A stretch of DNA of 64,000 nt from a virus. This document shows, piece by piece, positions 1 to 64,000 of this stretch. Numbering within the stretch: the stretch's first letter is position 1; each line of letters starts with the position of its first letter. Location of the stretch: positions 32,001 through 96,000 of IMG/VR virus record IMGVR_UViG_3300046616_000431. The stretch is one strand, 5' to 3'. A model generated the notes under the pieces. That model made no database searches, was not told the origin of the DNA, and saw nothing but the letters and a program-made list of their open reading frames with translations. A program made the translations under genes and the position numbers.

Positions 1-13
1 AGAGGAGCCCTCT

Positions 14-1672
14 GTGTCGAATGCTAATGCCAACCTCTACCGAGACCGCGCTGACGAGGTCGAGCGCCTCTTCGTGAACGAGCAGATGTCGGCCCCGAAA
101 ATCGCTGAGCAGACTGGCGTCCCGGACTACCAGGTCCGCCTGCTGCTTAAAGAGCGCGGCCATGACCTCGCCAAGAGGCGCTCCCAGAAGGAGCTGCGCC
201 TGCCGGAAGTCACGCCGCTCCTGGAGCAGCGGATGCCTCTCAAGGAGATCGCCAAGCAGACGTCGATCCCGTACGCCACCTTGCGCCGGTGGCTCCAGGA
301 GGAAGGCATCGACACTGGCGCCAACGACCCGGACGCGACCCGGCGCGAACAGCTCATCGACGAGGTCGTGGCCCGCTACCAGAACACCCAGCCCGCCAAC
401 ACCATCGCTGCCGACCTGGGGCTCTCGCACGGGACTGTCCTGCGGTGGCTGCACGAGCGCGGAATCGAGATCCGGCGAGCGCCACTCAAGCGCACCGCCC
501 ACAAGAAGATCAAGCACCTCGACGAGGTGCTGAGGCTGCACCGCGAAGAGGGCAAGACGACCAGCGAGATCACCACCCTCGTGCCGGTCGCTCGGGGCAC
601 CGTGGAAGCCTGGCTCCGAGACGCTGGAGAGAAGCCCCGCTATAGCACCCCCGCTCAGAAGAAGGCCGAGAGGGAGGAAGACCCCCGGCGTCAGATGGTG
701 CTGTCCCTCTACCAGAGCGGCTCCACCTGGAAGCAGATCGTCGCCGAGGCTCACGTCGCGGAGACGACGGCGCGCGGCTGGGTTGCGGAGGCCGGAATCC
801 AGGGGCAGGGTGGCAAGGCTGCGCGGGACACCAGAAAGCGCGCCGAGGCCCTGCGCCTGGCGCGCGAGGAGGACCTGCCCATCATGGAGATCTGCGCGGC
901 CGTCGAGGCGAGTTACTACAAGGTTCGAGAGTGGCTGGACGAGGAGGGCGTACGCGTCCGCCAGCCCGGCGAGCGAACCCCCGACGGCATCCGCCGCAGC
1001 GCGCAGGGCGCCAAGGGCGGCCCGCGTGGTCGCCGCGCTACCAACCGGCCTGCTGCGCCTATCTCTCGTCGGCCGCGCAACCCCGTGCTCCCGCGCGAGT
1101 GCGCCGCGCCGGACTGCACCGAGACCTTCACGTCGCCCACCCGGAAGTACCACAACGACGAGTGCCGGGCGAAGTGGGCCAAGCGCCGCGAGGCCGACCC
1201 GAACAATCACGTCACCTACACCTGCCAGAACTGCAGTAATGAGTTCACCAGGCCGAGGTCCTCGGGCTCCTTCCGGTACTGCTCCAACGACTGCGCCCAG
1301 CGCCACACCAAGACGAAGCAGCACGTGGTGGTGGAGGACGCGGTGGTGCTGGACTCGTCGTACGAGACTCTTCTGTGGTCGCTGTGCCGTATCTACAAGG
1401 TTCCCGTGGAGCGCTACGACCGAGCTGGCGGAGTGGAGTGGCGTGAGGGCGGCTGGTACGCGCCGGACCTTCTGGTGGAGTGGCAGGGGCGCAGCGTGAC
1501 CGTCGAGACGAAGGGCCTTACCGACCCCGAGGACGAGGAGCGCTGGGCCGCGTTCCGCTCCCAGTCCGACGTCCCCCTGGTCGTCCTGACCCAGGCGGAG
1601 TTGGTGCCGCCTCCGGCCAGCCGCGAGGAGCTGCTGGATTTGCTGGGTCTGGGCAAGATCGTCAAGTCGTAG
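14..1672 (+). CDS. Six tandem HTH repeats + two Zn-ribbon motifs + C-terminal PD-(D/E)XK endonuclease (homing-endonuclease-like)
   Basis: AGAGGAG RBS; six repeats like 'PLKEIAKQTSIPYATLRRWLQEEG'; CAAPDC..HNDEC and CQNC..YCSNDC; SSYE...YAPDLLV...VETKG. Confidence 0.7.
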   Translation: MSNANANLYRDRADEVERLFVNEQMSAPKIAEQTGVPDYQVRLLLKERGHDLAKRRSQKELRLPEVTPLLEQRMPLKEIAKQTSIPYATLRRWLQEEGIDTGANDPDATRREQLIDEVVARYQNTQPANTIAADLGLSHGTVLRWLHERGIEIRRAPLKRTAHKKIKHLDEVLRLHREEGKTTSEITTLVPVARGTVEAWLRDAGEKPRYSTPAQKKAEREEDPRRQMVLSLYQSGSTWKQIVAEAHVAETTARGWVAEAGIQGQGGKAARDTRKRAEALRLAREEDLPIMEICAAVEASYYKVREWLDEEGVRVRQPGERTPDGIRRSAQGAKGGPRGRRATNRPAAPISRRPRNPVLPRECAAPDCTETFTSPTRKYHNDECRAKWAKRREADPNNHVTYTCQNCSNEFTRPRSSGSFRYCSNDCAQRHTKTKQHVVVEDAVVLDSSYETLLWSLCRIYKVPVERYDRAGGVEWREGGWYAPDLLVEWQGRSVTVETKGLTDPEDEERWAAFRSQSDVPLVVLTQAELVPPPASREELLDLLGLGKIVKS

Positions 1673-1695
1673 GCCAGGCAGTACGCTTCAGCATG

Positions 1696-1730
1696 ACGGC
1701 CCCCTCTCGGTACGAACGAGAGGGGGCCGT
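1696..1730 (+). terminator. Intrinsic terminator-like hairpin
   Basis: Perfect 14-bp stem ACGGCCCCCTCTCG/CGAGAGGGGGCCGT just after the stop at 1672. Confidence 0.7.
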
Positions 1731-1971
1731 TGCGTGCCCACGTGCCCCTAGGAGTGGGCGCCATTTCCCCGGCTACGGGTCTCTGGCCGCGCGGGCGGAC
1801 GGCCAGACCTCGTGAGCCCCTCACTCCTAAGGGAGTGAGGGGTCACTCGATGGCGCGCCTTTGGCTGGTCATCTCGGCGGGTGACATGTTCTCACCCTGA
1901 CACATTCTCAGCACGATGTGTAGTCGATCAGGTCAATTCCGTGTTCCCCCGAATGAATTCGGCCACGCCTG

Positions 1972-2006
1972 CTGTCCCTGTGTGGGTCGCTCACCATAGG
2001 GGGTGA
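1972..2006 (+). promoter_or_regulatory. Putative late promoter motif
   Basis: CTGTCC-N20-AGGGGGTGA. Confidence 0.6.
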
Positions 2007-2084
2007 GGGTTTGTGGTGGGCCCTCTTGCGGCTCCGTTCTCCGGCCGCCACTCGACCCCCGGACTCCCTTCCGGGGGTTGAGTG

Positions 2085-2119
2085 CTGTCTGGGTGCCTGT
2101 GGCCCCAGCAAAGGGTTGA
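2085..2119 (+). promoter_or_regulatory. Putative late promoter motif
   Basis: CTGTCT-N20-AAGGGTTGA upstream of the ATG at 2161. Confidence 0.6.
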
Positions 2120-2160
2120 CGAGTGCGTTACCGCTCCGTTCCCGATCTCTGGAGGCAGTC

Positions 2161-2547
2161 ATGCAGGTGCAGCGGATTCAGGTCAGCAACCCCTCTGCGG
2201 AGGTGGTCGTCCTCACTCCGGACGCGGACAAGCCGAAGACGTACCTGCGCTTCGAGGGCAAGGGCGATCTCGAAGGTGGCGACGTCCAGTTCGTGTCCCG
2301 GGACACGGTGCTGCAGACGCCGTTCATCAAGGCGGTCAAGCGCGGTGTGCTGCAGGTCGATTCCGACCTGGGCGAGGACACGGAGCTGTCGACTCTGCTG
2401 CGCGTGACGCCTGGTGCGAGGGTCGCGTCGGGGCCGGAGAAGCTCACGGCCACGCGGGTCGTCTACGTCTACGACGAGGACGAAGAGGTCTACAACCGCG
2501 TGGAGAAGAAGATCCCCGTCATCATCGAACCTCTCACGAAGGTGTGA
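2161..2547 (+). CDS. Hypothetical virion/head-region protein
   Basis: GGAGG RBS before ATG 2161; good codon bias. Confidence 0.6.
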   Translation: MQVQRIQVSNPSAEVVVLTPDADKPKTYLRFEGKGDLEGGDVQFVSRDTVLQTPFIKAVKRGVLQVDSDLGEDTELSTLLRVTPGARVASGPEKLTATRVVYVYDEDEEVYNRVEKKIPVIIEPLTKV

Positions 2548-2555
2548 CCGGCCCC

Positions 2556-2903
2556 ATGAGCATGAGTGAAAGCGAGCGGCGTCTGCTGCTCTCGGGCACC
2601 CTCGACACCTCTGGTGTCCACGCGGGTGAGCACGCGTTCCTGCCGGAGGTCGCTTCGGCCTGGGAGGCCGATGTCGAGCCGGTCGTCCAGGACGAGTACG
2701 GACCCGAGCCTGAGATCCCCGGCTGGCCCGGGACGCCGGACGGCAGCGAGCACAGAGAGACACCGCAGGCCCCGACTCCCGAGCCGGGTCAGGTGGTTCT
2801 GGGGAAGCCGGAGCCCGCCCCTGCTGCGCCGGTGGCTGTCCAGCCGAAGCCTGCGGCGCGTAAGCGCATCCCGGCCAAGAAGACCACCGCGCCCAAGGAG
2901 TAG
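2556..2903 (+). CDS. Hypothetical Pro-rich protein
   Basis: ATG 2556 follows the previous stop; acidic/Pro-rich with a Lys-rich tail. Confidence 0.55.
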   Translation: MSMSESERRLLLSGTLDTSGVHAGEHAFLPEVASAWEADVEPVVQDEYGPEPEIPGWPGTPDGSEHRETPQAPTPEPGQVVLGKPEPAPAAPVAVQPKPAARKRIPAKKTTAPKE

Positions 2904-2941
2904 GCGTCCGCGCCTGCTGAGATTTAAGAAGGAGGGCTGCC

Positions 2942-3952
2942 ATGGCCGCGAGCGACCAGAGCAGCACGTACGAGACTGATGGTGCTATCGGCACCAAGGG
3001 TGCTCCGGTCCCGGCTCCGGTCCCGGTATCGCAGCCCGACACGACCAACGTGGCCCTGGTGTCTTCCGTTGGCTGGGCTCCTGTCAATACGGGGCTGACG
3101 GAGTCCGCTGAGACTGTCGTGGCGACGGTGGTCACTGTGGAGCCGCCGTACAAGGCTCCGCCTGGCCCGGTGCCTGCTGTCACCAAGGACACGACGTGGA
3201 CGGACAGCCCTGTCGGCAACGGCACGGCTGCTACGGGGCTGAACGCGCTGCTGTCGATGACGGGCACGGTGGAGACGGGCTCGTTCGGTGCTGTGGCGGC
3301 TGGTTCTTCGGCTCTGCCGGTGGCGCCGGTCGCGCCGACGGCGGCGGCCGGTGACCGCTACGTCCTGGTGTCCTTCACGGCGGTGGCCGACCCGCACGCC
3401 ACGGCCAAGGTGACGCAGTACGTCATCGAGTCCGACACGGGCGGCCACGTCTACGCGCCCCGGGGCGCGACCAGTGTGCGGTTCGAGAACCTCAAGGGCG
3501 GTCAGGCGTACAAGTTCCGTGTGGCGGCCTCGAACAAGAACGGTGACGGTCCCTACGGTCCGTTCTCGGCGGCGGCTGTGGCGCCGGGTAACGAGGACGA
3601 GGTTCGTCCGGTGGGGCTGTCGGCGAAGAACATCGTGAACCCGATCTACAAGCAGGACGGGACGATCAAGCAGGGTTCGTACGGTGCGCCGACGCCTCCG
3701 GGCAAGCCGACGGTGGCGGCTGGTGCGACGACCACGGCCAACGTGACCTGGACTGCGCCGACGTCGGGTCAGCCGTCGGGTGGGTACGACGTCAAGGCGT
3801 CGACCGGGCAGACCGTGCATGCGGCTCCTGCGGCCACGACGATCAACGTGCCGGGCCTGACGCTGACCAACGTGATCACCTTTACGGTCACGGCGATCGG
3901 TCAGCTGCAGAACGCGGTGTCTCCTGCGTCGAACAACTTCACCGTCGTCTGA
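2942..3952 (+). CDS. Fibronectin type III domain virion (decoration) protein
   Basis: Two FN3-like units (NLKGGQAYKFRVAASNKNGDGPYG; VTWTAP..GGYDV..FTVTA); AAGGAGG RBS. Confidence 0.75.
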   Translation: MAASDQSSTYETDGAIGTKGAPVPAPVPVSQPDTTNVALVSSVGWAPVNTGLTESAETVVATVVTVEPPYKAPPGPVPAVTKDTTWTDSPVGNGTAATGLNALLSMTGTVETGSFGAVAAGSSALPVAPVAPTAAAGDRYVLVSFTAVADPHATAKVTQYVIESDTGGHVYAPRGATSVRFENLKGGQAYKFRVAASNKNGDGPYGPFSAAAVAPGNEDEVRPVGLSAKNIVNPIYKQDGTIKQGSYGAPTPPGKPTVAAGATTTANVTWTAPTSGQPSGGYDVKASTGQTVHAAPAATTINVPGLTLTNVITFTVTAIGQLQNAVSPASNNFTVV

Positions 3953-4033
3953 TCTTGGCAGGAGGCCGGGCCCGGAGGGCTGCCCGGCCTGGAGCGCCAG
4001 CGTGAATCCGGATACAAGAGCGCTGCTCGCGAT

Positions 4034-4069
4034 AGCGGCCCCGTCCCACGACTCCGGGACGGGGCTGCT
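4034..4069 (+). terminator. Terminator-like hairpin
   Basis: AGCGGCCCCGTCCC/GGGACGGGGCTGCT stem. Confidence 0.6.
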
Positions 4070-4071
4070 TG

Positions 4072-4105
4072 CTGTTCAGGCGGCCTTCGCTGGCTGAAGG
4101 GGCGA
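4072..4105 (+). promoter_or_regulatory. Putative late promoter motif
   Basis: CTGTTC-N19-AAGGGGCGA. Confidence 0.6.
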
Positions 4106-4126
4106 AGGCGACCGCAAGGAGAGGGC

Positions 4127-4789
4127 ATGTCCGGTACGACACCCAGGCTCGGCCTGAAGACATTCGACCAGTCCGACCCGTTCCTGCGTCAGGACTTCAA
4201 CGACCAGTCGGCCAAGCTCGACGCCTATCCGGGTTCGTTCATCTGCACGTCGGCGTCTCGTCCGGCCTGGGGGCCGAACCAGGCGGGCATGCGGATCTAT
4301 GAGACCGATACCCGGCGGGAGCTGGTGTGGACGGGTACTGCCTGGCGTGAGCCTTTGTCGGCGCCTCCGGTGTGGCAGGGGACTGTGGCGCCGGACGTGG
4401 CCATGGGCCATGACACGCACGTCTACTACAACCTGGCGACGTTCAACGTGAACCGGCCGGGCACTCTCCTGGTCAACTTGACCGTGGAGATCCAGGTCCA
4501 GTCGACGTACACCATGAACGCGCACTTCCGGCCGCAGGTCGACGGCAATGACGCGGGGGTCGGCGGAGGTACGCCTTCGTTCATCCGTGTCGAGCAGGTC
4601 CAGGCCTCGGGTGGCGGCTGGTCCCGTCACTACATGATTCCGGTCCTCGGGATCCGCAGTGTCGGTGTCGGCAGCCACAAGTTCGGCATCCACATGTTCA
4701 CCACGCCGACGTCGGTGACGAAGGCTGGCTCGATGCGTCTGTCTCAGGCGCGGGGCACCGCGCTGCTGGTCAACTCGACGGACACGTGA
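4127..4789 (+). CDS. Virion structural protein (fibre/collar-like)
   Basis: N-terminal 'TTPRLGL..F...D.....DFN....KLD' and 'IYETDT....VWTGTAW' motifs typical of phage fibre proteins. Confidence 0.55.
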   Translation: MSGTTPRLGLKTFDQSDPFLRQDFNDQSAKLDAYPGSFICTSASRPAWGPNQAGMRIYETDTRRELVWTGTAWREPLSAPPVWQGTVAPDVAMGHDTHVYYNLATFNVNRPGTLLVNLTVEIQVQSTYTMNAHFRPQVDGNDAGVGGGTPSFIRVEQVQASGGGWSRHYMIPVLGIRSVGVGSHKFGIHMFTTPTSVTKAGSMRLSQARGTALLVNSTDT

Positions 4790-5658
4790 TGGACGAGTAC
4801 ACCGACCGCGCGTACGTATCCCGGTACGGCGCCGCCGAGTTCGGGCTCCGGGTCATGCGCGCCGGTGTGCTCGGCGACGCCGACGGTCCTGTCACGGTCA
4901 CGCTGCTGTCCGACACTCCGGCGGCCACGGTGGTCTTCTCGCGGGCTGCGGACCATCCGGGCGTCGGCGAGTACACGGTGCGGCTGACGTCTCTGGAGAC
5001 GGCTGCTGTGGGCCCGTACGTCCTGGTGTGGCAGTACGTGGTCAACTCGTTGCCGGAGGAGTGGCGGGTCTGGCTGGAGGTGGGCAAGGCCGCCCCGGAG
5101 TACGACCGTCTGACGGACGACATGAAGGGGATCATCGAGACGACGTGGAACCGGTTCTCCGACCTGTTCGACTTCGCCACCGAGGGTCCTCACCTGCAGA
5201 CGTACGTGCAGTCGAACTTCGGCCGGAACCGCCTTGCGCAGTTGATGCGTATCGCTGTCGGGCGTCTGAACACGGTGGCGCAGCCGTTCCAGTCGTACTC
5301 CATCGACGGTGACGGCGGCGCCTCGTTCCCGGTCGACCGGTGGGGCTCGTTGCTGGAGTCGGCGCTGTATGTCGAGTGCCTGCGGCATCTGATGCGTTCC
5401 TACGTCGAGCAGCCTGAGGTGCAGTCCGGCTCGGGTGTCTCGCGGCTGGACCGGCGGGACTACATGGACCGCTGGGGCACCGTGCTGCAGGACGAGGAGC
5501 AGGTCCTCAAGCAGCAGCTGGAGCACTTCAAGATCGCGAACATGGGGCTCGGGCGTGCCCGGGTCCTGGTCTCGGGTGGCGCGTGGGGGCGGTGGGGGCC
5601 GAACCGTCTGCCGCTGTCGTACGCGGCCCGTGCCAACTGGGTTACACGGAATTACTGA
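4786..5658 (+). CDS. Putative head-tail adaptor/neck protein
   Basis: Synteny between head and tail genes; overlapping start; 290 aa. Confidence 0.5.
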   Translation: MMDEYTDRAYVSRYGAAEFGLRVMRAGVLGDADGPVTVTLLSDTPAATVVFSRAADHPGVGEYTVRLTSLETAAVGPYVLVWQYVVNSLPEEWRVWLEVGKAAPEYDRLTDDMKGIIETTWNRFSDLFDFATEGPHLQTYVQSNFGRNRLAQLMRIAVGRLNTVAQPFQSYSIDGDGGASFPVDRWGSLLESALYVECLRHLMRSYVEQPEVQSGSGVSRLDRRDYMDRWGTVLQDEEQVLKQQLEHFKIANMGLGRARVLVSGGAWGRWGPNRLPLSYAARANWVTRNY

Positions 5659-5674
5659 CCGGCAAGGAGGGGCC

Positions 5675-5854
5675 ATGTCCGGTGGCGCCCAAGAAGGTCC
5701 TGCTCCGTCCGTCGAGTTCGGCCTGGACCACATCGAGGTCAACCAGGTCATCTGCACGCACCGCGTCTGCGGCCACGGCCAGGTCGTGGCCTCTCTCTAC
5801 GAAGCCGAGAAGTTCCGGATCCTGCACATCTGCCCTGGTCGGGCGCTGATCTGA
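5675..5854 (+). CDS. Small hypothetical protein
   Basis: AAGGAGG RBS, ATG 5675, 59 aa with Cys/His. Confidence 0.5.
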   Translation: MSGGAQEGPAPSVEFGLDHIEVNQVICTHRVCGHGQVVASLYEAEKFRILHICPGRALI

Positions 5855-5867
5855 AAGGAGGCCGCTG

Positions 5868-6044
5868 ATGGCCTACACCGTCACTCTCAAGGCAGGGCTG
5901 GCCAACGTCGTCCTGCCGAACGGCAACCTCTACCAGGGTGGCGACGTCGTCATCCTGACCGACGAGCAGTACGGGCGGATGACCGCGACGGCCCGTACTG
6001 CTGTCGTCCAGACCGCGACCATCGTGCCCGTTCCGGCATCCTGA
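5868..6044 (+). CDS. Small hypothetical virion protein (58 aa, absent from ORF track)
   Basis: AAAGGAGG RBS; MAYTVTLKAGLANVVLPNGNLYQGGDVVILTDEQYGRM...; strong codon bias. Confidence 0.7.
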   Translation: MAYTVTLKAGLANVVLPNGNLYQGGDVVILTDEQYGRMTATARTAVVQTATIVPVPAS

Positions 6045-6060
6045 CGTAGCGAGGCAAGCT

Positions 6061-9000
6061 GTGGCGCGCAGGATCTTCCCCCAGGACCGTATGGCCTACC
6101 GCGTGGCCGGGCCGGGGTCCTACCTGTACTCGGCCGCGACCACGACGGTGGTCGTGTACGCCGACGAGGCATGCACGGTGCTGGCCGACATCCAGGACCT
6201 GGAGGGCGCGCCTCTGGCGGGCTCGGCTCTGGTGGTGGATGCCACGTCGCAGCTGCCCCGTTTCCTCGGCCCGGCCGACGGTACGGCCACGCTGTGGGTC
6301 AGGGGGTCTGGCGGCATCTCTGTGTCCCTCGGCGCCGAGGTCGAGGCCCGGGTGGAGGACGCCGAGGCGGCCCTGGCTGCCCACCTGACGGCCCCGGACG
6401 CCCACGGTGACCGGGCCTGGGCCACGGACCAGTTCGACGCCGTGGGGGCCGCGTCAGCGGCTCAGGTGGCGGCTGCGGCCGACGCGACGGGCAAGGTGTC
6501 CTCCCACGCGGCGGCTGCCGACCCGCATGGCGACCGGGCCTGGGCTGCGGGGCAGTTCGACGCCATGGGCGCCGCCACGGCGGCCCAGAGCGCTGCGGCG
6601 GCCGACGCGGCCTCGAAGGTAGCGGCCCACGTCTCTACCCCTGACGCCCACGGGGATCGAGCCTGGGCCAGCGGACAGTTCGACCCGGCCGGTGCCGCCT
6701 CGGCCGCCCAGAGTGCCGCTGCCACGGATGCGACCAGCAAGGTGGCCGCGCACGCCTCGGCCGCCGACCCGCACGGAGACCGGGCGGACGCCGCAGCGAA
6801 GTACGTGCCGACGGGCGACAGCCGCCTGACGAACGCGCGCACGCCGACGTCGCACGCGGCCAGCCACGCCTTCGGCGGCAGCGACCCCGTCACGGTGGCC
6901 CAGTCTCAGGTGACCGGCCTGACGGCCGCCTTGGCGACTGCCTTGACGCAGACCACGGCGGACGCCCGGTACCCGGTGAAGAGCAGCCTGGTCCTGAATG
7001 TGAAGGACTTCGGGGCTCAGGGCGACGGCACGACCGACGACTCGACGGCGATCCAGAACGCCATCAACGCCATCCCGGCCTCGGGCGGGGCCCTGTACTT
7101 CCCCCGTGGCGCCTACGTGGTCAACACCACGCTCGTCCCCAAGTCCTTCACCCGGCTCTTCGGTGACTCCTGGGGCCGGGCGAAGCTCATCTCGACGACG
7201 ACCGACCTGTTCAAGATGGACGTGGCCCAGGTCGACCGCTTCGAGATGGACCACCTGGCGCTGGATGTGACCGGCGGCCATGCCTTCGTGGGCGCGCAGA
7301 TGGTGCGGTGCCACTTCCACCACCTGGACATCAACGTCCGCTCGGCCGACAAGTCCGTGTGGAGCGCGCCGAACGTGGCGCTGATGGTCGAGTGCTACTA
7401 CTCGGAGATCCAGTACCGGGTGTACGGGGCCACGCGCACCGTCCCGGCCTGGAACCTCGTCTCCTCCGGGGTCGACCTGGTGACCGAGTGCGTGTGGGAG
7501 CGGGTGACCTGCTGGAACAACGACAGCGACGCGACCCAGTACCAGTTCCTCCTTTCCTGCACGAACGCCAACGCGGCGAACCGGAACAACACCTGGCGAA
7601 ACGTCGTGTTCGAGCAGGCCTGTGGCGGTGCGATCAAGGCGGACTCGGCGACCGGCATCCTGATCGACGGCTGCTACTCCTGGGACACCCCTGCGCTCTC
7701 GATCCAGAACGCGCTGTTCGCGATCACCAAGAACGCGGGGAACGCCCTCGTGCCCCGCAACACGGTCATCCGCTCCAGCGGGCGCGTGGGCGACGGACTG
7801 GCCGCGAACGTCTACGACATCTCGCTGTCCTCGACCGCCTTGCAGACCACTCTCGACAACGTCCAGGGGTCCACCACGTCGCCGATCCGCATGAACTTGG
7901 GCGGCGCGGTCGGAGTGTGGCTGAACAATGTGCAGGCCAGCGCCACCATCGACGGTGTCACGGCGGCCAACTACGCCTACCTCCAGCGCGGCGCGTTCAC
8001 CGCCCAGCCGATCTCCTCGGCCGACGCCTTTACCGCCCTCATGCTGGACACCACCGGTGCCCGGGGTGCGCTGCGCGGCCAGGGACAGAACGCCTCCCAG
8101 CGCCTGCTCACCGGCCTGGTCGCCGGGGATGCCAACGCCCGGGTGATTGATTTCCTGGACGGCAAGCGGACGTACGGGGACGGCACCAACGCTCCGGATG
8201 CCACGTGGCGCCGGTCCGGCGCCGGGGTGCTGAGCACGGACCAGATGCTCTCGGCGCTCCAGGGCATGCAGGTCGGTGCTGTCACCCCCGACCTGGGCGG
8301 CGGTGTCGGCGTCTTCGGCCTGAAGAACGCCACGACGGCGCCGACGACCAGCCCGACCAATGGAGCCATCCTCTACGCCGAGAACGGCGTGCTGAAGGTC
8401 AAGCAGGCCGACGGCACTGTCATCACCATCTCGCCTGTGCCCCGACTGGACCAGGTCGGCGCCCCCACCGCCGCTGTGGCTTTGAACAGCCAGAAGATCA
8501 CCGGTCTGGCCAACGGCTCCGCCGCCTCCGACGCAGCCGCTTTCGGGCAGATCCCGGTCTCAGGTACCACCGCAGCCACCTACGCCGCAGGCAACGACAG
8601 CCGCATCACCGGGGCGCTCCAGGCTGCCAGCAACCTGTCCGATGTGGCGAACAAGGTAACCGCGCTCACCAACCTCGGGCTCCCAGGCAAGAACTGCACC
8701 TCGAACGAGACCAACTCCACCGTCACCCAGCAGGCGTCCACCCAGCTGGTCGTGCCGGTGGTGGCCAGCGGGATCTACGTGGTCATGGGCAAGCTCGCGA
8801 TCCAGACCCCGTCGGGCGTCAGCTTCGTCCACGGCTGGACCGCGCCTGCCGGTTCCACCATGGTCTGGGGCGACTCCTCCACGCTCCTCAACACCATTGG
8901 CAGCACCGACAGTTGGAGCGGTACCGGGGCGATGAAGTGGGCCAACATCTTCGGGACGCTCACGGTCGGCGGCTCCAGCGGAAACCTGACGGTGACGTTC

Positions 9001-9072
9001 GCCTCGGGCACCGCCGCGAACGTGGCCACGCTCGGGGTCGGCAGCCACATCGCCCTCATGAGAATCGGCTAG
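6061..9072 (+). CDS. Fibre/tailspike-like protein with pectate-lyase-like beta-helix (putative depolymerase)
   Basis: NVKDFGAQGDGTTDDSTAIQNAINA...GGALYFPRGAY motif; N-terminal 41-aa repeats. Confidence 0.8.
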   Translation: MARRIFPQDRMAYRVAGPGSYLYSAATTTVVVYADEACTVLADIQDLEGAPLAGSALVVDATSQLPRFLGPADGTATLWVRGSGGISVSLGAEVEARVEDAEAALAAHLTAPDAHGDRAWATDQFDAVGAASAAQVAAAADATGKVSSHAAAADPHGDRAWAAGQFDAMGAATAAQSAAAADAASKVAAHVSTPDAHGDRAWASGQFDPAGAASAAQSAAATDATSKVAAHASAADPHGDRADAAAKYVPTGDSRLTNARTPTSHAASHAFGGSDPVTVAQSQVTGLTAALATALTQTTADARYPVKSSLVLNVKDFGAQGDGTTDDSTAIQNAINAIPASGGALYFPRGAYVVNTTLVPKSFTRLFGDSWGRAKLISTTTDLFKMDVAQVDRFEMDHLALDVTGGHAFVGAQMVRCHFHHLDINVRSADKSVWSAPNVALMVECYYSEIQYRVYGATRTVPAWNLVSSGVDLVTECVWERVTCWNNDSDATQYQFLLSCTNANAANRNNTWRNVVFEQACGGAIKADSATGILIDGCYSWDTPALSIQNALFAITKNAGNALVPRNTVIRSSGRVGDGLAANVYDISLSSTALQTTLDNVQGSTTSPIRMNLGGAVGVWLNNVQASATIDGVTAANYAYLQRGAFTAQPISSADAFTALMLDTTGARGALRGQGQNASQRLLTGLVAGDANARVIDFLDGKRTYGDGTNAPDATWRRSGAGVLSTDQMLSALQGMQVGAVTPDLGGGVGVFGLKNATTAPTTSPTNGAILYAENGVLKVKQADGTVITISPVPRLDQVGAPTAAVALNSQKITGLANGSAASDAAAFGQIPVSGTTAATYAAGNDSRITGALQAASNLSDVANKVTALTNLGLPGKNCTSNETNSTVTQQASTQLVVPVVASGIYVVMGKLAIQTPSGVSFVHGWTAPAGSTMVWGDSSTLLNTIGSTDSWSGTGAMKWANIFGTLTVGGSSGNLTVTFASGTAANVATLGVGSHIALMRIG
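6376..6800 (+). repeat. 123-nt (41-aa) tandem coding repeat, ~3.5 copies
   Basis: H-x4-D-[AP]-HGDRA motif four times with a 41-aa period. Confidence 0.8.
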
Positions 9073-9080
9073 GAGTCCTC

Positions 9081-9791
9081 GTGCCCATCCCTCTCCCGCT
9101 GCCGTCGCCGACTCCTGCCCCGCAGGCCGACGGCCAGCGCGGTACGTACGTCCGCTCCCGGCAGGACTGGGCCGTCGAGCAGGAGCGCCAGCGCCACAAC
9201 CAGGCGCTGTACATGATGGGCGAGAACGTCCTGTTCTGCCTGCTGTGGACGGCCCGCGACCACGACCAGGGCCTCGTCGGCCTGTGCCCCGTGTGCGCGA
9301 CCGACCGCATCGCGCAAGCCTACGGGCAGGCGACGCGGAACAAGTGCCCGTCGTGCTTCGGCACGCGCTTCGAGGGCGGCTACCGGGCGCTGATCGTCAG
9401 GCCCGCGATCTTCACGGACGCGGACGATGGCCAGAGCTTCACGGCCCGTGGTGTCGTCTCGCCGCAGGAGGTGCACCTGGAGACCACCAGCGACTTCCGG
9501 GTCCACGGCGGCGACTACGCCATGCGCGCGACCGGGGAGCGGCTGCAGCTGCGCTCGCCGCAGCGCACCACGCTGCGCACGGGCTTCGGGACGCCGCACC
9601 AGAGCGAGGACGGGACGGCGTACAACCTGTCGCGGGCGGCCGTCGAGGACTCCACGTCGGTGGCGTACCTGATCCCTCCGGCCACCGCACCCCTGGTGAC
9701 CATTCTGTCCCGGTCTGGGGCGACTCCGGTCAGTTTCAGTGACATCGAAGTTATTAGGGCTCCGTTGATCCCGCTGTACGAGCGAGACTGA
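9081..9791 (+). CDS. Putative head-closure/neck protein with Zn-binding motif
   Basis: AGGAG RBS + GTG 9081; CPVC...CPSCFGT..GGY; synteny. Confidence 0.55.
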   Translation: MPIPLPLPSPTPAPQADGQRGTYVRSRQDWAVEQERQRHNQALYMMGENVLFCLLWTARDHDQGLVGLCPVCATDRIAQAYGQATRNKCPSCFGTRFEGGYRALIVRPAIFTDADDGQSFTARGVVSPQEVHLETTSDFRVHGGDYAMRATGERLQLRSPQRTTLRTGFGTPHQSEDGTAYNLSRAAVEDSTSVAYLIPPATAPLVTILSRSGATPVSFSDIEVIRAPLIPLYERD

Positions 9792-9829
9792 CAGGCGTAC
9801 CCGCCAAGAACCCACCACAAGAGGTCCTG

Positions 9830-10549
9830 TTGACCGAGATCACCTTCCGCTCCGACGTCACCGTCGAGCTGGTCAAGCACACCGCGTCCGACCCCGATGT
9901 CCTCTTCGCCGCCCGCGTCTCCACCGCCGGGGAGCAGTCCCTGGAAGAGATCGGCAAGGACCCGGAGCGCTCCAAGGGCCTGATCAACTACCTGATGCGG
10001 GACCGCCACGGCAGCCCGTTCGAGCACAACTCCATGACGTTCTTCGTCAGCGCACCGATCTTCGTCTTCCGCGAGTTCATGCGCCACAGGGTCGGGTTCA
10101 GCTACAACGAGGAGTCCGGCCGGTACCGCGAGCTGCAGCCGGTCTTCTACGTCCCCGGATGGGATCGCAAGCTCGTCCAGGTCGGCAAGCCGGGCGCGTA
10201 CACCTTCGAGCAGGGCTCGCCCCAGCAGTACCTGTACATGAAGAACTCGATGGAGACTGCGTACAAGCAGGCGTACGCCACCTACCAGGAGATGCTAGCC
10301 GCAGGCATCGCCCGCGAGGTCGCCCGCGCCGCCTTGCCAGTGGGCCTGTTCTCGTCGATGTACGTCACCTGCAACGCGCGCTCCCTGATGCACTTCCTGG
10401 GCCTGCGCACGACCCACCCTGACGCCAAGGTTCCCTCGTTCCCCCAGCGGGAGATCGAGATGGTCGCCGAGCAGATGGAGGCCGCCTGGGCCGAGCTGAT
10501 GCCGCTCACGCACGCCGCCTTCAACAAGAACGGCCGCGTCGCGCCGTAG
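9830..10549 (+). CDS. thyX: FAD-dependent thymidylate synthase
   Basis: HGSPFEH and RHRVGFSYNEESGRY signature; NARSLMHFLGLR; QREI. Confidence 0.97.
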   Translation: MTEITFRSDVTVELVKHTASDPDVLFAARVSTAGEQSLEEIGKDPERSKGLINYLMRDRHGSPFEHNSMTFFVSAPIFVFREFMRHRVGFSYNEESGRYRELQPVFYVPGWDRKLVQVGKPGAYTFEQGSPQQYLYMKNSMETAYKQAYATYQEMLAAGIAREVARAALPVGLFSSMYVTCNARSLMHFLGLRTTHPDAKVPSFPQREIEMVAEQMEAAWAELMPLTHAAFNKNGRVAP

Positions 10550-10566
10550 TATCGCAGCGGACGAGT

Positions 10567-10595
10567 AGCGCCCGGGGTGGGGACCTTCGGGCGCT
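10567..10595 (+). terminator. Terminator after thyX
   Basis: AGCGCCCG../..CGGGCGCT stem followed by TTCT. Confidence 0.6.
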
Positions 10596-10625
10596 TTCTC
10601 GTGTCCGCCTCCAAACACAGCAGGA

Positions 10626-10653
10626 TTGACTTCAGGTACGAATCAGATAAGAT
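10626..10653 (+). promoter_or_regulatory. Housekeeping-sigma-like promoter, probably leaderless transcript
   Basis: TTGACT-N16-TAAGAT; ATG 10662 lies 8 nt downstream with no RBS. Confidence 0.5.
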
Positions 10654-10661
10654 CTGGGTTC

Positions 10662-11003
10662 ATGACGGATATCAAGCGTGTTCGTATGTCCGATGGCAAC
10701 GTGGTCGACGTGGGCGCCGCCAAGGAGCGCATCCGTGAGGGTGCGCCCGAGGGGGACCACGACGCGGTGGCTGACGTGGCTGAGCTGCGTGGCCGCCGAG
10801 GCGCTGAGCAGCTGCACGCCAAGCTCATCCCTGACGCCAGCGACGCCCTTGCGGCGACCATCGAGCGCAGGGGCATCTCCAGGACGGACGCGACCAACCG
10901 GCTCATCCAGATCGGCGCCTTCATCGACGAGAAGCTGAAGGAGGGCTACGACGTCCTCCTCCGCAAGGACGGGCAGCAGGACAAGGAGGTCCACATCGTC
11001 TGA
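10662..11003 (+). CDS. Small putative DNA-binding protein (ribbon-helix-helix-like)
   Basis: LHAKLIPDASDALAATIERRGISRTDATNRLI resembles RHH regulators. Confidence 0.5.
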   Translation: MTDIKRVRMSDGNVVDVGAAKERIREGAPEGDHDAVADVAELRGRRGAEQLHAKLIPDASDALAATIERRGISRTDATNRLIQIGAFIDEKLKEGYDVLLRKDGQQDKEVHIV

Positions 11004-11012
11004 GCCCCTGCA

Positions 11013-11046
11013 CTGTCCGCGCCTCCTCCGCCACCCCAAGGGGTGA
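11013..11046 (+). promoter_or_regulatory. Putative late promoter motif
   Basis: CTGTCC-N19-AAGGGGTGA (consensus). Confidence 0.65.
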
Positions 11047-11060
11047 GCAGAGGAGGCGCC

Positions 11061-11738
11061 GTGCTTGTATCCATGGCCGCGTGGTGGACGAAGGACCCGG
11101 ACGAGCACCACGGGTACGAGCAGATGTGGGACCCGGAGTATCGGCTGCGCGACCCGAACGAGGCGATGGCCGACCGGCGCGGCCGGTATGTGAAGCAGAT
11201 CGCCGACGCCCACGGCGTCGACCACCCCACGGCCACGCAGGCGCTCAAGCACGTCTTCCACCACGTGAACGAGGGGGACCGCGAGGTCGACCCCACCAAG
11301 TACGGCTTCGCCTCGTCGGCGGCCGACCGTAAGGGGCACTACTCGATCCCCACGACCCGCAAGATCATGGACCCCGAGACGTGGAAGCACAGCCCGGTCC
11401 AGGATGTGTCCCTGCATGAGCCGGTCCACGCGACCCAGAACTACGTCAAGCCCAGCCACGTCGCGCACAACCTCTTCCACCCAGGAGAAAAGGCTCCCGA
11501 GTCCGAACCTGACGCCATTGGCGATCCGGACTACCACCCCTCGTGGGGCCAGTTCGAGGACGAGGAGGGCTCTGGGGAGACCTCGCAGGCGGAGCGTGAC
11601 CTGGAGAACCACGCGCGGTTCGTACGGCGCACCAACGGCCGCCTGGAGGTCGCCGACGGCCACCACCGGGTCGCGGCCGACATGCTGCTGGGGAAGTCGC
11701 ACACCCGAGGCCGCGTCGTTCACGAGCGGGACCTGTAG
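11061..11738 (+). CDS. ParB/Srx-fold domain protein
   Basis: C-terminal LEVADGHHRVAA motif; GAGGAGG RBS before GTG 11061. Confidence 0.65.
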   Translation: MLVSMAAWWTKDPDEHHGYEQMWDPEYRLRDPNEAMADRRGRYVKQIADAHGVDHPTATQALKHVFHHVNEGDREVDPTKYGFASSAADRKGHYSIPTTRKIMDPETWKHSPVQDVSLHEPVHATQNYVKPSHVAHNLFHPGEKAPESEPDAIGDPDYHPSWGQFEDEEGSGETSQAERDLENHARFVRRTNGRLEVADGHHRVAADMLLGKSHTRGRVVHERDL

Positions 11739-12466
11739 TGCCGCAGGTAGAGGTCGCCGAGGTCCACCTGGTCGAGCACCCCGACCGCATGATCATGATC
11801 GAGAAGGACCTGCACCCGAACCGGGCGCGGTCGGCGGCCCGGGACGCTGTGCGGCTGGCCCGGCGGGCGATGCCGAAGATGAGCGGCGCGGCGGCGCGCG
11901 GGATGCAGCCGATCTACGGCAAGGGGTACTTCGGGATCTCCTGGGCGACCGAGGTCGTCTGGTACCAGGACCACGGCACGAAGCCCTTCACTATGAAAAA
12001 TCTTGCCGGGAAGACGATCCCGATGTGGATCGACGACCCCACGGGCCAGGAGCGCCGGGACAACCCGAAGGCGAAGACCAGGGTGACGGAGTCCGGCAAG
12101 GTCCAGGTGCTGATCTTCCGGCGGGCCGCGCTGATCGGGCAGCGGAAGAAGGTCTACCGGCGCGACCCGAAGACCGGCCTGAAGGTCCTCGTCTCGGACA
12201 AGCCGATGCACTACCCGGGCGCGCCGGGCCGGATCGCGTGGCGTGAGGCCGCTGCGCCCTGGACGAGGCCGGGCAAGCGGGGCGGTGCGATCCACCCCGG
12301 CAACATCGGCGTCTGGTGGCGGCACCCGGGGATCAAGCCCAGGTCGTTCCTGAACACCTCGATGACGGCCGCAGCGCAGCGGGCCGGGTTGCTGCCGGAG
12401 CGGGTCTACGTGGCCGACAAGGGGTGGCGGAACTACGTCCGCTTGCATGGTGAGGAGTTCCGCTGA
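11738..12466 (+). CDS. Putative neck/tail-completion protein
   Basis: Basic protein with YQDHGTKP...HPGIKPRSFL motifs as in HK97 gp10-like neck proteins; synteny. Confidence 0.6.
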   Translation: MPQVEVAEVHLVEHPDRMIMIEKDLHPNRARSAARDAVRLARRAMPKMSGAAARGMQPIYGKGYFGISWATEVVWYQDHGTKPFTMKNLAGKTIPMWIDDPTGQERRDNPKAKTRVTESGKVQVLIFRRAALIGQRKKVYRRDPKTGLKVLVSDKPMHYPGAPGRIAWREAAAPWTRPGKRGGAIHPGNIGVWWRHPGIKPRSFLNTSMTAAAQRAGLLPERVYVADKGWRNYVRLHGEEFR

Positions 12467-13101
12467 TGTACGTCACCCGGGCCAAGACGCTGCCGATCGA
12501 GGCGCTGCACGCGACATTCGACGACCAGTACCCCGTGGCGGAGTTCCGTGGGCTGCACGCCTCGCTGGAGTACCCGGTGGAGGCCGTCAACCTCCCCGAG
12601 ATCTGGGTGAGGTACACCGACTCCGCGCCGCTGCGTCAGTCCGGCATCGCGCACGTCGAGGACACCCACCCGGTCACCGGCGGCAAGATCCAGCCGTATA
12701 CCCGCTGGCGGTTCGAGGGCTCGTGGGAGTTCGTCGTGATCGCTCTGTCGTCCGTCGAGCGCGACCGCGTTTACGACGAGCTGATCGCCACCATCGCCTG
12801 GTCCGGCTACGACACGCTGCGCGGCCGGTTCCGCCGGTACCTGGAGGGCAACGACCTGCTCGACCTGACGGTCCGGACGGACGAGATCGAGTCGACCGGC
12901 GAGAGCGCCGAGCCGGGCACGCCGTGGGGTACGGACGAGGTCCTCTACGAGCGGACGCTGAACGTCGACCTGATCGGTGACTTCGTCCCGGACCCGGAGA
13001 CCGGTGTCATCGTGCCGCTGTCCCGGATCCAGACCACGCCGACGGTGGACCTCACGCTGGATAACGAGGCGCGGGGCGAGGGCGCCGACGGCTGGCACTA
13101 G
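12466..13101 (+). CDS. Putative tail terminator protein
   Basis: Acidic ~210 aa protein directly before the sheath. Confidence 0.55.
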   Translation: MYVTRAKTLPIEALHATFDDQYPVAEFRGLHASLEYPVEAVNLPEIWVRYTDSAPLRQSGIAHVEDTHPVTGGKIQPYTRWRFEGSWEFVVIALSSVERDRVYDELIATIAWSGYDTLRGRFRRYLEGNDLLDLTVRTDEIESTGESAEPGTPWGTDEVLYERTLNVDLIGDFVPDPETGVIVPLSRIQTTPTVDLTLDNEARGEGADGWH

Positions 13102-13112
13102 GCCCAGACGCG

Positions 13113-13185
13113 CAGAAGCCCCCCGGGCCGCCAAGCACCGAAGGGCTTCTGGTTAGCGAGGGCCGCCAAGCACCTCGCCAAGTTC
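13113..13185 (-). ncRNA. Candidate small RNA with two UUGGCG-loop hairpins
   Basis: Hairpins 13113-13151 and 13156-13178; C/A oppositions on + become G-U pairs on -; TAGGTT -10-like box at 13192-13197 on -. Confidence 0.4.
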
Positions 13186-13208
13186 GAGTTCAACCTACCA
13201 GCGCGCTG

Positions 13209-13242
13209 CTGTCCACCGGTGCCATTCCGCCCCAAGGGGTGA
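13209..13242 (+). promoter_or_regulatory. Putative late promoter motif
   Basis: CTGTCC-N19-AAGGGGTGA upstream of sheath. Confidence 0.65.
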
Positions 13243-13268
13243 CAGCTGACCGACGACTGGTGGGTGGC

Positions 13269-14801
13269 ATGCCCGATATCTCTTCTGCGACGTATACGCC
13301 GCCCGGCGTCTACGTCAGCGACGAATCGACTCCGGCGGTCACCCCTCGCTCGGTGTCGACCTCTACGGTGACCATCATCGGCCCGGCTCTCGGGTACGAG
13401 ACATTTTCCGAGGTAGCGACGGTCTACTCGGCGTCGTCCACGGCGCTGAGCCAGCAGGGCATCTACGCCACTGCGGTCACGGGACCTCCGGCCATCGCCG
13501 CGCCGGTCGTGAAGAACATGGCCGGGGTCGCCATGGTCTACGGCGAGGACTACACGTTCGAGGTCGTGGCCGGGTCCGGTGGCGCCTCGACGGCCGTCAC
13601 GAAGATCAAGCGTCTGTCCGGGACCGTGGGCGACCTGACGGCGCCGTCCCCGAACGGCCTGGTCGACGGCGCGCAGGTGCGCATCACCTACGCCTTCACC
13701 TCGGCCTCGTACTACGAGCCGACGCTGCACGAGGACTACGACCAGATCGTGTCCATGTACGGTCCGGCCCTGGTGTCGACGGCCCCGTCCAGCCCGACGG
13801 CCTCCCAGGTCGCCTCGGCGCTGACCCTGGCGTCGAAGATCGCGCTGGAGAACGGCGCAGCCAACGTGCTGTGTGTGCCGACGAACCCGGCCGCCGGTGA
13901 CTACCGGGCGCAGCTGGCGGCGGCGTACGGGAAGCTGGAGGTCGACTACCGGGCGCAGATCCTGGTCCCGCTGTTCGTGGACGGCGCGTACGACACCAGC
14001 ACGGGCGCGAACATGGCGAACCTGCTGGCTGACGTGAAGAACCACTGTGAGACGGCGGCGGCCGACGGTTACGGCCGGATCGCCTTCACTGGCGCTCCGT
14101 CGAACTACGACAACTCCGTCGGCCATGACGCGCTGGCGATCCAGCAGGCGAGCAGGCGGCTGGTGCTGGCGTACCCGAACCGGATCCTGACCTTCAACTC
14201 GGCGGTGAATGCCTCGACCGAGGTCGACGGCTTCTACCTGGCCGCCGCCATGGCCGGTCGGATCGCGCGGAACCCGGTGGCTCGCGGCCTCACCCGGCAG
14301 TCGCTGACCTCGTTCACCGGCCTGCCCGCCACGGTGGCCCAGGCGATGACGAGGACGTTCCGCAACAACCTCTCGAAATCGGGCCTCAGCGTCGCCGAGA
14401 TCAACCAGGCGAACCAGCTGGTCGTCCGGCACGGCCTGTCCACGCAGATGACGTCGGTCCTGACCCAGGAGATCTCGCTGACCCGGGTCGGCGACACGCT
14501 CCTGCAGATGGTGCAGACCGGCATGGAGAACTCGGGCCTGATCGGCGAGCCGATCAACTCCGAGATGACCACGAACGTCAAGTCTGCGCTGCTGGGCCTG
14601 CTGGAGCAGGCGGTCAGCGACAGTGTCATCGTCTCGTACGCCAACGTCCTGGTGCGCCAGCAGTCGGCGGATCCCTCGGTGATCGAGGCGACCTTCAGCT
14701 ACAAGCCTGCGATCCCGATGAACTTTATCGTGGTCAAGTTCGCGGTGGACCTCACCACGGGCGACACCACGGCCCAGGAGCAGGACACGGCCACCCAGTA
14801 A
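13269..14801 (+). CDS. Tail sheath protein
   Basis: YTPPGVYVSDES N-terminus; YLAAAMAG; VVRHGLST...EIS; C-terminal FSYKPAIPMNFIVVKF. Confidence 0.92.
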   Translation: MPDISSATYTPPGVYVSDESTPAVTPRSVSTSTVTIIGPALGYETFSEVATVYSASSTALSQQGIYATAVTGPPAIAAPVVKNMAGVAMVYGEDYTFEVVAGSGGASTAVTKIKRLSGTVGDLTAPSPNGLVDGAQVRITYAFTSASYYEPTLHEDYDQIVSMYGPALVSTAPSSPTASQVASALTLASKIALENGAANVLCVPTNPAAGDYRAQLAAAYGKLEVDYRAQILVPLFVDGAYDTSTGANMANLLADVKNHCETAAADGYGRIAFTGAPSNYDNSVGHDALAIQQASRRLVLAYPNRILTFNSAVNASTEVDGFYLAAAMAGRIARNPVARGLTRQSLTSFTGLPATVAQAMTRTFRNNLSKSGLSVAEINQANQLVVRHGLSTQMTSVLTQEISLTRVGDTLLQMVQTGMENSGLIGEPINSEMTTNVKSALLGLLEQAVSDSVIVSYANVLVRQQSADPSVIEATFSYKPAIPMNFIVVKFAVDLTTGDTTAQEQDTATQ

Positions 14802-14844
14802 ACCTGGCGTGGCGGGCGCTGACGGGCCGCCTGCCGCGCTTTCG

Positions 14845-14878
14845 AGAGGACCCCGGGGTGAGGGCCCCGGGGTCCTCT
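14845..14878 (+). terminator. Hairpin between sheath and tube
   Basis: AGAGGACCCCGGGG/CCCCGGGGTCCTCT perfect stem. Confidence 0.6.
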
Positions 14879-14879
14879 G

Positions 14880-14914
14880 CTGTCCGCTGCCGTGCTGCCT
14901 GCCGTAGGGGGTGA
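14880..14914 (+). promoter_or_regulatory. Putative late promoter motif
   Basis: CTGTCC-N20-AGGGGGTGA upstream of tube. Confidence 0.65.
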
Positions 14915-14936
14915 GACCTACGGATGGGGTGGTGGC

Positions 14937-15440
14937 ATGCCTGCGGGTAAGGCACGCGTTACCGGCTCCGGCTACTCGACCTTCGTGTACGCCGGTAAGC
15001 CGATCGCATATCTGATCAGCGTGGAGGACTCGGGCCAGCGGGCCTGGTCCGACAAGGGGCAGGCGTACAGCTTCATCCACCCCATGGGGAGCCGGACGCC
15101 GACCGAGATCGCGACGTCCCGAGTCCTTGCGGGCGGGACGCTTCAGCTGACGATCCAGGAGCTGTGGGACCACGCTCACTGGGAGCAGATGGCGGGTCTG
15201 GCCGGGACGAACAACATCGTCGAGATCTTCGACCGGCTCAGCCGGACGGCGAACTACGTGACGGCGCAGACGATCATCAAGCCGCCCGGCACCGAGTCCA
15301 ACCCCTCGAAGTGGCGCGGCAAGATCTACCACAACGTGACGATCGTCGACATCGCGGACGGCGACACGCTCACGGTCGGCGGCCTGGACGTCGCCAAGCC
15401 TGTGGTCGCGGCCTACACGCACTCCTCAAGGCTGCGGTGA
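14937..15440 (+). CDS. Tail tube protein
   Basis: 167 aa beta-rich protein immediately after the sheath. Confidence 0.8.
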   Translation: MPAGKARVTGSGYSTFVYAGKPIAYLISVEDSGQRAWSDKGQAYSFIHPMGSRTPTEIATSRVLAGGTLQLTIQELWDHAHWEQMAGLAGTNNIVEIFDRLSRTANYVTAQTIIKPPGTESNPSKWRGKIYHNVTIVDIADGDTLTVGGLDVAKPVVAAYTHSSRLR

Positions 15441-15444
15441 TCTG

Positions 15445-15975
15445 ATGTCCGACACCTACGGCACCTACGACCCCGCCGACCGGCCGGGGCGCAAGGCCGC
15501 CACGCCGGAGGAATCGACGCTCAAGGCGGAGGACGGCACCGACCTGCCGTCCTTCGACCAGCGGTACACCGAGGCCTTCAAGGGGCTGCTGTACGTCGGT
15601 TCCCTGACCGACCGGTTCAGCTGGCTCGGCCACGAGTTCGTGATCCGGACGCTGGGGGTCGACGAGCAGCTGGCCATCGCCCAGGTCATGAAGCCGTACG
15701 TGGGCACCGGCGGCGGCGAGCAGCTGGCGTACGCCACGGCGCTCGTCTCGCTGGCCGTGGTCTCGGTGGACGGCGAGGAGCTGCCCACGCCGATCGCGGA
15801 GGACGCCAGGCTCGCCGAGTGGGCGCAGATGCGCTTCGCGTACGTCAAGGCGAACTGGTACCAGTACACGATCAACGAGGTGTTCCAGCGGTACCTGAAG
15901 CTGGAGGACACCGCCCAGCAGGTGGTGGAAGCGATGGGAAAAGCCTTCGCCCCGACGGCCTCGACCCCTGGCTAG
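15445..15975 (+). CDS. Tail assembly chaperone (G)
   Basis: Between tube and tape measure; slippery GGGAAAA near the 3' end. Confidence 0.8.
   Translation: MSDTYGTYDPADRPGRKAATPEESTLKAEDGTDLPSFDQRYTEAFKGLLYVGSLTDRFSWLGHEFVIRTLGVDEQLAIAQVMKPYVGTGGGEQLAYATALVSLAVVSVDGEELPTPIAEDARLAEWAQMRFAYVKANWYQYTINEVFQRYLKLEDTAQQVVEAMGKAFAPTASTPG
15936..15942 (+). other. Programmed -1 frameshift site GGGAAAA
   Basis: ATG GGA AAA GCC; the -1 frame stays open to 16385 (GKSLRPDGLDPWLERQ...). Confidence 0.85.
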
Positions 15976-16385
15976 AGAGGCAGCTGAGGCTGGCCGACCG
16001 CCGGGGCGTGTTCCAGCGGGTGCACTTGTCCGAGGTGCAGAGCTTCGGGCTGGAGCTGCTGATCCTGCTGGACGGCTGGGCCGAGAGCGACGCGAAGACC
16101 GAGCAGCGCAACGACCAGCTGCGGATGGCTCTCGTGGCCGCCGGGGAGTCCCCTGCGGACCTCTTCGAGCCGGAGAGCTACGACGACTTCGACCCCGCCG
16201 AGGACGAGGGCCGCGACCTGGACTACTCGGCCGTGGACTGGGCCGAGGAGGCCTCGGTCGACGACTGGGCCCTGCTGCAGCAGGCGCTGGACTCCACCCG
16301 GGTTTCGGTCGAGGGCAGCAGCGAGGGCGAGAAGCCGGACGGGCCTGAGCTGCCGGACGTGGACTTCGATCGGGAGTGGCAGTAA
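15942..16385 (+). CDS. Tail assembly chaperone frameshift extension (G-T; join 15445..15942,15942..16385)
   Basis: Overlapping -1 frame ORF without its own RBS, ending at the tape measure start. Confidence 0.75.
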   Translation, partial: SLRPDGLDPWLERQLRLADRRGVFQRVHLSEVQSFGLELLILLDGWAESDAKTEQRNDQLRMALVAAGESPADLFEPESYDDFDPAEDEGRDLDYSAVDWAEEASVDDWALLQQALDSTRVSVEGSSEGEKPDGPELPDVDFDREWQ

Positions 16386-18580
16386 TGACGACGCCCCCAC
16401 CGGGTAACCCCCAGGGTCTGACCGGTGCCCTGACGCGCCTGACGATGCAGCTGCAGGCGATGCTGCACCAGAACCAGACGCTCAACAACCTGCCGTCGAG
16501 CGCCCGGCAGTACCTGCAGCAGGCCCGCCAGCAGATCGCCAGCCCGGCCGCGCTGCTGGGCGGCCAGGTGCCGCCTCCGGCCGCGCCGACGGCGCAGTGG
16601 ATAAACTCGGCGGCGGCGTCGTTCCTGAGCCAGGTGGTGCTCAACCAGCCGAACCGGGGCACCGGCCAGACCACCACTCCTACGACCCCGGGGCCGACGC
16701 CGCCGACCACGCCGCCGATTCCCCAGATGCCGTTCGGGCCGAGCCCGCTCATGTGGGGGTACCCGGGCGGCCACGGCGGCGGTAGCGGCGGCTACAACGG
16801 CCCCTACCCGGGCCTGTACCCGGGCCCCCTCGTCGCCCCGCAGCACGCCGGTGTGGGTGGCGGCAACGGTGGCGCCTCGACGGGCATCGGCTCCTGGGCC
16901 CGCCAGAGCGCGCCCATGGTCGGCGCGCGCATCGGAGGCCCCTGGGGCGCCGTGGCGGGCGCGGCCGTCGCTGCGTCCACGCAGATCCCGGCCGAGATCC
17001 GCAGCCAGCGCGACAAGAACGCCTACTACCAGTCGATCGAGGGCGGCTCCAACTTCGACGGCTTCGGCGAGCGCATGTCGGAGGAGGCATACCGCTGGTC
17101 GACGTTCGGCGTGCTTTCCTCCGATGAGGCCCGCAAGGCCTTCAAGGGCGTCACGAAGCTGGGCTACAACTCCAAGGTCGAGGGCGGCATCGGCCGCCAG
17201 GACGCGCTCGACTTCGTCTACCACGGCAAGACCCGGCGCGGCGCCTCGGTGGACGAGTCCCTGCAGACCCTGCAGGTGAACAGCAAGAACGCGCTCGGCA
17301 GCCTCAACGACCTCAACGACGCCCTCAACGCGGTGAGCGACAGTGCGGGCAAGGCGGGCATCAACTCGCAGATGGCCCGAGCCGAGTTCACGCAGCTCAT
17401 GGACCAGGCCATCAAGCAGGGCTACGGCTCGTCCGCCTCGGGTGTGGCCGCGCTGGAGCAGAACATCAAGTCCAGCTACGGCCGGTCCTTCCAGGACGTG
17501 GACGTCTCGGGGCGCCTGGGCATCAACCGCGCGTACCTGGCCGCGTCGATGACGGGGACGACCGTCTCTAACTACCTGACGGCCGGGCCGACGGCCAAGG
17601 GGCAGGCCGACTCGGTCGTCGACCAGAACGTGGCCAAGCTCGGCCTGAAGCCGGGCGTCGAGGCGTGGATCAAGCAGCAGATCGCCAAGTCCGGCGGCAA
17701 CGTCAACGAGGGCGTCGAGCAGCAGATCGCCGAGGAGATGCTGCGGAAGTTCTACCCGAACGACCCCATGGCGCTGGCGGCCGTGGTGGGCAGCCTGTCG
17801 GGCATGCCCAGCCTGGCCTCGGACGCGGTCAAGGCGGCTGCCTGGATCGTCAAGCAGTACAACGGCAAGGGCGCTGCCGCCGAGGTGAAGGACCTCACCA
17901 GCGCGGACAAGGCGAAGCTCAAGAAGACCAGCCAGGAAAACAAGGTCTCCACCGGCGTCGGCGAGCTGCAGCGCACCTCCATGGACGACCGGGGGCCGAA
18001 CGCGGGCAAGAGCAAGCTCGGCGACCTCGACCGCGAGCACTCCGGCGGCTTCCTCGGCTTCGGCGGCCACAACTCCGACGCCTACAACGCCTACCAGAGC
18101 TGGCACAAGAAGAACGGCGGCCAGGAGGACCCGGTCGTCTACGCCCTGCTGAACAAGATCCACGGGGACGACAAGACGAAGGTCGCGGTCACCACGAAGG
18201 ACGGCAAGAAGGTCGTCTCTCTGGCCGACGCGATCAAGCGGCACCGCAACGAGCTGGCGTCCGGCAACGCCGTCATCCTCGGCCCGGACGGCGGCAAGGG
18301 CCAGTCGGTCAGGGACCTCCTCGGCAAGGACAAGATCGACCCCCTGCGGGACTACTCCAAGGAGGCCAAGGCCAAGGAGAACTCCGGCGAGTCGTTCGAG
18401 GCCTGGGAGAAGAAGCACACCAAGAAGACGAAGGACGGCGGGAAGCTGGAGATCGGCCTGACGGCCGACGCCCGGCGCCTGCTGACCGTCATGGACTCCA
18501 CCGGCGTCTCCGGCGCCTCGGCGACCGCGTCCCCGCCGCTGAGCCCGTTCCCCTCCAACCCCAGCTACGGCGGGGAGTAG
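16385..18580 (+). CDS. Tape measure protein
   Basis: Follows chaperones; Ala/Gly/Lys-rich helical, GGPWGAVAGAAV motif; 731 aa. Confidence 0.8.
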   Translation: MTTPPPGNPQGLTGALTRLTMQLQAMLHQNQTLNNLPSSARQYLQQARQQIASPAALLGGQVPPPAAPTAQWINSAAASFLSQVVLNQPNRGTGQTTTPTTPGPTPPTTPPIPQMPFGPSPLMWGYPGGHGGGSGGYNGPYPGLYPGPLVAPQHAGVGGGNGGASTGIGSWARQSAPMVGARIGGPWGAVAGAAVAASTQIPAEIRSQRDKNAYYQSIEGGSNFDGFGERMSEEAYRWSTFGVLSSDEARKAFKGVTKLGYNSKVEGGIGRQDALDFVYHGKTRRGASVDESLQTLQVNSKNALGSLNDLNDALNAVSDSAGKAGINSQMARAEFTQLMDQAIKQGYGSSASGVAALEQNIKSSYGRSFQDVDVSGRLGINRAYLAASMTGTTVSNYLTAGPTAKGQADSVVDQNVAKLGLKPGVEAWIKQQIAKSGGNVNEGVEQQIAEEMLRKFYPNDPMALAAVVGSLSGMPSLASDAVKAAAWIVKQYNGKGAAAEVKDLTSADKAKLKKTSQENKVSTGVGELQRTSMDDRGPNAGKSKLGDLDREHSGGFLGFGGHNSDAYNAYQSWHKKNGGQEDPVVYALLNKIHGDDKTKVAVTTKDGKKVVSLADAIKRHRNELASGNAVILGPDGGKGQSVRDLLGKDKIDPLRDYSKEAKAKENSGESFEAWEKKHTKKTKDGGKLEIGLTADARRLLTVMDSTGVSGASATASPPLSPFPSNPSYGGE

Positions 18581-18583
18581 GCC

Positions 18584-19240
18584 ATGGCTCTCGCGTCCCT
18601 GGGCTTCTCCGGCGGCCCGCAGCTCACCTTCCGGATCAACCCCAGCAGCATCAACTGGGGCTTCGACATCCACAGCAGCGTCACCCACACCGTCGGCGGC
18701 CGGGTCGTCCAGATCACCGGCGCGACGCTGCGGGACATGACCGTCACCGGCTACCTCGGCGAAAACCGCAAGGCGGGCGCGTCCCCGGACAGCCTGCCGG
18801 ACCATGCGGGCGTCTCCTGGCGCCTGCACGAGGCGTTCATGGCCCGCTGCCGCCAGATCATGAACCACCAGTCCCGCGACGCCAGCAAGACCGGGAAGAT
18901 GCACGAGCCCGCGATCTTCAACTACCCGCCGAAGGACTGGCGGTGGCAGGTCTACCTCAAGAGCGTCGAAGACCTCGACGGCAACGCCAGCATCGAGCAC
19001 CGCACGGGCAAGTACAGCCACGGCTACAAGCTGACGCTGTTCATCGTCCAGTCCGGCTCGGCCAGCCTGGTCTCCGCCGGTGCGTCCAAGAACGAGATCG
19101 ACGCCGCGCAGGCCAAGGCGATCTCCTCGTACATCGAGCGCATCAGCGAGGGCATCGGCTGGCGCCAGAGCCAGTACAACGGCGGCCTGTCCGACTCAGC
19201 CGCCCAGGAGAGCGACAAGGGCCAGAAGGAGGACAAGTAG
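18584..19240 (+). CDS. Baseplate/tube initiator protein
   Basis: LTFRINPSSI...T.GGRVVQ motif typical of tube-initiator proteins; follows TMP. Confidence 0.6.
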   Translation: MALASLGFSGGPQLTFRINPSSINWGFDIHSSVTHTVGGRVVQITGATLRDMTVTGYLGENRKAGASPDSLPDHAGVSWRLHEAFMARCRQIMNHQSRDASKTGKMHEPAIFNYPPKDWRWQVYLKSVEDLDGNASIEHRTGKYSHGYKLTLFIVQSGSASLVSAGASKNEIDAAQAKAISSYIERISEGIGWRQSQYNGGLSDSAAQESDKGQKEDK

Positions 19241-19434
19241 TGGCTGCAGGCGAACGCGAGTGCATCATCAAGGTGCTGCGCCACATCGCGCCGAGCGAGC
19301 CCACCGGCCGTATCTGGGGACGCAAGCAGTCGGCCGACGGCGGGCAGGGACGAGAGGGCAACCTGTGGGCCGCCGACCCGGAGGACCTTGCCGACCTCAT
19401 CGTCGCCGAGCTGACCCGAGAGCGAGGGTGGTAA
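19240..19434 (+). CDS. Small hypothetical protein
   Basis: GGAGG RBS, GTG overlapping the previous stop. Confidence 0.45.
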   Translation: MAAGERECIIKVLRHIAPSEPTGRIWGRKQSADGGQGREGNLWAADPEDLADLIVAELTRERGW

Positions 19435-19664
19435 TGGCTGACCAGTGGGGGTCCGACGTTCCCGTCTCGATGCCGCAGCCGCTGCCGAAGGACGTCGTCG
19501 GCGTCGTGCACATGGGCGGGTTCGTCATGACCGAGAGCGGCCTCTTCCCTGACCTGTCGGCCGCCGACCACGAGTGGCTGTCCCGGCCTACCTTCGCGCC
19601 GTACAACCCGATGAACGACCTGGTCGAGTCCGTCCCTGACCCCGCCGACGACGAGGATTTCTAG
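19434..19664 (+). CDS. Small hypothetical protein
   Basis: TAATG overlap; MADQWGSDVPVSMPQP... Confidence 0.55.
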   Translation: MADQWGSDVPVSMPQPLPKDVVGVVHMGGFVMTESGLFPDLSAADHEWLSRPTFAPYNPMNDLVESVPDPADDEDF

Positions 19665-19885
19665 CGCTTGCGCCGTAGCACCACGATGAGCTTCAGCGCC
19701 AGGAACGGCCAGGAGAACAAGAGGTGCAACACGATGAGAGGGAGCTGATCTTCCAGGTCCCAGGCCAGGAACGACCCATCGTTCTTGACGGCCTTGATGG
19801 CAATCGAGGAAACCTGCGCCCAGCCGATCATCCAGGCCACACCGGTGATCACGAGCAGTGGCGTGACGATCGACTCTGGATTCAT
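19661..19885 (-). CDS. Two-TM small membrane protein, opposite strand
   Basis: Two hydrophobic segments and a basic RRKR tail; TAGACT -10 box 7 nt before ATG (leaderless). Confidence 0.65.
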   Translation of the reverse strand: MNPESIVTPLLVITGVAWMIGWAQVSSIAIKAVKNDGSFLAWDLEDQLPLIVLHLLFSWPFLALKLIVVLRRKR

Positions 19886-19917
19886 TCTCCGGAGTCTACC
19901 GACTCAAGGAGGGGTTC

Positions 19918-20580
19918 GTGGCCGACAGCCGCAAGGGGCTGAACTGCACCCTGTCCTACCCGGACGGCAAGACCAACCGGCAGTTCAGGGTGCGTGTCGA
20001 CTCTATCGGCCACGGCGTGACGATGGTGGCCGACGAGTCGAGCGCCCGTAACTCGCGCGCCTACTACCCGCACCGGGTGGCGCCGTCGCGCTTCTACCTG
20101 CGGGTGCTCCTGAAGGGGTACGCGGAGCGCCGGGCGTTCTCCAACTGGATGCAGGGCTACGCCGACCACGTGATGAACCCGGGCCTGGCCGTCGGCAAGA
20201 AGTTCCCCGACATGCGCGTCATGGTGCCGTCGAGGAACTTCGACCGCGAGGGCGTGCCGCTGACGGGGTTCGAGTGGGGTGACGCCATCGGCGCGATCCT
20301 GTGGACGCCGACGATCGTCTTCGAGACGACGGGTGAGCCCCAGGACACCGACTCCTGGACGACGAGCAGGTTCGTCAGCGCTGCGGACCCGGACCTGAAG
20401 TACTTCTGGCCCGCCGGTACGCAGCTCGGCGGCAACGCCGTGCCGTCGGGCAACTACAACAACGTCATCGACGGCTCCGACGGCGGCTCCGACGAGGGTC
20501 AGACCCTGGAGGACATCCCCGTGCATGCCCAGCCGAACGAGGGCACCAAGCCGAACGACCGGTACGACTACGGGAGCTAA
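19918..20580 (+). CDS. Baseplate protein
   Basis: AAGGAGG RBS; synteny between tube initiator and hub. Confidence 0.55.
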   Translation: MADSRKGLNCTLSYPDGKTNRQFRVRVDSIGHGVTMVADESSARNSRAYYPHRVAPSRFYLRVLLKGYAERRAFSNWMQGYADHVMNPGLAVGKKFPDMRVMVPSRNFDREGVPLTGFEWGDAIGAILWTPTIVFETTGEPQDTDSWTTSRFVSAADPDLKYFWPAGTQLGGNAVPSGNYNNVIDGSDGGSDEGQTLEDIPVHAQPNEGTKPNDRYDYGS

Positions 20581-20626
20581 CGCGCTGGCGTCCGCCTCCG
20601 CCAAGAGACTACGGACACCAGCGCGT
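20580..20626 (-). ncRNA. Long hairpin with UUGGCG loop (CGCCAA on +)
   Basis: ACGCGCTGG-c-GTCCG-c-CTC CGCCAA GAG-acta-CGGAC-a-CCAGCGCGT; C/A mismatches are G-U on the - strand. Confidence 0.4.
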
Positions 20627-20787
20627 GCAAGGAATGCCCGGACACCGTAGCAGTTCTCCTGTTCTCTGATCTGCCATTCGCCTCAACGACGCGGGGCCAG
20701 GCTCCCGGTCTGCCCCGGGTCACCTGGCCCCACTTGCAGCTGCCCACGGCGGCTGCCTTGTCCTGCCAAGGTACCTGATCCGACCTC

Positions 20788-20822
20788 GTGTCCGCACGCA
20801 TCTGCCGCGCCCCAAGGGGCGG
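20788..20822 (+). promoter_or_regulatory. Putative late promoter motif
   Basis: GTGTCC-N20-AAGGGGCGG. Confidence 0.5.
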
Positions 20823-20824
20823 AG

Positions 20825-23317
20825 GTGGTCCAGATTCCGAACTTCGTGATGGCTCCTGGGGTCAAGGTCTACATCGCGACCGAGAAGCACGGGATCATCG
20901 ACGTCTCGGACGACCTGGTCGAGGGCTCGATGACGCGGCGTTCCGACGGCGTCAGCTCGTTCAGCTTCTCGCTGCAGAACGTGCGCCGGAAGTACGACGG
21001 GGTCCTGTCGCCGAACGACCGCGTCGCCGTCCAGATGAAGCGCCTGAAGTGGGTGCAGGTCTACACCGGCTACCTGAACAAGGTGCCGCTGGTGACGGCC
21101 TGGCCGCGCGTGGTTCACCTGACGTCGTCCTGCTCGCTGAAGCGCCTGCAGTACTGGTACTGGGACTCCCACGCCGAGGCCTCCCAGATGATGGTGAGGC
21201 AGGCGCTGACGGACGCGGGCAAGGAGTCCGGCGTCAGCGACGGCGGCATGACCAACGTGATCTTGACGATCCTGAAGAAGGTCGTCGGCTGGCCCGAGTC
21301 GAGGGTCCACATCGCGAAGATCCCCGGCAACTGGTTCGGCGTCGTCGAGACCCTGGCCAAGCAGATCAACGCCGAACTCGACAACGCGGACAAGATCGCC
21401 CGGACCCTCCTTGAGTCGCTGGGCACCGCTTCGGTCGGCGTGGGCGGCGGCGACGCCAGCTCGCTGACCGGCGAGTACGGCGGCTTCAACTCCTCCGAGC
21501 AGAAGAAGAACGGCGCGACGATCTACTCGGTCGGCAAGCAGAAGGGCGGCAGCACCCGGGACTGCATCATCGCGATCATGACGGCGATGCAGGAGTCGGG
21601 CCTGGTCAACCTCGACCACGGCGACCGGGACTCGATCGGCCTGTTCCAGCAGCGCCCGAGCCAGGGCTGGGGAACCAAGGCCGAGATCATGAACCCGGAG
21701 TACTCGGCGGGGAAGTTCTTCGAGGCCCTGTTCAAGGTCAAGAACCGCGACAGCATGGAGCTGTGGGAGGCCTGCCAGGCTGTGCAGCGCTCCGGCCTTC
21801 CGAGGGCCTACGCGGCGCACGAGAAGGCCGCCACGGCGATGGTGCGCGACCTGGAGAAGGGCAAGAGCGGCGACAAGAACACGGACGACCTGAAGTCCAA
21901 GCCGCAGGGCACCTCCAGCGGCCTCGCGCTGGCGCAGACGGCCGTGAACTACTGCAGCAAGTACCCGAACATCCCGTACACCCAGAAGTACGGCGGCACG
22001 CAGATGGACGTCCTGACGGCGAACCCGCCGCCGGGCCTGGACTGCTCCAGCTTCGTGCAGGCGATGTACCTGCGGACCATGGGCAGCCTCTACAGCCTGC
22101 CGCGCGTGGCCGCCGACCAGTACGCCTTCTGCAAGGACGTCTCCGTGGAGACAGCCCTCAAGACGCCCGGGGCGCTGGTCTTCAAGGGCGGCTCGGCCAG
22201 CGGCATCTACCACGTCGAGATGTCCCTGGGGGACGGCAAGAGCACGGTCGGCGCGCACCGCGCCGGGGCCAAGCCGCACGATGTCGGCGTCAACCCGCCG
22301 TCGGCCGCTAGCTACTGGGACTTCGGCGGCTTCCTGCCCCGCATCGCCTACACGACCGGCGCGGGCGGGGTCATCTTCGAGGGCACGGACGGGGTCGAGG
22401 GGGCCGCCAGCTCCACCGAGCCTGTCGTCGAGCTGGTCACCGGCGCGGACGCGCCCGGCTACAACCCGGACGACCCCTTTGACAAGATGTTCGGCGACAA
22501 CGCCTGGCTGCCGATCTCGACGGCCGAGAACGACCCGAACTACGCCATGGCGCAGATGCTGGCGGGGCCGCGCGCGCTGCTCAACGACCAGCCGTTGCTG
22601 CCCTACCTGAAGAACCTGTTCAACTCGACGATGAGGTCGTTCTCCTCGGCGCCGAACGGGGACCTGATCGCCTGGTACCCGGACTACTACGGCATGTGGG
22701 GCGCCGCCGCGAAAATGGTCATCGAGCCCATCGAGGTCCAGGACTTCGAGGTGAGCTGGTCGGACGACTACATGGTCACGCACCAGTTCGTGGTGACCAG
22801 CCCGCAGGGGTCGACGAACACCTTCGACCCGGCGACCGGCACCATCCAGTCGATCACCCAGGACTACCTGGCCCAGTCGGCGATCTTCACGACAGGCGTG
22901 GTCTCGGTGGACTTCCCGGGCGTCTGGAAGGCCCTCTTCGGCATGGATATGACCGAGAAGCAGGCCAAGGCGTACGCCGACAACATCAAGAAGCGCTTCG
23001 GCGCCCGGCCGGACTACCAGCAGCTGCCGGGCCTGGTCGGGCCGAAGGCGCAGCTGTTCGCCGCGATCTTCCTCTTCATGAGGCAGTTCGCGTACCAGTA
23101 CCAGGCGTCGGTGCCGCTGACATTCATGCCGGAGCTGTACCCCGGCATGCTCATCCAGATCCCGGCCTTCAACTTCCAGGCGTACGTCACCACCGTGACG
23201 CACACCTTCAAGTTCGGGCCTGACGGCTACTTCAACACGGCGGTCAACATCGCGGCTCCGGCCCGCCTCACCGGCGACAAGAAGCTGCTCGGACTCCCCA
23301 TGGCTGGTGGCCAGTGA
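20825..23317 (+). CDS. Baseplate hub with lysozyme/transglycosylase-like and NlpC/P60 domains
   Basis: AMQESGL..L..GDRDSIGLFQQRPSQGWG; GLDCSSFV...HVEM; C-terminal PELYPGM..I...FQAYVTTVTH; start uncertain. Confidence 0.85.
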   Translation: MVQIPNFVMAPGVKVYIATEKHGIIDVSDDLVEGSMTRRSDGVSSFSFSLQNVRRKYDGVLSPNDRVAVQMKRLKWVQVYTGYLNKVPLVTAWPRVVHLTSSCSLKRLQYWYWDSHAEASQMMVRQALTDAGKESGVSDGGMTNVILTILKKVVGWPESRVHIAKIPGNWFGVVETLAKQINAELDNADKIARTLLESLGTASVGVGGGDASSLTGEYGGFNSSEQKKNGATIYSVGKQKGGSTRDCIIAIMTAMQESGLVNLDHGDRDSIGLFQQRPSQGWGTKAEIMNPEYSAGKFFEALFKVKNRDSMELWEACQAVQRSGLPRAYAAHEKAATAMVRDLEKGKSGDKNTDDLKSKPQGTSSGLALAQTAVNYCSKYPNIPYTQKYGGTQMDVLTANPPPGLDCSSFVQAMYLRTMGSLYSLPRVAADQYAFCKDVSVETALKTPGALVFKGGSASGIYHVEMSLGDGKSTVGAHRAGAKPHDVGVNPPSAASYWDFGGFLPRIAYTTGAGGVIFEGTDGVEGAASSTEPVVELVTGADAPGYNPDDPFDKMFGDNAWLPISTAENDPNYAMAQMLAGPRALLNDQPLLPYLKNLFNSTMRSFSSAPNGDLIAWYPDYYGMWGAAAKMVIEPIEVQDFEVSWSDDYMVTHQFVVTSPQGSTNTFDPATGTIQSITQDYLAQSAIFTTGVVSVDFPGVWKALFGMDMTEKQAKAYADNIKKRFGARPDYQQLPGLVGPKAQLFAAIFLFMRQFAYQYQASVPLTFMPELYPGMLIQIPAFNFQAYVTTVTHTFKFGPDGYFNTAVNIAAPARLTGDKKLLGLPMAGGQ

Positions 23318-23904
23318 TCGGCAGCGCAGCAACGCACGGGCTCGCCTGGTCCCTGAAGCAGGTCGTCCTGCGCGAGGTGGACCGGGCCAAGGGGCTGGCC
23401 CTCGGGGTCGACACCGAGGGGCAGTACGTCGAGGTGCGCCTGAGCATCCGCCGTTCGGGCATCGTCCCGAAGGTAGGCCAGACCTGGCTGATCGACCGCG
23501 ACTTCGGGGTGTGGTCCCTGGCTGCGCTGGTCGACCTCGCCCCGCCCGACGTGACCGGCGGGGAGTGGCTGCCGCTGACGCTGAAGAACGGCTGGACCGG
23601 CCCCACCACGACGGCTGACGCGCCCGCGCAGGCCCGCCTGAGCAACGGGTGGATCGAGGTCAGCGGCGTCATCAACGGCGGCACGGTACCGGCCGTGGGG
23701 GTCGACCTGGTGGTCGCGACGCTCCCCAGCGCCCTCCCGGCCCACTACAAGGGCAACGCTGTTCTGGCCAGCAACCTGCCCAGCGGGACGGTCGGCTACG
23801 TCCGCGCGGGCCTCCTGCAGAACGGGGACATCACAATCAAGGTCTCGCAGGCCTACACCCCGGCCTGGATCGACCTCAGCACCCTGAAAGCCCGGGTGAC
23901 ATGA
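23314..23904 (+). CDS. Putative baseplate spike/OB-fold protein
   Basis: Follows hub; PKVGQTWLI OB-fold-like motif; C-terminal WLPLTLKNGW fibre-tip-like domain. Confidence 0.55.
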   Translation: MIGSAATHGLAWSLKQVVLREVDRAKGLALGVDTEGQYVEVRLSIRRSGIVPKVGQTWLIDRDFGVWSLAALVDLAPPDVTGGEWLPLTLKNGWTGPTTTADAPAQARLSNGWIEVSGVINGGTVPAVGVDLVVATLPSALPAHYKGNAVLASNLPSGTVGYVRAGLLQNGDITIKVSQAYTPAWIDLSTLKARVT

Positions 23905-23905
23905 A

Positions 23906-24004
23906 AAAAGTGAGACCCATGGGTCTCACTTTTCCCGCCCTCAAAAACTGTGACATGCATGTCACAGAACTGGGGCTCCGAAAACTGTGACATGCATGTC
24001 ACAG
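23906..24004. repeat. Three palindromes, candidate parS-like centromere
   Basis: AAAAGTGAGACCCATGGGTCTCACTTTT (23906-23933); CTGTGACATGCATGTCACAG twice (23948-23967, 23985-24004); shared TGWGAC-N6-GTCWCA. Confidence 0.7.
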
Positions 24005-24012
24005 ATCCGAGG

Positions 24013-24897
24013 TCAGCTCTTGAGCAAGCCTTCAGCCTCGGCCAGCCTCTGCTTCATCTCATCGACATACTCCTGAGCGGACTGCCGGTCGACCGTGACC
24101 AGCTCCTTGAGGAGCCCCAGGTCGATCTTTCCGGCGGCCCGAGCCTCCTTCAGGCGGACATCGACAGGGCGCGACTGGCGGGCGCCGATCGCCTTCGGCT
24201 CCTGCGCAGCGGCGGCACTGGCGTCCATTAGGCGGCGGAGATTCTTTACCGCCGAGACGGTCACCGGCCCTTCGGCTGCCAGCTCGTCGTACTTGGCCCG
24301 GAGGAGGTCGGGGTCATCCTTACCCAGGGCGTAGAGCTGCTCGACCACCAGCTGCGCCAGCGGAGTGGTCACTCGACTCCCCAGCGTCGAGTAGACAACG
24401 TAGTGCCGGATCGCGCGGTAGTAGACGTGCCGCTCGATGCCGATCGCCTTGGCGAACTTCTCAACGGACTTGTGGCCGCCCGCCGTGTAGCTGCCCTTCT
24501 TCTGAACCTCGGCGAACCAGCGGCCGGTGAGGATCCAGTAGTTGGTCTCGATCTGGGCGAACCCGTTCCCGGCCGCTTCGCCGACCTTGCGGATCTGGCG
24601 TTCCGCGTGAGCAAGGTGCTGCAAGTCGGAAGAGTCATCCGGCGCCTGGACGTACTCGAAGGGGTTCGAGGGCTCCGGGGAGTGGATGATCCCTTCGAGA
24701 GGCGCCGGGGCGACCTGGTGCGGCACCTCGACCTCGGCCGGGGCGCTCGCTGCAGCCTGGGCGGCCTCCGTCAGTGCGGGGTCGTCCTCCCCTCGCCGGG
24801 CGACCGGCTTGACGGCGGCCAGCGCAGCTGCACCCTTCGCCGCCCGCCTCTCGGCCGCCGTCTTCGGTCCCTGCTTGGTTCCTTCTCCGAGCCTCAC
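24013..24897 (-). CDS. ParA partner, putative centromere-binding protein
   Basis: GTG start overlaps the parA stop (GTGA); basic flexible N-terminus; HTH-like GHKSVEKFAKAIGIERHVYYRAI. Confidence 0.65.
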   Translation of the reverse strand: MRLGEGTKQGPKTAAERRAAKGAAALAAVKPVARRGEDDPALTEAAQAAASAPAEVEVPHQVAPAPLEGIIHSPEPSNPFEYVQAPDDSSDLQHLAHAERQIRKVGEAAGNGFAQIETNYWILTGRWFAEVQKKGSYTAGGHKSVEKFAKAIGIERHVYYRAIRHYVVYSTLGSRVTTPLAQLVVEQLYALGKDDPDLLRAKYDELAAEGPVTVSAVKNLRRLMDASAAAAQEPKAIGARQSRPVDVRLKEARAAGKIDLGLLKELVTVDRQSAQEYVDEMKQRLAEAEGLLKS

Positions 24898-25685
24898 GCG
24901 GCCTGCTCCTCTTCCTTGATGGCCTCGCGCAGTACGTGACGCACGAGGTGGCTGAACTCGTCGAGATCGGAGAGCGTGGGGGTCTCCTCCCAGGCTCGGG
25001 TGTAGTGCGTGCGGCCACTGACGTCGAAGTAGGGGTGCACGAACGGGACCGGGATGAAGTCCGGGTCGCGCTCGCTCAGGTCGGTCGCCAGGATGGCCCG
25101 CTGCTCTTCGGGGAGCGAGGTCGCGAACTTGCAGGCGACAAAGAAGTAGTGGACGCCGAGCCCGTTCTCGTTCAGCCGGGCCGCCCTGGCTGCGGTCTGC
25201 AGGGTGGCCTGGATGCGGACGGTCTCCCAGCCGGACGGGGCGCTCGGCATCAGGAGGAGATCCCCCTGAATGCAGAGATCGGTAAAGGCTTCCTTGTCGC
25301 CTCCGCCGAGGTCCACGAGGACGACGTCGTAGTCGGCCTTCAGCTCCTTGATGCGCTTCTCCAGCGTCGGCCCCTTCTGGTCGTTCACGTTGTGCTCGAC
25401 GAGGGCAAAGGGGACCTTCTCCCCGAGCGCATCGCGGATGGCGACCCAGGTGGCCAGGGTCTGGCTGTTGAAGTCGGTGTCGACGATGACGACTCGCATT
25501 CCGAGGGTCCGGGCGAACCACAGGGCGAGGTAGAGGGTCGAGGTCGACTTGCCGGTGCCGCCCTTGAGGACACCGATGCCGACGGCGAGACCTCCTCGGG
25601 ATCGGATCCAGTCCTTGATCTGGGCGACGGGCGCCATGAGCCTCTTCAGCTCTCGGTCGTCCCTGGGTTTGTGCTTGGGGTTCAT
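24894..25685 (-). CDS. parA: ParA family partition ATPase
   Basis: Deviant Walker A KGGTGKST; IVDTDFNSQ; YDVVLVD; AGGAG RBS. Confidence 0.92.
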   Translation of the reverse strand: MNPKHKPRDDRELKRLMAPVAQIKDWIRSRGGLAVGIGVLKGGTGKSTSTLYLALWFARTLGMRVVIVDTDFNSQTLATWVAIRDALGEKVPFALVEHNVNDQKGPTLEKRIKELKADYDVVLVDLGGGDKEAFTDLCIQGDLLLMPSAPSGWETVRIQATLQTAARAARLNENGLGVHYFFVACKFATSLPEEQRAILATDLSERDPDFIPVPFVHPYFDVSGRTHYTRAWEETPTLSDLDEFSHLVRHVLREAIKEEEQAA

Positions 25686-25755
25686 GTGCTCTCCTGATTG
25701 GCGGGCTGTGGGGGCCATCCTGCCGCAAGATCCCGCCTCTCAGGCGCACCCGGTC

Positions 25756-25791
25756 ATGTCTCGGCCCGTCACCGCGCCTCTCAAGGGGCGA
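25756..25791 (+). promoter_or_regulatory. Putative late promoter motif restarting transcription after the par cassette
   Basis: ATGTCT-N21-AAGGGGCGA. Confidence 0.5.
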
Positions 25792-25802
25792 GGAGGTGGC
25801 GA

Positions 25803-26231
25803 GTGAAGACTCTGGCGCTCGTAGGCGGCGACCTGGCCCCGGGTGACGGCGGGTACCGGTTCCTGACTGGTGCTCCGCGCATCCGGCAGGACCTGGCGCT
25901 CGCGCTGGCGGAGCCGTTCGGCAACGACACCTACCACCCCGAGTACGGGTCGGTGCTCAGCTCCTACATCGGCGAGCCGCTGACGGACGAGCTGCAGCTG
26001 CTCGTGCGCTCCGAGGTGGTCCGCGTGCTGCAGCAGTACGTCGCCGCTCAGCAGGCGAACATCGCGGCCGACTCTCTGTCGGGCTCGCGGTCTCGCTACA
26101 GCTTCCAGGACGTTGTGAAGTCGGTGACGTCGATCACGACGGACATCAAGTACGACGTGCTCAAGGTCGCGGTCTCGCTGACCACCGAGTCCGGAGCGAC
26201 GGTCAAGATTCTGCGGACGGTGGACGTGTAA
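25803..26231 (+). CDS. Baseplate wedge protein, gp25/GPW-like
   Basis: QDL..AL.EP.G...YHPEYGS.L..YIG motif; precedes baseplate J. Confidence 0.8.
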   Translation: MKTLALVGGDLAPGDGGYRFLTGAPRIRQDLALALAEPFGNDTYHPEYGSVLSSYIGEPLTDELQLLVRSEVVRVLQQYVAAQQANIAADSLSGSRSRYSFQDVVKSVTSITTDIKYDVLKVAVSLTTESGATVKILRTVDV

Positions 26232-28081
26232 TGGGAGTCTCTCGCGAGGACATCGTCACGCAGATGCGTGACGCGCTGCTGATCTCCGACCCGGAGGTGG
26301 ACACTTCCGTCGGCACGCCGCTGCGGAAGATCCTGGACGCGGTGGCCGGGTCTCTGGCGGACGCGTACGTCGAGAACCACTTGCTGTCGTACGCCTACGA
26401 CATCGACTCGAAGATCGACGCCGACCTGGACTCGTTCACGTCGCTGTTCGGTATCTCGCGGATCCCAGCCCGGCGCGCGATCGGCTCCGTGACGTTCTCC
26501 CGGACCGGGGACCTCACGCCGACCGTCTTCATCCCGGTCGGCACCGAGGTCGCGGCGTCCAGCGACCCGGCCCTGATCGTCCAGCTGGTCACCGGCGCGA
26601 CCCTGATGCCCGGCTCGACGTCGGTCACGGTGCCGGTCCAGGCGGTCGCGGCCGGGCCGGAGGGGAACCTGGGCGCGGGCGTGGCCACGGTCATCACGTC
26701 GCCGATCCAGGGGGTCAATTCGGTGGTCAACACCGGCGCATTGACCGGTGGCACCTCCCGGGAGACGGACACCGAGCTGCGGGCGCGGTGGAAGGCCACG
26801 GTCTTCCGGTCGATGGCCGGGACCGAGCAGATGTACCTGGGCGTGGCCCTGGACGACACCGACTGCTACGCGGCGCAGGTGGTCGGCTCGTCGAAGACGC
26901 GGTCGGAGATCCTGCAGGTGCCGGTCACCGGCAACACGGTCGCACAGATCAACGACGCGAAGTACGTCTACTCCTCGCCGGTGCAGGTGGCGAAGGCGGA
27001 CGGCACGCTGCTGGTCAAGGACTACGACTACACCTGGGTGCCCAGCAATCCGCCGCAGCTCGCCGGGCTGTCGTCGTCGTTCCCGGCCGCTGGTGAGCTA
27101 CTGACGGTCAACTACCAGTACCTGCCGACGGTGAGCCGGAACGACCCGGCGACGAACATCACGAACCGGGTGGACATCTTCACCGGCGGTACCCGGGCGC
27201 AGGCGGCGCAGGCCAGCCTGATCTTCAAGAACGACAAGAAGTGGCAGACGGTCTCCACCGTCGACCTGTACACGGGAGTCTGGCTGCGCGCGGACCAGAC
27301 GCGGCCGGAGGCGGGCAACGTGTTCATCCCGCTGCCGTTCGGGCCGATCCTGAGCGTGCCCACGAACCTCACGGTCGGGGCGACCACGTACGGCCTGGCG
27401 ACGGCGGCGAACCCGATGGGGACGGTCACGGGCGGCGTCACGTACGCGTATCAGATCGTCCACGAGGACTCGGTGGACGGCTGGACACCGACGAGCCGTT
27501 TCGGCCTGGAGTGGCACCGCAACTACCTGCCCGCCAACGGCTCCTCGTTCGTGGTCGGCGGGACCGGGAACTACACCTACAACGAGGTGCCTGCGAGCGT
27601 GCAGGACGCGGTCAATCGCTGGCGGCTGGTGGGCATTGACGCCAAGGTGCACCAGGCCAAGCAGCGCTGGCTGCGGTTTGCCCTGGGCGTGATGTACACG
27701 GCCTCCTCGACCGGGTCGGTTGCCTCGGTCCAGGACGCGATCCGTACGGCACTGAGCGACTACCTGAACCGGATGGGGTTCAACAGCAACGTCCAGATCT
27801 CCGACGTGCTCTCGGTCATCCACCAGGTTCCCGGGGTGGACAACTGCCGCCTGCTGCACGGCGGGGACGTGACCGGCTACAGCTCGGCCAACCCGAACGC
27901 CTCCATCGTCGGCATGCAGCAGATCGCGCCGGGCAGCGCGTCGAACTCGGCCGCGCTGGCGTCGTACGTCGAGCCTGCCACCGGCCGGGCCAAGGACAAC
28001 TACTTCAAGGACGACGAGCTGCCGGTCCTGGGCGCCGTCGTCTTCAAGACGCTCGCGCGCAACAGCTTCGGGGTGCTCTGA
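26231..28081 (+). CDS. Baseplate J-like wedge protein
   Basis: A.GSVTFSR; VPVQAVAAGPEGN; TGGTSRETDTELRAR. Confidence 0.9.
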   Translation: MGVSREDIVTQMRDALLISDPEVDTSVGTPLRKILDAVAGSLADAYVENHLLSYAYDIDSKIDADLDSFTSLFGISRIPARRAIGSVTFSRTGDLTPTVFIPVGTEVAASSDPALIVQLVTGATLMPGSTSVTVPVQAVAAGPEGNLGAGVATVITSPIQGVNSVVNTGALTGGTSRETDTELRARWKATVFRSMAGTEQMYLGVALDDTDCYAAQVVGSSKTRSEILQVPVTGNTVAQINDAKYVYSSPVQVAKADGTLLVKDYDYTWVPSNPPQLAGLSSSFPAAGELLTVNYQYLPTVSRNDPATNITNRVDIFTGGTRAQAAQASLIFKNDKKWQTVSTVDLYTGVWLRADQTRPEAGNVFIPLPFGPILSVPTNLTVGATTYGLATAANPMGTVTGGVTYAYQIVHEDSVDGWTPTSRFGLEWHRNYLPANGSSFVVGGTGNYTYNEVPASVQDAVNRWRLVGIDAKVHQAKQRWLRFALGVMYTASSTGSVASVQDAIRTALSDYLNRMGFNSNVQISDVLSVIHQVPGVDNCRLLHGGDVTGYSSANPNASIVGMQQIAPGSASNSAALASYVEPATGRAKDNYFKDDELPVLGAVVFKTLARNSFGVL

Positions 28082-29415
28082 TGACGACTCCCATCCACCA
28101 GGGCAGCGGTCTGTACGGCTCGGCCGTCGTCTCCGGCGGCCTGATGCCGCTGCAGGCCGACATCACGGTGCCGCAGTCGACGGCGCTGGCCAGCGGTACC
28201 GGCATGCTGGTCGCCGACACTGCCATCACCGAGCAGCTGCGGCACTTCCCTGAGGACGTCTACGACCTCCGGCCGACGTCGCACCTGGTGCGGCTGATGC
28301 AGGTCCTGCTCGGGGAATCCGGCGTCGGCCAGCTGCGCAAGCGTCTCCTCCTGGCCCAGCTGCAGACGCTGTCCTCGTCGGGGGCGAGATTCTTCGATCT
28401 CGACCGCTTCTACGGTGCCCTGTTCGGGGCAACTCGGGCCGACTCCGAGCAGCTGACGATCAACCCCATGGAAACGTCGACCGCGACGGCCGCCGAGTGG
28501 GAGTCAATCGAGGCTGCCGATGCGTCATTCCGGGACCGGATGACCGCACTTGCCCAGTCAATTGCCATGGGCGGCACCGTGCCGGGCCTGACGGCGGCGG
28601 CCGAGGCCATCACCGGCGTCGAGTGCGACGTCTTCGAGTCCTGGGCACTCCTGGACGCCACGGACGATCCCCAGGCGGCCGGGCACGACTGGACGTGGAT
28701 GGAGGGCGCTGCCAGCTGGGCCGACTACGAGGGCCAGATCTGGGGCGCGCTGGAGGGGACGCCGTTCTACGGCCGCTCCGGCGTGCTGACGCGCAGCGAG
28801 CTGCTGGTCCGGGTGAACCGGGACTACCCCTCGACGCCAGAGGGCCGGTCCCAGCGCACGAGCGACGAGTGGGCGCTGGTGCGGGTGCTGGAGCGGATCA
28901 AGCCCGCGCACATCCTTCTCACGGTCGACACGCAGGGGACCTCGGCGCTGCTGCCCCGGGGTATCGCGGCGATCAGGTCCGACAGTGAGCACTGGGAGAT
29001 CGCCACCCGGGTCACGCCGGGCCAGGTCCCCCTGGGGGCAACCCCCTACCCGCTGTCGCCGCAGCAGGAGGCAGACGGCATTGACTCCGGGTCATCCCGG
29101 GTATTGCCCCGGCCTCCGCTGGTCACGAAGATCGGCGACGAGTGGGCGTACGGGTCACAGATCCCGACGTGCCGGACGTACTCGGTCACGCCGACGGACG
29201 ACGTCGACTTCACCGAGCCTGGACCGGTCCCTGACTCCGGACTTGACTCAATTGACCAGTCAGTTGTCTGGCGTGACGGGACAAGCACGGTCTACCGGGC
29301 GACGCTCGGGTCAATGGACCCGCTGCTGAGCCAGGCGGCCCGCGCGGGCGCCGACGGCGTCCTGGTGGCGAACCCGTACAGCGGCGACCGTCGGATGGTC
29401 CTGACGACCGACTGA
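28081..29415 (+). CDS. Baseplate wedge protein (gpI-like)
   Basis: GGTVPGL..AAEAITG; LERIKPAH motif; follows J. Confidence 0.7.
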   Translation: MTTPIHQGSGLYGSAVVSGGLMPLQADITVPQSTALASGTGMLVADTAITEQLRHFPEDVYDLRPTSHLVRLMQVLLGESGVGQLRKRLLLAQLQTLSSSGARFFDLDRFYGALFGATRADSEQLTINPMETSTATAAEWESIEAADASFRDRMTALAQSIAMGGTVPGLTAAAEAITGVECDVFESWALLDATDDPQAAGHDWTWMEGAASWADYEGQIWGALEGTPFYGRSGVLTRSELLVRVNRDYPSTPEGRSQRTSDEWALVRVLERIKPAHILLTVDTQGTSALLPRGIAAIRSDSEHWEIATRVTPGQVPLGATPYPLSPQQEADGIDSGSSRVLPRPPLVTKIGDEWAYGSQIPTCRTYSVTPTDDVDFTEPGPVPDSGLDSIDQSVVWRDGTSTVYRATLGSMDPLLSQAARAGADGVLVANPYSGDRRMVLTTD

Positions 29416-29427
29416 GCCGGGGGCTTC

Positions 29428-29462
29428 CTGTTCGCCGGGCTCTTCGTGCATCCAAGGGGCGC
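29428..29462 (+). promoter_or_regulatory. Putative late promoter motif
   Basis: CTGTTC-N20-AAGGGGCGC. Confidence 0.55.
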
Positions 29463-29487
29463 AAGGAGACAACCGCGAGGGAGCCCC

Positions 29488-32400
29488 ATGGCCGACCTGT
29501 ACGCCAACTACGCCGCGCTGGCCGCCGCCCGCCAGATGGGCGTGGATTACCGGCTGCTGGTCCGTACTCCGCCGGGTTCCAGGCTCGCCCATATCGCGAT
29601 CCACGGCGGTGGCATCGAGCCGGGCACCACGGAGATCGCGGACTATCTCTCCGGGTCCGCCAGCCGGTTCTATTCGTTCGACGGCATGCTGGTCTCGGGC
29701 AACTCTGACCTGCACATCACCTCGACGAACTACGACGAGCCGCAGGCCCTGGAGCTGGTCGGCGCCAGCGACTACGTCATCTCCTGGCACGGCGCGGCCG
29801 GGACCGATCCGGTCACCTACATCAGCGGCCTCGACACCGACACCGGGACGCGCATCAAGGAAGCCCTGGAGCAGGCCGGGTTCACCATCGGCGCGACACC
29901 GACGGAGCTCGACGGCAGCAGCCCGACGAACATCGCCAACCGGGGCGCCCGCACGATGGGCGTCCAGATGGAACTGACGCTCGCGCTGCGCCAGTCTTTC
30001 TTCGAGGACTTCACCCGCGCGGGGCGGGACAGCGGCCCGCGTACGGCGGACTTCTACACGTACATGACGGCGATCCGGACGGCGCTCAACGGTCTGGATG
30101 TCCCGGGCAAGGCCCTCGGGTCCGTCTGGCGTGACCGGGTTGCCCAGCCGGTCAGGGGGACGGGCTCGGCGTCGGGTGACTTCGGGATCCCGGCCCTTGC
30201 TCCGCTGACCGTGGACGGCATGCCCCTGGCCGCGCTCAAGGACGCCCTGCGGCTGCAGACGAACACCCGCCAGGTCAGCAGCAACGGCAGCGAGCGGTTC
30301 TGGTCGAGCCCGCCCCGGCCGAACGGCAACCCGCTGCGGGAGGTCTTCGAGTTCTCGCTGGCCACGAACCGGCCGGTCAACCGGGTGGCATTCTCGCTCG
30401 CCCGCTTCCCCCAGCGGGCCTGGGTGCAGTGGCGTGACACGGACGGGGTGTGGCACCCGCTGACACACGCCCGGACCCAGGCGCCGGTCCAGATCAGCAT
30501 CATGGACTCATTGCCCGCGATCATCCCGGCGGGCGTACCGGACAACGTCAAGCTGCACCCGCAGCACTTCGGCTCCGGGCACTGGATGCCTCAGATGGTC
30601 GACGTCGTCCCGGTCAATGCCTCCCGGTTCCGGATCATCATGGCCCGGCTGCCCTCGTCATCGCGGCCGGTCAGCACGGATGGACAGCCGGTGCCGTACT
30701 CCCTGGGGGTCAAGGACGCGCAGGTCTCCTACCGGGCCGCGTCCACGGACGACCTGCCGTGGCTGCCTCAGGCGGACGCCGAGTACACGGCCGCAATTGC
30801 CGGGTCAACCGACCTGCTGGGGTCACAGATCGAGTACTCCGTGCGCCGGAACCGGGCGGCCAACCTGCTGCCCCCGGCCAGCGGCATCTGGCGCTGCGCC
30901 CCTCAGCCGGTGCCGAACGCCGTGGTCAGCCTGCACCTTGACCTGCGGGACTCCTTCAACAAGCCCCAGGTCATTGACCGGCTGTATGTCGACCCGGTGA
31001 CCTCGGGCCCGTCGGTGAACCTCTACTACACGGACCAGACGGCGATCCCGGACCGGTTCGCCCCGGCGACCACTCCGTTGACCCTGCCGCTGGTGCGGCC
31101 GTCGGCCGACTTGCCCGTGGCCGACAGCGAGGGCCTGCTGTTTGACCGGTCACGGTCCTACCTGGACGTGGACAACCGGGCCTGCCAGCTCGACCCGTCC
31201 GAGCCGTTCCTCCTGGCCATGACGGTCAACCCCCAGTTCACCTCCTCTGACCTGGGTCAATGGACGGTCATGGACACCGGTCAACTGACCGTCGGCTTCA
31301 CGGATGGATCGTTCGTTGTCCGTCTCGGTGACCGCCAGATCGAGATGGACCCGGTCACGTTCGGGGTCAACGCCTCTTTCCCCGTGGCAATTGCCTACGA
31401 CGGGTTCACGTTGACCGTCCGCACGCCGTGGGGGCGGAGGGAGCGACAGGACGTCCACCTCCCCTCGGATCCGCCGAGCACGCTCCGGCTCGGCGGACCT
31501 CTGTCGGGCGAGGGCGGTGCGATCCGGATCCGGAGCCTGTTCCTTGCCCGGGGCCGGGCGGCCGACATCGAGACGATCGAGGCGTACTGGCTCGCCCCGT
31601 CCGCGTACGTGCTGCCGCCGGGCCTGGACGCCGACCCGTCCCTGCATACGAGCGCCAACGCGATCCTGCGGATGGACACCAGCCTGATCACGCCGGGGGC
31701 GGAGTCGGTGTGCCCGTGGGGGCTCATCGGGGGCCCGGCGGTCTGCCACGACTCCCAGGTCTGGACGCCGGTGCCGGGCGACTTCACCCTGCGCAAGGGG
31801 CTGCTGAAGTTCCGGCCCATCAAGGCCGCCCACGTGAAGATGGAGTTCACCAACCTGGCGCCGCTGGTGCTCACGCCGTCCCAGGCGACACCGATCGTCA
31901 AGACGAACCTGTTCCCGGCCGACTCGGGCCAGGGCAGCAGCACCGTGGCGAGCGCAAGCAGTGCGTCCGGGGCGGTCCCGACCGGGGCCCGGGTGGCTAC
32001 AGAGCAGGGGTGGGCGTACCGGTACGTCGATGCCCGCAACGTGACGCCCGCCGGTTCCACGGCGGCGTTCCTGCCGACCGAGGCCCTGTACGCGCCGGAC
32101 CCGCTCGACGCGCAGGTGCTGCGCCGCTCGGGCCAGCGGTTCCCGTACCAGCCGCTGCCGAGCACGACGGCGCCTCGCTTCACGAGCACGGGCGTGCACC
32201 ACTACCGGGTGGCCGAGCTGGCCATGGACACCAAGGTCGGCTACACCGTGGCCCTGTCCCAGGTGCTCGCCTACTTCTCCGACCCGGTGGCGGAAAGGGA
32301 TACGGAGCAGTACGTCGAGCTGTTCCACGACACGGCCTACCTGTCCGGGTACACGGAGGACGACCCGACCGGCTGGAAGCACAGCGGGTCGGCGATGGTG

Positions 32401-33672
32401 ACCAGCCAGCAGCCGCCGTGGCTCGGCACGAAGGTCACGTCCAAGACCTTCATCAGCAAGCGCCGGGTGCTTGGCGTGCAGTTCGCGGCGCAGGCGTCCG
32501 ACCCAAAGCAGCTGGTGCGGGATCCGGACTTCGACGACCCGAGCCTGCACTTCTGGCGGCCGGTGGGCGACGCGGCGATCGAGTCGTCGTCGCAGTACGC
32601 GGCCTCGATCGGCCGGATGGCCAAGGTGACCCGGGGGCATGCCACGTCCTCGTGGAGCGCCCTGGAGATGCAGTTCCCGACCTGGGGTGATTTCGAGGAC
32701 TCCGACCCGCTGCCCAACAGGCCGCTGTGGTGGGAGATCGAGAACGCGACCAGCGAGGCCGACAACGGCGGTATCGAGTCTCTGCGGCCGGTCACTCCGG
32801 CGCCGGGCGGGCGGCTGTACGCGGCGGCCCGGGTGTACACCGAGGGGCCGCTGGCACAGCCCCTGCTGCTGCAGCTGGTGAACGGGGACGGCCGCATCCT
32901 GGCCGAGGCGGAGCAGGCGATCGACGCCGCCCAGGTCGTGGAGTGGTACGTCGGCGCGACGATCCGTACGACCTCGCCGACCGGGCTGCCGACCTGGGAC
33001 GCGGTGAGCAGCGCGGGCACGCTGTCCTGGAACCAGATGGAGGCCCTCGGCTCCTGGGGCGACATCTCCCAGGACTGGGACATCGACAGCGTCTACGACG
33101 TCCGCGTCCGGGTCATCCAGCAGGGGCAGTCCGGTACCGGCCAGTGGCTGGTGGACTCGATGGCCATCTTCAACGACCCGCTGGTCTGGGAGGTCTCGCG
33201 GGACGGCGGCGTGACCTGGCACGAGATGGTCGGGATCCGGAACAACCCTCGCGGCGTGTTCCTGTTCCCGGACCTGCCGCCCGAGGACCGCACCGGCGGC
33301 ACCCAGCTGCGCTGGCGCGTCACCGGCTACTCGGCCGGGCTGTCGGTGTCGTCCATGGTGCTGCGGCCCTGGTACGCCACGCTCTCGGGCGCGGTGCCGT
33401 ACCTGGACACGCTGCAGGCCTCGGGGGCCGCGACGTCGCTGGCGGACTACTACCCGCCGGTGGAGTCCGACGCCTTGTTCCAGGGGTGGCAGCAGCCGAT
33501 CCCGCAGGAATGGTGGCTCGCCGCCCGCCAGTGGGCCCAGCAGAACTTCCCGGCCACCGGCCCGCTGCCCGCGATCACGCTTCCGGAGACCGTGGCAGAG
33601 GGCACCGACGAGGGCAACCCCCCGTCGGCCGCGCGGCACGCCCTGCCCAACGCGTTCGTCCTCAACCGCTAA
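29488..33672 (+). CDS. Large tail/baseplate protein with N-terminal poly-gamma-glutamate hydrolase (PghP/DUF867-like) domain
   Basis: IAIHGGGIEPGTTEIA, LHITSTNYDEP, ISWHG, NIANR...GVQMEL; downstream LamG/CBM-like beta domains. Confidence 0.8.
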   Translation: MADLYANYAALAAARQMGVDYRLLVRTPPGSRLAHIAIHGGGIEPGTTEIADYLSGSASRFYSFDGMLVSGNSDLHITSTNYDEPQALELVGASDYVISWHGAAGTDPVTYISGLDTDTGTRIKEALEQAGFTIGATPTELDGSSPTNIANRGARTMGVQMELTLALRQSFFEDFTRAGRDSGPRTADFYTYMTAIRTALNGLDVPGKALGSVWRDRVAQPVRGTGSASGDFGIPALAPLTVDGMPLAALKDALRLQTNTRQVSSNGSERFWSSPPRPNGNPLREVFEFSLATNRPVNRVAFSLARFPQRAWVQWRDTDGVWHPLTHARTQAPVQISIMDSLPAIIPAGVPDNVKLHPQHFGSGHWMPQMVDVVPVNASRFRIIMARLPSSSRPVSTDGQPVPYSLGVKDAQVSYRAASTDDLPWLPQADAEYTAAIAGSTDLLGSQIEYSVRRNRAANLLPPASGIWRCAPQPVPNAVVSLHLDLRDSFNKPQVIDRLYVDPVTSGPSVNLYYTDQTAIPDRFAPATTPLTLPLVRPSADLPVADSEGLLFDRSRSYLDVDNRACQLDPSEPFLLAMTVNPQFTSSDLGQWTVMDTGQLTVGFTDGSFVVRLGDRQIEMDPVTFGVNASFPVAIAYDGFTLTVRTPWGRRERQDVHLPSDPPSTLRLGGPLSGEGGAIRIRSLFLARGRAADIETIEAYWLAPSAYVLPPGLDADPSLHTSANAILRMDTSLITPGAESVCPWGLIGGPAVCHDSQVWTPVPGDFTLRKGLLKFRPIKAAHVKMEFTNLAPLVLTPSQATPIVKTNLFPADSGQGSSTVASASSASGAVPTGARVATEQGWAYRYVDARNVTPAGSTAAFLPTEALYAPDPLDAQVLRRSGQRFPYQPLPSTTAPRFTSTGVHHYRVAELAMDTKVGYTVALSQVLAYFSDPVAERDTEQYVELFHDTAYLSGYTEDDPTGWKHSGSAMVTSQQPPWLGTKVTSKTFISKRRVLGVQFAAQASDPKQLVRDPDFDDPSLHFWRPVGDAAIESSSQYAASIGRMAKVTRGHATSSWSALEMQFPTWGDFEDSDPLPNRPLWWEIENATSEADNGGIESLRPVTPAPGGRLYAAARVYTEGPLAQPLLLQLVNGDGRILAEAEQAIDAAQVVEWYVGATIRTTSPTGLPTWDAVSSAGTLSWNQMEALGSWGDISQDWDIDSVYDVRVRVIQQGQSGTGQWLVDSMAIFNDPLVWEVSRDGGVTWHEMVGIRNNPRGVFLFPDLPPEDRTGGTQLRWRVTGYSAGLSVSSMVLRPWYATLSGAVPYLDTLQASGAATSLADYYPPVESDALFQGWQQPIPQEWWLAARQWAQQNFPATGPLPAITLPETVAEGTDEGNPPSAARHALPNAFVLNR

Positions 33673-33681
33673 GGAGCACCT

Positions 33682-34461
33682 GTGCGCGCGCACTTCAACC
33701 GCCCGCTGATCGACATGATGGGCAACCAGGTCAACCAGGCCGTGGTGCGGCTGCTGGTTGCGGGCAGCACCACGGAGCTGATCTCCGCCATCGTCTACTC
33801 CGAGGCAACCGGAAGCCTGACCCGCACCAACCCGTGGAACATCACCAACGGCGAGGTCGACTTCTTCCTGGACGCTCCGGCCCGGCTGCAGCTCGGGGTC
33901 AAGGTCGGCACCGACCCGGAGGAGTTCTGGGACAACGTCGATGTGCTGGCCGTGGCCACGGAGTCGACGCACCCGGGCACCGGCACGGACTCCACGGCGA
34001 TCGGCAACGGCGCGTCGGCGACCGGCGCCGGGGCCATGGCGCTCGGCGCGGGCACCCTGGCGGACGCCGACTCGGCAACCGTCATCGGCTACCAGGCGTC
34101 GGCAGCGCAGGCGGGCGCTACAGCCATCGGGGCGCAGGCGTCGGCCACGGAGCCCGGGGCGCTGGCGATAGGCCAGTCAGCGCTCGCCCAGGGGCTCCAG
34201 GCGGCAGCTCTGGGGGACGGAGCGCAGTCCTCCTGGGACCAGTCGACCGCCGTCGGCGCGGGCGCCCAGACGACCCGGCCGAACCAGGTCGTGCTCGGAA
34301 CGGCCGCCGACCTGGTCGACGTCCCGGGCGCGGCGGTCCTGCACAGCCCGGACGGGACGCCGTTCGTCCTGGCCGTCACCAACGACGGCCGCCTGTACAC
34401 GCAGCAGCTGGCGCCGTACGAGGCGGTCGAGCTGCCCGAGGGGCCGCCGGAAGTGCCGTGA
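33682..34461 (+). CDS. Tail fibre with YadA-head-like repeats
   Basis: 14-residue repeats STAIGNGASA, AMALGAGTLA, ATAIGAQASA. Confidence 0.7.
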   Translation: MRAHFNRPLIDMMGNQVNQAVVRLLVAGSTTELISAIVYSEATGSLTRTNPWNITNGEVDFFLDAPARLQLGVKVGTDPEEFWDNVDVLAVATESTHPGTGTDSTAIGNGASATGAGAMALGAGTLADADSATVIGYQASAAQAGATAIGAQASATEPGALAIGQSALAQGLQAAALGDGAQSSWDQSTAVGAGAQTTRPNQVVLGTAADLVDVPGAAVLHSPDGTPFVLAVTNDGRLYTQQLAPYEAVELPEGPPEVP

Positions 34462-34481
34462 CCCACTGGGTCTCATTTTTG

Positions 34482-34516
34482 CTGTGCGCCTCCCTAGCTT
34501 CGCCCTGAAGGGGTGA
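34482..34516 (+). promoter_or_regulatory. Putative late promoter motif
   Basis: CTGTGC-N20-AAGGGGTGA. Confidence 0.6.
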
Positions 34517-34531
34517 CGAGAGGGAGGCACA

Positions 34532-36145
34532 GTGTCGCGAGCACATGTCATGCGGCCGATCATCGGCGAGAACGGCGACCTGCTGTACGGAGCCACGGTC
34601 ACTGTGCGCGAGGCCGGTCTGTCGGTGAAGCTGACCCAGGCAATGTACGCCGGGCCCACGGGAACAGATCCGCTGTCGAACCCCTACGTCGCCGCAAACG
34701 GCGTGATCGACTTCTGGGTGGACGAACCGCAGCGGGTGTCCGTCCTCGTCCAGAAGGACCAGCACTCCGACATCCTGGTCTACCTCGACGCCTCGGTGCC
34801 GCCGGAGGAGACCGCCCGTACCGACACGCCGCTGCTCATCACGGGACAGCAGGTACCCGGCAACGTGCTCATGGCGGGCGGCACCCCGGGCCAGGCGGTG
34901 TGGGGTGCGCCGCCGACGAACGCGGGCGTGACGCCGCTGGTCACGGTGATCAGTGAGTCGTTCTCGCTCGCGCGCGACCCGGCAGGCTGGACGTTCACCC
35001 AGGCCGCGAACACGACCCGCGACTACAGCGACTCCGTACCGGCGGACCAGGGCTTCGAGAAGTCGCTGCACGCCCGTCACACTGGCAACGCGGGTAGCCT
35101 CGCGGCCGTCTCGCCCGGCTTCACCCTGACCGAGCCCGGCTACGTCTCGATGTGGGTCCGTCCCAGCCTCGTCACCGGCGAGAGCGTCGTCCTCGCGGTG
35201 ACCAGCCAGGCCAACGTGAAGACGACGCTGCAGACCCTGACCACGACCCGTGACTGGGGCTTCTACCGCTTCCCCGTGGCGGCCGGTACGTACAAGTCGG
35301 TCTCGGTCGAGTTCATCGGAGCCGCAGCCTTCACCGGCGGCGCGGGGCACGAGGTCTGGGTGACCGGCGTCAAGGCCCAGTACGGCGGCCTGGTGCCGAC
35401 GCACACTCACGCGGGCGCGGGCGCGGGATCGGTCCTGCTGGGCCAGTCGGCAGCGGCGGCCGGGGTCAACGCCATCGCGGTGGGCAATGCCGCCACGGCG
35501 TCCGGTGCCAACGCCGTGGCCTTCGGCAACGGCTCGAACGCCACCGCCGTGGACGCCGTCGCCGTGGGCCCCAGCGCCAAGGCGATCTCCCAGAACTCCC
35601 TCGCGGTGGGCGCGCGCGCCACCGGCTCCTCGGCCAACACGGGCTGGACCTCGGTCGGCACCGATGCGTACGTGGACACGGTGGATGGCGCGGCGGTCGG
35701 CCACAGCGCCAAGGTGTACGGCGATACCGGCGTAGCGGTCGGCTACAGCTCCTACGTCGGCCCCGGCGCAACCAACGCGGTCGCCCTGGGGAAGAACGCG
35801 CAAGCGCTGGCGCAGACCAGCCTTGCACTGGGCGCCGACTCGGTGGTGGCCGCCACGCACAGCGGCTCGGCCGCGATCGGCAACGGCGCGGCCACCAGCG
35901 CCGCTGCGCAGACCATGCTCGGCAGCGCGAACTACGCCACCCGCGCCGTCATCGCCGTCAACCGGTTCTATGCCATGTCGGCCGTGAACCTCGGCACCGA
36001 CGACACGTCCCGGCTCGGCTTCTACGGCGCCGAGGGGACCGTCAAGCCCGTCGTGACGGGCGCTGACGGCGGCAACCTCCCGCTGCGCAACCTCCTGGGC
36101 GCCCTGGCCGGGCTCAACCTGATCACCAACAACACCACCCCGTGA
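34532..36145 (+). CDS. Tail fibre with CBM-like domain and YadA-head-like repeats
   Basis: NAIAVGNAATA, NAVAFGNGSNA, NSLAVGARA repeats. Confidence 0.7.
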   Translation: MSRAHVMRPIIGENGDLLYGATVTVREAGLSVKLTQAMYAGPTGTDPLSNPYVAANGVIDFWVDEPQRVSVLVQKDQHSDILVYLDASVPPEETARTDTPLLITGQQVPGNVLMAGGTPGQAVWGAPPTNAGVTPLVTVISESFSLARDPAGWTFTQAANTTRDYSDSVPADQGFEKSLHARHTGNAGSLAAVSPGFTLTEPGYVSMWVRPSLVTGESVVLAVTSQANVKTTLQTLTTTRDWGFYRFPVAAGTYKSVSVEFIGAAAFTGGAGHEVWVTGVKAQYGGLVPTHTHAGAGAGSVLLGQSAAAAGVNAIAVGNAATASGANAVAFGNGSNATAVDAVAVGPSAKAISQNSLAVGARATGSSANTGWTSVGTDAYVDTVDGAAVGHSAKVYGDTGVAVGYSSYVGPGATNAVALGKNAQALAQTSLALGADSVVAATHSGSAAIGNGAATSAAAQTMLGSANYATRAVIAVNRFYAMSAVNLGTDDTSRLGFYGAEGTVKPVVTGADGGNLPLRNLLGALAGLNLITNNTTP

Positions 36146-36155
36146 GCGAGATGTC

Positions 36156-37469
36156 ATGCCACTGACCTCAGTACCCGGGCAGGTCTCGGCCGGACCCATC
36201 GACGGCTATTTCCGCGACGATGCAGGAGACGGCACGCTCGGCCTGCCCGACTGCTCGCTGGTGCCGTACGCGTACGCACCGCTGCTCGGCGAGGCCGACT
36301 CCGAACCGTCCTGGTCCATCGACCAGTTCCGCAAGGGGGCCTTCGCTGGCTTCAAGGGCTCCCCGGACGGCTTCGGCGCGCTGCGCTCGGTAGGCGGGCC
36401 CCGGGGCTCGGTGGCCATCTCGGTGATCCCGGCCGCGTCCGGGGTGAAGGACACCAGCCCGGACGGGAGCCGGGCGCCGGACTACACCTGGGGGCCGCGC
36501 GACTTCGCCATCGCGGTCCGGCATCCGGGCACGCCGGACTGGGCTGCGGCCAACACGCGGACGTACGTGGCTTTCACGCAGGCCACGAACAGCGTCGGTC
36601 TCCGGATCACGACGGCCGCCGCCGAGGGCCCGTGGGACGCCGAGCTGGCCGACTCCGCTGCGATCTCCCTGACAGGCCTGGTCAACCTGTGGGACGGGAA
36701 CCCCCACACGTTCTCCGTCGCCACGTACGGGCAGAACGTGTACTGCCTGATCGACAGCATCATCGGGATCCCCTTCCGGGCACCCCGGGCCTACAAGCGC
36801 AACCCCAACGGCACAACCGACACGGCGACCTTCTCGAACATGCCGAGCACCGGCAACTACATGGGCTACGACTGCAGGGGCCTGGAGAACTCGCTGTGGT
36901 CGTGGGCGTCGCTCCAGCCCGGAAGCGGAGATTTTTTCTTCCACGACATGGGCCCCACGGTGGTGCAGGCCGCACCAGCGACGACGGCCACGCCGACGAC
37001 GACAGCCTCCGGGGAGGCCTGGTCCGTCACTGGCACCGCGACGGCGAGCAAGGACGGCCTACTGCTGGCCGCCAACGCCACCGCGTCCTTCAACGTCGAC
37101 CAGCCGTACGGCGTGCTGTGCACCCGCTGGGGCCCGGCCACGGCCGAGGGCGGCCTGGTCTTCCGCAAGGTGGACGCGAACAACCACTACATGGTCACGT
37201 CCACCGGGGTCTGGCACAAGATCTCCGGGACGCTGACGCGGTTCCACACGTTCACCACGCCGCTGACCTCGGGCACCCACGTCGCGGTCAGGAACGTGAA
37301 GGACACGATCCGCGTGTACATCAACGGCGTCTCGGTCGCGTTCTACATCGCCGACTTCCACAAGACGGGCAAGGGCGTGGGATTCCTGTCCCCGGCCGCC
37401 GGTACCAGCCAGTTCCGCTACATCGCCTTCCAGCCGATGGTCACCGACCCGATCCTGCCCACCGTCTGA
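36156..37469 (+). CDS. Putative tail protein with lectin-like beta-sandwich domains
   Basis: GLVFR..DANNHY...IRVYINGV...GVGF motif; position in the fibre cluster. Confidence 0.55.
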   Translation: MPLTSVPGQVSAGPIDGYFRDDAGDGTLGLPDCSLVPYAYAPLLGEADSEPSWSIDQFRKGAFAGFKGSPDGFGALRSVGGPRGSVAISVIPAASGVKDTSPDGSRAPDYTWGPRDFAIAVRHPGTPDWAAANTRTYVAFTQATNSVGLRITTAAAEGPWDAELADSAAISLTGLVNLWDGNPHTFSVATYGQNVYCLIDSIIGIPFRAPRAYKRNPNGTTDTATFSNMPSTGNYMGYDCRGLENSLWSWASLQPGSGDFFFHDMGPTVVQAAPATTATPTTTASGEAWSVTGTATASKDGLLLAANATASFNVDQPYGVLCTRWGPATAEGGLVFRKVDANNHYMVTSTGVWHKISGTLTRFHTFTTPLTSGTHVAVRNVKDTIRVYINGVSVAFYIADFHKTGKGVGFLSPAAGTSQFRYIAFQPMVTDPILPTV

Positions 37470-37478
37470 GAGGCCGTC

Positions 37479-39533
37479 GTGGACCGCTGCCACCTGTACA
37501 TGCCGCTGATTGACTCCTCCGGCGAGACCTACCCGTTCGCCGAAGTGACGCTGCTCGACTCCGAGACGGGCACCCCCATCGAGGTCCCTGTCTACCTGGA
37601 GCCGATCGGCGGTGCGCCGCAGACGTGGCCCATCCTCGTCGACCCGGCCGTCGTCGACCTGTGGCTCGACGCCCCGGCGCGGGTCACACTCCAGGCGCTC
37701 CTCCCCGGCGGATCCAGTTTCACCCGCGCTGGCGTGGACATCTCCCCGGCCCCGGCCGCCACCGTCCGCACCAGGGAGCCGCTGCACATCGGCTCGGCCG
37801 AGGGCCTCAACAGCGACGCCATGCTGGCGGTTTCACCGGACGGCTCGGCGGTCTGGCAGGTCCTGGACGTGCTCCGAGACCACCGGCACGGCGGCGACGC
37901 CCCCGACTCGACCTCGCTCGGCATGGCGGACCTGCAGGACATCTACCCGGGCCAGACCTGGCTCGGCGGCAGCATCAGCGGCAACCAGGGCACCGACGCC
38001 ACCGTCATGGGCTACCAGGCCCAGCCCAACGCCGACGAGGCAACCGCGATCGGCCGGGGCGCGACGGCGGACCTGCACGGTGTCGCTGCCGGAGTCACCT
38101 CCACCGGCAATGTCGACGCCGTCGCCCTGGGATTCGGAGCCACCGCGTCGAAGCCGGAGCAGATCACTCTCGGCCGCAACGCCAGTGCCGCAGCTGGTCC
38201 GAACAGCGCCATCGTGCTCGGCTCCGGGCTGGCCGCCGAGGCCACGACCGACACCAAGGCCCGGGGCGTGCACCTGCTCACGGACGGCAGCGTCGTCCTG
38301 GGCAACGGTCTCCTGCCGGACCTGAGCTGGGTGGGCGACTCATACACCGCGATCCTCGGCAGCGCGGTCGTACCCCGGTACTTCGCCGCCCGGGACGCCG
38401 TCTCTCTCGCCGGGCCGGTCAACCCCCTCGGCTTCTACGGAGGCGCCGGGGACTACCGGCCGATCGTCGATGTCAGCGGCATCACGACGGCGACGGTCGG
38501 CCGCGACGCGCTGATGTCCCTGATGGCCGCGCTGAACGACCTGGGGATGATCTACGCAACCCAGGGGGCGATCGACGACGAGCTGGCCGACCTGACGAAG
38601 GTCACCGCCTCGGCCAACGTCGTCGTGGAGACTGGAGACGCCGACGGCTCCAAGGCGGGCGACACCAACCGGATCAAGCGCAACGCCGCCGGGGTCGGCA
38701 CGGTCACGTACTTCCGGTCCGCTGGCATCCGGGACTTCCTGGCACGGGCCTTCACCTGGCACCAGCCGTCGAACCCAGACAACCACGAGGCCGAGATCAT
38801 CGCGCACGCCTCGCCGGACAACGTCACCTGGACGCCGGTCAAGATGACGTGGCGCCCGCTGGTGGCCACGACGGCCGACTGGTACCAGAGCTGGATCTCC
38901 AACACGCGCCCCATCCCGGCCGGGATGAAGTACGTGCGCCTCACGCTGGGCGTGAACGTCCAGGTGTGGACGCCGCAGCTCGGCCGGATCATCGTGCGGG
39001 CGTACCCCCGCCGGAACCTGGTCCTGAATCCGACCCTGGGCACGGGCATCGCCAACACGAGCTACCACGGGTACAACGTCACCCGCGCCTACGACACCAC
39101 GCAGGGCTTCAGCGGCACCAACTCCATCAAGATCACCAATGGCTCCACGCAGAGCGGCGGCCCCTCCTTCACCATGGAGCCGGTGTCTGCCCAGCAGATG
39201 CTGCAGGCCGGAATCTACGTGAAGCTGCCGACCTCCGGCTTCTCCGCTGGCCAGTTCGTCTGGCGCTCGGGGACGACGGTGCTGAAGTCGGAGCCCATCA
39301 CGCCGCCGACGACCGGCGCGTGGACGCGCTTCACCAGCGTGTACACGCTCGCGGCTGGCCAGACCTGCGACAACGTCGCTGTCGTCTTCACGCCGACGAC
39401 AGCGAACCTGTCCTGGAACGCGGACGCAGCCATCGCGGTCGTGGGAGACACGATGCCGGGCTTCTTCGACGGCACGTCCACGGGAGCCGCCTGGGAGGGC
39501 GCCCCCCACGCCTCGGTCTCCCGGCTGGTCTGA
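37479..39533 (+). CDS. Tail fibre with YadA-like repeats and C-terminal CBM-like domain
   Basis: ATAIGRGATA, AVALGFGATA; RRNLVLNP...FFDG...AWEG..HAS.S. Confidence 0.7.
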   Translation: MDRCHLYMPLIDSSGETYPFAEVTLLDSETGTPIEVPVYLEPIGGAPQTWPILVDPAVVDLWLDAPARVTLQALLPGGSSFTRAGVDISPAPAATVRTREPLHIGSAEGLNSDAMLAVSPDGSAVWQVLDVLRDHRHGGDAPDSTSLGMADLQDIYPGQTWLGGSISGNQGTDATVMGYQAQPNADEATAIGRGATADLHGVAAGVTSTGNVDAVALGFGATASKPEQITLGRNASAAAGPNSAIVLGSGLAAEATTDTKARGVHLLTDGSVVLGNGLLPDLSWVGDSYTAILGSAVVPRYFAARDAVSLAGPVNPLGFYGGAGDYRPIVDVSGITTATVGRDALMSLMAALNDLGMIYATQGAIDDELADLTKVTASANVVVETGDADGSKAGDTNRIKRNAAGVGTVTYFRSAGIRDFLARAFTWHQPSNPDNHEAEIIAHASPDNVTWTPVKMTWRPLVATTADWYQSWISNTRPIPAGMKYVRLTLGVNVQVWTPQLGRIIVRAYPRRNLVLNPTLGTGIANTSYHGYNVTRAYDTTQGFSGTNSIKITNGSTQSGGPSFTMEPVSAQQMLQAGIYVKLPTSGFSAGQFVWRSGTTVLKSEPITPPTTGAWTRFTSVYTLAAGQTCDNVAVVFTPTTANLSWNADAAIAVVGDTMPGFFDGTSTGAAWEGAPHASVSRLV

Positions 39534-39543
39534 GGAGGCAGGG

Positions 39544-41091
39544 GTGGCGACCTTCAGCAGCCCGCACGGCCTTTTTCCATGTCAGCAGGAGGGGGTCGCC
39601 TTCGCGTTCCTCAAGCGCTCCGGCCTCATGGTCGCCGACACCGGCATCGGCAAGTCGGTCATGGCGCTGGCGCTCGCGGCGCTGCTGGCCGACGAGGACG
39701 CCGAGGACCTGGTCCTGCTGGTCTGCAAGACGAACAAGGTCGCCGAGTGGGCCGAGGACTTCGCCGCCTTCACCACCCTGACCCACCGCGTCCACCACGG
39801 TCCGGCCCGGCACAAGCAGCTGGGCAAGCTCGGGGTGCCCCACGTCCTGATCTCCACCTTCGAGACCCTGCGCACGGACCTGGTGACCTTCGGCGTCCGG
39901 CCGGGCAAGCGGGCCACGACGCCCTCGGACGCCCCTCTCCTCGAAGCGCTCCTGCAAGCGCAGGCCGACGGCCGCCGGATCCTCGTGGTCTACGACGAGA
40001 TCTCGGACAAGCTGCGCAACCGGTCCAGCCGGATGTACAAGGCCCACTGGTACGCCCTGAACCGGCTGCGCAAGGCCCAGCCGGACATGCGGGCCATCGG
40101 GCTGACGGCGACGCCGATGGCCAAGTCGTACGAGGACGGCTTCAACCTGCTGCGGCTGCTGGTCCCGGACGCCATGCCCCAGGTCAAACAGTTCGAGGAC
40201 GTCGTGATCAAGCAGCGGGACGAGTACGGGCGCCCGCGCTACGACCAGCTCGGCGTCGACTGGTTCGTGGAGCTGGCCCAGCAGCACATGTGGAGGAAGC
40301 GGAAGACGGACCCGGATGTGCGCGGATTGTTCCCAGCGCGCATCGAGGAGTTCCGCAAGCTGCACATGAATCGCGACCAGCAGCAGCTGTACGACGTCGT
40401 GACGTCACTGCAGGATGGCCAGGAGACGCCCGTGCCGGGTCTGTGGACCGCTCTGCGGCAGATCGCGGCCCATCCGGCCGCCCTGATCCACTCCGCGACG
40501 CACGGCGAGTCCCAGATGGCACGGGAGCTGGTGCAGGCGTTCGGGGCTGAGTTCCTGCGGTCGGTGTCGTCGAGGAAGGCCGAGGAACTTGTCGAGTACC
40601 TGTCACCCATCATCCATGGACAGGGTGACAAAGCGGTCGTGTTCTCTCAATTCGGGCCGTCCGTACTGCCGTTGCTCGCCGAGGCCCTGCTCAAGGAAGG
40701 GATCCGCAGCTACCTCTACGTCGGCGACATGAACACCGCCGAGCGGGAGCAGGCCCGCCGGTCGTTCCGCGCCGACAGCGGCGCCTGTGTCTTCCTGACC
40801 TCCGACGCGGGCAAGGACGGCATCAACCTGCCCGAAGCCACCTACCTGGTCGAGTACGAGTCCGCGCTGACCTACGAGACCCGCACGCAGCGCCTCGGCC
40901 GGATCGACCGGGTCACCTCGACGGCGGCCTCCATCACCTGCACCACGTTCGTCCTGCAGGGCACGGTCGAGGACGGCATCGTGGACACCATGCTGGAGCG
41001 CAACGAAATGGCGGACCGGTTCCTGGGGGACACCGGCGCCGAAGGCCACGTGGGGGCCGTACAGCGCCGCGCCAACCTCGTCTTCAGCTGA
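39544..41091 (+). CDS. SNF2-family helicase
   Basis: ADTGIGKS, YDEIS, LTATP, KAVVFSQF, AGKDGINL, QRLGRIDR. Confidence 0.9.
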   Translation: MATFSSPHGLFPCQQEGVAFAFLKRSGLMVADTGIGKSVMALALAALLADEDAEDLVLLVCKTNKVAEWAEDFAAFTTLTHRVHHGPARHKQLGKLGVPHVLISTFETLRTDLVTFGVRPGKRATTPSDAPLLEALLQAQADGRRILVVYDEISDKLRNRSSRMYKAHWYALNRLRKAQPDMRAIGLTATPMAKSYEDGFNLLRLLVPDAMPQVKQFEDVVIKQRDEYGRPRYDQLGVDWFVELAQQHMWRKRKTDPDVRGLFPARIEEFRKLHMNRDQQQLYDVVTSLQDGQETPVPGLWTALRQIAAHPAALIHSATHGESQMARELVQAFGAEFLRSVSSRKAEELVEYLSPIIHGQGDKAVVFSQFGPSVLPLLAEALLKEGIRSYLYVGDMNTAEREQARRSFRADSGACVFLTSDAGKDGINLPEATYLVEYESALTYETRTQRLGRIDRVTSTAASITCTTFVLQGTVEDGIVDTMLERNEMADRFLGDTGAEGHVGAVQRRANLVFS

Positions 41092-41105
41092 CCTGCACAA
41101 AAGAC

Positions 41106-41142
41106 GGGAGCCCCACGGGAATGACCTCCCCCTGGGGCTCCC
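41106..41142. terminator. Hairpin between convergent SNF2 and rep-like genes
   Basis: CGGGAGCCCCA/TGGGGCTCCCG stem. Confidence 0.55.
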
Positions 41143-41230
41143 GCTCGCGCGTCGGATTTGGCTCCCCGGGAACTCCCGGACCAGCACCGCGTGACGACCG
41201 TATCACCCACAGTCCGCAGGATGAACAGCT

Positions 41231-41300
41231 TTCTCAGCAACGACACAACCCCAGAGGGGCGCAGCCTGGGGGGTCACATCGAATGTGTCAAAGCTGAGAA
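41231..41300 (+). repeat. Copy A of ~70-bp element (candidate ori/inc site)
   Basis: 61/71 identity by hand alignment to the reverse complement of 42200-42270; terminal IR TTCTCAG-N4-GACACA. Confidence 0.8.
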
Positions 41301-41609
41301 CTCGCTGGTCACACGCTCTTTGAATGCTTCAGGCACCGTGCTGAGGTCCACAGAATCCTGGAAGCCTATGAAGACAGCCCAGCCATCGCCCCACTTCCGT
41401 GCGATGGCGCACATGGGGTAGGGGTCCCGGGTCAGACCTCGGTACTTCAGGTTGTTGCGTACGCCTGGAAGGGCGGCCTGTGCCTCTGCTTTAGGCAGGC
41501 ACCGTGTGGCGGGAATCGGTCGCTGCATGGGCAGAACCGTAGGCGAGCGGAAACAGGCTGGCAAGGGCACGTATGGCCCCTGATCTGGGGAAACGGTCGT
41601 ACTGGAAGG

Positions 41610-43007
41610 TCAGGCGGCCTGGGCGAGCTGGTTCCTGCGGACCAACTCGTCGTAGCTGGGCTCCTCTTCGAGCCAGAGCAGCCTGCCGTCCGAGGCGATG
41701 ACCAGGTCGGAGATGATCTCGCCGGTCGCCGGGTCGATGACCTCGTTGCCCCACTGCCAGCGCTGGTCGACCTCGTCGCCACGGACGGGCGTCACGTCGG
41801 CCATACGGCGCTCCCGCAGGCGGGGGAGGGTGATCTCGTGCCAGATCAGCCGCTGGGCCTTGTGCAGCTCCAGGCGGCGCTGAGAGGTCCCCTCGGTGCC
41901 CACCTGGGCCGCCACCGCATCCCAGCCGTCCCAGGCCTCGGAGAGCGCCTCCTGGGCCGTCTCAGTGAGCGCCCAGAGGCTTCCGTCCCGGGTCACCAGG
42001 TCGTACTCAGCAAGGCGCTTCAGGTGGCGGTACGCGGTGGCGACGCTGAGCATGGCGCTCTCGGTCAGTTCGGCCGCCGTCTGCCTGTCGTTCCTGCTCA
42101 GGGCGGCCAGCAGCTTCAACGAGGAGGCGCCCAGACCCCGGTGGGCGAAGGCATCGAGGGACATCAGCCGAGAGATGACGGCACCGTCCAGGTCACCGTT
42201 TCTCAGGTTCGACACACTCGATTGCGCCCCCCCAGGCTGCGCCCCCATGGGGTTGTGTCGACGCTGAGAACGGTCTTCAAAAATCATCCACTGGGACCCC
42301 TTCTCACCCGAGCCGGACTCCATCAGCCGGACCCAGCCCTTGAGGCGCTGCGTGGTGGCGATGTAGGCGGTCCTGGCGGTGCACCCAGCGATCTCGGCGG
42401 CCTCGCGGTAGGAGAGCGTGTAGACGCGGCCCCCAGCGCGGTGGGCGGCCTTCCAGTGGGCCATCAGGACGCGGAGGTTGGTCGATCCGGCAGTGCCGCG
42501 CCAGGAGGCGCTGGTGATCCGGTCCCGCAGCTCGATGAGGTCGATGACGGCGTCCTGGCGGGAGCCGATGGCCACCCCGGACCCGACGCACTTGACCGCG
42601 CGCTGCCAGACCTTGTCGATGTACTTGTGGGCCGAGGGCATGCTCATGTTGCGGACGTGGTTGCCGCCGGTGGACGGCCAGTCGATGAGCGCCTCGGTGA
42701 ACTGGTCCCGGGTCCAGCGGTGCCGGACGGCAGCAGCAGCGACGGCTGCGGTGATCGCGTGGCCGTGCTTCGACTTCGCGGACTGGAGGCTGGAGGCGTC
42801 GGTCGAGCCGTAGCGGCTCTCGGTGTCGCCGTCGATCAACACGCCTGCCATACGCGGCGAGAGGGCCGGGAAGCGGTGCGACCAGTGGTTCGACTGCAGG
42901 TCACGCGGGGACGCGTCGCGCAAGGTCGCGGTTGCGGAAACGACACCGAGATTCAGGTCACTTTCGGCGTGCCGCACGGGCTGAGAGATACTAAAATGAG
43001 CAAGCAC
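41610..43007 (-). CDS. Putative plasmid-type replication initiator (helical bundle + two wHTH)
   Basis: LSYREAAEIAGCTARTAY and QTAAELTESAMLSVATAYRHLKRL wHTHs; internal IR element in the linker; flanked by long non-coding regions; start uncertain. Confidence 0.55.
   Translation of the reverse strand: MLAHFSISQPVRHAESDLNLGVVSATATLRDASPRDLQSNHWSHRFPALSPRMAGVLIDGDTESRYGSTDASSLQSAKSKHGHAITAAVAAAAVRHRWTRDQFTEALIDWPSTGGNHVRNMSMPSAHKYIDKVWQRAVKCVGSGVAIGSRQDAVIDLIELRDRITSASWRGTAGSTNLRVLMAHWKAAHRAGGRVYTLSYREAAEIAGCTARTAYIATTQRLKGWVRLMESGSGEKGSQWMIFEDRSQRRHNPMGAQPGGAQSSVSNLRNGDLDGAVISRLMSLDAFAHRGLGASSLKLLAALSRNDRQTAAELTESAMLSVATAYRHLKRLAEYDLVTRDGSLWALTETAQEALSEAWDGWDAVAAQVGTEGTSQRRLELHKAQRLIWHEITLPRLRERRMADVTPVRGDEVDQRWQWGNEVIDPATGEIISDLVIASDGRLLWLEEEPSYDELVRRNQLAQAA
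42200..42270 (-). repeat. Copy B of ~70-bp element, inside the rep-like CDS
   Basis: Encodes the interdomain linker SQRRHNPMGAQPGGAQSSVSNLR; inverted relative to copy A. Confidence 0.8.
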
Positions 43008-43290
43008 GGAGTGCTCGGCCCTTCTCTTTGGTCAGACGGAGAGGCCGGACCACCGTGAGGGCGATGGTCAGACCGCATAGGTCGCGTCGCCTGGCGGGAA
43101 CCCGTCCTGGCGGGTTGGGTTCCTTTTCCTGCTCGGCTTGCTTGGCGGCTTGACCGAGTGGATGAGACCTCCCAGGCGGAGGTCGAGCCTTACGTGAGGG
43201 GCGCGGGAACCTGTGGCGGGTTCCTAGCGCCCCTCCAGCTTTTCTACGTGCTGTCCATGATCGAAAGCTCCCTTGGCGGGGCCGGGCAGC
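43004..43290 (+). ncRNA. Candidate multi-hairpin countertranscript RNA with UGGCG loops
   Basis: GTGCCG-N17-TAAAAT promoter-like box at 42969-42997; five hairpins with GGC(G) loops; G-U pairs favour +. Confidence 0.45.
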
Positions 43291-43524
43291 GCGCTGACCG
43301 GCGAAGCGTGGTGGTGGGCCGAAGGTGGCGGGTACGGGCCCAGGGCACATTGAACATCATCAGACCCCGGTATGGGGAGTCAGGGTGCGATATAGCACTC
43401 CTGACGGCGTGTCGGCTGCCCGCCAGATCCGAACGACGAGTTCCGTGAGAACGCGGCCCTGCTTCGGTAGCGTGCGAAATCCGCCAAGATAACCCGCCAC
43501 GCGTTGCCTAGGGGCCCATCCGCC

Positions 43525-45615
43525 ATGTCTTCAGCCCTGCCTGGAACCTTCCTCTCCACCCAAGCCGTCCTCTCCCAAGCGCTGCCGAACTACCGCGAAC
43601 GACCGCAGCAGTTGAACCTCGCCCTCCACATCGAGCACACCTTCATGGACCGCCTGGAGGAGGAGATCGAGTCGGAGGGGGCCCCGCGCGTCCTCATGGC
43701 CGAGGCCGGGACCGGCACGGGCAAGTCGCTCGCCGCGATGATCCCGCTCATCCACGCCAGCCGCCGGGGCGGCCGGTACATCGTCGCCACCTCGACGATC
43801 GCCCTCATGAATCAGTACATTCGTACCGATTTGCCGATGCTGGAGCGCGAACTGGGCAAAGTGGGCGTCAACTTCACCTGGGCACCGCTCAAGGGAATTT
43901 CCAACTTTGCATGTGCCGTCAAGCTCGCCGAGGGCCCGGCCATCGCGAACCTCAAGCCCCTGCTCGACGAGCTGAACGCCACCGACGACGAAGGCCAGCT
44001 CACGCACACCGGCGACAAGGACGACATCCAGACGCCGATCGACCACCGCACCGAGTGGAAGCTCCTGTCGGCAGGCCAGGACGAGTGCCCCGGCCGCTCC
44101 AAGTGCGCCATGGCCGAGAGCTGCTTCGGCATGAAGCACAAGGACCAGGCCATGGAGGCGGGCATCGTCGTCACCAACACGGCCGTGCTCATGCTGGACA
44201 CCAAGCTCTACCGGCAGACCCGCCGGACCAGCGCGACCGGCGAGGGCATGCACATCCTGCTCGGCGACTACGACGGCCTGGTCGTGGACGAGGCGCACGA
44301 ACTGGAGTCGACCGCGACTTCGCACCTCGGCATCGACGTGAAGCAGGGCGGCCTGATCCGCTACACGGACCAGGTCGTGAACTTCATCAACACCCACAGC
44401 GAAGACGACGCCGGAGCGCAGCTCCAGCAGGACAAGATCCTCGCGCACCTCGCTGACGTCGGCGACGGCATCCTGGAGGTACTGGGCAAGGAGGAGCGGG
44501 CCACCCTCGGCACCGACTTCATCGTCGAGAACTTCTCCTCGTTCGAGTCGCTCTTCGTCGAGCTGATGGACCTGATCGCCAAGCTGCGCAAGACCAAGAT
44601 CGACCGAGGGGACGCCGAGCGGTACGAGGACGTCAAGGCGCGGCTCAGCACCCAGGGGAGCAACTACCTCGCCCACCTCAAGGAGATCCTGCTGGCCGAG
44701 CCGGACAAGGTCGTGCGCTGGGCCGAGACCTACGGCGACCGCCGCCGCGAGGGAGGCCCGCGCTGGGCCATCAAGACCGCGCCCATCGAGGTCGGCGACT
44801 ACCTCCGCGAAGAGCTGTGGAGCCGGGTGCCCTCGGTCCTGATGTCCGCCACCCTCAGCGCCGGAGTCGGCCGGTCCCGCTTCGACTACATCCAGCGCTC
44901 CCTCGGCCTGCAGGGCGCCGAGATCCTCGACGTCGGCACCCCCTTCGACTACCCCAACCAGGCCCTGCTGTTCGTCCCGGAGTCCAGCGTGCCGTCCCCG
45001 AGCCCCAACACCCGGGGCGCCTGGGAGACCTGGGTCCGCGAGGCCACCTTCAAGCTGGTGCAGATGGCCGGAGGCGGAGCCATGCTGCTCTACACCTCCC
45101 GCAAGGCCATGGATGACGCCTACGACGCGCTGTGGCCGCGCCTGCAGGACATCGGCTGCCAGAGCTTCCTGCAGGGCAGCGACCTCACGAACAAGGAGAT
45201 CGCAGCCCGCTTCCGCGACGACGAGGACAGCGTCCTGTTCGGCCTGCGCAGCTTCATGACGGGCATGGACTTCCCCGGCCGGACGAACCGGCTGGTCGTC
45301 GTGGACAAGCTGCCCTTCGCCGTGCCGACGGACCCGATCCACATGGCCCGAGAGGACGCCATCCGCAACCGCGACGGCAACCCCTTCATCGACCTGGCCA
45401 TCCCCACCATGACCCTCACGCTGGAGCAGGCCTTCGGCCGCCTGATCCGCAGCACCGACGACCGGGGTGTCGTCGCGATCATGGACTCGCGCCTCTCCTC
45501 GACCTGGTGGGGCCAGAAGATCCAGGCGGCGCTGCCGCCCGCGCGGCGCACCACGGCCTTCGCCGACGTGGAGGACTTCTACGCCCAGGACTCCGCGCTG
45601 GAACTCGCCTCCTGA
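43525..45615 (+). CDS. dinG: DinG/YoaA family helicase
   Basis: ERPQQ Q-motif, EAGTGTGKS, Fe-S Cys, VVDEAH, MSATL, DKLPF, QAFGRLIR. Confidence 0.93.
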   Translation: MSSALPGTFLSTQAVLSQALPNYRERPQQLNLALHIEHTFMDRLEEEIESEGAPRVLMAEAGTGTGKSLAAMIPLIHASRRGGRYIVATSTIALMNQYIRTDLPMLERELGKVGVNFTWAPLKGISNFACAVKLAEGPAIANLKPLLDELNATDDEGQLTHTGDKDDIQTPIDHRTEWKLLSAGQDECPGRSKCAMAESCFGMKHKDQAMEAGIVVTNTAVLMLDTKLYRQTRRTSATGEGMHILLGDYDGLVVDEAHELESTATSHLGIDVKQGGLIRYTDQVVNFINTHSEDDAGAQLQQDKILAHLADVGDGILEVLGKEERATLGTDFIVENFSSFESLFVELMDLIAKLRKTKIDRGDAERYEDVKARLSTQGSNYLAHLKEILLAEPDKVVRWAETYGDRRREGGPRWAIKTAPIEVGDYLREELWSRVPSVLMSATLSAGVGRSRFDYIQRSLGLQGAEILDVGTPFDYPNQALLFVPESSVPSPSPNTRGAWETWVREATFKLVQMAGGGAMLLYTSRKAMDDAYDALWPRLQDIGCQSFLQGSDLTNKEIAARFRDDEDSVLFGLRSFMTGMDFPGRTNRLVVVDKLPFAVPTDPIHMAREDAIRNRDGNPFIDLAIPTMTLTLEQAFGRLIRSTDDRGVVAIMDSRLSSTWWGQKIQAALPPARRTTAFADVEDFYAQDSALELAS

Positions 45616-45620
45616 ATTTG

Positions 45621-45650
45621 TTGGCACCTACCCCAAAGCTGGGGTACCTT
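45621..45650 (+). promoter_or_regulatory. Housekeeping-sigma-like promoter with palindromic spacer
   Basis: TTGGCA-N18-TACCTT; TACCCCA-AAGC-TGGGGTA in the spacer. Confidence 0.5.
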
Positions 45651-45698
45651 AATTCCACGCCAAGATAGACCGCCTTAAATCGCACCAGGAGCATCAAC

Positions 45699-46454
45699 AT
45701 GTCTGCTGCCACCACTGAGATCGCCCCCACCTACGACTTCGACAAGCTGGCCGTCTCCCTCAAGGCCAACCCCGAGACCGACCTCGCCTCCCTCCTCAAC
45801 GAACTCGCCAAGCCCCCGGCGCCCTCCATCGTCGACAAGCCGGTCGTCAAGAAGGCGGATCCGTCCGCGACCCAGGCCCTCAACGAGGAGATGAACCGCT
45901 CCGTCGCGGCCCTCGCGAAGGTCTTCGGCAAGGTGGCTCTCCCGGCGACGCGGCGCGAGCTGCGCTCCCACGAGCTGACCGGATTCCTGACCGAGCAGGA
46001 AGAACTCAACGCCGCGAAGAAGGTCATCGAAAAGCGCCTCGGGCTGATTAAGAGCAGCGTCTCGGACCACTTCGACGTCGTCGTGGAGAAGGCCGGGATC
46101 GCCGAGCCGGGGAAGACCCCGGTCGACAAGAATGGCCACTACCTGGTCGGCGGCAGCAGCAAGGAGAAGCGCCTGGAGGCGCGAGTCCCGGGCTCGGCGA
46201 CCTGCTTCGTCCGCGAGAAGGGCGACGACAAGACCTCCCTCAGCGGCGAACTGCTTCTGGACCTCTACGAGACCGGCAAGATCACCCGGGCCGAGTACCT
46301 GGCGGTCACCAGCGAGGTGACCAGCCGCGTCCTCGACCAGAGCAAGCTGCGCGCCGGTCTCCTCTCCAAGGCGCGGATGGCGCGCACCCAGGAGATCATC
46401 GAGGCGATCACCGTGGTTACCTACGGCAACAACAGCATCAACGTCCGGAAGTAG
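45699..46454 (+). CDS. Hypothetical protein
   Basis: AGGAG RBS; strong codon bias. Confidence 0.7.
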   Translation: MSAATTEIAPTYDFDKLAVSLKANPETDLASLLNELAKPPAPSIVDKPVVKKADPSATQALNEEMNRSVAALAKVFGKVALPATRRELRSHELTGFLTEQEELNAAKKVIEKRLGLIKSSVSDHFDVVVEKAGIAEPGKTPVDKNGHYLVGGSSKEKRLEARVPGSATCFVREKGDDKTSLSGELLLDLYETGKITRAEYLAVTSEVTSRVLDQSKLRAGLLSKARMARTQEIIEAITVVTYGNNSINVRK

Positions 46455-46544
46455 CAGAACACCCTCGCAAGAGGGGGTATGCATCAGCCGCACCTCCGCC
46501 CCGTAGTGAACAGGGGCGGAGGTAGCGGCGTATGGAAGGTCATC

Positions 46545-47003
46545 ATGAACGAGCCGGACCCCATCATCATTGAGCCCTACGAGGAAAGGCGCAGCGCCGA
46601 TCCCAAGAGGAACAAATACGTCCTCTACGACGAGGACTTCGCGCTGGAGACCGATCCCCGGTCCCAGCCGCTGGACCCGGGACAGACGCTACGCATCCCC
46701 CATTACTCACTGGGCGTCATCGGTGACTGGGTGTTCGCCCGGAATATCCACTGGCTGCGCAACCAGTTCAAAAAAGGCGTCCCCAAGCTGAATGGGAAGC
46801 CCCTGAGTTTCCGCTACATCACGGGCCGCGCCGGTCGCCCCGAGAGGCGCCTGACGCTCCCCGACATTGAGCGTCTCGCCTGGGCCCTGTACGACCGAGG
46901 AGACATCGACGGACTGACGCTGCAACGCGCCTCGAAGATCCTGGTCGCCGTCGCCGACCAATACGGTGCCCTCGTGGGCGACGACGGAAAGAAGATCACG
47001 TGA
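46545..47003 (+). CDS. Hypothetical protein, possibly MerR-like DNA-binding
   Basis: GGAAGG RBS; RRLTLPDIERLA resembles the MerR wing motif. Confidence 0.5.
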   Translation: MNEPDPIIIEPYEERRSADPKRNKYVLYDEDFALETDPRSQPLDPGQTLRIPHYSLGVIGDWVFARNIHWLRNQFKKGVPKLNGKPLSFRYITGRAGRPERRLTLPDIERLAWALYDRGDIDGLTLQRASKILVAVADQYGALVGDDGKKIT

Positions 47004-47893
47004 CCCGGCCGATACTCCTGGTGGACGGCAACAACCTGCTGATCCGCGCCGTCGAGGCCACCCGCCGGGTCGCCATGAACGCCCCCGACGGCACCGACAC
47101 CAGCGCGCTGGTCACCTTCACCTCGACCCTGTCCCGCTACACCCGGCAGATCCGGCCGTACAAGGTCACGGTCCTCTGGGACAGCACCAGCGCGCAGGTG
47201 CCGAACTGGCGCAAGAGCATCTACCCGCCGTACAAGGCCAACCGGCCCACCGCGCCTGATGCGTACGGGCGGAACTCCCGCGAGATGGTCACGACCTTCC
47301 TGCGGCTCGCCGGGATCCCTCAGCTCGGCGTCTGGGGCCAGGAGGCCGACGACCTGATCGGCTCGTACTGGCGCAGGCTCAACATGCCCATGACCATCCT
47401 GTCCAACGACAAGGATCTCCTGCAGCTCGTCGGCACGACCCCGCGCGGCGCCCAGTGCGACCAGATCCGAATATCCAGCGCCGACACCGCCACCGAGTAC
47501 TGGACGGCGGACCGAGTCGAGGAGCACTACGGCTGCACCCCCGAGCAGCTCCCGCTCGTCCTCGCGCTCTGGGGAGACTCCTCGGACAACATCCCCGGCG
47601 TCCCCGGCATCGGCGTGAAGTTCGCCGTCAAGCACCTCTCGGCCGCCGGATGGGACCTCGACAAGGTCGCCCACAAGGGCATCCAGGACCACCGCAAGGA
47701 AATCGCGGTGTACCACCAGCTCATCGACCTGCGCGGGCCTCAGTACAGCCTCGACGGCGTGCTCCCGGCCCCGCCGCCGTTCATGCCGACCTCGCCGGGC
47801 GCCGACAAGGCGTGGAAGGACCTGTACGCGTTCCTCTCCGGCTACGGAATGACACGGACGATCACGCGCCTGGCCAGCGGCGAACTCTGGTAG
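47000..47893 (+). CDS. 5'-3' exonuclease / flap endonuclease (Pol I N-terminal-like)
   Basis: LLVDGNNL, YKANR, EADDLIG, SNDKDLLQL, GDSSDNIPGVPGIG. Confidence 0.95.
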   Translation: MTRPILLVDGNNLLIRAVEATRRVAMNAPDGTDTSALVTFTSTLSRYTRQIRPYKVTVLWDSTSAQVPNWRKSIYPPYKANRPTAPDAYGRNSREMVTTFLRLAGIPQLGVWGQEADDLIGSYWRRLNMPMTILSNDKDLLQLVGTTPRGAQCDQIRISSADTATEYWTADRVEEHYGCTPEQLPLVLALWGDSSDNIPGVPGIGVKFAVKHLSAAGWDLDKVAHKGIQDHRKEIAVYHQLIDLRGPQYSLDGVLPAPPPFMPTSPGADKAWKDLYAFLSGYGMTRTITRLASGELW

Positions 47894-47902
47894 GCCAGTT
47901 TC

Positions 47903-47931
47903 TTGCCCCCGGCATGCAGCCGGGATAGCTT
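47903..47931 (+). promoter_or_regulatory. Housekeeping-sigma-like promoter with palindromic spacer
   Basis: TTGCCC-N17-TAGCTT; CCCGGC..GCCGGG in the spacer. Confidence 0.5.
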
Positions 47932-48019
47932 CAAGGTGCCTCCCCGCCAAGAGGCCGAATCCCACGGCAGACAGCACTGATTTGCCGTGCCCAGCCACCG
48001 CCAGGTTGGAGCTATCAAC

Positions 48020-48457
48020 TTGATCAACTTCGCCCCCGCCGCGCCGTACGGCAAGGCCGCTCAAACTGTCGCGAAGCCGAAGAGCGGCACTGTCCGGACA
48101 GTCGAGCCGACTTCCCCCGGCATCCAGTCCGCCATGACTCGCCCGCTGCCCGCCACGGCCGCCACGGACCTTCTGAGCAGCCCCACGGACTGGGACTGGC
48201 AGCAGCTGCGCGACTACGTGATGCGCTCCGTCGCCGAGCGCCACGGCCCGCAGCCCGCCATGGACCCGGTCAAGATCCGGTCCATCTTCCAGTCCTTCGC
48301 GCAGCGCTGGGGCAACCAGGCCGGGCCCATCGCCCGCTTCGCGTTCGAGGAGCAGGACGGCTTCTGGCGCAGCGCCCCGGTCACCCCCTTCAAGTTCGTC
48401 AAGAAGTGGGACCCGCACTTCGCGGGCCCGATCAGCGAGCGGCTGGCCGATGCCTGA
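48020..48457 (+). CDS. Hypothetical protein, upstream of helicase loader
   Basis: GGAG RBS + TTG 48020. Confidence 0.6.
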   Translation: MINFAPAAPYGKAAQTVAKPKSGTVRTVEPTSPGIQSAMTRPLPATAATDLLSSPTDWDWQQLRDYVMRSVAERHGPQPAMDPVKIRSIFQSFAQRWGNQAGPIARFAFEEQDGFWRSAPVTPFKFVKKWDPHFAGPISERLADA

Positions 48458-48722
48458 GCCCGCCTGCTGCCCCAACTCCTACGTCCGCCCCATCGACGGC
48501 GGCCTGGAGATCGAGGACGGCTCCGAACGCTGCTGCGGCCCCGAAGGCCACGTTCTCCTGAACGTGGAGGAGTGGCACGACGCCATGTACCGCTGGGAGC
48601 AAGAGCTGCTCGACGAGCACATCCGCGCGGTGCTGCCGCCCGGGACCAAGCTGCCGGTCGTCGTGGACGTCCCAGTGATGATTCCAGTCCAGTCCGAATA
48701 CATCACCATCAAGTTCGCCTGA
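48450..48722 (+). CDS. Hypothetical protein
   Basis: Overlapping start; codon bias. Confidence 0.5.
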   Translation: MPEPACCPNSYVRPIDGGLEIEDGSERCCGPEGHVLLNVEEWHDAMYRWEQELLDEHIRAVLPPGTKLPVVVDVPVMIPVQSEYITIKFA

Positions 48723-48769
48723 TCCACCCTGCCCGGCCGCCAACGGGCCCTCATCAAGGACCGCCAACC

Positions 48770-49606
48770 TTGAAACCGCCACCCAAGCCTGACGCCTGCA
48801 TGCCGCTGTCCAACCCGGACTTCGAGCGCCTGAAGGCCACCTACCCGAAGCTCTGGGTCGATCCGAAGCGCGAGTGCAAGACCTGCCTGAAGCAGAACGG
48901 CAACACCTACCGCTGGTGGGCCGACAGCACCCGCACCGAGATCGCCACCTACGAGTGCGACTGCACCGCCCAGTGGCTGATGCACCTCTGGTTCCTCAAC
49001 GCGGGCATCGGCCTCAACTACCAGCGGCTCACCTGGGACGACGTCTCCGCCGTGGGCCCGGACATCGTTGCGCAGATCGGCGACTACGCCCTGAACGCGG
49101 CCCGCCGCGTCTCCGACGGCCGCAACCTCGTCCTGTGGTCGACCGGCCCCGGCACCGGCAAGACGCTGCTGCTCACGCTGCTGCTCAAGACGCTCATGGT
49201 GCAGGGCTACCAGGTCCACTTCAGCCAGTTCAACGAGATCATCGACCTCTTCACCAACTCCTGGCGCGACAAGGCCGAGCGCGAGCAGTGGACCCGCCGC
49301 GTACGCAACGTCGACGCCCTCGGCATGGACGACATGGGCAAGGAGCACAAGGGCCGCCTGGAGATGGTCGAGGCCATGGTCGACCAGATCGTCCGCGCCC
49401 GCGTCTCCGACTCCCGGCCCATGGCCATCACCTCCAACTTCACCCCCCAGCAGATGCAGGAGGGGTACGGCGGCTACGTCATGAGCCTGCTCAGCGAGCA
49501 GGCCGACTTCATCGAGGTCACCGGTAGCGACTTCCGGCCCCGCCGCCGCGAACTGACCGCCCAGGAGGCCGCCCTCGGCCTCGCCCGACCGATTGCAGCG
49601 GTGTGA
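48770..49606 (+). CDS. DnaC/IstB-like helicase loader
   Basis: CKTC...CDC Zn motif; GPGTGKT; MDDMGKE; ITSN; AAGGA RBS + TTG. Confidence 0.88.
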   Translation: MKPPPKPDACMPLSNPDFERLKATYPKLWVDPKRECKTCLKQNGNTYRWWADSTRTEIATYECDCTAQWLMHLWFLNAGIGLNYQRLTWDDVSAVGPDIVAQIGDYALNAARRVSDGRNLVLWSTGPGTGKTLLLTLLLKTLMVQGYQVHFSQFNEIIDLFTNSWRDKAEREQWTRRVRNVDALGMDDMGKEHKGRLEMVEAMVDQIVRARVSDSRPMAITSNFTPQQMQEGYGGYVMSLLSEQADFIEVTGSDFRPRRRELTAQEAALGLARPIAAV

Positions 49607-50211
49607 CCATGTCGAACGATGATTTTTACAGGACTTCCGCGATCCTGCGGGGCGAGACCCTTCACAAGGTAGGCCCGGCGGCCCCCGTGGTGAACGCGGT
49701 CGGGAACGGAGTGTGGACCCATAACCCCACCCCTGCGCCGGTCGCCATGCCGCGCTCCTTCAGCCACGCCGCTGCCGGTGTGGACGAGCAGGTCAAGCAC
49801 GGCAGAGCAAAGCTGGACGCCCTGCGCAACCAGCTGAAGTCGTTCTCGGACCAGCTCATCGACATGGACATCGCGGTCGCCCGGATGACCAACAGTCTCC
49901 ACGGGCCAGGCAGCGAACTCGCTGACGCCAACGAGAAGATCGAGCGCCTGGAAGCGCGCGTCGCGGCTCTGATCAAGGAAGCCCAGCGCCAGAAGAGGCG
50001 CGCAGAGCGCGCCGAGATCCAGCAGCCCGACATCGAGAAGAGCAAGCCCGGCGAGGTCGCCTTCCTGCGCCGCACGCCCGGCGACGCCATCCGGTACTTC
50101 GCCACCGAGGTCATGAAGCACGGTGAGCTCGACATCAATGCCGAGCTGATGGGCGCCGCCATGGGCCTGCGCATGGTCGCCGACGAAGTGGATCGGCTGC
50201 CGCAGGGATGA
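49603..50211 (+). CDS. Hypothetical coiled-coil protein
   Basis: GTGA overlap; heptad-rich centre. Confidence 0.55.
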   Translation: MTMSNDDFYRTSAILRGETLHKVGPAAPVVNAVGNGVWTHNPTPAPVAMPRSFSHAAAGVDEQVKHGRAKLDALRNQLKSFSDQLIDMDIAVARMTNSLHGPGSELADANEKIERLEARVAALIKEAQRQKRRAERAEIQQPDIEKSKPGEVAFLRRTPGDAIRYFATEVMKHGELDINAELMGAAMGLRMVADEVDRLPQG

Positions 50212-51512
50212 GCACACACGCTGAGGCCACCCTGTACGCCTCGCTGACCGACGTGGACGCGCTGGAGCAGCTGGCCGACACCGGCCTGGCGCCCGAGTGC
50301 ATACCGATGGAGGGCATGCGCGACGTCGTCGCCTATGCCGTCGAGTACTTCCACCGCTCCGGCCGGACCAAGGCCCCCTCCCGTGAGCTGCTCATGGAGC
50401 AGTGGGGCAAGCGGCTGGAGCAGTGCCAGGTCACGCTGCCCGAAGCAGACGTACAGGTCGACGAGGTCTGGGCCGCGATCGAGTACCTGCGCTCCCAGTA
50501 CGTCCTCGCCGAGTCTCAGCGAGTCCAGCGGGACATCGCCGTCGAGATCGCCCAGGCCGAGGCCCACGAGCGCGTGGAGGCCATCCACAAGGCCGCCGCG
50601 TTGTTCCATCACCTGTCCATGTCGGTCCGGGACCGCTCGGCCGAGGTCGAGGGCATCACCGGCCTGCGGGCCTCGCTGGCCCGCTACGACCAGCGTGCCG
50701 CCGCCCCGAAGGTCATCACCGGCATGTCGCTCGGGATCCTCGCGGTGGACGAACACTGCCTCGGCATCCACGACGGCGAGATCTGCACCTGGGCCGCCCC
50801 GCCCAAGGGCGCCAAGTCCTGGACGTCCACCCACGTCGCCCACACCGAGTGGAAGCGCGACCGGGTCGTCGTCCTCTACACGCTGGAGAACAGCGTGCAG
50901 ATGTCGTACGACCGGCTGGCCTGCCAGATCTGCTGCGTCGACTACCGCGAGTACCAGAAGGGCACCTGCAGCCCCGAGGAGGTCGACCGCGTCCGCGAGT
51001 GGCTCGACACCAACGAGGCCGACCTGAAGGACGGGCTGCACATCCTGTCCCCGGACGCAGGCCGCCGCACCCCGGCCGCCCTGGTCCGCCAGGCCCAGTC
51101 CTACGGCGCGAAGTCGATCATCATCGACCAGCTGAGCCACATCGAGCACCCCAGCCCCGACCCGCGCCGGGCGCAGCACCAGAAGATCGCCGAAATCATG
51201 GCCGAGCTGTCCACGATCATCACCACCGGCCACCAGCAGCTGCCGATCTTCCTGAACGCCCAGATCAACCGCGAGGGCGTGGCCGCCGCCAGCAAGGCCG
51301 GACGGCTGGAGCTGCAGCACCTCGCCGAGTCGGCCGCCATCGAGCGGTACAGCAGCTGGGTGTTCGGCCTCCTCCGCTCGGAGACCGAGATCGCCGCCGG
51401 TATGGCGACCCTGCAGATGCTCGCCTCCCGCCGCATGGACCTCAAGAACTGGCGGATGGCCTGGGAGCCCTGGTACGGCACCCAGCACTCCCTCGGCGAG
51501 GTGACCCTGTGA
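50208..51512 (+). CDS. DnaB-like replicative helicase
   Basis: AAPPKGAKS Walker A variant, YTLE, IIIDQL, AQINR, LAESAAIER. Confidence 0.88.
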   Translation: MSTHAEATLYASLTDVDALEQLADTGLAPECIPMEGMRDVVAYAVEYFHRSGRTKAPSRELLMEQWGKRLEQCQVTLPEADVQVDEVWAAIEYLRSQYVLAESQRVQRDIAVEIAQAEAHERVEAIHKAAALFHHLSMSVRDRSAEVEGITGLRASLARYDQRAAAPKVITGMSLGILAVDEHCLGIHDGEICTWAAPPKGAKSWTSTHVAHTEWKRDRVVVLYTLENSVQMSYDRLACQICCVDYREYQKGTCSPEEVDRVREWLDTNEADLKDGLHILSPDAGRRTPAALVRQAQSYGAKSIIIDQLSHIEHPSPDPRRAQHQKIAEIMAELSTIITTGHQQLPIFLNAQINREGVAAASKAGRLELQHLAESAAIERYSSWVFGLLRSETEIAAGMATLQMLASRRMDLKNWRMAWEPWYGTQHSLGEVTL

Positions 51513-51766
51513 CCGCCCCGATCATCCACGAGCTGATGACGACGATTTACGTCACCGGCGACGAGATCTTCCCCATCGAGGAGTTCACGAGAAACGACCT
51601 CGTCCGGCGGTTCCTCCAAGACGCCCCCTGCCTGGAAGGGCGCGAGGAGGCGGTCATGGTCACCTCGGAACCCCTGGTCACCCTTCCACAAGCGCAGTTC
51701 TACAGCGCGAGGGCCCTCTGCCCCACCCCCGACACCTGCTCACTCCCGAGAAAGGCGGACCGGTGA
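51509..51766 (+). CDS. Hypothetical protein
   Basis: GTGA overlaps on both sides. Confidence 0.5.
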   Translation: MTAPIIHELMTTIYVTGDEIFPIEEFTRNDLVRRFLQDAPCLEGREEAVMVTSEPLVTLPQAQFYSARALCPTPDTCSLPRKADR

Positions 51767-52425
51767 CTTTCCTCCCTTGCACCACCGCACCGGCCCTGTT
51801 CGACAGCATGGGCGGCCCTGACGACCCAGCTGTGATCGAGGCGAAGGCCCTCTGCAAGACCTGCCCGATGATCTTCATGTGCCGCCAGCAGGGCCGTGAC
51901 GGCCAGGAGTGGGGAGTCTGGGGCGGCGAGAGCCACATCGAGAGGAACCGGCTCATCGCGCGGGCGGAGGAGGAAACGGTCGAGTGCGGCACCTACCGCG
52001 CCCTGCAGATGCACCGCCTCCTCGGCGAGAAGTGCGAGGTCTGCCAGGAGGCCCGCCGCGAGCGTGAACGGGCCTACGACGCCAAGCGCCGTGAGGGCAA
52101 GAAGCTCGTCAAGGTCAAGAAGCCGATAGGCGGGTTCCGAGAGAAATCCCCCTGCCCCTCGTACGGCGCCTACAAGCGGCACATCAAGCGCAAGGAAGAC
52201 CCGGGCCCGTGCGGCTGCCGCGAGGCGTACCGCATCGCCCGGAAGGCCGAGCGTGACGCCCAGCCGAAGAAGGAGCGGGACCACACGCCCTGCCCCTCCT
52301 CGGCGGGCTACCGGCGGCACCAGCGCAGAGGTGAGGCCGGGATCGAGTGCGGCTGCCGGGAGGCGAGCCGGAAGGCCAACAGCAAGAGCGAGAAGGCCAA
52401 GCGCAAGGCAGGGGCTGTCGCATGA
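51763..52425 (+). CDS. whiB: WhiB-family transcription factor with repeated Cys/His C-terminal motifs
   Basis: C...AKALCKTCP...C...GVWGG; three 'Y..H...E..C..CREA' repeats. Confidence 0.85.
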   Translation: MTFLPCTTAPALFDSMGGPDDPAVIEAKALCKTCPMIFMCRQQGRDGQEWGVWGGESHIERNRLIARAEEETVECGTYRALQMHRLLGEKCEVCQEARRERERAYDAKRREGKKLVKVKKPIGGFREKSPCPSYGAYKRHIKRKEDPGPCGCREAYRIARKAERDAQPKKERDHTPCPSSAGYRRHQRRGEAGIECGCREASRKANSKSEKAKRKAGAVA

Positions 52426-52712
52426 GCGACCGGTCCTGGCTCTGGGCCTTCGGCGGCGAGCCGGACGGCCGCTGCCCCAAGTGCCTGATCACGCCAGTCA
52501 TGACCGAGTACCACGACGCCGTCGTGGTCGGCATGTGCAAGGAGAAGCGTGACGTCGCCCTGGCGCTGGCTGAATACCCGGAGCACGTCCCTGACGAGGC
52601 CACCGAGCACCTCTGCCGGGGGTGCCCCGTGTGCAGCTTCACCTGGAGCGAGCGCGTGGCCACCGCAGAGGACATGAAGCGGGCCCAGGGGCTGGTCAGC
52701 AGTGACAACTGA
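52422..52712 (+). CDS. Hypothetical Zn-binding protein
   Basis: CPKC...CPVC; ATGA overlap. Confidence 0.55.
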   Translation: MSDRSWLWAFGGEPDGRCPKCLITPVMTEYHDAVVVGMCKEKRDVALALAEYPEHVPDEATEHLCRGCPVCSFTWSERVATAEDMKRAQGLVSSDN

Positions 52713-53802
52713 CCTTGACCAGCTGACCGCCCTGCCCGAGGCCCACAAGGCGAAGCTGGCCCGTGACGCCCTGGCCTCCATCGGCATTGACGTCAAGCGC
52801 GAGCAGGGCGACGAGCTGATCATCGCCTGCCCGATCGGCGGCTACCACAAGGACCAGGACCGCAACCCCACCGGCGCCCTGAACGCCTCCAAACTGCTCT
52901 ACAACTGCCTCGGCTGCCAGGCCAGGGGAACTCTCCTGTGGCTGATCGCCACAGTGCGCGGCGACGACGACATCGAGCAGGCCCGCCAGTGGCTCTCCGG
53001 CGAGGCCGGGCTCACCCGGGCCATGGAACTCCCGGCCCTCCTCGACCTGTTCGACTCGCTCTACACCGAGAAGACCCGGGCGCCCATGCCGGTCTACAGC
53101 CCGCGCATGCTGGAGCGCTGGGAGGGCGTCCCCGACTACATCGTCGGCGAGCGTGGCATCCCGATCGAGACGTGCGAGCGGATGGGCATCTGCACCGACC
53201 CTGACGGCTTCATGGGGCCGCCGGAGAACCGCGTACGGACCGGCCCCCGGGCCGTCATCCCGCACTACTGGCAGGGCGAGCTTGTCGGCTGGCAGTCCCG
53301 CCGCCTGCCCAATGCCGATCCGACAGCCCCGAAGTACCTCTCGACCCCGTCCTTCCCCCGCGACGAGACCGTCTACAACGACCTCCCGTACGAGGACGAC
53401 CTGGTGGTCGTCGAGTCACCCATGAGCAGCCTGCGACACCGGCACCACTCGCCGATCTCCGCGACATTCGGCAACGAGGTCACCGACCTGCAGCTCCGCT
53501 ACCTCGCCCGGAACCGCCGGAAGTTGACCTGGTGGATGGACAACGACGAGGCCGGATGGCGCGCGGTCGAGGGCTACCAGCGTGAGGGGAGCCGCTTCCG
53601 TGCGCCCGGCGCACCACAGCGGGCCTCAGCCTTCTGCGACAACTGGGTCGTCCGGAGCCCCTTCGCGGCCGACCCGGCCGACCTGTCCGACGAGGTCTAC
53701 GACATCGTCCTCGAATCAGCCGTGCCCTGGCAGGTCTGGACCCGGCCGGAGAAGCTGTTCTGCCACCGCTGCCTCAACGTCGCCCACCGGGGCGGGTGCT
53801 GA
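52702..53802 (+). CDS. DNA primase (Zn-binding + TOPRIM)
   Basis: CP...H.D..P...YNCLGC; LVGWQSR..PKYL; VVVES; MDNDEAG. Confidence 0.88.
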   Translation: MTTDLDQLTALPEAHKAKLARDALASIGIDVKREQGDELIIACPIGGYHKDQDRNPTGALNASKLLYNCLGCQARGTLLWLIATVRGDDDIEQARQWLSGEAGLTRAMELPALLDLFDSLYTEKTRAPMPVYSPRMLERWEGVPDYIVGERGIPIETCERMGICTDPDGFMGPPENRVRTGPRAVIPHYWQGELVGWQSRRLPNADPTAPKYLSTPSFPRDETVYNDLPYEDDLVVVESPMSSLRHRHHSPISATFGNEVTDLQLRYLARNRRKLTWWMDNDEAGWRAVEGYQREGSRFRAPGAPQRASAFCDNWVVRSPFAADPADLSDEVYDIVLESAVPWQVWTRPEKLFCHRCLNVAHRGGC

Positions 53803-54254
53803 TGCGGCACGAGACCTTCCACCTCGGGCCCGATACCCACGTCAAGGACGGCGAGAACTGGATGGCCGACCACCGCGTGGACTGGGGGCCGCCCGTTCCG
53901 TTCAGGCCCGATGAAACCGTGACTCGGTTCGGTATCTACGCCTCCGACGGCACGATCGAAGCGATCGGCCCCGGCAAGATGAAGTTCCTGGGCCAGCAAC
54001 CCCTCTGCGTTGTTGAGGTCGGCGACACGCTGTGCTGGGACGGCACTCGTGTCCGGCTGCACCGCTCGCCCCGTCAAGGGGTGCAGACCTGTCGACGGAG
54101 GAGATTCAGCATGCTGAAGAAGCACGGCACCGGAACCCTGATCACGGACGACACCGAGGAAGGTCGTATCGTCCGTACGGCCGTCGCGCTCACCGAGGCG
54201 CAGCGTGCTGGCATCCTCGACGAGGGTGAAGAGACGGACACCGAGGGGGAGTAG
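53802..54254 (+). CDS. Hypothetical protein
   Basis: TGATG overlap. Confidence 0.5.
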   Translation: MRHETFHLGPDTHVKDGENWMADHRVDWGPPVPFRPDETVTRFGIYASDGTIEAIGPGKMKFLGQQPLCVVEVGDTLCWDGTRVRLHRSPRQGVQTCRRRRFSMLKKHGTGTLITDDTEEGRIVRTAVALTEAQRAGILDEGEETDTEGE

Positions 54255-54256
54255 GC

Positions 54257-55009
54257 GTGGCCGACCAGCCGCCTCTCCAGCTCGTCGGCCGCCCGGACAC
54301 CGCCATCGTGTCCACGAGTACCGCTCTGGTGCCCGTACGGGCGGCCGTGGTGTGTCACGACGTCAACGGCTACTACCGGGCCCTCGGCGTGGCGCCGGAC
54401 GCCACCAGGCGCGAGCTGCTGGCCGCCTACACCGCCCGCAACGGGCAGGGCGACGCCCGGCTCACGTACGTCTTCCACCAGCTCCTGAACGCCGACACAC
54501 GGGCCCGCTACGACGCCTCGCCCCTCGGCCAGCCCTTCCAGGACCGGTACGTACACGCCGAACTCCTGCGCCGCGCCAGCCTGTTCGCCTCCGCACAGAA
54601 CGCTCTCCACGGCACCCAGAACACGGCTGCCGACATTCTTAAATCTCACGGACTGGGGTCCGAAGAACCGAAGAACGAATTTCTTGATTCCACCTCCCCA
54701 GGACGCTTTAGTGATGACGGGAAGAGGGACCGCCAACCCTCTCCCAGCTCCCCGGCCACCCGGCCGTACTCCTACCTGCTCCTGGCCTCCACCTGCGACG
54801 ACGTGTCGCGGATGGACCAGTGGAGGGAAGGACTCGGCAGGGCCCTGGCGGCCCGGAACTGCCCGCGATTCGCGGTCGGATTCCACGGCATTCCAGGACA
54901 GCCGTTCTTCGTGGCGAAAGACCTCGGGACCCCCGTGTTCTTTCTCCACGAAGACCAGCCCGTGACGGGGGAGTTGATCGCGGCAGCCGCCACTGCCGCA
55001 GTCGGATAA
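54257..55009 (+). CDS. J-domain-like protein lacking HPD
   Basis: YYRALGVAPDAT..EL..AY ... LLNADTRARYD. Confidence 0.7.
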   Translation: MADQPPLQLVGRPDTAIVSTSTALVPVRAAVVCHDVNGYYRALGVAPDATRRELLAAYTARNGQGDARLTYVFHQLLNADTRARYDASPLGQPFQDRYVHAELLRRASLFASAQNALHGTQNTAADILKSHGLGSEEPKNEFLDSTSPGRFSDDGKRDRQPSPSSPATRPYSYLLLASTCDDVSRMDQWREGLGRALAARNCPRFAVGFHGIPGQPFFVAKDLGTPVFFLHEDQPVTGELIAAAATAAVG

Positions 55010-55045
55010 CCGACATCACCCGCCATCAGAACATCAGGAGCATTC

Positions 55046-56026
55046 GTGACCGCCAACACGAGCCCCGTCGTAGCCTTCCGCAAGGGCGGCAGCGCCGCCG
55101 AAGAGGCCGAGAAGGAGTCCAACGCCAGCGGCGGTCGCCGCGACAAGTCCCCGGACTACTTCTCCCTCAAGGAAGACCAGGCCTCCACCGTCATCCGTCT
55201 CCTGACGGACCACGACGACTGGATCTACGTCGAGCAGCACTCGTTTGTGCCGACCAAGGCCGCCCCCAAGGGTGTCGAGAAGTGGCCCAAGGCCATGACC
55301 TCCGTCTGCCGCAAGGACCCGGCCTTCGATGGCCACTACGGGGACTGCTACATCTGCGACAACAAGGTCAAGAACTCCTTCGGGAAGGTCGCCTCCTCCC
55401 GCATCCGCGTCTGGGCCCTGGCGGTCGAGCGCGAGCTGGTGCGCGGCGACGGCAGCGAGGCCCTCGGCGGCCCCGCGAAGAAGGGCGTCGTCATCGGCGT
55501 CCGGGACAAGGTCGACGAGGTCGACGAGCTGAACGCCGAGGGCAAGACCACCGGCAACAAGCTGAACTACCCGCGCCTCCTGGTGATCAACCAGCCCATG
55601 AAGGGCTTCTTCGCCAATCTCAAGGCGCTGCACGGCCTCTACGGCACCGTCTGTGACCGGGACTTCTCGATCACCCGCGACGGCACGGGCACGGACACGA
55701 ACTACAAGATCGTGCCCATCGACCCGATCCCCGACCTCAAGCCCGGCACCCCGGCCTGGGAGCTGTACACCCAGTCCGTCGCCGAGCGCCAGGTCGTCCT
55801 CGGCTCGATCGTCGCCGAGAAGGCCAGCGACGAGTACTACGGCCGCTTCTTTGACCCCTCCAAGGAAGTCGACAAGGACGGCAACGTCACCGACGTTGCA
55901 GCGGCGGCCACCGGCGCCGTCGCCGTGGGAGGCGTGATGAACCTCCCGAGTGCCACCGCGACTGACGCGGGCCTCTCGGCCGACATGCGAGACAAGATCC
56001 GCAACCTCGGCGCTCCGACCGGCTGA
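55046..56026 (+). CDS. Putative single-stranded DNA-binding protein (gp32-like)
   Basis: YFSLK...IRLL..H...C....CYIC; RDFSITRDGTGTDTNY; adjacent to polymerase. Confidence 0.65.
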   Translation: MTANTSPVVAFRKGGSAAEEAEKESNASGGRRDKSPDYFSLKEDQASTVIRLLTDHDDWIYVEQHSFVPTKAAPKGVEKWPKAMTSVCRKDPAFDGHYGDCYICDNKVKNSFGKVASSRIRVWALAVERELVRGDGSEALGGPAKKGVVIGVRDKVDEVDELNAEGKTTGNKLNYPRLLVINQPMKGFFANLKALHGLYGTVCDRDFSITRDGTGTDTNYKIVPIDPIPDLKPGTPAWELYTQSVAERQVVLGSIVAEKASDEYYGRFFDPSKEVDKDGNVTDVAAAATGAVAVGGVMNLPSATATDAGLSADMRDKIRNLGAPTG

Positions 56027-56155
56027 TCCAGCCAGGTCCCCAACACCCGGTCCGTCCCGGTGCCGTCAGATGCGGCGCTCAGCGATCACGTCGCTGCGTT
56101 CTTCCCCGGGGCGGACTGGTTCCATCACCCTCTTCATGCGCGAGGACCCACCACC

Positions 56156-59100
56156 GTGCTGCGCCTGGTCACTTCGTACGCCTCAGAACGCTTCCCCGGA
56201 ACCGAATACCGCGTCGGCGGGGCGAAGCTCCACCTGCCCGCCCTCGTCGAGCACGAGGAAGACGGCACCCGCTGGCTGCTCGTCCCCGCTGCCGCCCCTG
56301 TCATCGTCCCGCCGCTGACGTGGCGTCGCGCGCTCAGTGACGGCGCGGCCGGAGTCATGGAAGTGCTGGAGGACGGCGTCACGGCCGTCCCGGCGCACAT
56401 GATTGAAGAGCAGGACATCAACGGCGGCAGAGTGTGCCTCGCCTACAGCCGCAACGCGATCTTCGACGACGAAGACGGCATCCCCACCTACCACGAGGTC
56501 CTCGACCAGCTCGAAGCCAAGCTCAGTCCGCCCACGACGGCGGCCGGGTTCGTGCACCTGCACACCCACAGCGAGTACAGCCCCCTCGACGGCCTCTCTC
56601 GCCTGGACGAGATCGTCACCGAGGTCACCGGCCACGGTCAGACCGCCGTCGGCATCACCGACCACGGCAACTGTGCCGGACACCCGGCCCTGCAGCGCGC
56701 GGCCGACGCGGCCGGAATCAAGCCGATCTTCGGCATCGAGGCCAACCTCACCGACGACCGGCTCATGCGCGGCGACACGATCCCCGAGGACGACCCGCGC
56801 TTCCACGGCCACACCACCACGGACGACGAAGGCAACGAGAAGCCCATCCCGCCCGCCCGGATGCTGCAGAACCACTACTGGCACCTGTGCCTGTACGCCG
56901 AGAACAACGACGGCCTGCGCAACATCTGGGCCGCGAGCACCGAGGGCTTCCGCGACGGCTTCTACGGCCGCCCCCGCATGGACTGGGACACCCTGGCCCG
57001 CCACAGCGAAGGCGTCATCGCCTCCACCGGCTGCCTCCGGGGCCCCGTCGCCCGCGCGATCCTCGCCGAGGACACAGAGCTGGCCCGCCAGCGCCTCACC
57101 CGGCTCATGGACATCTTCCCCGGCCGCCTGTACGTCGAGCTGCAGCCCAACGACATGCACGACCAGCGCTGGGTCAACACCCAGATGATCGTGCTCGCCA
57201 AGGAGTTCGGCCTTCCCCTGCTGGCCACTGTCGACTCCCACTTCCCGACCGAGGAGGACGCCCACGCCCACCAGGTGTGGATCGCCTGCCAGACCCAGAA
57301 GGACGTGCAGGATGAGGCCGACCTCTTCGCTGAAGACCTGGGCCTCTTTCTCAAGGACGAGGCCTCAGTCCGTGCCGGATTCTCTTACCTCGTCGAGGAA
57401 GTGGTCGACGAAGCCATCGCCAACACCGTGGTTCTGGCCGACCGTTGCAATGCCCGCATCGAAGGCGGGCAGGTAACCCCCTCCTTTACCGGCGACCCGG
57501 CTGAGGACGTCCGCCGCCTGCGCGAGCTGTGCCTGGCGAACTGGAACCGGCTGCCTGCCAGCGCGCAGGACCAGCCCGCCGGGGCCTACCGCATCTACCG
57601 CGAGCGCTTCGAGCGCGAGATGGACCTGCTCGTCACCAAGGGCTTCTGCGGCTACTACCTCATGGTCGCGGACTACGTCGGCTGGGCCAAGGAGAACGGC
57701 ATCCTCGTCGGCCCCGGGCGCGGCTCCGGCGGAGGCTCCCTGGTCGCCTACCTCGCCCGCATCACCTCTCTGGACCCGATCCGTCACGACCTCCTGTTCG
57801 AGCGGTTCCTCACCATGGGCCGCAAGGGCCTGCCCGACTTCGACGTCGACTTCCCCGCCAGCAAGAAGGCCGCCATCCTCGGCTACCTCCGCCAGCGCTG
57901 GGGCACCGACCGCGTCGTCACTATCGGCTCCGAAGGCCGCCTGAAGAACAAGGCCGTCCTGGACAACCTGCTGCGGGCCATGAAGTCCCGCCTGCCCGAG
58001 GGTGCCGAGGCCGACCTGAAGCAGGTCAAGGAACTGATCAAGGAGGTCGAGGCCGGGACCGCCGGACTGGGCATGTCCTGGGAGGACCTCTGGGTCCAGC
58101 ACGGCGACCAGCTCCAGCCCTACGCCGACCGCTACCCCGAACTCTTCGAGATGGCCGAGAAGTTCGTCGGCCGCCTCAAGAGCTACGGCCGCCACGCCGC
58201 CGGGGTCGTCATTTCGACCTCCGTGCCGATCGCCGAGTGGATGCCCATGCGGGCCATCGAGGGCGAAGAGCAGATGGTGACCCAGTGGGCCATGGATGAC
58301 GTCGAGGCCATCGGCGGGATCAAGTTCGACATCCTCACCCTCGGCACCCTGGACATCATCCAGCAGTGCATCGACCTCGTGCACGAGCGCTACGGGATCC
58401 GCATCGACCTGGAGGCCTGGGACAAGGAGTTCGAGGACCCCGACGTCTGGGACGAGTTCACCCACGCACTGACCCTCGGAATCTTCCAGGTCGACACCCC
58501 CAGCGGCACCCGCCTGTGCGAGCGGATGCGGCCGGTGAACGTCGCCGAACTCGCCGACATGATCACCATCGTCCGGCCCGGCCCGAAGAATAGCGGCCTG
58601 ACCGACGCCTACCTGCGCCGCCGCGCCGGTGAGCAGGCCGTCAGCTACCCCGACCCGCGCCTGGAGCGCGTCCTGGCCCCGACCTACGGCGCCATGATCT
58701 ACCAGGAGCAGGTCATGGCCGTCACCCGGATCATCGCCGGGTACGACGAGTCCGAGGCCGATGCCGTCCGCAAGATCCTCGGCAAGAAGAAGGTCGCCGC
58801 GATCGAGTCGGCAGGGCAGGAGTTCCTCTCCCGCGCCGACATGCCGCAGGCCGACGCCGCCCGACTGTGGGCCCAGATGGCCGAGTTCTCCAAGTACGGC
58901 TTCAACAAGTCCCATGCATACGCATACGCCTTCCTCGCGTACTGGACGGCCTTCCTCAAGGTCAACTACCGCCGCGAGTTCCTCGTCGCCGCCATGACCC
59001 ACGTCGAGAACGAGCGGCTGCCCGAGTTCGTCCGCGAGGCACGCCGCGTCAACGTCTCCGTCCAGCCGCCACACATCAACCTCTCCGGCCACGGCTTCTC

Positions 59101-59959
59101 CGTCGACCCGGCCGAGTACGCCATCCGCTACGGCCTCGACTCCGTCAAGGGCGTGGGCGAGGCGGCCGTCGGCGACATAACGCCGCACCAGCCGTACAGC
59201 CACTGGGACGACTTCCAGGAGCGCAAGGGCAGCAAGGCCCACGCGGGAGTCGTCGCCCTCCTCGCCCGCATCGGCGCCTTCGACGACCTCGTGCCCAACC
59301 GGCGCGGCCTGGAGGCCAAGCTGCTGGCCGCCAAGACCGGCGAGGACGCCCGCTGCGTCTTCAAGGACGAGTCTCACGACTGGATGGAGCGGGTCACCGA
59401 GACGTTCGAGCAGCGCGACGGCGAGATGCACCGCCTCCCGCAGCCGACCTTCTGCACCTTCGACTGGTCCACCGAGCCGGTCCCGGTGAACAAGCGCACC
59501 GGCAAGAAGCTCAAGCGCAAGCCGCTCCCCAAGCGCTGCACCAAGGCCTGCCGCCAGTACGTCCCCCGGCCCGCCATGGACCTCGACGACGTCGAGCCGT
59601 ACACCGACGAGGACATCCGCCAGATCGAGCTGGAGATGCTCGGCTGCTTCCTCTCCAGCACACCGTTCGACCGGCTCGACCCGGACGACCGCCAGGCGTG
59701 CCTGCACAACGCCACGGCCATCGCCGACGGCCCGAACGGCAACTACATCGTCGCCGCCATCATCGCCAGCGCCCGCCCCCACCGCTCCATCCCCATGGGG
59801 TTCGTCTCCCTGGAAACCGAGGCCGCCACCCTCAGCGCGGCCGTGTTCCAGGACGCCTGGGCCGTCGAGAAGCACCGCCTGAACAAGGGCCAGCTCTGCT
59901 TCGCCGAAGTCCGCAAGACCGACCGGGGTCTCAACCTCGTCGCCTACCAGCCCGTCTGA
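56156..59959 (+). CDS. dnaE: DNA polymerase III alpha subunit
   Basis: FVHLHTHSEYS PHP, GPGRGSGGGSLVAY, PDFDVDF, HAAGVVI, KFDIL, YGFNKSHA; GAGG RBS before GTG 56156. Confidence 0.97.
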   Translation: MLRLVTSYASERFPGTEYRVGGAKLHLPALVEHEEDGTRWLLVPAAAPVIVPPLTWRRALSDGAAGVMEVLEDGVTAVPAHMIEEQDINGGRVCLAYSRNAIFDDEDGIPTYHEVLDQLEAKLSPPTTAAGFVHLHTHSEYSPLDGLSRLDEIVTEVTGHGQTAVGITDHGNCAGHPALQRAADAAGIKPIFGIEANLTDDRLMRGDTIPEDDPRFHGHTTTDDEGNEKPIPPARMLQNHYWHLCLYAENNDGLRNIWAASTEGFRDGFYGRPRMDWDTLARHSEGVIASTGCLRGPVARAILAEDTELARQRLTRLMDIFPGRLYVELQPNDMHDQRWVNTQMIVLAKEFGLPLLATVDSHFPTEEDAHAHQVWIACQTQKDVQDEADLFAEDLGLFLKDEASVRAGFSYLVEEVVDEAIANTVVLADRCNARIEGGQVTPSFTGDPAEDVRRLRELCLANWNRLPASAQDQPAGAYRIYRERFEREMDLLVTKGFCGYYLMVADYVGWAKENGILVGPGRGSGGGSLVAYLARITSLDPIRHDLLFERFLTMGRKGLPDFDVDFPASKKAAILGYLRQRWGTDRVVTIGSEGRLKNKAVLDNLLRAMKSRLPEGAEADLKQVKELIKEVEAGTAGLGMSWEDLWVQHGDQLQPYADRYPELFEMAEKFVGRLKSYGRHAAGVVISTSVPIAEWMPMRAIEGEEQMVTQWAMDDVEAIGGIKFDILTLGTLDIIQQCIDLVHERYGIRIDLEAWDKEFEDPDVWDEFTHALTLGIFQVDTPSGTRLCERMRPVNVAELADMITIVRPGPKNSGLTDAYLRRRAGEQAVSYPDPRLERVLAPTYGAMIYQEQVMAVTRIIAGYDESEADAVRKILGKKKVAAIESAGQEFLSRADMPQADAARLWAQMAEFSKYGFNKSHAYAYAFLAYWTAFLKVNYRREFLVAAMTHVENERLPEFVREARRVNVSVQPPHINLSGHGFSVDPAEYAIRYGLDSVKGVGEAAVGDITPHQPYSHWDDFQERKGSKAHAGVVALLARIGAFDDLVPNRRGLEAKLLAAKTGEDARCVFKDESHDWMERVTETFEQRDGEMHRLPQPTFCTFDWSTEPVPVNKRTGKKLKRKPLPKRCTKACRQYVPRPAMDLDDVEPYTDEDIRQIELEMLGCFLSSTPFDRLDPDDRQACLHNATAIADGPNGNYIVAAIIASARPHRSIPMGFVSLETEAATLSAAVFQDAWAVEKHRLNKGQLCFAEVRKTDRGLNLVAYQPV

Positions 59960-59974
59960 CCAGAAAGGCCCACC

Positions 59975-60427
59975 ATGCTCCGCGACCTGGGCACCGGCGC
60001 CCGCTTCTTCCTCTACGTGGTGATCGGCATGATCGCCGTCGCCGTCTTTGCCTTCCTGTCGATCTACGTCTTCGGCTCGGTCCAGAACACGACCGCCGAC
60101 TACCGGGGCCGGACCGACGCCCGCGAGCGCACCGTCGCCGACGGCGCCTTCCGCATCGGCACCTACGAGCAGTTCTTCGACCTCTGCCAGTCCGTGCAGA
60201 CCTCCGAGGCCGCCATCAGGAACGCCCAGAAGGAGCTGGACACCGACCCGGCGGCCGACCGCAAGGCACAGCTGCAGCAGGTCATCACGGCACAGAGCAA
60301 CATCCGCGCCGAGTCCATCACGACCTACAACTCCAAGGCCTCCCAGGAGCACCGCCAGGCGTTCCTGGACGCCGCTCTCCCCGCCCGCCTCGACCTGAAC
60401 ACCCAGGAGACCCAGTGCGCCGCCTGA
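59975..60427 (+). CDS. Membrane-anchored protein
   Basis: N-terminal TM helix; GAAAGG RBS. Confidence 0.7.
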   Translation: MLRDLGTGARFFLYVVIGMIAVAVFAFLSIYVFGSVQNTTADYRGRTDARERTVADGAFRIGTYEQFFDLCQSVQTSEAAIRNAQKELDTDPAADRKAQLQQVITAQSNIRAESITTYNSKASQEHRQAFLDAALPARLDLNTQETQCAA

Positions 60428-61008
60428 CCACCACCCTCGCCGCTACCGCTGCCGTCCTCGGCCTCGCCTTCGGCGCCACCGCCTGCGACATGGGCGGCGA
60501 CAGCCAGCCCTCCTCGCGAGCCAAGGAGAACAAGAGCCGCAACAGCAGCTACGACGGCCTCGTCGCCAAGCAGCCCGCCGAGAAGGTCGACTACAGCCCC
60601 ACCCGGGCGACCAAGAACTTCTGGATCAAGACCTGGGGCAAGACCCCGAACAAGCTGTCGTACGTCTACATCCAGAACGCCAACGGCCAGTACGGCTACT
60701 ACATCCTCAAGGGCCTGCCCGTCACCTACTGCGTCAGCCTCGTGCCGCCGGAGCAGGCCTCCCGGCTCGACCTCGGCTCCGACGGCAGCACGGGCGTCGT
60801 CGTCCAGGCCCCCTCCATGGACGGCACCTACAGCAGCCAGTCCAACTGCACCTCCTACTACGGCGAGGACGCGACCAGCGGCGCCTACGTCGAGTGGAGC
60901 GTCGGCGCGAACCAGTCGTACTTCCTCTACTCCGAGCCGATGAGCCTGCCGCAGTTCAAGGACGCCGTCCCGCTCGGCAAGACCCAGCTCTCCGACGTCA
61001 AGCACTGA
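60415..61008 (+). CDS. Lipoprotein
   Basis: AGGAG RBS, GTG; signal peptide ending in lipobox ATAC. Confidence 0.75.
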   Translation: MRRLTTTLAATAAVLGLAFGATACDMGGDSQPSSRAKENKSRNSSYDGLVAKQPAEKVDYSPTRATKNFWIKTWGKTPNKLSYVYIQNANGQYGYYILKGLPVTYCVSLVPPEQASRLDLGSDGSTGVVVQAPSMDGTYSSQSNCTSYYGEDATSGAYVEWSVGANQSYFLYSEPMSLPQFKDAVPLGKTQLSDVKH

Positions 61009-61014
61009 CCCACC

Positions 61015-61047
61015 GGCGGGGGCCGACACGACGGTCGGCCCCCGCCT
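61015..61047 (+). terminator. Terminator-like hairpin
   Basis: GGCGGGGGCCGAC/GTCGGCCCCCGCC perfect stem. Confidence 0.65.
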
Positions 61048-61066
61048 CCTGAACGGAGCCCCTCCC

Positions 61067-61687
61067 ATGTCCAACGTCATCGACAGCATCAGCCACCCGT
61101 ACTGGGCCAACCTCGGCAACGCGGTCCGCGAGAGCCGCACCAAGCAGCGCTACTCCCAGCAGTCTGTCGCCGGTGCGGTCGGCCTTTCCGTCCGGGACCT
61201 GGCCGCCCTGGAGTCGGGGTTCGTGCCGCCGGAGGTCGCGGTCACCCTCGGCCGCGTCCGCCTGACTGCCTTCGACGAGATGCTGGGCTGGGAGGAGGGC
61301 ACCGCCCGCGAGTACGTCACCGAGGCGGTCTCGGCGGTCAGCGTCCCCGAAGGCTTCACGTTCAGCACCAACGTCGTCGAGCCCCGCAACAGCCTGGACC
61401 GCTCTACCTACTCCCGCGCCGACTGGGTCCGCCTCGGCAAGGCCGTCCAGGTCGCCCGCATGGCGCAGCGCATGACCAAGCCCGTCCTGGCCTTCGCTGT
61501 CCAGTCCACCAGCAAGACCATGCTCCGCCTCGAAGAGGGGCGCATCTACGGCGACCCGCGTACCGCGCCGCCCGGCGACTACAACTCCGAGAAGTACTGG
61601 TTCAAGCGCCTCGCGCTGCTGGAGATGGCCCTGGAGTGGGAAGCGGGCCAGGCCCGCCAGATCCTCGACAACACCGCCACCAAGTAG
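61067..61687 (+). CDS. Tandem XRE-HTH transcriptional regulator
   Basis: Internal duplication W..LG.AV...R ... LE.G ... L.WE.G.AR. Confidence 0.8.
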   Translation: MSNVIDSISHPYWANLGNAVRESRTKQRYSQQSVAGAVGLSVRDLAALESGFVPPEVAVTLGRVRLTAFDEMLGWEEGTAREYVTEAVSAVSVPEGFTFSTNVVEPRNSLDRSTYSRADWVRLGKAVQVARMAQRMTKPVLAFAVQSTSKTMLRLEEGRIYGDPRTAPPGDYNSEKYWFKRLALLEMALEWEAGQARQILDNTATK

Positions 61688-61754
61688 CACCTGCAGCACC
61701 ACCGGCCGACCGCCAACGGCCGCGTACCGCCTCCTACCGCCAGGGAGACCCCTC

Positions 61755-62843
61755 ATGGCCTCGAAGGGCCTTTCCAAGCTCCGCACCGATCTGACCAAGG
61801 TGTACGGGGACCGCGTCACCCGCCGGGATCAGATGATCCCCCCGACGTTCGTCTCCACCGGCTCCATCACCCTCGACTACGCCATGGGCGGTGGGTTCGC
61901 GCTCAAGCGCACCCACGAGATCCTCGGCCCCGAGGGCATGGGCAAGACGTCGCTGGCGAACCTCACCATGGCCAACGCCCAGCGCCAGTTCCCCGACCGC
62001 GCCGTCTCCGTCATCGACATGGAGCAGGCCTACGACTTCGACTGGGCCCGCAGGCTCGGCGTCGATGTCGACGACGAGGACAGGTTTTTCCACCTCTACC
62101 CGAACCACTCCGAGGATGTCTCCGACCAGATCGGCATGCTGCTGCGCAGCGGCGAGGTCTCCCTGGTCGTCGTCGACTCCATCGGCGGCATGGAGTCCCG
62201 TGCCGCGTTCGAGAAGAAGGCCGAGGAGTCGGCCATGGGCAAGAACGCCCAGGTCATCTCCCGCATGGTCAAGCGCGTCGCCGGACTGTGCCGCGAGAAC
62301 AACGCCGCCGTCGTCTTCATCAACCAGTACCGCGCCGACATCGGCAACCCGCGCGGCGGCCAGAAGCCCGCAGGCCCCTCCGCGCTGAAGTACAACACCA
62401 CGACACAGCTCAAGATGAGCCGCACCGGCGAGACCACCCGCAAGGTCACCATCAGCGACGCCGTCTCCGAGGCCCCCAAGGACCTGGAGGTCGGCCGCCA
62501 GCTGCGCGTGAAGGTCACCCGCAACAAGCTCGCCGCCCAGGGCCGCAGCGCCGACTTCTGGTTCTACAACGTCGCCACTGAGAAGTACGGCCCCGTCGGC
62601 GTCGACCAGATGGACGAGGCCGCCGTCCTCGGCATGGCCACCGGCGCCATCAAGCGCCTGTCCACCGTGTCCTACGAGTTCCCCGGCGGCGCCCAGGTCA
62701 AGGGCGGCCGACCCGGCGTCCTGGCCTACCTCGCCGAGCACCGCGAACTCGTCGGCCAGATCCGCGAGCTGGCCCTGCAGAGCATCTCCAGCGAAGTCCA
62801 GTCCGAGCACACGGTCTCCTACGACGACGAGGAAGCAGCATGA
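61755..62843 (+). CDS. recA: RecA recombinase
   Basis: STGSITLD, GPEGMGKT, IDMEQ, VVVDSI, FINQ.R, ALKY, KVTRNK. Confidence 0.95.
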   Translation: MASKGLSKLRTDLTKVYGDRVTRRDQMIPPTFVSTGSITLDYAMGGGFALKRTHEILGPEGMGKTSLANLTMANAQRQFPDRAVSVIDMEQAYDFDWARRLGVDVDDEDRFFHLYPNHSEDVSDQIGMLLRSGEVSLVVVDSIGGMESRAAFEKKAEESAMGKNAQVISRMVKRVAGLCRENNAAVVFINQYRADIGNPRGGQKPAGPSALKYNTTTQLKMSRTGETTRKVTISDAVSEAPKDLEVGRQLRVKVTRNKLAAQGRSADFWFYNVATEKYGPVGVDQMDEAAVLGMATGAIKRLSTVSYEFPGGAQVKGGRPGVLAYLAEHRELVGQIRELALQSISSEVQSEHTVSYDDEEAA

Positions 62844-63277
62844 GCAAGCTCAAGGCCGACGGCCCGTACCGGGCCTGGGTCAGGAGGCACGCTCTCCGCC
62901 TGGCCATCCTCAACGTCGTGATCCACGCCCTGGCACTCGTGCTGGTGCTCGTCTACTTCGACCGCCTGGATCGAGCGGTCGGCAGTGACGCCTTCAACAG
63001 AGGCGCCCTCTGGGGGATGGCGTACGTCCTGGTCGTCATGGGGCTGGCCGCGTCGGTGGGCACCCTGCGCCGGGTGAGGAAGCCCGCGCCTGTGCCGGTC
63101 GACCCGGCCAACCCGCCGACCCCGGGGATCTTCGCCTACGACCCCGAGGACCCTGACGACCCCGAGGTCCTCTGCCACTGCCACGGCCGCCCCATCGCCG
63201 CAGGCCAGTCCGTCGTCCAGTGGCCGCAGCCGCCCAAGTACACCTGCACCGACGCCGACGAGGAGCGCACCAAGTGA
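62840..63277 (+). CDS. Membrane protein
   Basis: Two TM segments; ATGA overlap. Confidence 0.6.
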   Translation: MSKLKADGPYRAWVRRHALRLAILNVVIHALALVLVLVYFDRLDRAVGSDAFNRGALWGMAYVLVVMGLAASVGTLRRVRKPAPVPVDPANPPTPGIFAYDPEDPDDPEVLCHCHGRPIAAGQSVVQWPQPPKYTCTDADEERTK

Positions 63278-63444
63278 CGCACCAGTGCACCCTGCCGCAC
63301 CCCGGCCGCCACTCGCTCCCCAACGTGACCTGCGGTGAGTGCGGCGCCGAGTACGAGCTGGTCTACACCGGCCTCTGGGGCCTCCCGCTGCGCTTCAAGC
63401 GCCTTTTCCAGGCCCTCGGCCGCAAGCTCAAGGGGCGCCGATGA
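63274..63444 (+). CDS. Small Zn-ribbon protein
   Basis: GAGGAG RBS; HQC..CGEC. Confidence 0.5.
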   Translation: MTHQCTLPHPGRHSLPNVTCGECGAEYELVYTGLWGLPLRFKRLFQALGRKLKGRR

Positions 63445-63656
63445 GCGGGACGCCCGAGACGCCCGAGACGCCCATCTGGCACATGTGCTCGGACCTCCCC
63501 AAGCCCGACAAGGCCGCGACCAAGATCGTCCGCTGCGGCATCTGCGGCCAGTTCTGGAAGCGCGACTACTACGCCAGCCATGTCGTCTGGGCGCCGGTGA
63601 CCGGGAAAGACGCCCGGCGCCTCCGCCGTCAGCTGCGAGTCAGGGGGCAACGCTGA
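63441..63656 (+). CDS. Small Zn-ribbon protein
   Basis: ATGA overlap; HMC..CGIC. Confidence 0.5.
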   Translation: MSGTPETPETPIWHMCSDLPKPDKAATKIVRCGICGQFWKRDYYASHVVWAPVTGKDARRLRRQLRVRGQR

Positions 63657-64000
63657 TGTCGCTCAACAAGGACATGGGTGATGCGCACGAGAAGCGTCTA
63701 GCCGAGGTGCTCGGCATGCGCCAGACCCGGGGCTCCGGCAACCAGTGGCGCGACCAGATGGACGCCAAGCACAACCGGCTCGACAGCCGGTTCGCCTTCG
63801 CGGTCGACGGCAAGTCCACCCTGGCCAAGTCCATCAGCATCACGCGCGCCATGTGGGAGAAGGCCGGAGAGCAGGCGGGCGGCGAACTCCCCATGCTGGC
63901 CCTGCGCTTCTACAACAACGCCTCCCTGGAGGTGCACGCGGACCTCGCCGTCTGCGACCTCCTGGACTTCGCCGAGATGCGCGAGGCCGCAGAGCTGTGG
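63656..64000 (+). CDS. Holliday junction resolvase-like PD-(D/E)XK nuclease (runs off the window)
   Basis: MSLNKDMGDAHEKRLA..RGSGNQW...D...VDGKST; near recA. Confidence 0.65.
   Translation, partial: MSLNKDMGDAHEKRLAEVLGMRQTRGSGNQWRDQMDAKHNRLDSRFAFAVDGKSTLAKSISITRAMWEKAGEQAGGELPMLALRFYNNASLEVHADLAVCDLLDFAEMREAAELW

Follow-up and report, generated by a model that had tools for sequence, protein, structure and literature searches.

A sense-oriented CCGCCA tag in the leaders of a Streptomyces phage-plasmid and a conserved RNA that may read it

Why should hairpins with unrelated stems, dispersed between the genes of one viral element, display the same few nucleotides in their loops, and what reads them? 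The question is raised by a stretch of 64,000 nt (here called the window) of a viral record which in full comprises 112,362 bp. The record is a 112-kb fragment, about 72% complete, of a roughly 150-kb Streptomyces phage-plasmid, a member of a family of large Streptomyces viruses also able to exist as plasmids. The original prediction held that the loop core CGCCA(A) is unexpectedly dense in intergenic DNA, to be judged by counts against shuffled sequence, and that it is recognised at the RNA level, in a candidate immunity or replication system. The tag, together with an RNA bearing its complement, suggests an RNA-based switch acting on many genes at once; no published description of such a system, CCGCCA tag and matching RNA combined, was found in the literature.

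An oriented, element-specific tag

CCGCCA(A) is a genuine tag: it follows the sense strand of the genes and belongs to the element, not to the host. Unbiased k-mer counts over about 8.6 kb of intergenic DNA in the whole record, compared to 300 dinucleotide shuffles, bear out the proposed density, with CCGCCA(A) in greater excess than any other intergenic word: CCGCCA ranks first among 6-mers (34 copies against 6.05 expected, z 11; 10 copies of its reverse complement) and CCGCCAA first among 7-mers (17 against 1.2, z 14). When intergenic segments are oriented by gene, 44 sense copies are counted against 9.2 expected, and 7 antisense copies against 3.3. The strand asymmetry of CGCCAA across the window (47 against 7) mostly reflects codon usage. 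Copies inside coding sequence match the expectation from synonymous shuffling (134 against 126), which implies that context, and not the hexamer alone, is what matters. All relatives examined have the tag, even a clade whose DnaB identity is only 42%, and the plasmid pRLB1-9.1 of Streptomyces sp. cg35 carries 71 gene-oriented intergenic copies against 15.1 expected, while a 400-kb sample of a Streptomyces chromosome gives 38 against 33.8. The element holds about 240 copies of the core; in the host they occur at about 1.5 per kb.

Table 1. Tagged sites and associated features (window coordinates, except the last line, which is numbered on the full record)
Position	Strand	Feature	Context	Fold, identity or state in relatives
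9801-9809	+	unstructured CCGCCAAGA tag	21 nt upstream of thyX start (9830)	thyX, 9830-10549: Pfam Thy1, E 4.7e-49
11028-11033	+	CCGCCA tag	within 39-nt gap preceding gene 11043-11738	
13113-13178	+	two hairpins (13113-13151, 13156-13178), both displaying GCCGCCAAGCA	shortly upstream of tail-sheath-like gene 13239-14801 (weak Pfam Phage_sheath_1 match)	-22.7 kcal/mol, z -4.4, and -12.1 kcal/mol, z -3.1; CCGCCA in apical loops
20580-20626	+	long hairpin, CCGCCAAGA in apical region	at stop codon of gene 19918-20580	-27.8 kcal/mol, z -4.6
25699-25705	-	CCGCCAA tag	13 nt upstream of parA start	parA, 24894-25718: ParA/MipZ Pfam matches
41507-41512	-	CCGCCA copy	directly downstream of winged-helix gene's stop	
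41610-43007	-	gene for 465-aa protein with two winged helices, rep-like or regulator	most tags of any leader	Pfam wHTH matches at residues 291-352; AlphaFold model pLDDT 76, fold matches only local, MarR-like; homologues on 150-157 kb Streptomyces contigs
43043-43074	-	invariant hairpin	leftward leader	two U.G pairs on minus strand only
43092-43331	-	six-tag CCGCCA array (TGGCGG on plus strand at 43092, 43108, 43143, 43214, 43274, 43326)	~330-nt leader of leftward gene; several in hairpin apices	three to six copies at same place in six relatives
43348-43361	-	conserved block GATGATGTTCAATG, candidate leftward promoter or 5' end	array boundary	near-invariant in seven aligned sequences
43420-43525	+	four CCGCCA copies (43420, 43481, 43494, 43520)	DinG-like helicase start region; start call uncertain, TTG 43504 (ORF list) or ATG 43525 (comparison with relative)	2 or 3 copies at same place, one overlapping ATG
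45659-45667	+	CGCCAAGAT variant (ACGCCAAGATAG)	leader of gene 45699	CCGCCAAGA instead in relative
47938-47955	+	hairpin GCCTC / CCCGCCAA / GAGGC	past 5'-3' exonuclease gene	GCCTC-ACCGCCAG-GAGGC and GCCTCG-ACCGCCA-CGAGGC in orthologues
47991-48009	+	hairpin CCAGCC / ACCGCCA / GGTTGG	start of gene 47987/48020-48457	G.U pair on plus strand only; identical in relatives
48731-48781	+	tandem hairpins, third CCGCCA at 48776; in 48754-48773, AAGGA Shine-Dalgarno in 5' arm and conserved TTG start (48770) in 3' arm	ahead of DnaC/IstB-like loader	stem 1 CCGGGC, or CTGGGC with G.U; TTG frame conserved, ATG at 48800 not
54980-55062	+	hairpin GCGGCAG / CCGCCA / CTGCCGC (54980-54999); unstructured CCGCCA at 55020; hairpin 55043-55062 with GTG start of gene 55046	leader and start of gene 55046	all three kept in a relative contig and pRLB1-9.1
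61703-61747	+	hairpins CGGCCG / ACCGCCAA / CGGCCG and CTCC / TACCGCCAG / GGAG (Shine-Dalgarno in 3' arm of latter)	RecA leader	CAGCTGA/TCAGCTG replaces CGGCCG (two compensatory pairs); additional hairpin GCCAA-CCGCCA-TTGGC
106167-106409 (record; outside window)	+	conserved structured RNA	downstream of terminase-like 740-aa gene	

Loops, stems and gene starts

The ten hairpins listed in the original prediction are all present in the sequence, with folds of -4.4 to -27.8 kcal/mol (z -1.3 to -4.6), that at 43470-43502 being the weakest. The tag often occupies the 6-8-nt loop of a short hairpin, the stem of which is free to vary in sequence. Tight loops, defined by a stem of at least 5 bp with at most 2 nt on either side of the word, contain 11 of the 34 intergenic CCGCCA copies; of intergenic positions as a whole only 5.3% are so placed (p 9e-7), and of coding copies 10%. 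CCGCCA is the most frequent 6-mer within such intergenic loops. In a non-circular test based on permuted flanks, 12 of 51 copies fall in loops where 1.98 are expected (0/2000 permutations). The predicted unpaired probability of intergenic sense copies is 0.69 compared to 0.40 at control intergenic positions (p 2e-8); the values for sense copies, 0.69 and 0.67, exceed the 0.40-0.44 of controls, and antisense copies do not rise above background. Tight hairpins make up only about a quarter of the tag sites, the remainder being located in bigger loops or in unstructured leader. Both the loop conservation and the stem covariation proposed as checks are seen among relatives: in orthologous hairpins the loop is constant, while the stems differ by compensatory substitutions or by G.U pairs on the sense strand.

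About 30% of the genes of the element, or about a third, have a tagged leader or translation-initiation region. The 3' end of the tag lies mostly between 5 nt inside the gene and 40 nt upstream of the start codon, and the antisense word lacks a comparable pile-up near start codons. Hairpin arms often contain the Shine-Dalgarno sequence or the start codon, sites are clustered in groups of 2-3 about 20-27 nt apart, and many hairpins are found 0-50 nt past the stop codon of the upstream gene. Recognition at the RNA level is supported by the sense orientation, the single-strandedness and the covarying stems, as well as by the proximity to ribosome binding sites and the specificity for the element over the host. 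Tags are also found ahead of late genes, such as the sheath gene, so that a simple shut-off of early genes does not fit all sites.

Candidate readers of the tag

The most likely reader would be a single small structured RNA encoded by the element itself, past the terminase-like gene. The sequence UGGCGGG (TGGCGGG in the DNA), the exact complement of the tag, is invariant in this RNA and is located at the apex of a local hairpin. Across 12 relatives, 95.7% of the cells in the region are paired against 86.9% after shuffling, and 16 pairs show compensatory change against 5.1 (0/500). With 25 G.U cells against 3 A.C cells, the RNA folds on the coding strand; as a tag copy on the opposite strand would co-vary likewise, the argument for an RNA rests on this strand call. 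In the distant clade, a strong terminator-like hairpin comes after a compact 5-bp hairpin with the loop UCUGGCGG. Both clades have the tag together with the RNA (32 CCGCCA copies against 7.1 in the leaders of G006), and changes in the RNA flanks go partly with tag extensions particular to each lineage: UCUUGGCGG in the RNA of the present element matches its own leader consensus CCGCCAAGA, and UGGCGGGU in that of pRLB1-9.1 matches its leader ACCCGCCA. In the relative G005, the RNA of which reads GAUCUCUGGCAG, CCGCCA is at background in leaders (3 against 3.1), and the words GCCAGA, CCAGAG, CAGAGA, AGAGAT and GAGATC each occur 14-16 times against about 4, counts that are small and derive from rough gene calls; these five tile GCCAGAGAUC, the exact complement of the G005 RNA sequence. 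Complementarity beyond the 6-nt core is only partial, the L055-type lineage having mostly A at position -1 where C is expected, and part of the anti-tag pairs in minimum-energy folds (UCU with GGA), so that a 4-nt loop is left. A search for a consensus promoter or terminator at the conserved RNA found none, and the RNA has no Rfam match to C4 or any other family.

The probability that a trans-acting small RNA pairs with the tagged leaders and controls their translation is put at about one half. Such pairing, loop to loop or loop to leader, would alter ribosome access for the whole tagged gene set together and perhaps also the stability of the mRNAs, with the rep-like gene and its six leader tags as the most heavily targeted message. 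A 6-nt seed has thousands of copies in host mRNAs, hence extra specificity is needed, which structure may supply. The original prediction had proposed an antisense RNA acting in trans, an idea which gains real support here, but its placement of that RNA at 43.0-43.3 kb does not hold. The hairpins at 43097-43282 exist as described; the "complementary" class to which they were assigned dissolves, as they carry sense CCGCCA in the leader of a minus-strand gene. A plus-strand multi-loop RNA from this gap, kissing leaders in trans or serving as a countertranscript of the rep-like gene, is improbable. Its six TGGCGG copies, several at hairpin apices, are already accounted for by the orientation rule, as minus-strand genes, parA for example, bear sense tags, and the switch of orientation is conserved in six relatives, where TGGCGG always adjoins the leftward and CCGCCA the rightward gene. 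Taken over the whole gap, the plus strand has the slightly more stable fold (-244.6 against -221.2 kcal/mol), yet the most conserved hairpin of the gap has its two invariant U.G pairs (333-360 and 341-352 of alignment A6, in 7/7 sequences) on the minus strand only. One plus-strand terminator-like hairpin with a T-run (43099-43126) has no such run in relatives, and a search for a sigma-70-type promoter found none.

A putative RNA-binding protein encoded by the element, which the original prediction had offered as an alternative with the arrays as decoys, is a serious, if less probable, rival as reader. Its targets would be the unpaired CCGCCA copies of loops and leaders, frequently two or three to a leader, and translation would be controlled much as by CsrA or T4 RegA, with the six-site rep-like leader as an autoregulatory region or sponge and the RNA past the terminase-like gene either unrelated or an anti-tag decoy. 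The cis evidence (single-strandedness, loops on covarying stems, clustered sites near ribosome binding sites) fits equally well, and a strictly 6-nt core with variable flanks is as in a protein site; the partial pairing of the anti-tag also suits this reading. Most proteins of the element are without a Pfam family, so an unrecognised binder may exist, but no candidate was found: homologues of Hfq, ProQ/FinO and CsrA were not detected, and the nucleic-acid-binding domains observed are limited to the HTH, winged-helix, sigma region 4 and WhiB types. A protein also leaves unexplained why each lineage has one syntenic, structured RNA with the exact complement, and why leader flank preferences track it. 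Processing or stability signals, that is, endoribonuclease sites between polycistronic genes or marks of protective 3' hairpins, are very improbable. The position of many hairpins just beyond an upstream stop codon and the likeness of the long ones at 13113 and 20580 to 3'-end or terminator structures would suit them, whereas a cut needs no multiple sites per leader, the hexamer is not avoided in coding RNA, many sites lack structure and border directly on the Shine-Dalgarno sequence, and the complementary RNA is again unaccounted for. Least probable of all is a DNA-level site, whether an oriented repressor site resembling the L5 stoperators or a promoter element for the small sigma-region-4-like protein (128 aa, sigma-70 region 4 match, 100125-100511 of the record). 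The tag is, like stoperators, asymmetric, intergenic and in a single orientation to transcription, but with 6-7 bp the core is too short to specify a duplex site at these copy numbers, and it is not avoided within genes; the distance to the start codon is broad with the Shine-Dalgarno directly after the tag, unlike a -35 or -10 element, and duplex recognition would give no reason for unrelated flanking inverted repeats, compensatory stems or sense-strand G.U pairs.

Comparison with known systems

Kissing-loop antisense RNAs of plasmids include Inc RNA, which acts on repZ in ColIb-P9 and has a 5'-UUGGCG-3' loop, and CopA/CopT of R1. The loop sequences UUGGCG and CGCCAA are the same here (a paper on the UUGGCG loop motif exists), the predicted loop-loop pairing is likewise GC-rich and 6-7 nt long, the anti-tag has a YUNR-type start (UUGG or CUGG), and a replication-type gene is among the targets. 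Membership of the IncFII/IncI antisense family fails because the RNA is not encoded opposite its targets. The plasmid RNAs lie opposite a single target leader to which they are fully complementary, and control one replicon gene, whereas the candidate RNA has only 6-10 nt in common with the tagged leaders, lies more than 30 kb from most of them and would have about 30-70 targets per element. The immunity RNAs of phage-plasmids, C4 of P1/P7, CI of P4 and CA of N15, act on 1-2 sites in one operon. They too are small structured RNAs with short loop complementarity to the element's own messages, but the targets here are dispersed over the whole genome. The CsrA/RsmA-CsrB system is similar in its short core in the loops of hairpins with unrelated stems, in several sites per leader with the last at the Shine-Dalgarno, and in a single RNA region that gathers many sites (the rep-like leader, with six). 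The motif, however, is CCGCCA instead of GGA, the element and two complete relatives yielded no CsrA homologue, and the many sites lie in an mRNA leader, not in a small RNA devoted to them as in CsrB-type decoys.

The start-associated sequences (SAS/ESAS) of Cluster K mycobacteriophages (Pope et al. 2011, PMC3203893) are similar in being short asymmetric words, repeated many times with a single orientation directly ahead of the start codons of some phage genes, absent from the host, conserved across the phage cluster despite different downstream genes, and without a known reader; as of 2025 they had yet to be tested (PMC12699233). The SAS word, 13 bp in length, includes the Shine-Dalgarno, sits 3-7 bp away from the start and is confined to the non-structural half of the genome, and for ESAS the authors found no support for RNA pairing (PMC3203893). 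Unlike SAS, the CCGCCA tag is a 6-7-nt core upstream of the Shine-Dalgarno, with a few copies between this and the start codon or over the start codon, and it is displayed in the loops of covarying hairpins and accompanied by a complementary conserved RNA.

The leader tag of a Streptomyces phage-plasmid

The record is a single virus sequence of 112,362 bp (68.3% GC; the window is its bases 32001-96000), about 72% complete by a CheckV-type estimate. It encodes a virion module with a contractile tail (sheath-like gene at 13239), ThyX, ParA and a full replication module, comprising a DinG-like helicase, a 5'-3' exonuclease, a DnaC/IstB-like loader, DnaB, WhiB, primase, Pol III alpha, an HTH protein and RecA. 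The relatives, obtained through RecA, DnaB and terminase-like gene queries, are Streptomyces contigs of ~150-157 kb and a complete plasmid, pRLB1-9.1 from Streptomyces sp. cg35, which indicates that the element is a Streptomyces phage-plasmid. Queries with the helicase and the winged-helix protein gave no relatives among viral or metagenome contigs. The phage database contained no DNA match to the stretch, the best protein match there to the Pol III alpha gene was just 31% identical, and the sequencing runs that hold the stretch are rhizosphere and soil metagenome DNA runs only. Most element proteins were assigned to no family; for the gene at 55046-56026, originally named SSB, Pfam gave no match at E 0.01 and the label is putative. 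No tRNA was found in the window and no Rfam family reached its gathering score there; a search of the 43-49 kb region and of the structured-RNA region described below returned chance-level rows only, at E up to 10.

In an unbiased k-mer test over the whole record, CCGCCA ranks first among intergenic 6-mers (34 copies against 6.05 expected) and CCGCCAA is the top 7-mer (17 against 1.2), in agreement with the original prediction that this word is enriched over shuffled controls. Once each intergenic segment is turned to follow the direction of its gene, the excess lies in the sense reading (44 against 9.2; antisense 7 against 3.3), and in pRLB1-9.1 CCGCCA is likewise the top sense intergenic 6-mer (71 against 15.1). 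Coding copies match synonymous codon shuffling, with 134 against 126 in the phage and 161 against 164 in the plasmid, and the strand bias across the whole window is mostly a matter of codon usage. In the host that carries pRLB1-9.1, 400 kb of sampled chromosome show no enrichment (sense 38 against 33.8, antisense 40 against 36.8), and 4.7% of the copies there, the background level, lie in tight loops.

The 3' end of this tag falls mostly between 5 nt inside the gene and 40 nt upstream of the start codon, an arrangement found for 31 of the 112 called genes in the record and 49 of 159 in pRLB1-9.1, that is, ~30% of genes; the antisense word does not pile up near start codons. Tags often come in pairs or triplets spaced ~20-27 nt apart. 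On the minus strand, parA has a sense tag beside its Shine-Dalgarno, and some late genes are also preceded by tags, as is the gene of a 128-aa protein matching sigma-70 region 4 (E 3e-5), which has two sites. Other sense intergenic words are over-represented as well, namely GGGGTGA / CAAGGGGTGA (14 against 1.1) and TGCTGTC (9 against 0.8) in the whole record and GTACGCTAG (TACGCTA, 10 against 0.2) in pRLB1-9.1; these are candidate promoter or terminator words.

Hairpin loops and their conservation

All the hairpins named in the original prediction are in the sequence and fold as stated. Eleven of the 34 intergenic copies lie in tight loops, a placement shared by 5.3% of intergenic positions overall (p 9e-7). 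No other 6-mer occurs in tight loops as often as CCGCCA; its loops are 6-8 nt long and read (N)CCGCCA(A), and many sites are single or unstructured. A permutation test in which the 5' flank of each site is joined to the 3' flank of another, and which is thus not circular, found 12 real stems at 51 sites in the phage (1.98 expected) and 18 at 85 in pRLB1-9.1 (2.68 expected), values reached by none of 2000 permutations in either case. Partition-function folding gives intergenic sense copies unpaired probabilities of 0.69 and 0.67, as compared with 0.40-0.44 for intergenic control positions, 0.54 and 0.42 for the coding hexamer and 0.37-0.42 for antisense copies. Within single hairpins the count of G.U against A.C pairs (5 against 7) is uninformative. 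The 3' arm of a tight hairpin is often the Shine-Dalgarno itself, some hairpins enclose the start codon and others follow directly on the upstream stop codon. The loader ATG at 48800 reads ATC in a relative, and the frame from TTG 48770 is kept (M-K/R-P..., window 48770-48802); judged from this comparison, the gene most likely starts at TTG 48770.

Every close relative examined (DnaB 77-95% identical) has CCGCCA as its top loop 6-mer, and the predicted stem covariation was borne out, as orthologous hairpins in the recA leader, at 100092, at 101459 and in loader hairpin 1 retain the loop while their stems vary. The distant clade (DnaB 42% identical) is also tagged. One of its hairpins, GGTCCG/ACCCGCCA/CGGACC, precedes an AAGGAG Shine-Dalgarno with its ATG start by ~25 nt and aligns in position with the loader leader; CCGCCAGGAGG is also found before start codons, and the 60-nt leaders of a complete member carry 32 copies against 7.1 expected. 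Sites turn over as well, a third recA site, for example, being lost in one lineage.

Features of the tag system (window coordinates unless marked as record)
Feature	Coordinates	Strand	Description
Rep-like gene	41610-43007	-	465-aa winged-helix protein
Best-conserved gap hairpin	43043-43074		two invariant U.G pairs, possible on the minus strand only
Tag nearest the rep-like start	43092-43110	-	followed by GGCG (CCCGCCAGGCGACG, conserved block)
Tag array	43092-43331		TGGCGG copies; read as leader of the rep-like gene
Block bounding the array	43348-43361	-	14 nt, GATGATGTTCAATG; candidate leftward promoter or transcript start
Loader hairpin	48754-48773	+	AAGGA in 5' arm, conserved TTG start in 3' arm
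Loader hairpin 1, stem			CCGGGC vs CTGGGC; G.U pair on sense strand
Gene 55046 hairpin			GTG start within 5' arm
recA leader hairpin	61731-61747		3' arm is the Shine-Dalgarno
recA leader, stem			CGGCCG vs CAGCTGA/TCAGCTG; loop kept
Hairpin stem	record 100092		GACGTG/CACGTC vs GGCGCG/CGCGTC; loop kept
Sigma-70 region 4 protein gene	record 100125-100511 (L054:4125-4511)		128 aa
Hairpin stem	record 101459		TAAATCCGG/CTGGATTTA vs AATCTGG/CCAGATT; loop kept
Structured RNA	record 106167-106409 (L054:10167-10409)	+	243-nt gap after 740-aa terminase-like gene, outside the window
L054 denotes a stretch of the record.

The rep-like leader and a complementary structured RNA

The original prediction had placed an antisense RNA at 43.0-43.3 kb, on account of loops there that are complementary to the tag. 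These TGGCGG copies adjoin the minus-strand rep-like gene and hence are sense CCGCCA on its message. In six relatives the same gap holds 3-6 TGGCGG beside the leftward gene and 1-3 CCGCCA directly before the helicase start; this switch of orientation, the minus-strand U.G pairs of the best-conserved hairpin and the plus-strand T-run after 43099-43116, which is not conserved in relatives, are the reasons why the array is read as a heavily tagged leader of ~330 nt and not as an antisense RNA. A plus-strand antisense transcript at this place thus appears improbable. The block that bounds the array is nearly invariant in seven sequences. RNAalifold joins the GGCG behind the tag nearest the start to the CGCC of the leader's first tag, and this modelled contact may possibly be a pseudoknot or other long-range pairing of the kind seen in repZ control. 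The rep-like protein itself has two winged helices and six tags in its leader; a fold search returned MarR-like local matches only, so that neither a Rep nor an RNA-binding role can be assigned to it.

A better candidate partner lies in the gap after the terminase-like gene, the coding strand of which contains TCTTGGCGGGT. The comparison drew on 26 related loci. The gap has largely diverged between relatives, but TGGCGGG in it does not vary, accompanied by an invariant 5' block, TGGCACGATG, and a covarying closing helix. RNAalifold gives 35 pairs, and 16 show compensatory changes; in the named structure, which was derived from the same alignment, 95.7% of cells are paired against 86.9% when shuffled and 16 pairs show double changes against 5.1, a level reached in 0 of 500 shuffles and compared with 2-5 in slid controls. 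The alignment holds 25 G.U cells and 3 A.C cells, which places the fold on the coding strand. The RNA of the distant clade is compact, consisting of a 5-bp hairpin with loop UCUGGCGG (stems GGATC/GATCT, GGATC/GATTC and CGATC/GATCG; the G.U pairs form on the coding strand) and then a strong GC hairpin; there the terminator-like hairpin is followed by TGCTGTC. The RNA of pRLB1-9.1, reading CCCTGGCGGGTT, was located through the conserved 5' block, as the anti-tag pattern alone matched a coding region; it occupies plasmid positions ~110,170-110,360. The loop shrinks to 4 nt in minimum-energy folds, in which UCU and GGA around the anti-tag are paired. Scans of the region gave no consensus promoter or terminator, the RNA matched no Rfam family, and the post-capsid gap of the record contains no anti-tag. 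A complete relative of 159,746 bp with terminal repeats (G007) carries the 15-nt anti-tag GATCTCTGGCGGGAT twice without mismatch, once on each strand, at 14344-14358 (+) and 43661-43675 (-). A longer word, CGCCAAGATA(G)ACC, is common to window 43481-43495 and 45659-45673 and to the minus strand of the record at 106325-106339, the last copy being the reverse reading of the RNA's anti-tag region.

Tag and anti-tag also vary together in part between lineages. In this record the anti-tag is UCUUGGCGG and the leader consensus extends to CCGCCAAGA (CCGCCAA 19 against 1.8, CGCCAAG 14 against 2.0, GCCAAGA 7 against 0.61; the 9-mer itself occurs five times in the window against 0.77 expected, four of them intergenic). 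In pRLB1-9.1, with anti-tag UGGCGGGU, the consensus is lengthened at its opposite end and becomes ACCCGCCA (ACCCGCC 33 against 4.7). The relative G005, a genome of lower GC, has the anti-tag GAUCUCUGGCAGGAU; CCGCCA is at background (3 against 3.1), CTGCCA occurs 7 times against 2.5, and GCCAGA, CCAGAG, CAGAGA, AGAGAT and GAGATC, each found 14-16 times against ~4, tile the exact complement GCCAGAGAUC. In L055-type relatives (anti-tag GUCUGGCGGGAU) the leaders agree at position +7 (G) only and disagree at position -1. Complementarity beyond six bases is partial. The co-variation argument depends on the strand call for the RNA, since a tag copy on the opposite strand would give the same matches.

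Readers of the tag and comparison with known systems

The sequence evidence points to a trans-acting RNA that may pair with the tagged leaders, to which we assign a probability of about 0.5, given that scans at the RNA gave no consensus promoter or terminator, the anti-tag is partly paired, complementarity is partial and some late genes are tagged. An alternative is that a protein reads the tag. Most element proteins lack a family and one of them might serve; no Pfam match to Hfq, CsrA or ProQ/FinO was found in the record or in complete relatives, and a protein would not predict the lineage matches between leader flanks and RNA; such a reader is the less probable of the two, yet a serious rival. 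A DNA-level site and a processing signal are each highly improbable. Recognition of the tag as duplex DNA is unlikely with a core of 6-7 nt that occurs hundreds of times in the element, reaches ~1.5 copies per kb of host sequence and is not avoided in genes, and variable inverted repeats with sense-strand G.U pairs fit a single strand only. Direct pairing with 16S rRNA was considered and is also unlikely, as the sole TGGCGG is at nt 35-40, presumably in the buried helix 3 region, and the 3' tail has no complementarity.

If RNA pairing is the mechanism, one transcript would be able to reach a third of the genes through the six-letter loop tag in their leaders. These genes include the rep-like gene with its six tags, parA, recA, thyX, those of the replisome and some virion genes, and tag and RNA would co-evolve between lineages (CCGCCAAGA/UCUUGGCGG, ACCCGCCA/UGGCGGGU, GCCAGAGAUC/GAUCUCUGGC). 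More tentatively, one phage-plasmid small RNA could then act as a master switch that retunes translation of the whole programme, coupling plasmid maintenance to the lytic cycle. Whatever the reader, the RNA signal is dense, conserved and statistically clear, concerns ~30% of genes in a widespread phage-plasmid family of ~150 kb and comes with a concrete candidate partner RNA. To our knowledge, Actinobacteria lack Hfq, ProQ and CsrA, and we know of very little on post-transcriptional control in Streptomyces and its phages. Pairing would make this the first virus-wide small-RNA regulon addressed via a short loop tag, a compact means of controlling numerous genes together in high-GC hosts, as well as a testable account of long-unexplained start-associated sequences in actinophages; a protein reader would instead make the tag the operator of a new RNA-binding regulator.

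No published description of this tag system was found in the literature. The loop letters are shared with the kissing pair that Inc RNA and repZ form in ColIb-P9. Control of the IncI type works through complementary 6-7-nt loops, one with a YUNR U-turn motif (UUGGCG); here a complementary sequence and a UUGG/CUGG motif occur, and minimum-energy folds pair part of the anti-tag, so that the existence of such a loop is conjectural. IncI/IncB/IncFII systems control translation of a Rep initiator, and here the leader of a putative Rep is the one with six tags. Membership of that family does not hold, however, as its RNAs are cis-encoded, fully complementary and directed to one leader, whereas this RNA lies at one locus and the leaders are spread over 112 kb. 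The architecture resembles CsrA/CsrB, but the core there is GGA and no CsrA (PF02599) match was found in the record or in two complete relatives. It also resembles the dual hairpins of ANTAR proteins, which need two tandem hexaloops with A at position 1 and G at position 4; the strict hexaloop CCGCCA has C at both positions, many sites are not in hairpins or stand singly, and there is no Rfam hit. Rfam small RNA families including C4 gave no covariance-model match. L5-type stoperators are 13-bp asymmetric duplex sites for a phage repressor, unlike a 6-7-nt core with ~134 coding copies at the codon-usage number, and the hairpin and unpaired context together with sense-strand G.U pairs points to RNA. 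In kind, the nearest published parallel is offered by the start-associated sequences of Cluster K mycobacteriophages, which are oriented, lie beside start codons, are not found in the host and have a reader that is still unknown (PMC3203893; PMC12699233); their word includes the Shine-Dalgarno, and RNA pairing is unsupported (PMC3203893). Unlike that 13-bp word with AGGAG, 3-7 bp from the start, the tag has a 6-7-nt core without Shine-Dalgarno and a broader distance, but it similarly keeps one orientation (44 sense against 7 antisense), precedes ~30% of genes and is at expectation in the host sample.

Follow-up and report, generated by a model that had tools for sequence, protein, structure and literature searches.

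The element analyzed here is a Streptomyces phage-plasmid of a family of ∼150–158-kb Streptomyces contigs (∼155 kb in round figures), and the window is a 64-kb stretch of its 112,362-bp record. The complete circular plasmid pRLB1-9.1, carried by Streptomyces sp. RLB1-9, is a relative from the same family. We examined the gap between a winged-helix gene on the minus strand and a DinG-like helicase gene on the plus strand (Table 1) and compared its layout in eight relatives, three of them in close pairs; ∼20 further ∼155-kb NCBI contigs were seen as relatives and lie outside this comparison. Searches of IMG/VR with the winged-helix or the helicase protein returned no close relatives, the phage GenBank records searched contained no near relative, and BLAST against 401 sampled Streptomyces genomes added no relative. 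A metagenome scan with the conserved block of the gap yielded nine loci, all unrelated, and an IMG/VR pattern scan for tandem CCGCCAA yielded at least 119 loci, all attributable to chance and none enriched in hairpins.

Genes and features at the locus

The winged-helix gene had been called rep-like in a preliminary description of this DNA, a label that matches to the protein do not support. Pfam matched only wHTH families (residues 291–352), PHROGs and NCBIfam returned nothing, and no Rep family was found in any of the three collections. The best PDB sequence match was to a repressor-like protein (E = 0.04), and a fold search with the model (pLDDT 65) retrieved MarR-type regulators only. A Rep identity was thus not found by sequence or by fold, all matches being of the generic MarR/ArsR type. 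The likely start codon is the GTG at 42977, with alternatives at 43007 and 42853. The frame upstream of the gene is open in all eight relatives and encodes a conserved HWxRRFPxLSP; at codon 11, all eight have GTG or ATG, and third-position variability is confined to codons 31–52. The palindrome GTGCnGCAC overlaps both the likely start codon and the −35 position of a plus-strand promoter described below, and is therefore a candidate operator.

On the other side of the gap, helicase domains were confirmed in the DinG-like gene, the likely start of which is the ATG at 43525, inside CCGCCATG. A −10 element of its own (TAGCGT, TAACGT, or TAATCT), 7–9 nt 5′ of the first CCGCCA box, was found in the six relatives aligned and is retained in relatives with a 330-bp insertion upstream.

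Table 1. Features of the gap, its flanking genes, and example target leaders (window coordinates)
Feature	Position	Strand	Description
Winged-helix (MarR/ArsR-like) gene	41610-42977	-	Pfam wHTH matches only
Palindrome GTGCnGCAC	42969-42977	none	Conserved in the relatives' alignment
-10 box TAAAAT	42992-42997	+	TA[AG]A[AC]T in all eight relatives; T1, A2, A4, T6 invariant
Proposed structured RNA, ~240 nt	43003-43246	+	Putative start site to U-run
Stem-loop S+	43059-43092	+	Outer stem of 8 pairs; inner GACC/GGUC hairpin with variable pentaloop
Hairpin H1	43097-43123	+	CUGGCGGG in 13-nt loop; -14.8 kcal/mol
Hairpin H2	43131-43157	+	UUGGCGG in loop; -13.0 kcal/mol
Hairpin H3	43166-43184	+	Stem covaries; loop motif not conserved
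H4	43194-43245	+	GC-rich two-tier stem GAGGGGCG...CGCCCCUC, then UUUUCU; -34.5 kcal/mol
Putative minus-strand start region	43244-43282	-	CCCCGCCAAGGGAG (box + Shine-Dalgarno), then ATG at 43258
GTGGTGGTGG, then covarying hairpin	43308-43339	ambiguous	Loop GUGGCGGG (CCCGCCAC on minus); 8/8 relatives, different stems
Box CATTGAACATCAT	43347-43359	unassigned	CATT[GC]AAC in 8/8 relatives; at the polarity switch
Helicase promoter and leader	43468-43527	+	-10 TAGCGT 43468-43473; CCGCCA at 43481, 43494, 43520
Example target leader, 48020 gene	47938-48010	+	Two hairpins, CCCGCCAA and ACCGCCA loops
Example target leader, helicase-loader gene	48731-48773	+	Tandem hairpins, GCCGCCAA and ACCGCCAA loops
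Example target leader, recA	61703-61757	+	Free ACCGCCAA-loop hairpin, then hairpin with GGGAG Shine-Dalgarno as 3' arm

TGGCGG and CCGCCA motifs at the locus and at gene starts

The densest TGGCGG/CCGCCA cluster of the 112-kb record lies at 43092–43525. The 500 bp from 43051 hold 10 copies, the record maximum (record mean, ∼1.07), and no second UGGCGG cluster was found elsewhere in the record. The 64-kb window has 37 copies of TGGCGGG compared with 24.3 ± 5.2 in shuffled sequences, and seven of these copies fall within 43092–43499, where ∼0.15 are expected per 410 bp. On the plus strand, TGGCGG is found at 43092, 43108, 43143, 43214, 43274, and 43326 (with AGGCGG at 43175) and CCGCCA at 43420, 43481, 43494, and 43520. 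The flip of motif polarity near 43400 and the extra TGGCGG copies at 43092 and 43326, both reported earlier, are thus present.

Such an array could act as double-stranded DNA, with the winged-helix or another DNA-binding protein recognizing its copies as iterons or operators at a plasmid origin or divergent promoter; the copies at start sites would be comparable in function to the 'stoperators' of Cluster A mycobacteriophages. Stoperators (of L5 gp71) likewise stand in one orientation near gene starts. Consistent with this explanation, the opposed arrays flank the conserved, less GC-rich box at 43347–43359 beside the gene of a DNA-binding protein, and copies 43274 and 43326 keep their positions among the relatives. 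However, where iterons would be ∼17–22-bp direct repeats with conserved units at a regular helical-phase spacing, the repeat unit shared here is only 6–8 or 6–9 nt, the spacings are an irregular 16, 35, 32, 39, 60, and 52 nt, and copies come and go among the relatives, most of them having no conserved position. Further, the G·U-type substitutions described below are strand-specific, nine genes begin with the same CCGCCATG, and distant homologues of the winged-helix protein on other replicons have no such motif cluster. Arms that vary and covary around a constant center, as these do, characterize single-strand hairpins rather than operators. We consider a DNA-level role of the motifs improbable.

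CCGCCA is also concentrated at gene starts. In pRLB1-9.1, 61 of the 267 copies lie within −50 to +6 of annotated starts compared with 16.4 expected, which makes CCGCCA the second most enriched start-region hexamer (z = 10.8, 3.7-fold). These copies cover 48 of 162 plus-strand genes and none of the 19 virion genes (442 to 24766), so that the motif marks the starts of ∼30% of the plus-strand genes (about a third of the nonstructural genes), the marked genes being those for replication, recombination, and other nonvirion functions. Within start regions, 31% of the copies occupy the loop of a hairpin of at least 5 pairs compared with 2% when the flanks are shuffled. The hairpins, on the coding strand, have variable stems around a loop of (A/C)CCGCCA(A); they covary, often pair the Shine-Dalgarno sequence, and recur at the orthologous leaders of pRLB1-9.1 with their stems exchanged for other complementary sequences. 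For example, the hairpins in the leader of the 48020 gene have orthologues in pRLB1-9.1 at 33540 and 33592, and those of the helicase-loader gene at 34360 and 34384; in the recA leader of pRLB1-9.1 (RecA identity confirmed), different complementary sequences replace the stems, at 46535 and 46555. A protein, rather than an RNA, could read these boxes.

We also considered complementarity longer than the motif. The 10–11-nt complements of individual sites pointed out previously (at 9797, 13127, 13162, 43491, and 47942) all exist; however, single matches of this length mean little because their total lies within chance (143 10-mer complements compared with a shuffled expectation of 115 ± 22). Complementarity to targets was not above chance at 10 nt or more, nor beyond the 6–8-nt word. 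An RNAduplex scan of start regions gave unrealistically long hybrids, and its result was discarded.

A candidate structured RNA on the plus strand

The gap between the two genes most likely encodes a structured RNA of ∼240 nt, for which the corresponding segment of pRLB1-9.1 is ∼28213–28430. As listed in Table 1, the eight relatives have in common, on the plus strand, a −10 box, a structured 5′ domain, a stem, variable hairpins, and a GC-rich stem followed by a U-run. The TAAAAT box proposed to start a plus-strand transcript is present and is separated by 15 nt from the GTG at which the winged-helix gene probably begins; a transcript running from it would, as suggested, lie antisense to whatever leader that gene has. 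The 30 nt around the box are without coding periodicity; the −35 region is poor, and a generic σ70 promoter scan found no −35/−10 pair for the proposed RNA. Three small ORFs in this region (43028–43153, 43158–43448, and 42991–43350) were rejected, and coding within 43003–43246 was excluded, because the relatives differ by indels of 1, 2, and 10 nt, which are not multiples of three.

The consensus fold comprises 37 pairs, in which 94.5% of cells are paired compared with 39–48% when partners are slid. All helices taken on the plus strand contain 27 G·U compared with 7 A·C cells, and between close relatives, substituted pairs are kept at 44% on the plus strand compared with 25% on the minus strand. 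In the stem of S+, 98.4% of cells pair, 15 cells are G·U on the plus strand compared with one C·A, and 5 of the 8 pairs vary on one side only; one pair shows a double compensatory change (GC to AU) and another changes from UG to UA or CG. Covariation as a whole is modest with eight sequences, the five double-change pairs being reached by 32 of 500 shuffles. An automatic stem finder allowing both G·U and A·C was confounded by an alternative stem. The plus strand folds more stably than the minus strand, but its advantage does not exceed that of shuffled sequence of the same composition, and folding energy is therefore uninformative for the choice of strand. Rfam 15 gave no match in the window at gathering scores, and at E ≤ 5, the region 42900–43600 gave a chance miRNA match only.

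Of five hairpins described previously, those at 43097–43123, 43131–43157, 43166–43184, and 43196–43235 stand on the plus strand (−12.5 to −34.5 kcal/mol), whereas the fifth, at 43267–43282, is weak, with 3–5 pairs only. Stems of H1 covary in three relatives (L124, L125, and L126), with G·U on the plus strand in L124 and L125, and, as the counterpart of H2, a (C/A)UUGGCGG or AUGGCGG loop on different stems is present in 7 of 8 relatives. Overall, the variable hairpins of the relatives display (C/U)UGGCGG, and the UGGCGG loops within the RNA differ in position and number, from 1 to 5 per relative. The motifs CUGGCGG in the loop of H1 and UUGGCGG in that of H2, like those of most relatives, fit the YUNR loop rule of antisense RNAs, whose recognition loops of 5–8 nt commonly begin in this way (a rule reportedly set out by Franch and colleagues in 1999); the H4 and 43326 copies start with GUGG and fall outside it. 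T-runs follow both 43097–43123 and 43196–43235 as reported, but the second alone is conserved in the relatives. There, the stem of H4 is invariant in all eight, with internal U·G on the plus strand in three, and 3–5 T occur within 2–6 nt after the stem in all eight, consistent with a terminator-like 3′ end.

Beyond 43250, the sequence makes a more convincing start region on the minus strand than part of a plus-strand RNA. A box, a purine-rich Shine-Dalgarno sequence, and an ATG or GTG 5–9 nt further on are found in all eight relatives (read by eye from the alignment), and the small minus-strand ORF beginning at 43258 has 4 codons here and 24–28 codons in five relatives. Within 43250–43345, substituted pairs are kept at 37% on the minus strand compared with 15% on the plus strand. 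The best-conserved UGGCGG copies, 43274 and 43326, both lie here, beyond the terminator-like stem. The hairpin at 43267–43282 and the motif at 43326, earlier taken as parts of the plus-strand RNA, are thus better read as minus-strand start signals. For the hairpin at 43308–43339, two relatives favor the minus strand and one the plus strand.

These observations bear on the explanation that the minus strand alone matters. Under it, the CCGCCA loops would be leader elements of a ∼490-nt winged-helix 5′ untranslated region with a transcript start near 43340 and a small upstream ORF, its boxes would be read by the same factor (protein or ribosome) as all other start-site boxes, and a plus-strand RNA would be absent or have no role in trans. 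Besides the strand test just given and the canonical box, Shine-Dalgarno sequence, and start codon conserved in all eight relatives at 43282–43256, the direction of the flanking genes matches motif polarity, the fold of 43000–43345 scores z = −3.0 on the minus strand compared with −2.0 on the plus strand, and the promoter of the winged-helix frame has to lie to the right of 42977. However, the 27 G·U cells on the plus strand in 43003–43246 become A·C mismatches on the minus strand, and the variable columns of the alternative minus-strand stem split evenly (2:2), for which reason we rejected the conserved block as a minus-strand hairpin. Further, the conserved TAnAnT and the U-run are both on the plus strand, and the closest minus-strand box is 115 nt from the start at 42977. 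We regard the minus-only explanation as rather unlikely. A plus-strand transcript ending at H4 is the best-supported reading, with a conserved −10 box, plus-specific G·U pairs, and a terminator-like stem in its favor.

Proposed mode of action and comparison with known systems

Starting from the observed motif statistics, conservation, covariation, and strand bias, we infer the production of the RNA, its pairing with CCGCCA boxes, and the direction of the effect. The best reading, to which we give about an even chance, is a plus-strand RNA that is antisense to the winged-helix leader and able to pair with CCGCCA boxes in trans. The RNA would start ∼6 nt past the −10 box, which is back-to-back with the minus-strand winged-helix start. 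Its 5′ domain would be closed, with a conserved stem-loop and then two or three variable hairpins following, and a GC-rich stem with a U-run would form its end; loops and linkers would expose three to five (C/U)UGGCGG copies. The winged-helix gene must have a long leader, to which the RNA would be complementary over its full length, and it would thus be a countertranscript in cis. UGGCGG is the exact complement of CCGCCA, of which three boxes stand in the neighboring helicase leader. The CCGCCA box often occupies a small hairpin loop, the 3′ arm of that hairpin being the Shine-Dalgarno sequence. Loop-loop (kissing) pairing in trans would change ribosome access at many starts at once, with the most likely effect that early genes are held down in the plasmid state. 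It is possible, and we suggest it only tentatively, that one RNA does two jobs, as a countertranscript of a maintenance-gene leader and as a kissing switch that silences (or activates) ∼50 genes together, among them early genes and those for replication and recombination. RNA-based immunity would then cover an entire regulon instead of one antirepressor operon. The silencing of lytic genes and the formation of repZ-like pseudoknots, as envisaged in the preliminary description, remain conjectural.

Alternatively, the plus-strand RNA could belong to the helicase operon as its attenuated 5′ leader, with UGGCGG pairing intramolecularly with CCGCCA at 43420–43525 and hiding the helicase start. Inverted repeats of 9–18 nt (83–100% complementary) do connect 43091–43222 and 43325–43333 with 43413–43508, and P1 c4 RNA and its target share one transcript. 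However, the helicase has its own conserved −10 element, kept despite the 330-bp insertion between the parts, and the intervening stem and U-run are conserved in all eight relatives; we find this arrangement very unlikely.

The proposed trans-acting RNA most resembles the c4 RNA of P1/P7 and the CI RNA of P4, likewise small structured RNAs of temperate elements, of which P1 is also kept as a plasmid. In those, short exposed sequences pair with repeated targets on their own transcripts at or near ribosome-binding sites; here, the exposed UGGCGG copies are complementary to the CCGCCA repeated in the element's own mRNAs, and the pairing is proposed. In contrast to c4 and CI, which have two or three targets in one operon, the word complementary to the loops is found here at ∼48 starts, and neither sequence nor Rfam comparison shows similarity to them. 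The loop-loop kissing countertranscripts of plasmids (CopA/CopT of R1, RNA I of ColE1, and Inc RNA of IncIα/IncB with its repY/repZ leader peptide) are, as is proposed here, encoded on the strand facing the leader of a maintenance-type gene, and they have several stem-loops; CUGG and UUGG here fit their YUNR loops, and the putative sense leader likewise contains a small upstream ORF, albeit of only 4 codons here. However, they control a replication initiator, whereas the sense gene here has generic winged-helix matches, and they are 60–110 nt compared with ∼240 nt here, where the loops also match many unlinked genes. CsrB and RsmZ likewise present one short motif, related to that of many ribosome-binding sites, in several hairpin loops. 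In the Csr system, however, RNA and mRNAs have one motif in common and the RNA titrates a protein, whereas the proposed RNA has the complement of the mRNA motif, as would be expected for RNA-RNA pairing.

A short conserved word just upstream of many starts, mostly outside the virion module of a temperate actinophage, is also the hallmark of SAS/ESAS in Cluster K mycobacteriophages, the function of which is described as unresolved (PMC12699233). SAS is a 13-nt GGGATAGGAGCCC containing the Shine-Dalgarno sequence, in contrast to CCGCCA, which is C-rich and commonly sits in the loop of a hairpin, and the text consulted mentions no complementary RNA for SAS, whereas here the complement is found in a candidate RNA.

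In the present element, by prediction, a start-associated motif and its exact complement in one conserved structured RNA occur together, which suggests that one RNA could control a whole class of genes. To our knowledge, no mechanism has been given for the start-associated motifs of actinophages (such as SAS/ESAS of Cluster K), which were described more than ten years ago. In Streptomyces, the RNA and its boxes could be put to use as a module for orthogonal control of translation. Should the pairing prove real, antisense immunity of the P1 c4 and P4 CI kind would reach beyond one operon to some 50 genes as a regulon, and the finding would indicate how these ∼155-kb phage-plasmids, a widespread and unstudied Streptomyces family, silence their lytic replisome while living as plasmids.

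The motif cluster and its phage-plasmid setting

The parent IMG/VR virus record comprises 112,362 bp (estimated completeness 72%), of which bases 32001-96000 are studied here. The window has a G+C content of ~68% and carries nearly all of its genes on the plus strand; its gene content includes a baseplate and tail module, DnaE, RecA, ThyX and a DinG-type helicase, with ParA on the minus strand. Because homologues of the winged-helix protein, encoded by the minus-strand gene to the left of the studied region, are encoded by numerous 150-158-kb Streptomyces contigs, and because one of these, the annotated and complete circular plasmid pRLB1-9.1 (154,158 bp), is syntenic with the element, the element is, on sequence comparison, a member of a Streptomyces phage-plasmid family. 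The minus strand of pRLB1-9.1 encodes a tgmA-type ATP-grasp-modified RiPP precursor and an MvdC/MvdD-family ATP-grasp ligase (69476-71032; 19476-21032 of L122, part of this plasmid's DNA), and this phage-plasmid therefore carries a natural-product cassette.

The window contains 37 copies of TGGCGGG, compared with 24.3 +/- 5.2 expected, and seven of them lie within 43092-43499. For TGGCGG/CCGCCA, the record's maximum is 10 copies per 500 bp (mean ~1.07), in the stretch beginning at 43051, and this is the only TGGCGG cluster in the record. No cluster of this kind was found beside distant homologues of the winged-helix protein on other replicons. An iteron reading does not fit the repeat length, spacing and conservation. 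The switch in motif polarity noted in the preliminary description was confirmed: copies as far as 43332 are on the plus strand, and those from 43419 onward are on the minus strand. The four main hairpins described there fold at -12.5 to -34.5 kcal/mol; the fifth is weak. The 10-11-nt complements reported elsewhere in the window all exist; however, individually they are given no weight because the 10-mer total was 143, compared with 115 +/- 22 for shuffled queries.

A putative plus-strand RNA

We compared the window with seven related intergenic regions, giving eight sequences, several of them mutually close: L121 (same record as L169), L124, L125, L126, L127 (same record as L167), L166 and L168. 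The winged-helix proteins of these relatives are 47-77% identical to the query. The RNAalifold consensus of the plus strand contains 37 pairs, over which 94.5% of cells are paired, compared with 39-48% when partners are slid; 7 of 500 column shuffles reach 94.5%. Double changes occur at five consensus pairs (equalled in 32 of 500 shuffles).

Features of the studied region and of related leaders (window coordinates)
Feature	Position	Strand	Occurrence
Palindrome GTGCnGCAC	42969-42977	plus-strand reading	8/8
TA[AG]A[AC]T		plus	8/8
GCACGG...CCGTG, closing a variable inner hairpin		plus	8/8
Nearly invariant block, 8-pair stem around GACC-pentaloop-GGUC		plus	8/8
Variable stretch with two or three hairpins		plus	8/8
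Stem GAGGGGCG...CGCCCCUC, then 3-5 T		plus	8/8
Small upstream ORF, preceded by a conserved Shine-Dalgarno	43244-43258	minus	
CCCCGCCAAGGGAG, then ATG	43282-43256	minus	
Box CATT[GC]AACATCAT	43347-43359		invariant in eight relatives
Conserved helicase -10, TAGCGT	43468-43473		
Hairpins with loop (A/C/G)CCGCCA(A), examples from perfect-hairpin scan	47938, 48731, 48754, 54723, 55044, 61703		
GGCCGCCAAGCACC as a direct repeat (two copies, 35 nt apart), ahead of tail-sheath gene	13120-13175		
CAAGGGGTGA, after the GGCCGCCAAGCACC copies	13223-13232		

The hairpin array had been proposed to form one plus-strand RNA. Consistent with this, substitutions favored the plus strand across 43003-43246, but they favored the minus strand across 43250-43345. 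When the pairs of the predicted fold were compared within the three closest pairs of relatives, the former interval retained 28 of 63 substituted pairs on the plus strand, as against 11 of 44 on the minus; in the latter the result was reversed (plus, 6/39; minus, 10/27). In the stem at 43059-43092, the variable columns read AU/GU, GC/AU (compensatory), GC/GU, CG/UG (one CA), GC/GU and UG/UA/CG, with 15 G.U cells, which would be mismatches on the minus strand, against a single C.A; over all helices of the plus-strand fold, there are 27 G.U and 7 A.C. The minus-strand consensus forms a different stem, whose variable columns divide 2:2. Folding energy was uninformative on strand: the G-rich plus strand is preferred, but no more than in shuffled sequence. 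The record shows one clear RNA candidate of this kind, besides the segment 43250-43345, whose assignment is ambiguous.

The conserved block can form two mutually exclusive hairpins (43003-43092 versus 43044-43074), one per strand and each with its own G.U pairs. Substitutions support the plus-strand hairpin only; both strands of the block may be transcribed.

The predicted winged-helix start and a possible leftward transcript

In all eight relatives, no stop codon interrupts the reading frame upstream of the PGAP-type start of the winged-helix gene (42853), and this stretch encodes a conserved HWxRRFPxLSP. We place the predicted start at 42977 because every relative (8/8) has GTG or ATG at codon 11 of this long frame and third-position variability of the coding type is confined to its codons 31-52; the 30 nt to the right of 42977, including TAAAAT, do not look coding. 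The earlier "rep-like" label is unsupported: sequence and fold searches returned only MarR/ArsR-type winged helices (fold model pLDDT 65). The perfect palindrome, kept in relatives, includes the likely GTG/ATG start codon and occupies the -35 position relative to the putative plus-strand promoter; it may be an operator for autoregulation.

The fifth hairpin and the motif at 43326 had been assigned to the plus-strand RNA, but the start-region signals here lie on the minus strand in 8/8. These elements are most simply read as the sense start region of a putative leftward transcript, because the aligned relatives all have, on the minus strand, the box and a Shine-Dalgarno, with a start codon following after 5-9 nt, and because this start region and its upstream hairpin share the design of plus-strand leaders. 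Upstream of the small ORF, the minus strand carries CCACCACCAC and then a hairpin that covaries and presents CCCGCCAC in its loop. Further on, the leftward transcript would overlap the proposed RNA in antisense orientation. In the window and L124, the small ORF is 4 codons long. Its counterparts in five relatives run to 24-28 codons, cross the conserved GC-rich stem and terminate in ...PL(F/T/A)A. The ORF may encode a leader peptide, or it may be a side effect of the conservation of that stem. The CATT[GC]AACATCAT box sits exactly at the polarity switch; it may serve either as a DNA site or as a promoter element recognized by a sigma-like protein that the phage-plasmid itself encodes.

CCGCCA boxes at gene starts and the helicase leader

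The perfect-hairpin scan revealed a family of hairpins with variable stems of 5-6 pairs, almost all on the coding strand. In the window, the leaders of the helicase-loader gene and of recA belong to this family. pRLB1-9.1 has 45 CCGCCA-loop hairpins (39 on the plus strand), which occupy orthologous leaders; a different pair of complementary sequences often replaces the stem, as it does before recA. Using its PGAP starts and the interval -50..+6 of plus-strand genes, we found 61 of 267 plus-strand CCGCCA copies at starts (16.4 expected). Of 162 genes, 48 carry such a copy; the 19 virion genes (442-24766) have none. CCGCCA ranks second among the enriched hexamers of these regions (z = 10.8), and CCGCCATG opens nine genes. 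Hairpins of 5 or more pairs present 31% of the start-region copies in their loops, compared with 2% with flanks shuffled, and GGAG or GAGG often forms the 3' arm, 5-12 nt ahead of the start codon. The reverse word, plus-strand TGGCGG, is rare near starts (3/86 copies).

Within 50 nt upstream of the annotated starts of pRLB1-9.1, the top enriched hexamers are TAGAGT and AGAGTG (13/21 copies, z = 11). Its start regions are further enriched in CACCAC and CCACCA (z ~8), which often adjoin CCGCCA, as in the thyX leader (window 9797-9830).

The helicase has its own conserved -10, 7-9 nt ahead of the first of three CCGCCA boxes, and probably starts at the ATG at 43525, within CCGCCATG. Three relatives, L121 (28600-28990, pRLB1-9.1), L127 and L168, have a ~330-bp insertion that separates the helicase promoter from the conserved boxes and is absent from the window.

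It is possible that the CCGCCA boxes are read by a protein instead of an RNA. Overall, the simplest account of the comparisons is a putative plus-strand RNA at ~43003-43246, antisense to the winged-helix leader, whose loops would carry the complement of a start-associated box used across the non-structural genes; the closest candidate target is the neighboring helicase leader, which has three such boxes. Pairing of this RNA with the boxes would result in either repression or activation.

Follow-up and report, generated by a model that had tools for sequence, protein, structure and literature searches.

Control of translation by loop-loop pairing is known from CopA/CopT of plasmid R1, Inc RNA/repZ of ColIb-P9 and RNAIII-rot of Staphylococcus aureus, in which message loops at or near the ribosome binding site (RBS) are complementary to loops of a regulator RNA. 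The leader of a helicase loader gene, found in a window of 64,000 nucleotides from a large actinophage, has the same layout as far as its sequence goes, and its two hairpins could match the RNAIII-rot pair, where two target hairpins make two loop-loop contacts. It differs in that 9-19 units (17-40 hairpins) share one loop word in a single phage, and in that the candidate partner would act mostly in trans and through only 6-7 bases.

Protein-read hairpins offer further likenesses. The MS2/PP7 coat operator is also a weak hairpin with the start codon in it, where loop-specific recognition leads to occlusion, but it occurs once per genome in RNA phages and is read by a coat protein, whereas many units are present here. 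The boxB element of lambda nut, bound by N, combines a free-sequence stem of about 5 bp with a fixed loop that is read in trans. It has a purine-rich, GNRA-like loop of 5 nt, occurs roughly once in each early operon and takes no part of its structure from an RBS, in contrast to the loops of 6-9 nt over RBSs described below. In T4, the initiation regions of some 30 early mRNAs are targets of repression by RegA, and the operator loops of gp43 differ among phage lineages (PMC3014915). The resemblance to RegA lies in the many early and replication messages of a large lytic phage controlled at initiation regions, and that to gp43 in a hairpin whose loop sets specificity and varies by lineage. RegA sites, however, are unstructured, AU-rich and lie over the AUG, while those seen here are GC-rich hairpins with a common loop word, and gp43 acts on its own message only as opposed to many. 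A homologue of RegA (PF01818) was not detected in five genomes of the lineage.

Among actinophages, the SAS and ESAS repeats of Cluster K likewise keep to one orientation and mark the starts of some non-structural genes; the consensus varies among sublineages and the function is putative (PMC3203893, PMC12699233). SAS is a fixed 13-bp word that includes the Shine-Dalgarno sequence (SD), whereas here the stems vary and the loop is fixed. ESAS consists of conserved 17-bp inverted repeats around a variable spacer, the reverse of the variable arms and invariant loop in this phage. No match to the SAS word GGGATAGGAGCCC with up to two mismatches occurred in the window, Rfam models matched nowhere in the window at gathering score, nor in 47850-48900 at E<=1, and no paper describing a CCGCCA hairpin family was found in the literature.

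The loader leader and its two hairpins

The loader gene follows a gene for a Cys-rich protein and is itself followed by a dense run of genes (positions in the window):

48450-48722, plus strand: gene for a 90-aa Cys-rich protein (open reading frame list and GC3 gene call)
48731-48748, plus strand: hairpin 1, GCCCG/gccgccaa/CGGGC (direct reading and fold)
48754-48773, plus strand: hairpin 2, TCAAGG/accgccaa/CCTTGA (direct reading and fold)
48756-48760, plus strand: loader SD, AAGGA, 9 nt 5' of the TTG and kept among relatives
48770-49606, plus strand: DnaC/IstB-like helicase loader (Pfam IstB_IS21; tblastn matches an annotated DnaC-like helicase loader)
49603-55009, plus strand: eight further genes, overlapping by 4-11 nt, with a 2-nt gap at the last junction (open reading frame coordinates)
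50208-51512, plus strand: DnaB-like helicase (Pfam)
51763-52425, plus strand: WhiB-like gene (Pfam)
52702-53802, plus strand: primase (Pfam)

Direct reading and folding confirmed the tandem CCGCCAA-loop hairpins that a preliminary description had placed at 48731-48773, and the pairing of AAGG with TTG in the second stem could be followed base by base. The 5' arm of hairpin 2 is the SD and its 3' arm the TTG start: A48756, A48757, G48758 and G48759 of the SD pair with T48771, T48770, C48769 and C48768, and G48772 of the TTG (48770-48772) pairs with C48755, so that SD and start codon pair mutually. On its own, 48727-48778 folded into precisely this pair of hairpins (-16.9 kcal/mol, 83% of the ensemble, z -2.2), with -10.2 kcal/mol for hairpin 1 in a 22-nt context (48729-48750) and -6.7 kcal/mol (z -5.3) for hairpin 2 by itself. 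In a 96-nt context the stability was not above that of shuffles (z +0.5), and the element is therefore not singled out by stability alone; the above-chance status of the loader hairpins comes from the CCGCCA hairpin family and not from stability. The TGA stop of the Cys-rich gene lies 8 nt upstream of hairpin 1. Terminator-like sites (GC-rich stem plus T-run) were absent from 47800-49000, and the hairpins are followed by C/A-rich sequence.

The relatives share 64-69% protein identity, and 10 of 11 have both hairpins and the TTG in frame. Hairpin 1 reads GCCCGG/ccgcca/CCGGGC in these relatives, kept in 10 of 11 with a G-U-compatible C-to-T change in one, and hairpin 2 is invariant in 10 of 11 save for a loop length of 7 or 8 nt. 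The 43-nt element is nearly invariant, linker included, and the flanks on both sides diverge; because the stems never vary at the loader locus, it shows no covariation when taken alone. The spacer between the TTG and a conserved PLSN motif measures 33 or 36 nt in the relatives, multiples of three only. An alternative start that had been put at ATG 48799 actually lies at 48800-48802 and is missing from relatives. Judged from this conservation (TTG in frame in 10 of 11, indels by threes, ATG not conserved), TTG 48770 is the true loader start, as had been proposed at first. Nine genes that overlap or abut, the loader first, make up a block at 48770-55009, within which the helicase and primase genes previously noted downstream are indeed found; translational coupling of the block to the loader start is therefore plausible.

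A family of hairpins with one loop word

The genome to which the window belongs (G000, a 112-kb actinophage record) was compared with a relative (G002) and a divergent relative (G004). CCGCCA was the 6-mer most enriched in hairpin loops among about 2,200 tested in G000 and also ranked first in G002. Loops held 26 of 165 plus-strand copies in G000 (p 1.6e-6) and 48 of 240 in G002 (p 2e-14), compared with 2 of 75 minus-strand copies in G000. When all 35 unselected plus-strand CCGCCAA sites were taken together over five flanking positions, 61.7% of cells were paired versus 41.3 +/- 3.3% in shuffles (0/500), and 28-48% when the positions were slid. The family amounts to at least 9 units in this genome and about 19 in a complete relative. 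In G000 the units stand at nine gene starts, eight of them in tandem, and include the loader, SSB, RecA-like and RuvC-like genes. Those in the window beside the loader, together with a further hairpin of the same type, are:

47938-48009, plus strand: unit of a 145-aa gene (TTG 48020), GCCTC/cccgccaa/GAGGC and CCAGCC/accgcca/GGTTGG
54723-54742, plus strand: family-type hairpin AGAGGG/accgccaa/CCCTCT within the open reading frame 54257-55009
54980-55062, plus strand: SSB unit, GCGGCAG/ccgcca/CTGCCGC and TTCGTG/accgccaa/CACGAG
61703-61747, plus strand: RecA-like unit, CGGCCG/accgccaa/CGGCCG and CTCCT/accgcca/GGGAG

In 8 of 9 units of G000 and 14 of 18 of G002, the SD, the start codon or both fall within the gene-proximal hairpin. 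For the 145-aa gene, the 3' arm of the second hairpin extends into the SD, and the start context is kept in relatives. The SSB gene (55046-56026, PHROGs) has its GTG start within the 5' arm of its second hairpin, and the SD of the RecA-like gene (ATG 61755, Pfam RecA) is the 3' arm of CTCCT/accgcca/GGGAG. Stems are mostly 5-6 bp, and the gene-proximal hairpins have energies of -4.4 to -9.7 kcal/mol. Units are confined to non-structural regions, and the word tracks gene orientation, minus-strand genes included. Certain intergenic CCGCCA copies are not in hairpins, and coding DNA holds about 9 CCGCCA-loop hairpins, which equals the background rate. In a scan of the collection with CTCCTACCGCCARGGAG, the family appeared only in this lineage, apart from single matches in six unrelated contigs; a scan with CAGACCGNANAGGTCG returned unrelated contigs only.

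Paralogous units have stems unrelated in sequence around the fixed loop word. Orthologous stems change on both arms, as in GCAGAC/GTCTGC to ACAGAT/GTCTGT and CACTG/CAGTG to CGCTG/CAGCG; the RecA-like stem covaries in relatives as CGGCCG, CAGCTG and AGCTGA..TCAGCT, and the hairpin at 54723-54742 is retained with altered stems. Conservation and enrichment together indicate that the loader hairpins are real, conserved members of a phage-wide set of CCGCCA-loop hairpins over RBSs. As the hairpins share one loop word and cover the RBSs of early and replication genes, the set looks like an undescribed, shared translation switch of these genes. The preliminary description had envisaged that translation of the replisome is gated by whatever binds the loop. 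With this number of units the element is not specific to the replisome. A loop that stays fixed while stems vary argues for a trans-acting reader, and coupling within the loader block is plausible.

In G004 the loop word is CTGCCA instead of CCGCCA. The orthologue of the SSB-start hairpin there is GCGTG/actgccaa/CACGC, and a synonymous change from ACC to ACT at SSB codon 2 accompanies the switch, in a genome with a gene-strand GC3 of about 0.9 (judged from local stretches). Loop enrichment of the new word (22 of 77) is partly inflated by antisense-strand G-U pairs and by a repeated leader, CCAACC-CTGCCAAG; when the sense strand alone is considered, stems of 5 bp or more are present at about 10 of the 77 copies. 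This switch bears on the idea that the hairpins are purely cis-acting leader elements, which would set a fixed low initiation rate, shield genes from ribosomes arriving from upstream, or act in mRNA protection or processing (5'-end stabilisers, nuclease sites), with no dedicated reader. Weak SD-masking stems can tune translation unaided, hairpin 1 of the loader begins just past the upstream stop codon, and several units have a TAnnnT hexamer 6-9 nt before the first hairpin, which would place that hairpin at the 5' end of the transcript. Such an explanation nevertheless appears improbable, as it accounts neither for an invariant loop word on unrelated stems nor for the concerted one-base switch of the word in a sister lineage, which the synonymous change in SSB follows.

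The same -10-like hexamers, present just upstream of some units, would fit transcription-level signals of the nut/boxB or put type that load an antitermination factor on each early or middle operon. Short hairpins with fixed loop and variable stem and the many transcription units of a genome of about 155 kb also agree with this. Hairpins built from SD or start codon, as in most units of both genomes, would however be needless for such sites, nothing promoter-like precedes the loader, RecA-like and RuvC-like units, the C-rich loop of 7-8 nt is not a GNRA-like pentaloop, and no terminators follow the units. Antitermination is thus quite improbable.

A DNA-level element, be it a protein-binding site, a hairpin promoter or a single-strand signal for replication or priming, could explain why the entire 43-nt loader element is conserved with its linker, and the wobble count cannot separate RNA from DNA (17 G-U versus 16 A-C). 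It is nonetheless highly improbable, because the word flips with gene orientation, unlike a replication signal, and the stems are tied to SD and start codon. Extrusion from duplex DNA is also poor for stems of 5-6 bp that carry 8-nt loops. Hairpin promoters of the N4 type, which a single-subunit RNA polymerase of the phage reads, have a 3-nt loop, as opposed to 7-8 nt here. Profiles for T7-type RNA polymerase and sigma-70 region 2 had no match in five lineage genomes, the polymerase profile (PF00940) being silent on the control genomes too; four of the largest proteins are depolymerase, hydrolase or polyvalent proteins.

Candidate readers of the loop

The complement of the loop word, UGGCGG, occurs in hairpins on the main coding strand at three conserved non-coding loci, two of which lie in the window:

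1868-1885, plus strand: post-capsid hairpin GTCAT/ctcggcgg/GTGAC, located in a non-coding gap downstream of the capsid gene and of an inserted nuclease gene
43092-43331, either strand: array of six TGGCGG on plus, equal to six CCGCCA on minus, between a wHTH gene and a helicase gene

Because of these loci, loop-loop pairing with phage RNAs is the leading candidate for how the loops are read. That the CCGCCA hairpins are RNA operators which pair with phage UGGCGG RNAs is a possibility that we hold tentatively, at somewhat less than even confidence. That the hairpins act in RNA and are bound by a factor is an inference, and so is any statement of which way the effect goes or what the reader is. 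Duplexes predicted between loops had -10 to -12.5 kcal/mol when the pair was cognate; the mismatched pair of a G000-type target with a G004-type partner had -7.4 kcal/mol. As in the kissing systems, target loops are complementary in sequence to the partner loops, and the target hairpin overlaps the RBS or start, as hairpin 2 does at the loader.

The three loci differ in what they offer. The post-capsid loop reads cttggcgg in G002 and G003, the exact complement of CCGCCAAG; in G000 it reads CGGCGG, which leaves just 5 complementary bases. The third locus, a gap at positions 106223-106415 of G000, has a fixed loop TCT(T)GGCGGG on a variable hairpin stem inside an enclosing helix that covaries. 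RNAalifold gave -48.0 and -50.9 kcal/mol for its two strands, which is uninformative on the strand, and in the plus-strand consensus TGGCGG is partly paired to an upstream CCG-containing segment and so may not be displayed in a loop. The array is flanked by the wHTH gene on the minus strand (41610-42977) and the helicase gene on the plus strand, and contains a plus-strand TAnnnT conserved in position in four genomes. It recalls plasmid countertranscripts, as it would lie opposite the leader of a replication-type (wHTH) gene. The array could equally well be a candidate partner RNA or the sense CCGCCA leader of the wHTH gene, whose G004 orthologue has CTGCCA in the sense of the gene. By symmetry every complementary locus is also a sense CCGCCA hairpin on the opposite strand, and energetics and wobble pairs leave the folded strand undecided, one hairpin favouring minus in G000 and plus in G001. 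For two of the three partner loci, G004 has no homologue that can be recognised.

This strand ambiguity leaves room for a protein reader, that is, a phage or host RNA-binding protein, possibly a dimer across the tandem loops, which would either lock the hairpins late in infection and repress the early and replication genes (like RegA, MS2 coat protein or gp43) or open them (like Com of Mu). Protein operators classically combine a constant single-stranded loop word with short stems of arbitrary sequence. The tandem arrangement suits a dimer, the targets are replication and recombination genes, and T4 offers precedents in RegA with its roughly 30 early mRNAs and in the lineage-dependent gp43 operator loops (PMC3014915). 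Still, a protein reader, which ranks second among the explanations, is rather unlikely, as no candidate emerged from searches and the exact loop complement in conserved non-coding hairpins would be left unexplained. Profiles of RegA, CsrA, Phage_Hfq, CSD, S1, KH_1 and ProQ had no match in five lineage genomes, and among about 45 proteins of this phage scanned against Pfam and PHROG, none showed an RNA-binding domain. The 90-aa Cys-rich protein, which matched neither Pfam nor PHROG and has orthologues among relatives, was weighed as a Com-like activator; it is absent from G004. More generally, genes present in G000 and G002 but not in G004 were dropped as reader candidates, because G004 has its own loop word.

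As for cellular RNAs, we know of no convincing complement of the loop in 16S rRNA or tRNA, and tRNA/tmRNA scans, which covered two relatives as well as the window and the remainder of its genome, yielded one minus-strand tRNA-Ile prediction (G002). In Gordonia phage Stormageddon, the closest cultured relative by its loader, the replication region had no enriched loop 6-mer. A Phage_Hfq gene is located near the loader of that phage.

Under loop-loop pairing with phage RNAs, hairpin 2 would hold AAGGA against the TTG by only about -6 kcal/mol, little enough for a ribosome to open it and enough for a bound partner to lock it. Both loader hairpins would display the word CCGCCA(A), and the units whose loops are read by a trans factor would number about 9 in this record and about 19 in a complete relative. 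The loader, SSB, RecA-like and RuvC-like genes and several small early genes might thereby be co-regulated, with the eight genes behind the loader following by translational coupling. The most likely reader would be one or more phage RNAs with UGGCGG in hairpin loops, pairing loop to loop; two tandem target loops would permit two contacts, and pairing would stabilise or cover the masked start and turn translation off. Extended to the lineage, this may amount to a phage-wide RNA-versus-RNA code for the early and replication class, in which word and complement co-evolve (CCGCCA/UGGCGG versus CUGCCA/UGGCAG), a proposal whose chances are again a little below even.

A tag on early and replication messages

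To our knowledge, T4 is the only case in which control of entire gene classes after transcription has been worked out well, and there it rests on proteins and loosely defined sites. An uncultured lineage of large actinophages appears to give its messages for early functions and replication a tag at the RBS, which consists of a constant loop on stems that are free to vary. If one reader serves all tags, this would be a simple timing switch for the replisome and recombination genes. It would also carry a built-in specificity code that is one base apart between sister lineages, which makes the idea directly testable by loop swaps, and it could provide a compact, orthogonal translation switch for high-GC hosts. 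The SAS/ESAS repeats of Cluster K mycobacteriophages may perhaps find a worked parallel here.

Tandem hairpins at the helicase-loader start

Two tandem hairpins precede the DnaC/IstB-like helicase-loader gene, and direct reading of the sequence places them exactly where the preliminary description had put them:

48731-48748, plus strand: hairpin 1, GCCCG/gccgccaa/CGGGC, starting 8 nt past the TGA that ends the preceding 90-aa gene
48754-48773, plus strand: hairpin 2, TCAAGG/accgccaa/CCTTGA

In hairpin 2, the AAGG of the AAGGA Shine-Dalgarno sequence (SD, 48756-48760) is paired with CC-TTG, the TTG being 48770-48772. The RNA fold of 48727-48778 consists of hairpins 1 and 2 and nothing else (-16.9 kcal/mol, 83% of the ensemble, z -2.2), and hairpin 2 folded alone gives z -5.3; the 96-nt context is not more stable than shuffles. 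A terminator reading of the hairpins was rejected because no T-run follows them, and no promoter-like or terminator-like site was found in 47800-49000.

The same description had proposed TTG 48770 as the loader start and an ATG at 48799, actually located at 48800, as the alternative. Comparison with eleven related loci from IMG/VR (loader 64-69% identical) upholds the former. AAGGA, TTG and both hairpins are kept in 10 of the 11; 33 or 36 nt separate TTG from a conserved Pro-Leu-Ser/Ala motif, in frame and stop-free in all cases, and the ATG is absent or out of frame. Relatives differ in the length of the hairpin 2 loop (7 or 8 nt), which shifts the frame 5' of TTG, so no coding sequence lies upstream of it. 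On these comparative grounds (in-frame spacing, non-conserved ATG and frame shifts), the start is TTG 48770. The 43-nt element is near-invariant, in contrast to its flanks: the end of the preceding gene and the opening ten codons of the loader diverge freely. One relative carries a C-to-T substitution in hairpin 1 that still pairs, as G-U. The eleventh relative (locus L009 of G004, the most divergent genome) has no intergenic region, and its loader, whose N terminus retains the Pro-rich extension and its conserved Ala-Cys, begins at an ATGA overlap that couples it to the gene before it.

The source record (112,362 bp, 68% G+C, about 72% complete by IMG/VR (CheckV)) has its closest deposited relatives, Gordonia myophages and Cluster C mycobacteriophages, at only 30-34% protein identity. 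Downstream of the loader, eight genes, including a DnaB-like helicase and a primase, abut or overlap (overlaps of 4-11 nt; one 2-nt gap) and end at 55009; their ribosomes may be supplied via the loader start. The ORF at 54257-55009 contains a J-domain-like segment (YYRALGV..), with a DnaJ-like chaperonin-annotated gene in the equivalent position of Gordonia phage Stormageddon, and a family-type hairpin within its coding sequence (54723-54742) is kept in relatives. Directly 5' of the loader hairpins, 48450-48722 encodes the small Cys-rich 90-aa protein (CC..C..C..CC in most relatives), which is found in the CCGCCA lineage and missing from G004. In the 145-aa protein of 48020-48457, which matches nothing in Pfam or PHROG, the C-terminal 100 aa or so form a well conserved domain (DW.W..LRDYV..ER...F..RW...A..IA.FA.E..DG.WR). 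Its gene is flanked by those for the 5'-3' exonuclease and the loader, a position often occupied by phage replisome organisers.

A family of CCGCCA-loop hairpins at gene starts

Six hairpins in the window, all on the plus strand, have the 8-nt loop NCCGCCAA in common, while their Watson-Crick stems of 5-6 bp are unrelated in sequence. In the whole record, CCGCCA lies in loops of hairpins of at least 5 bp for 26 of 165 plus-strand copies versus 2 of 75 on the minus strand; in G002, a relative with a complete genome, the same strand comparison gives 48/240 versus 9/118. When all 6-mers were scanned without bias (about 2,200-2,450 words tested), CCGCCA came first for hairpin-loop position in both genomes (p 1.6e-6 and 2e-14, respectively), and nothing comparable was found in the Stormageddon replication region. 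When all 35 plus-strand CCGCCAA sites were taken without selection for pairing, the five flanking positions paired in 61.7% of cells versus 41.3 +/- 3.3% in shuffles (0/500) and 28-48% when slid, with a covariation score of 0.50 versus 0.21. Coding DNA holds about 9 of the 26 loop hairpins, which is the background rate, and the excess of about 17 is intergenic.

Such units stand at nine gene starts in the record, eight of them as tandem pairs.

Units at gene starts: hairpins; start codon; gene (genome coordinates; subtract 32,000 for window coordinates)
2848 + 2888; ATG 2914; small early gene
3183 (single hairpin); ATG 3195; 168-aa gene
79938 + 79991; TTG 80020; 145-aa gene
80731 + 80754; TTG 80770; helicase loader
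86980 + 87043; GTG 87046; SSB
93703 + 93731; ATG 93755; RecA-like
98421 + 98445; ATG 98468; RuvC-like
100050 + 100085; ATG 100125; unnamed gene
101449 + 101474; ATG 101505; 334-aa gene

The SD, the start codon or both fall within the gene-proximal hairpin in 8 of 9 units here and in 14 of 18 in G002, in three registers: anti-SD, loop, SD (e.g. CTCCT-accgcca-GGGAG, then 7 nt, then ATG); SD, loop, start codon (loader unit and unit 3183); and a 5' arm holding the start codon (SSB). Predicted stability of these hairpins is uniformly weak (-4.4 to -9.7 kcal/mol). Stems made of ribosome-binding sites would be left unexplained if the units were nut-like or put-like signals. Units are confined to non-structural regions and the word follows gene orientation, with CCGCCA on the minus strand directly 5' of the SD of minus-strand genes, a flipping that signals acting at the DNA level would not explain. 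Several units have a TAnnnT hexamer 6-9 nt upstream of the first hairpin, so that the transcript would begin with that hairpin; the loader, RecA-like and RuvC-like units are without it and look operon-internal.

Between orthologous hairpins the loop is constant and the stem is altered on both sides. The RecA-like stem is CGGCCG in this phage, CAGCTG in G002 and AGCTGA..TCAGCT in other relatives; further pairs are GCAGAC/GTCTGC versus ACAGAT/GTCTGT, GACGTG/CACGTC versus GGCGCG/CGCGTC, and CACTG/CAGTG versus CGCTG/CAGCG. In G004, CCGCCA hairpins are nearly absent and CTGCCA occurs at the same kinds of sites, such as the SSB start (GCGTG-actgccaa-CACGC) and a position preceding an ATG (CCCTT-acctgcca-AAGGG). 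At SSB codon 2 the switch turns ACC into the synonymous ACT, with G or C at about 90% of gene-strand third codon positions in G004 (judged from local stretches); this suggests selection on the word itself, as RNA or DNA. Purely cis-acting tuning or stabilising elements would leave both the constant loop and the lineage switch unexplained.

The G004 loop enrichment (22/77) counts antisense-strand G-U pairs, and some of its instances come from a repeated leader, CCAACC-CTGCCAAG, present several times; when the sense strand alone is considered, stems reach 5 bp or more in about 10 of 77 CTGCCA copies. This leader, ..tgtca-CCAAC(G)CC-CTGCCAAG-N4-GGAG-N6-8-ATG, stands upstream of several small early genes in G004 (loci L024-L031) (e.g. 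reverse-strand positions 71328, 73532, 78318 and 79273); its common word exceeds the loop length and sense-strand hairpin pairing is poor.

Protein or RNA as the presumed reader of the loop

A constant loop on free stems, together with the concerted switch of word, calls for a trans-acting reader. Domains of the RegA, CsrA, phage Hfq, cold-shock, S1, KH and ProQ types are absent from five genomes examined in this lineage, and a scan of about 45 proteins found no RNA-binding domain. Stormageddon, the closest cultured relative by loader, encodes a Phage_Hfq protein (gp68, PF23874; L048:15457-15810) two genes upstream of its loader; Phage_Hfq is absent from the lineage studied here. The complement of the loop occurs on the main coding strand in three conserved non-coding loci:

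Locus 1, window 43092-43331, plus strand: array of six TGGCGG
Locus 2, G000 (own record) 106223-106415 (L047:10223-10415), outside the window: structured element between plus-strand genes
Locus 3, window 1868-1885: gap after the capsid gene, hairpin GTCAT-ctcggcgg-GTGAC

Locus 1 has three TGGCGG in G001 and G002, two plus one TGGCAG in G003, and four TGGCAG on the equivalent strand of G004; in four genomes a TAnnnT hexamer lies at a constant distance from GTGC[CG]G. At locus 2 the hairpin loop TCT(T)GGCGGG is constant on a varying stem (GGGTCTA/TAAACCC, GGTGG/CCACT, GGGT/ACCC), within a covarying enclosing helix (GTCTCRYG/CRYGAGAC). The conserved element (about 190-240 nt) also has an outer helix, a GACCG..GGTC hairpin and a GC-rich terminal hairpin, and matched none of the Rfam families searched. 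Orthologues of locus 3 read GTCAT-cttggcgg-GTGAC (G002, G003) and GTCGT-ctggcggg-GTGAC (G001). Close by, the gap that follows the capsid and nuclease genes holds a roughly 95-nt block (window 1995-2095; G000 33995-34095) which is near-invariant in four genomes, contains CCGCCA and ends in a strong GC hairpin. The word CAGACCG-N-A-N-AGGTCG, a GACC/GGTC inverted repeat, lies upstream of the TGGCGG hairpins in the wHTH-gene leader as well as in the 106-kb element (window 43065-43080, L047:10283-10298, G002 81699-81714) and may serve a DNA-binding protein as its operator.

Predicted loop-loop duplexes reach -10 to -12.5 kcal/mol. The opposite strand of each locus is itself a sense CCGCCA hairpin, and energies, wobble pairs and RNAalifold do not discriminate between the strands. 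At locus 1 the opposite strand forms the leader of a minus-strand wHTH gene, whose G004 orthologue has CTGCCA in that sense. Plus-strand genes flank loci 2 and 3, where no minus-strand gene could be served, and for this reason a phage RNA is tentatively preferred as the reader, at somewhat less than even chances; a protein reader seems rather unlikely.

The mechanism would most resemble protein operators (MS2 coat, T4 gp43) or kissing-loop antisense control, as in R1 CopA/CopT and in S. aureus RNAIII, which engages two hairpins of rot mRNA. The T4 RegA regulon, with about 30 early mRNAs bound at their initiation regions (PMC3014915), is similar in scope, but RegA is absent here. The nearest actinophage likeness is to the Cluster K start-associated sequences, whose function is still untested (PMC3203893, PMC12699233); these have fixed arms and a variable spacer, the reverse of the CCGCCA units, and their word has no match in the window. 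The units lack a boxB-type loop of the lambda kind and have no Rfam match (whole window; loader locus), and belong to none of these classes. Gating of translation by whatever binds the loop, as first proposed, is still the best available reading, but its restriction to the replisome was too narrow: a whole gene class carries the units, and control by loop reading would extend to all of it.
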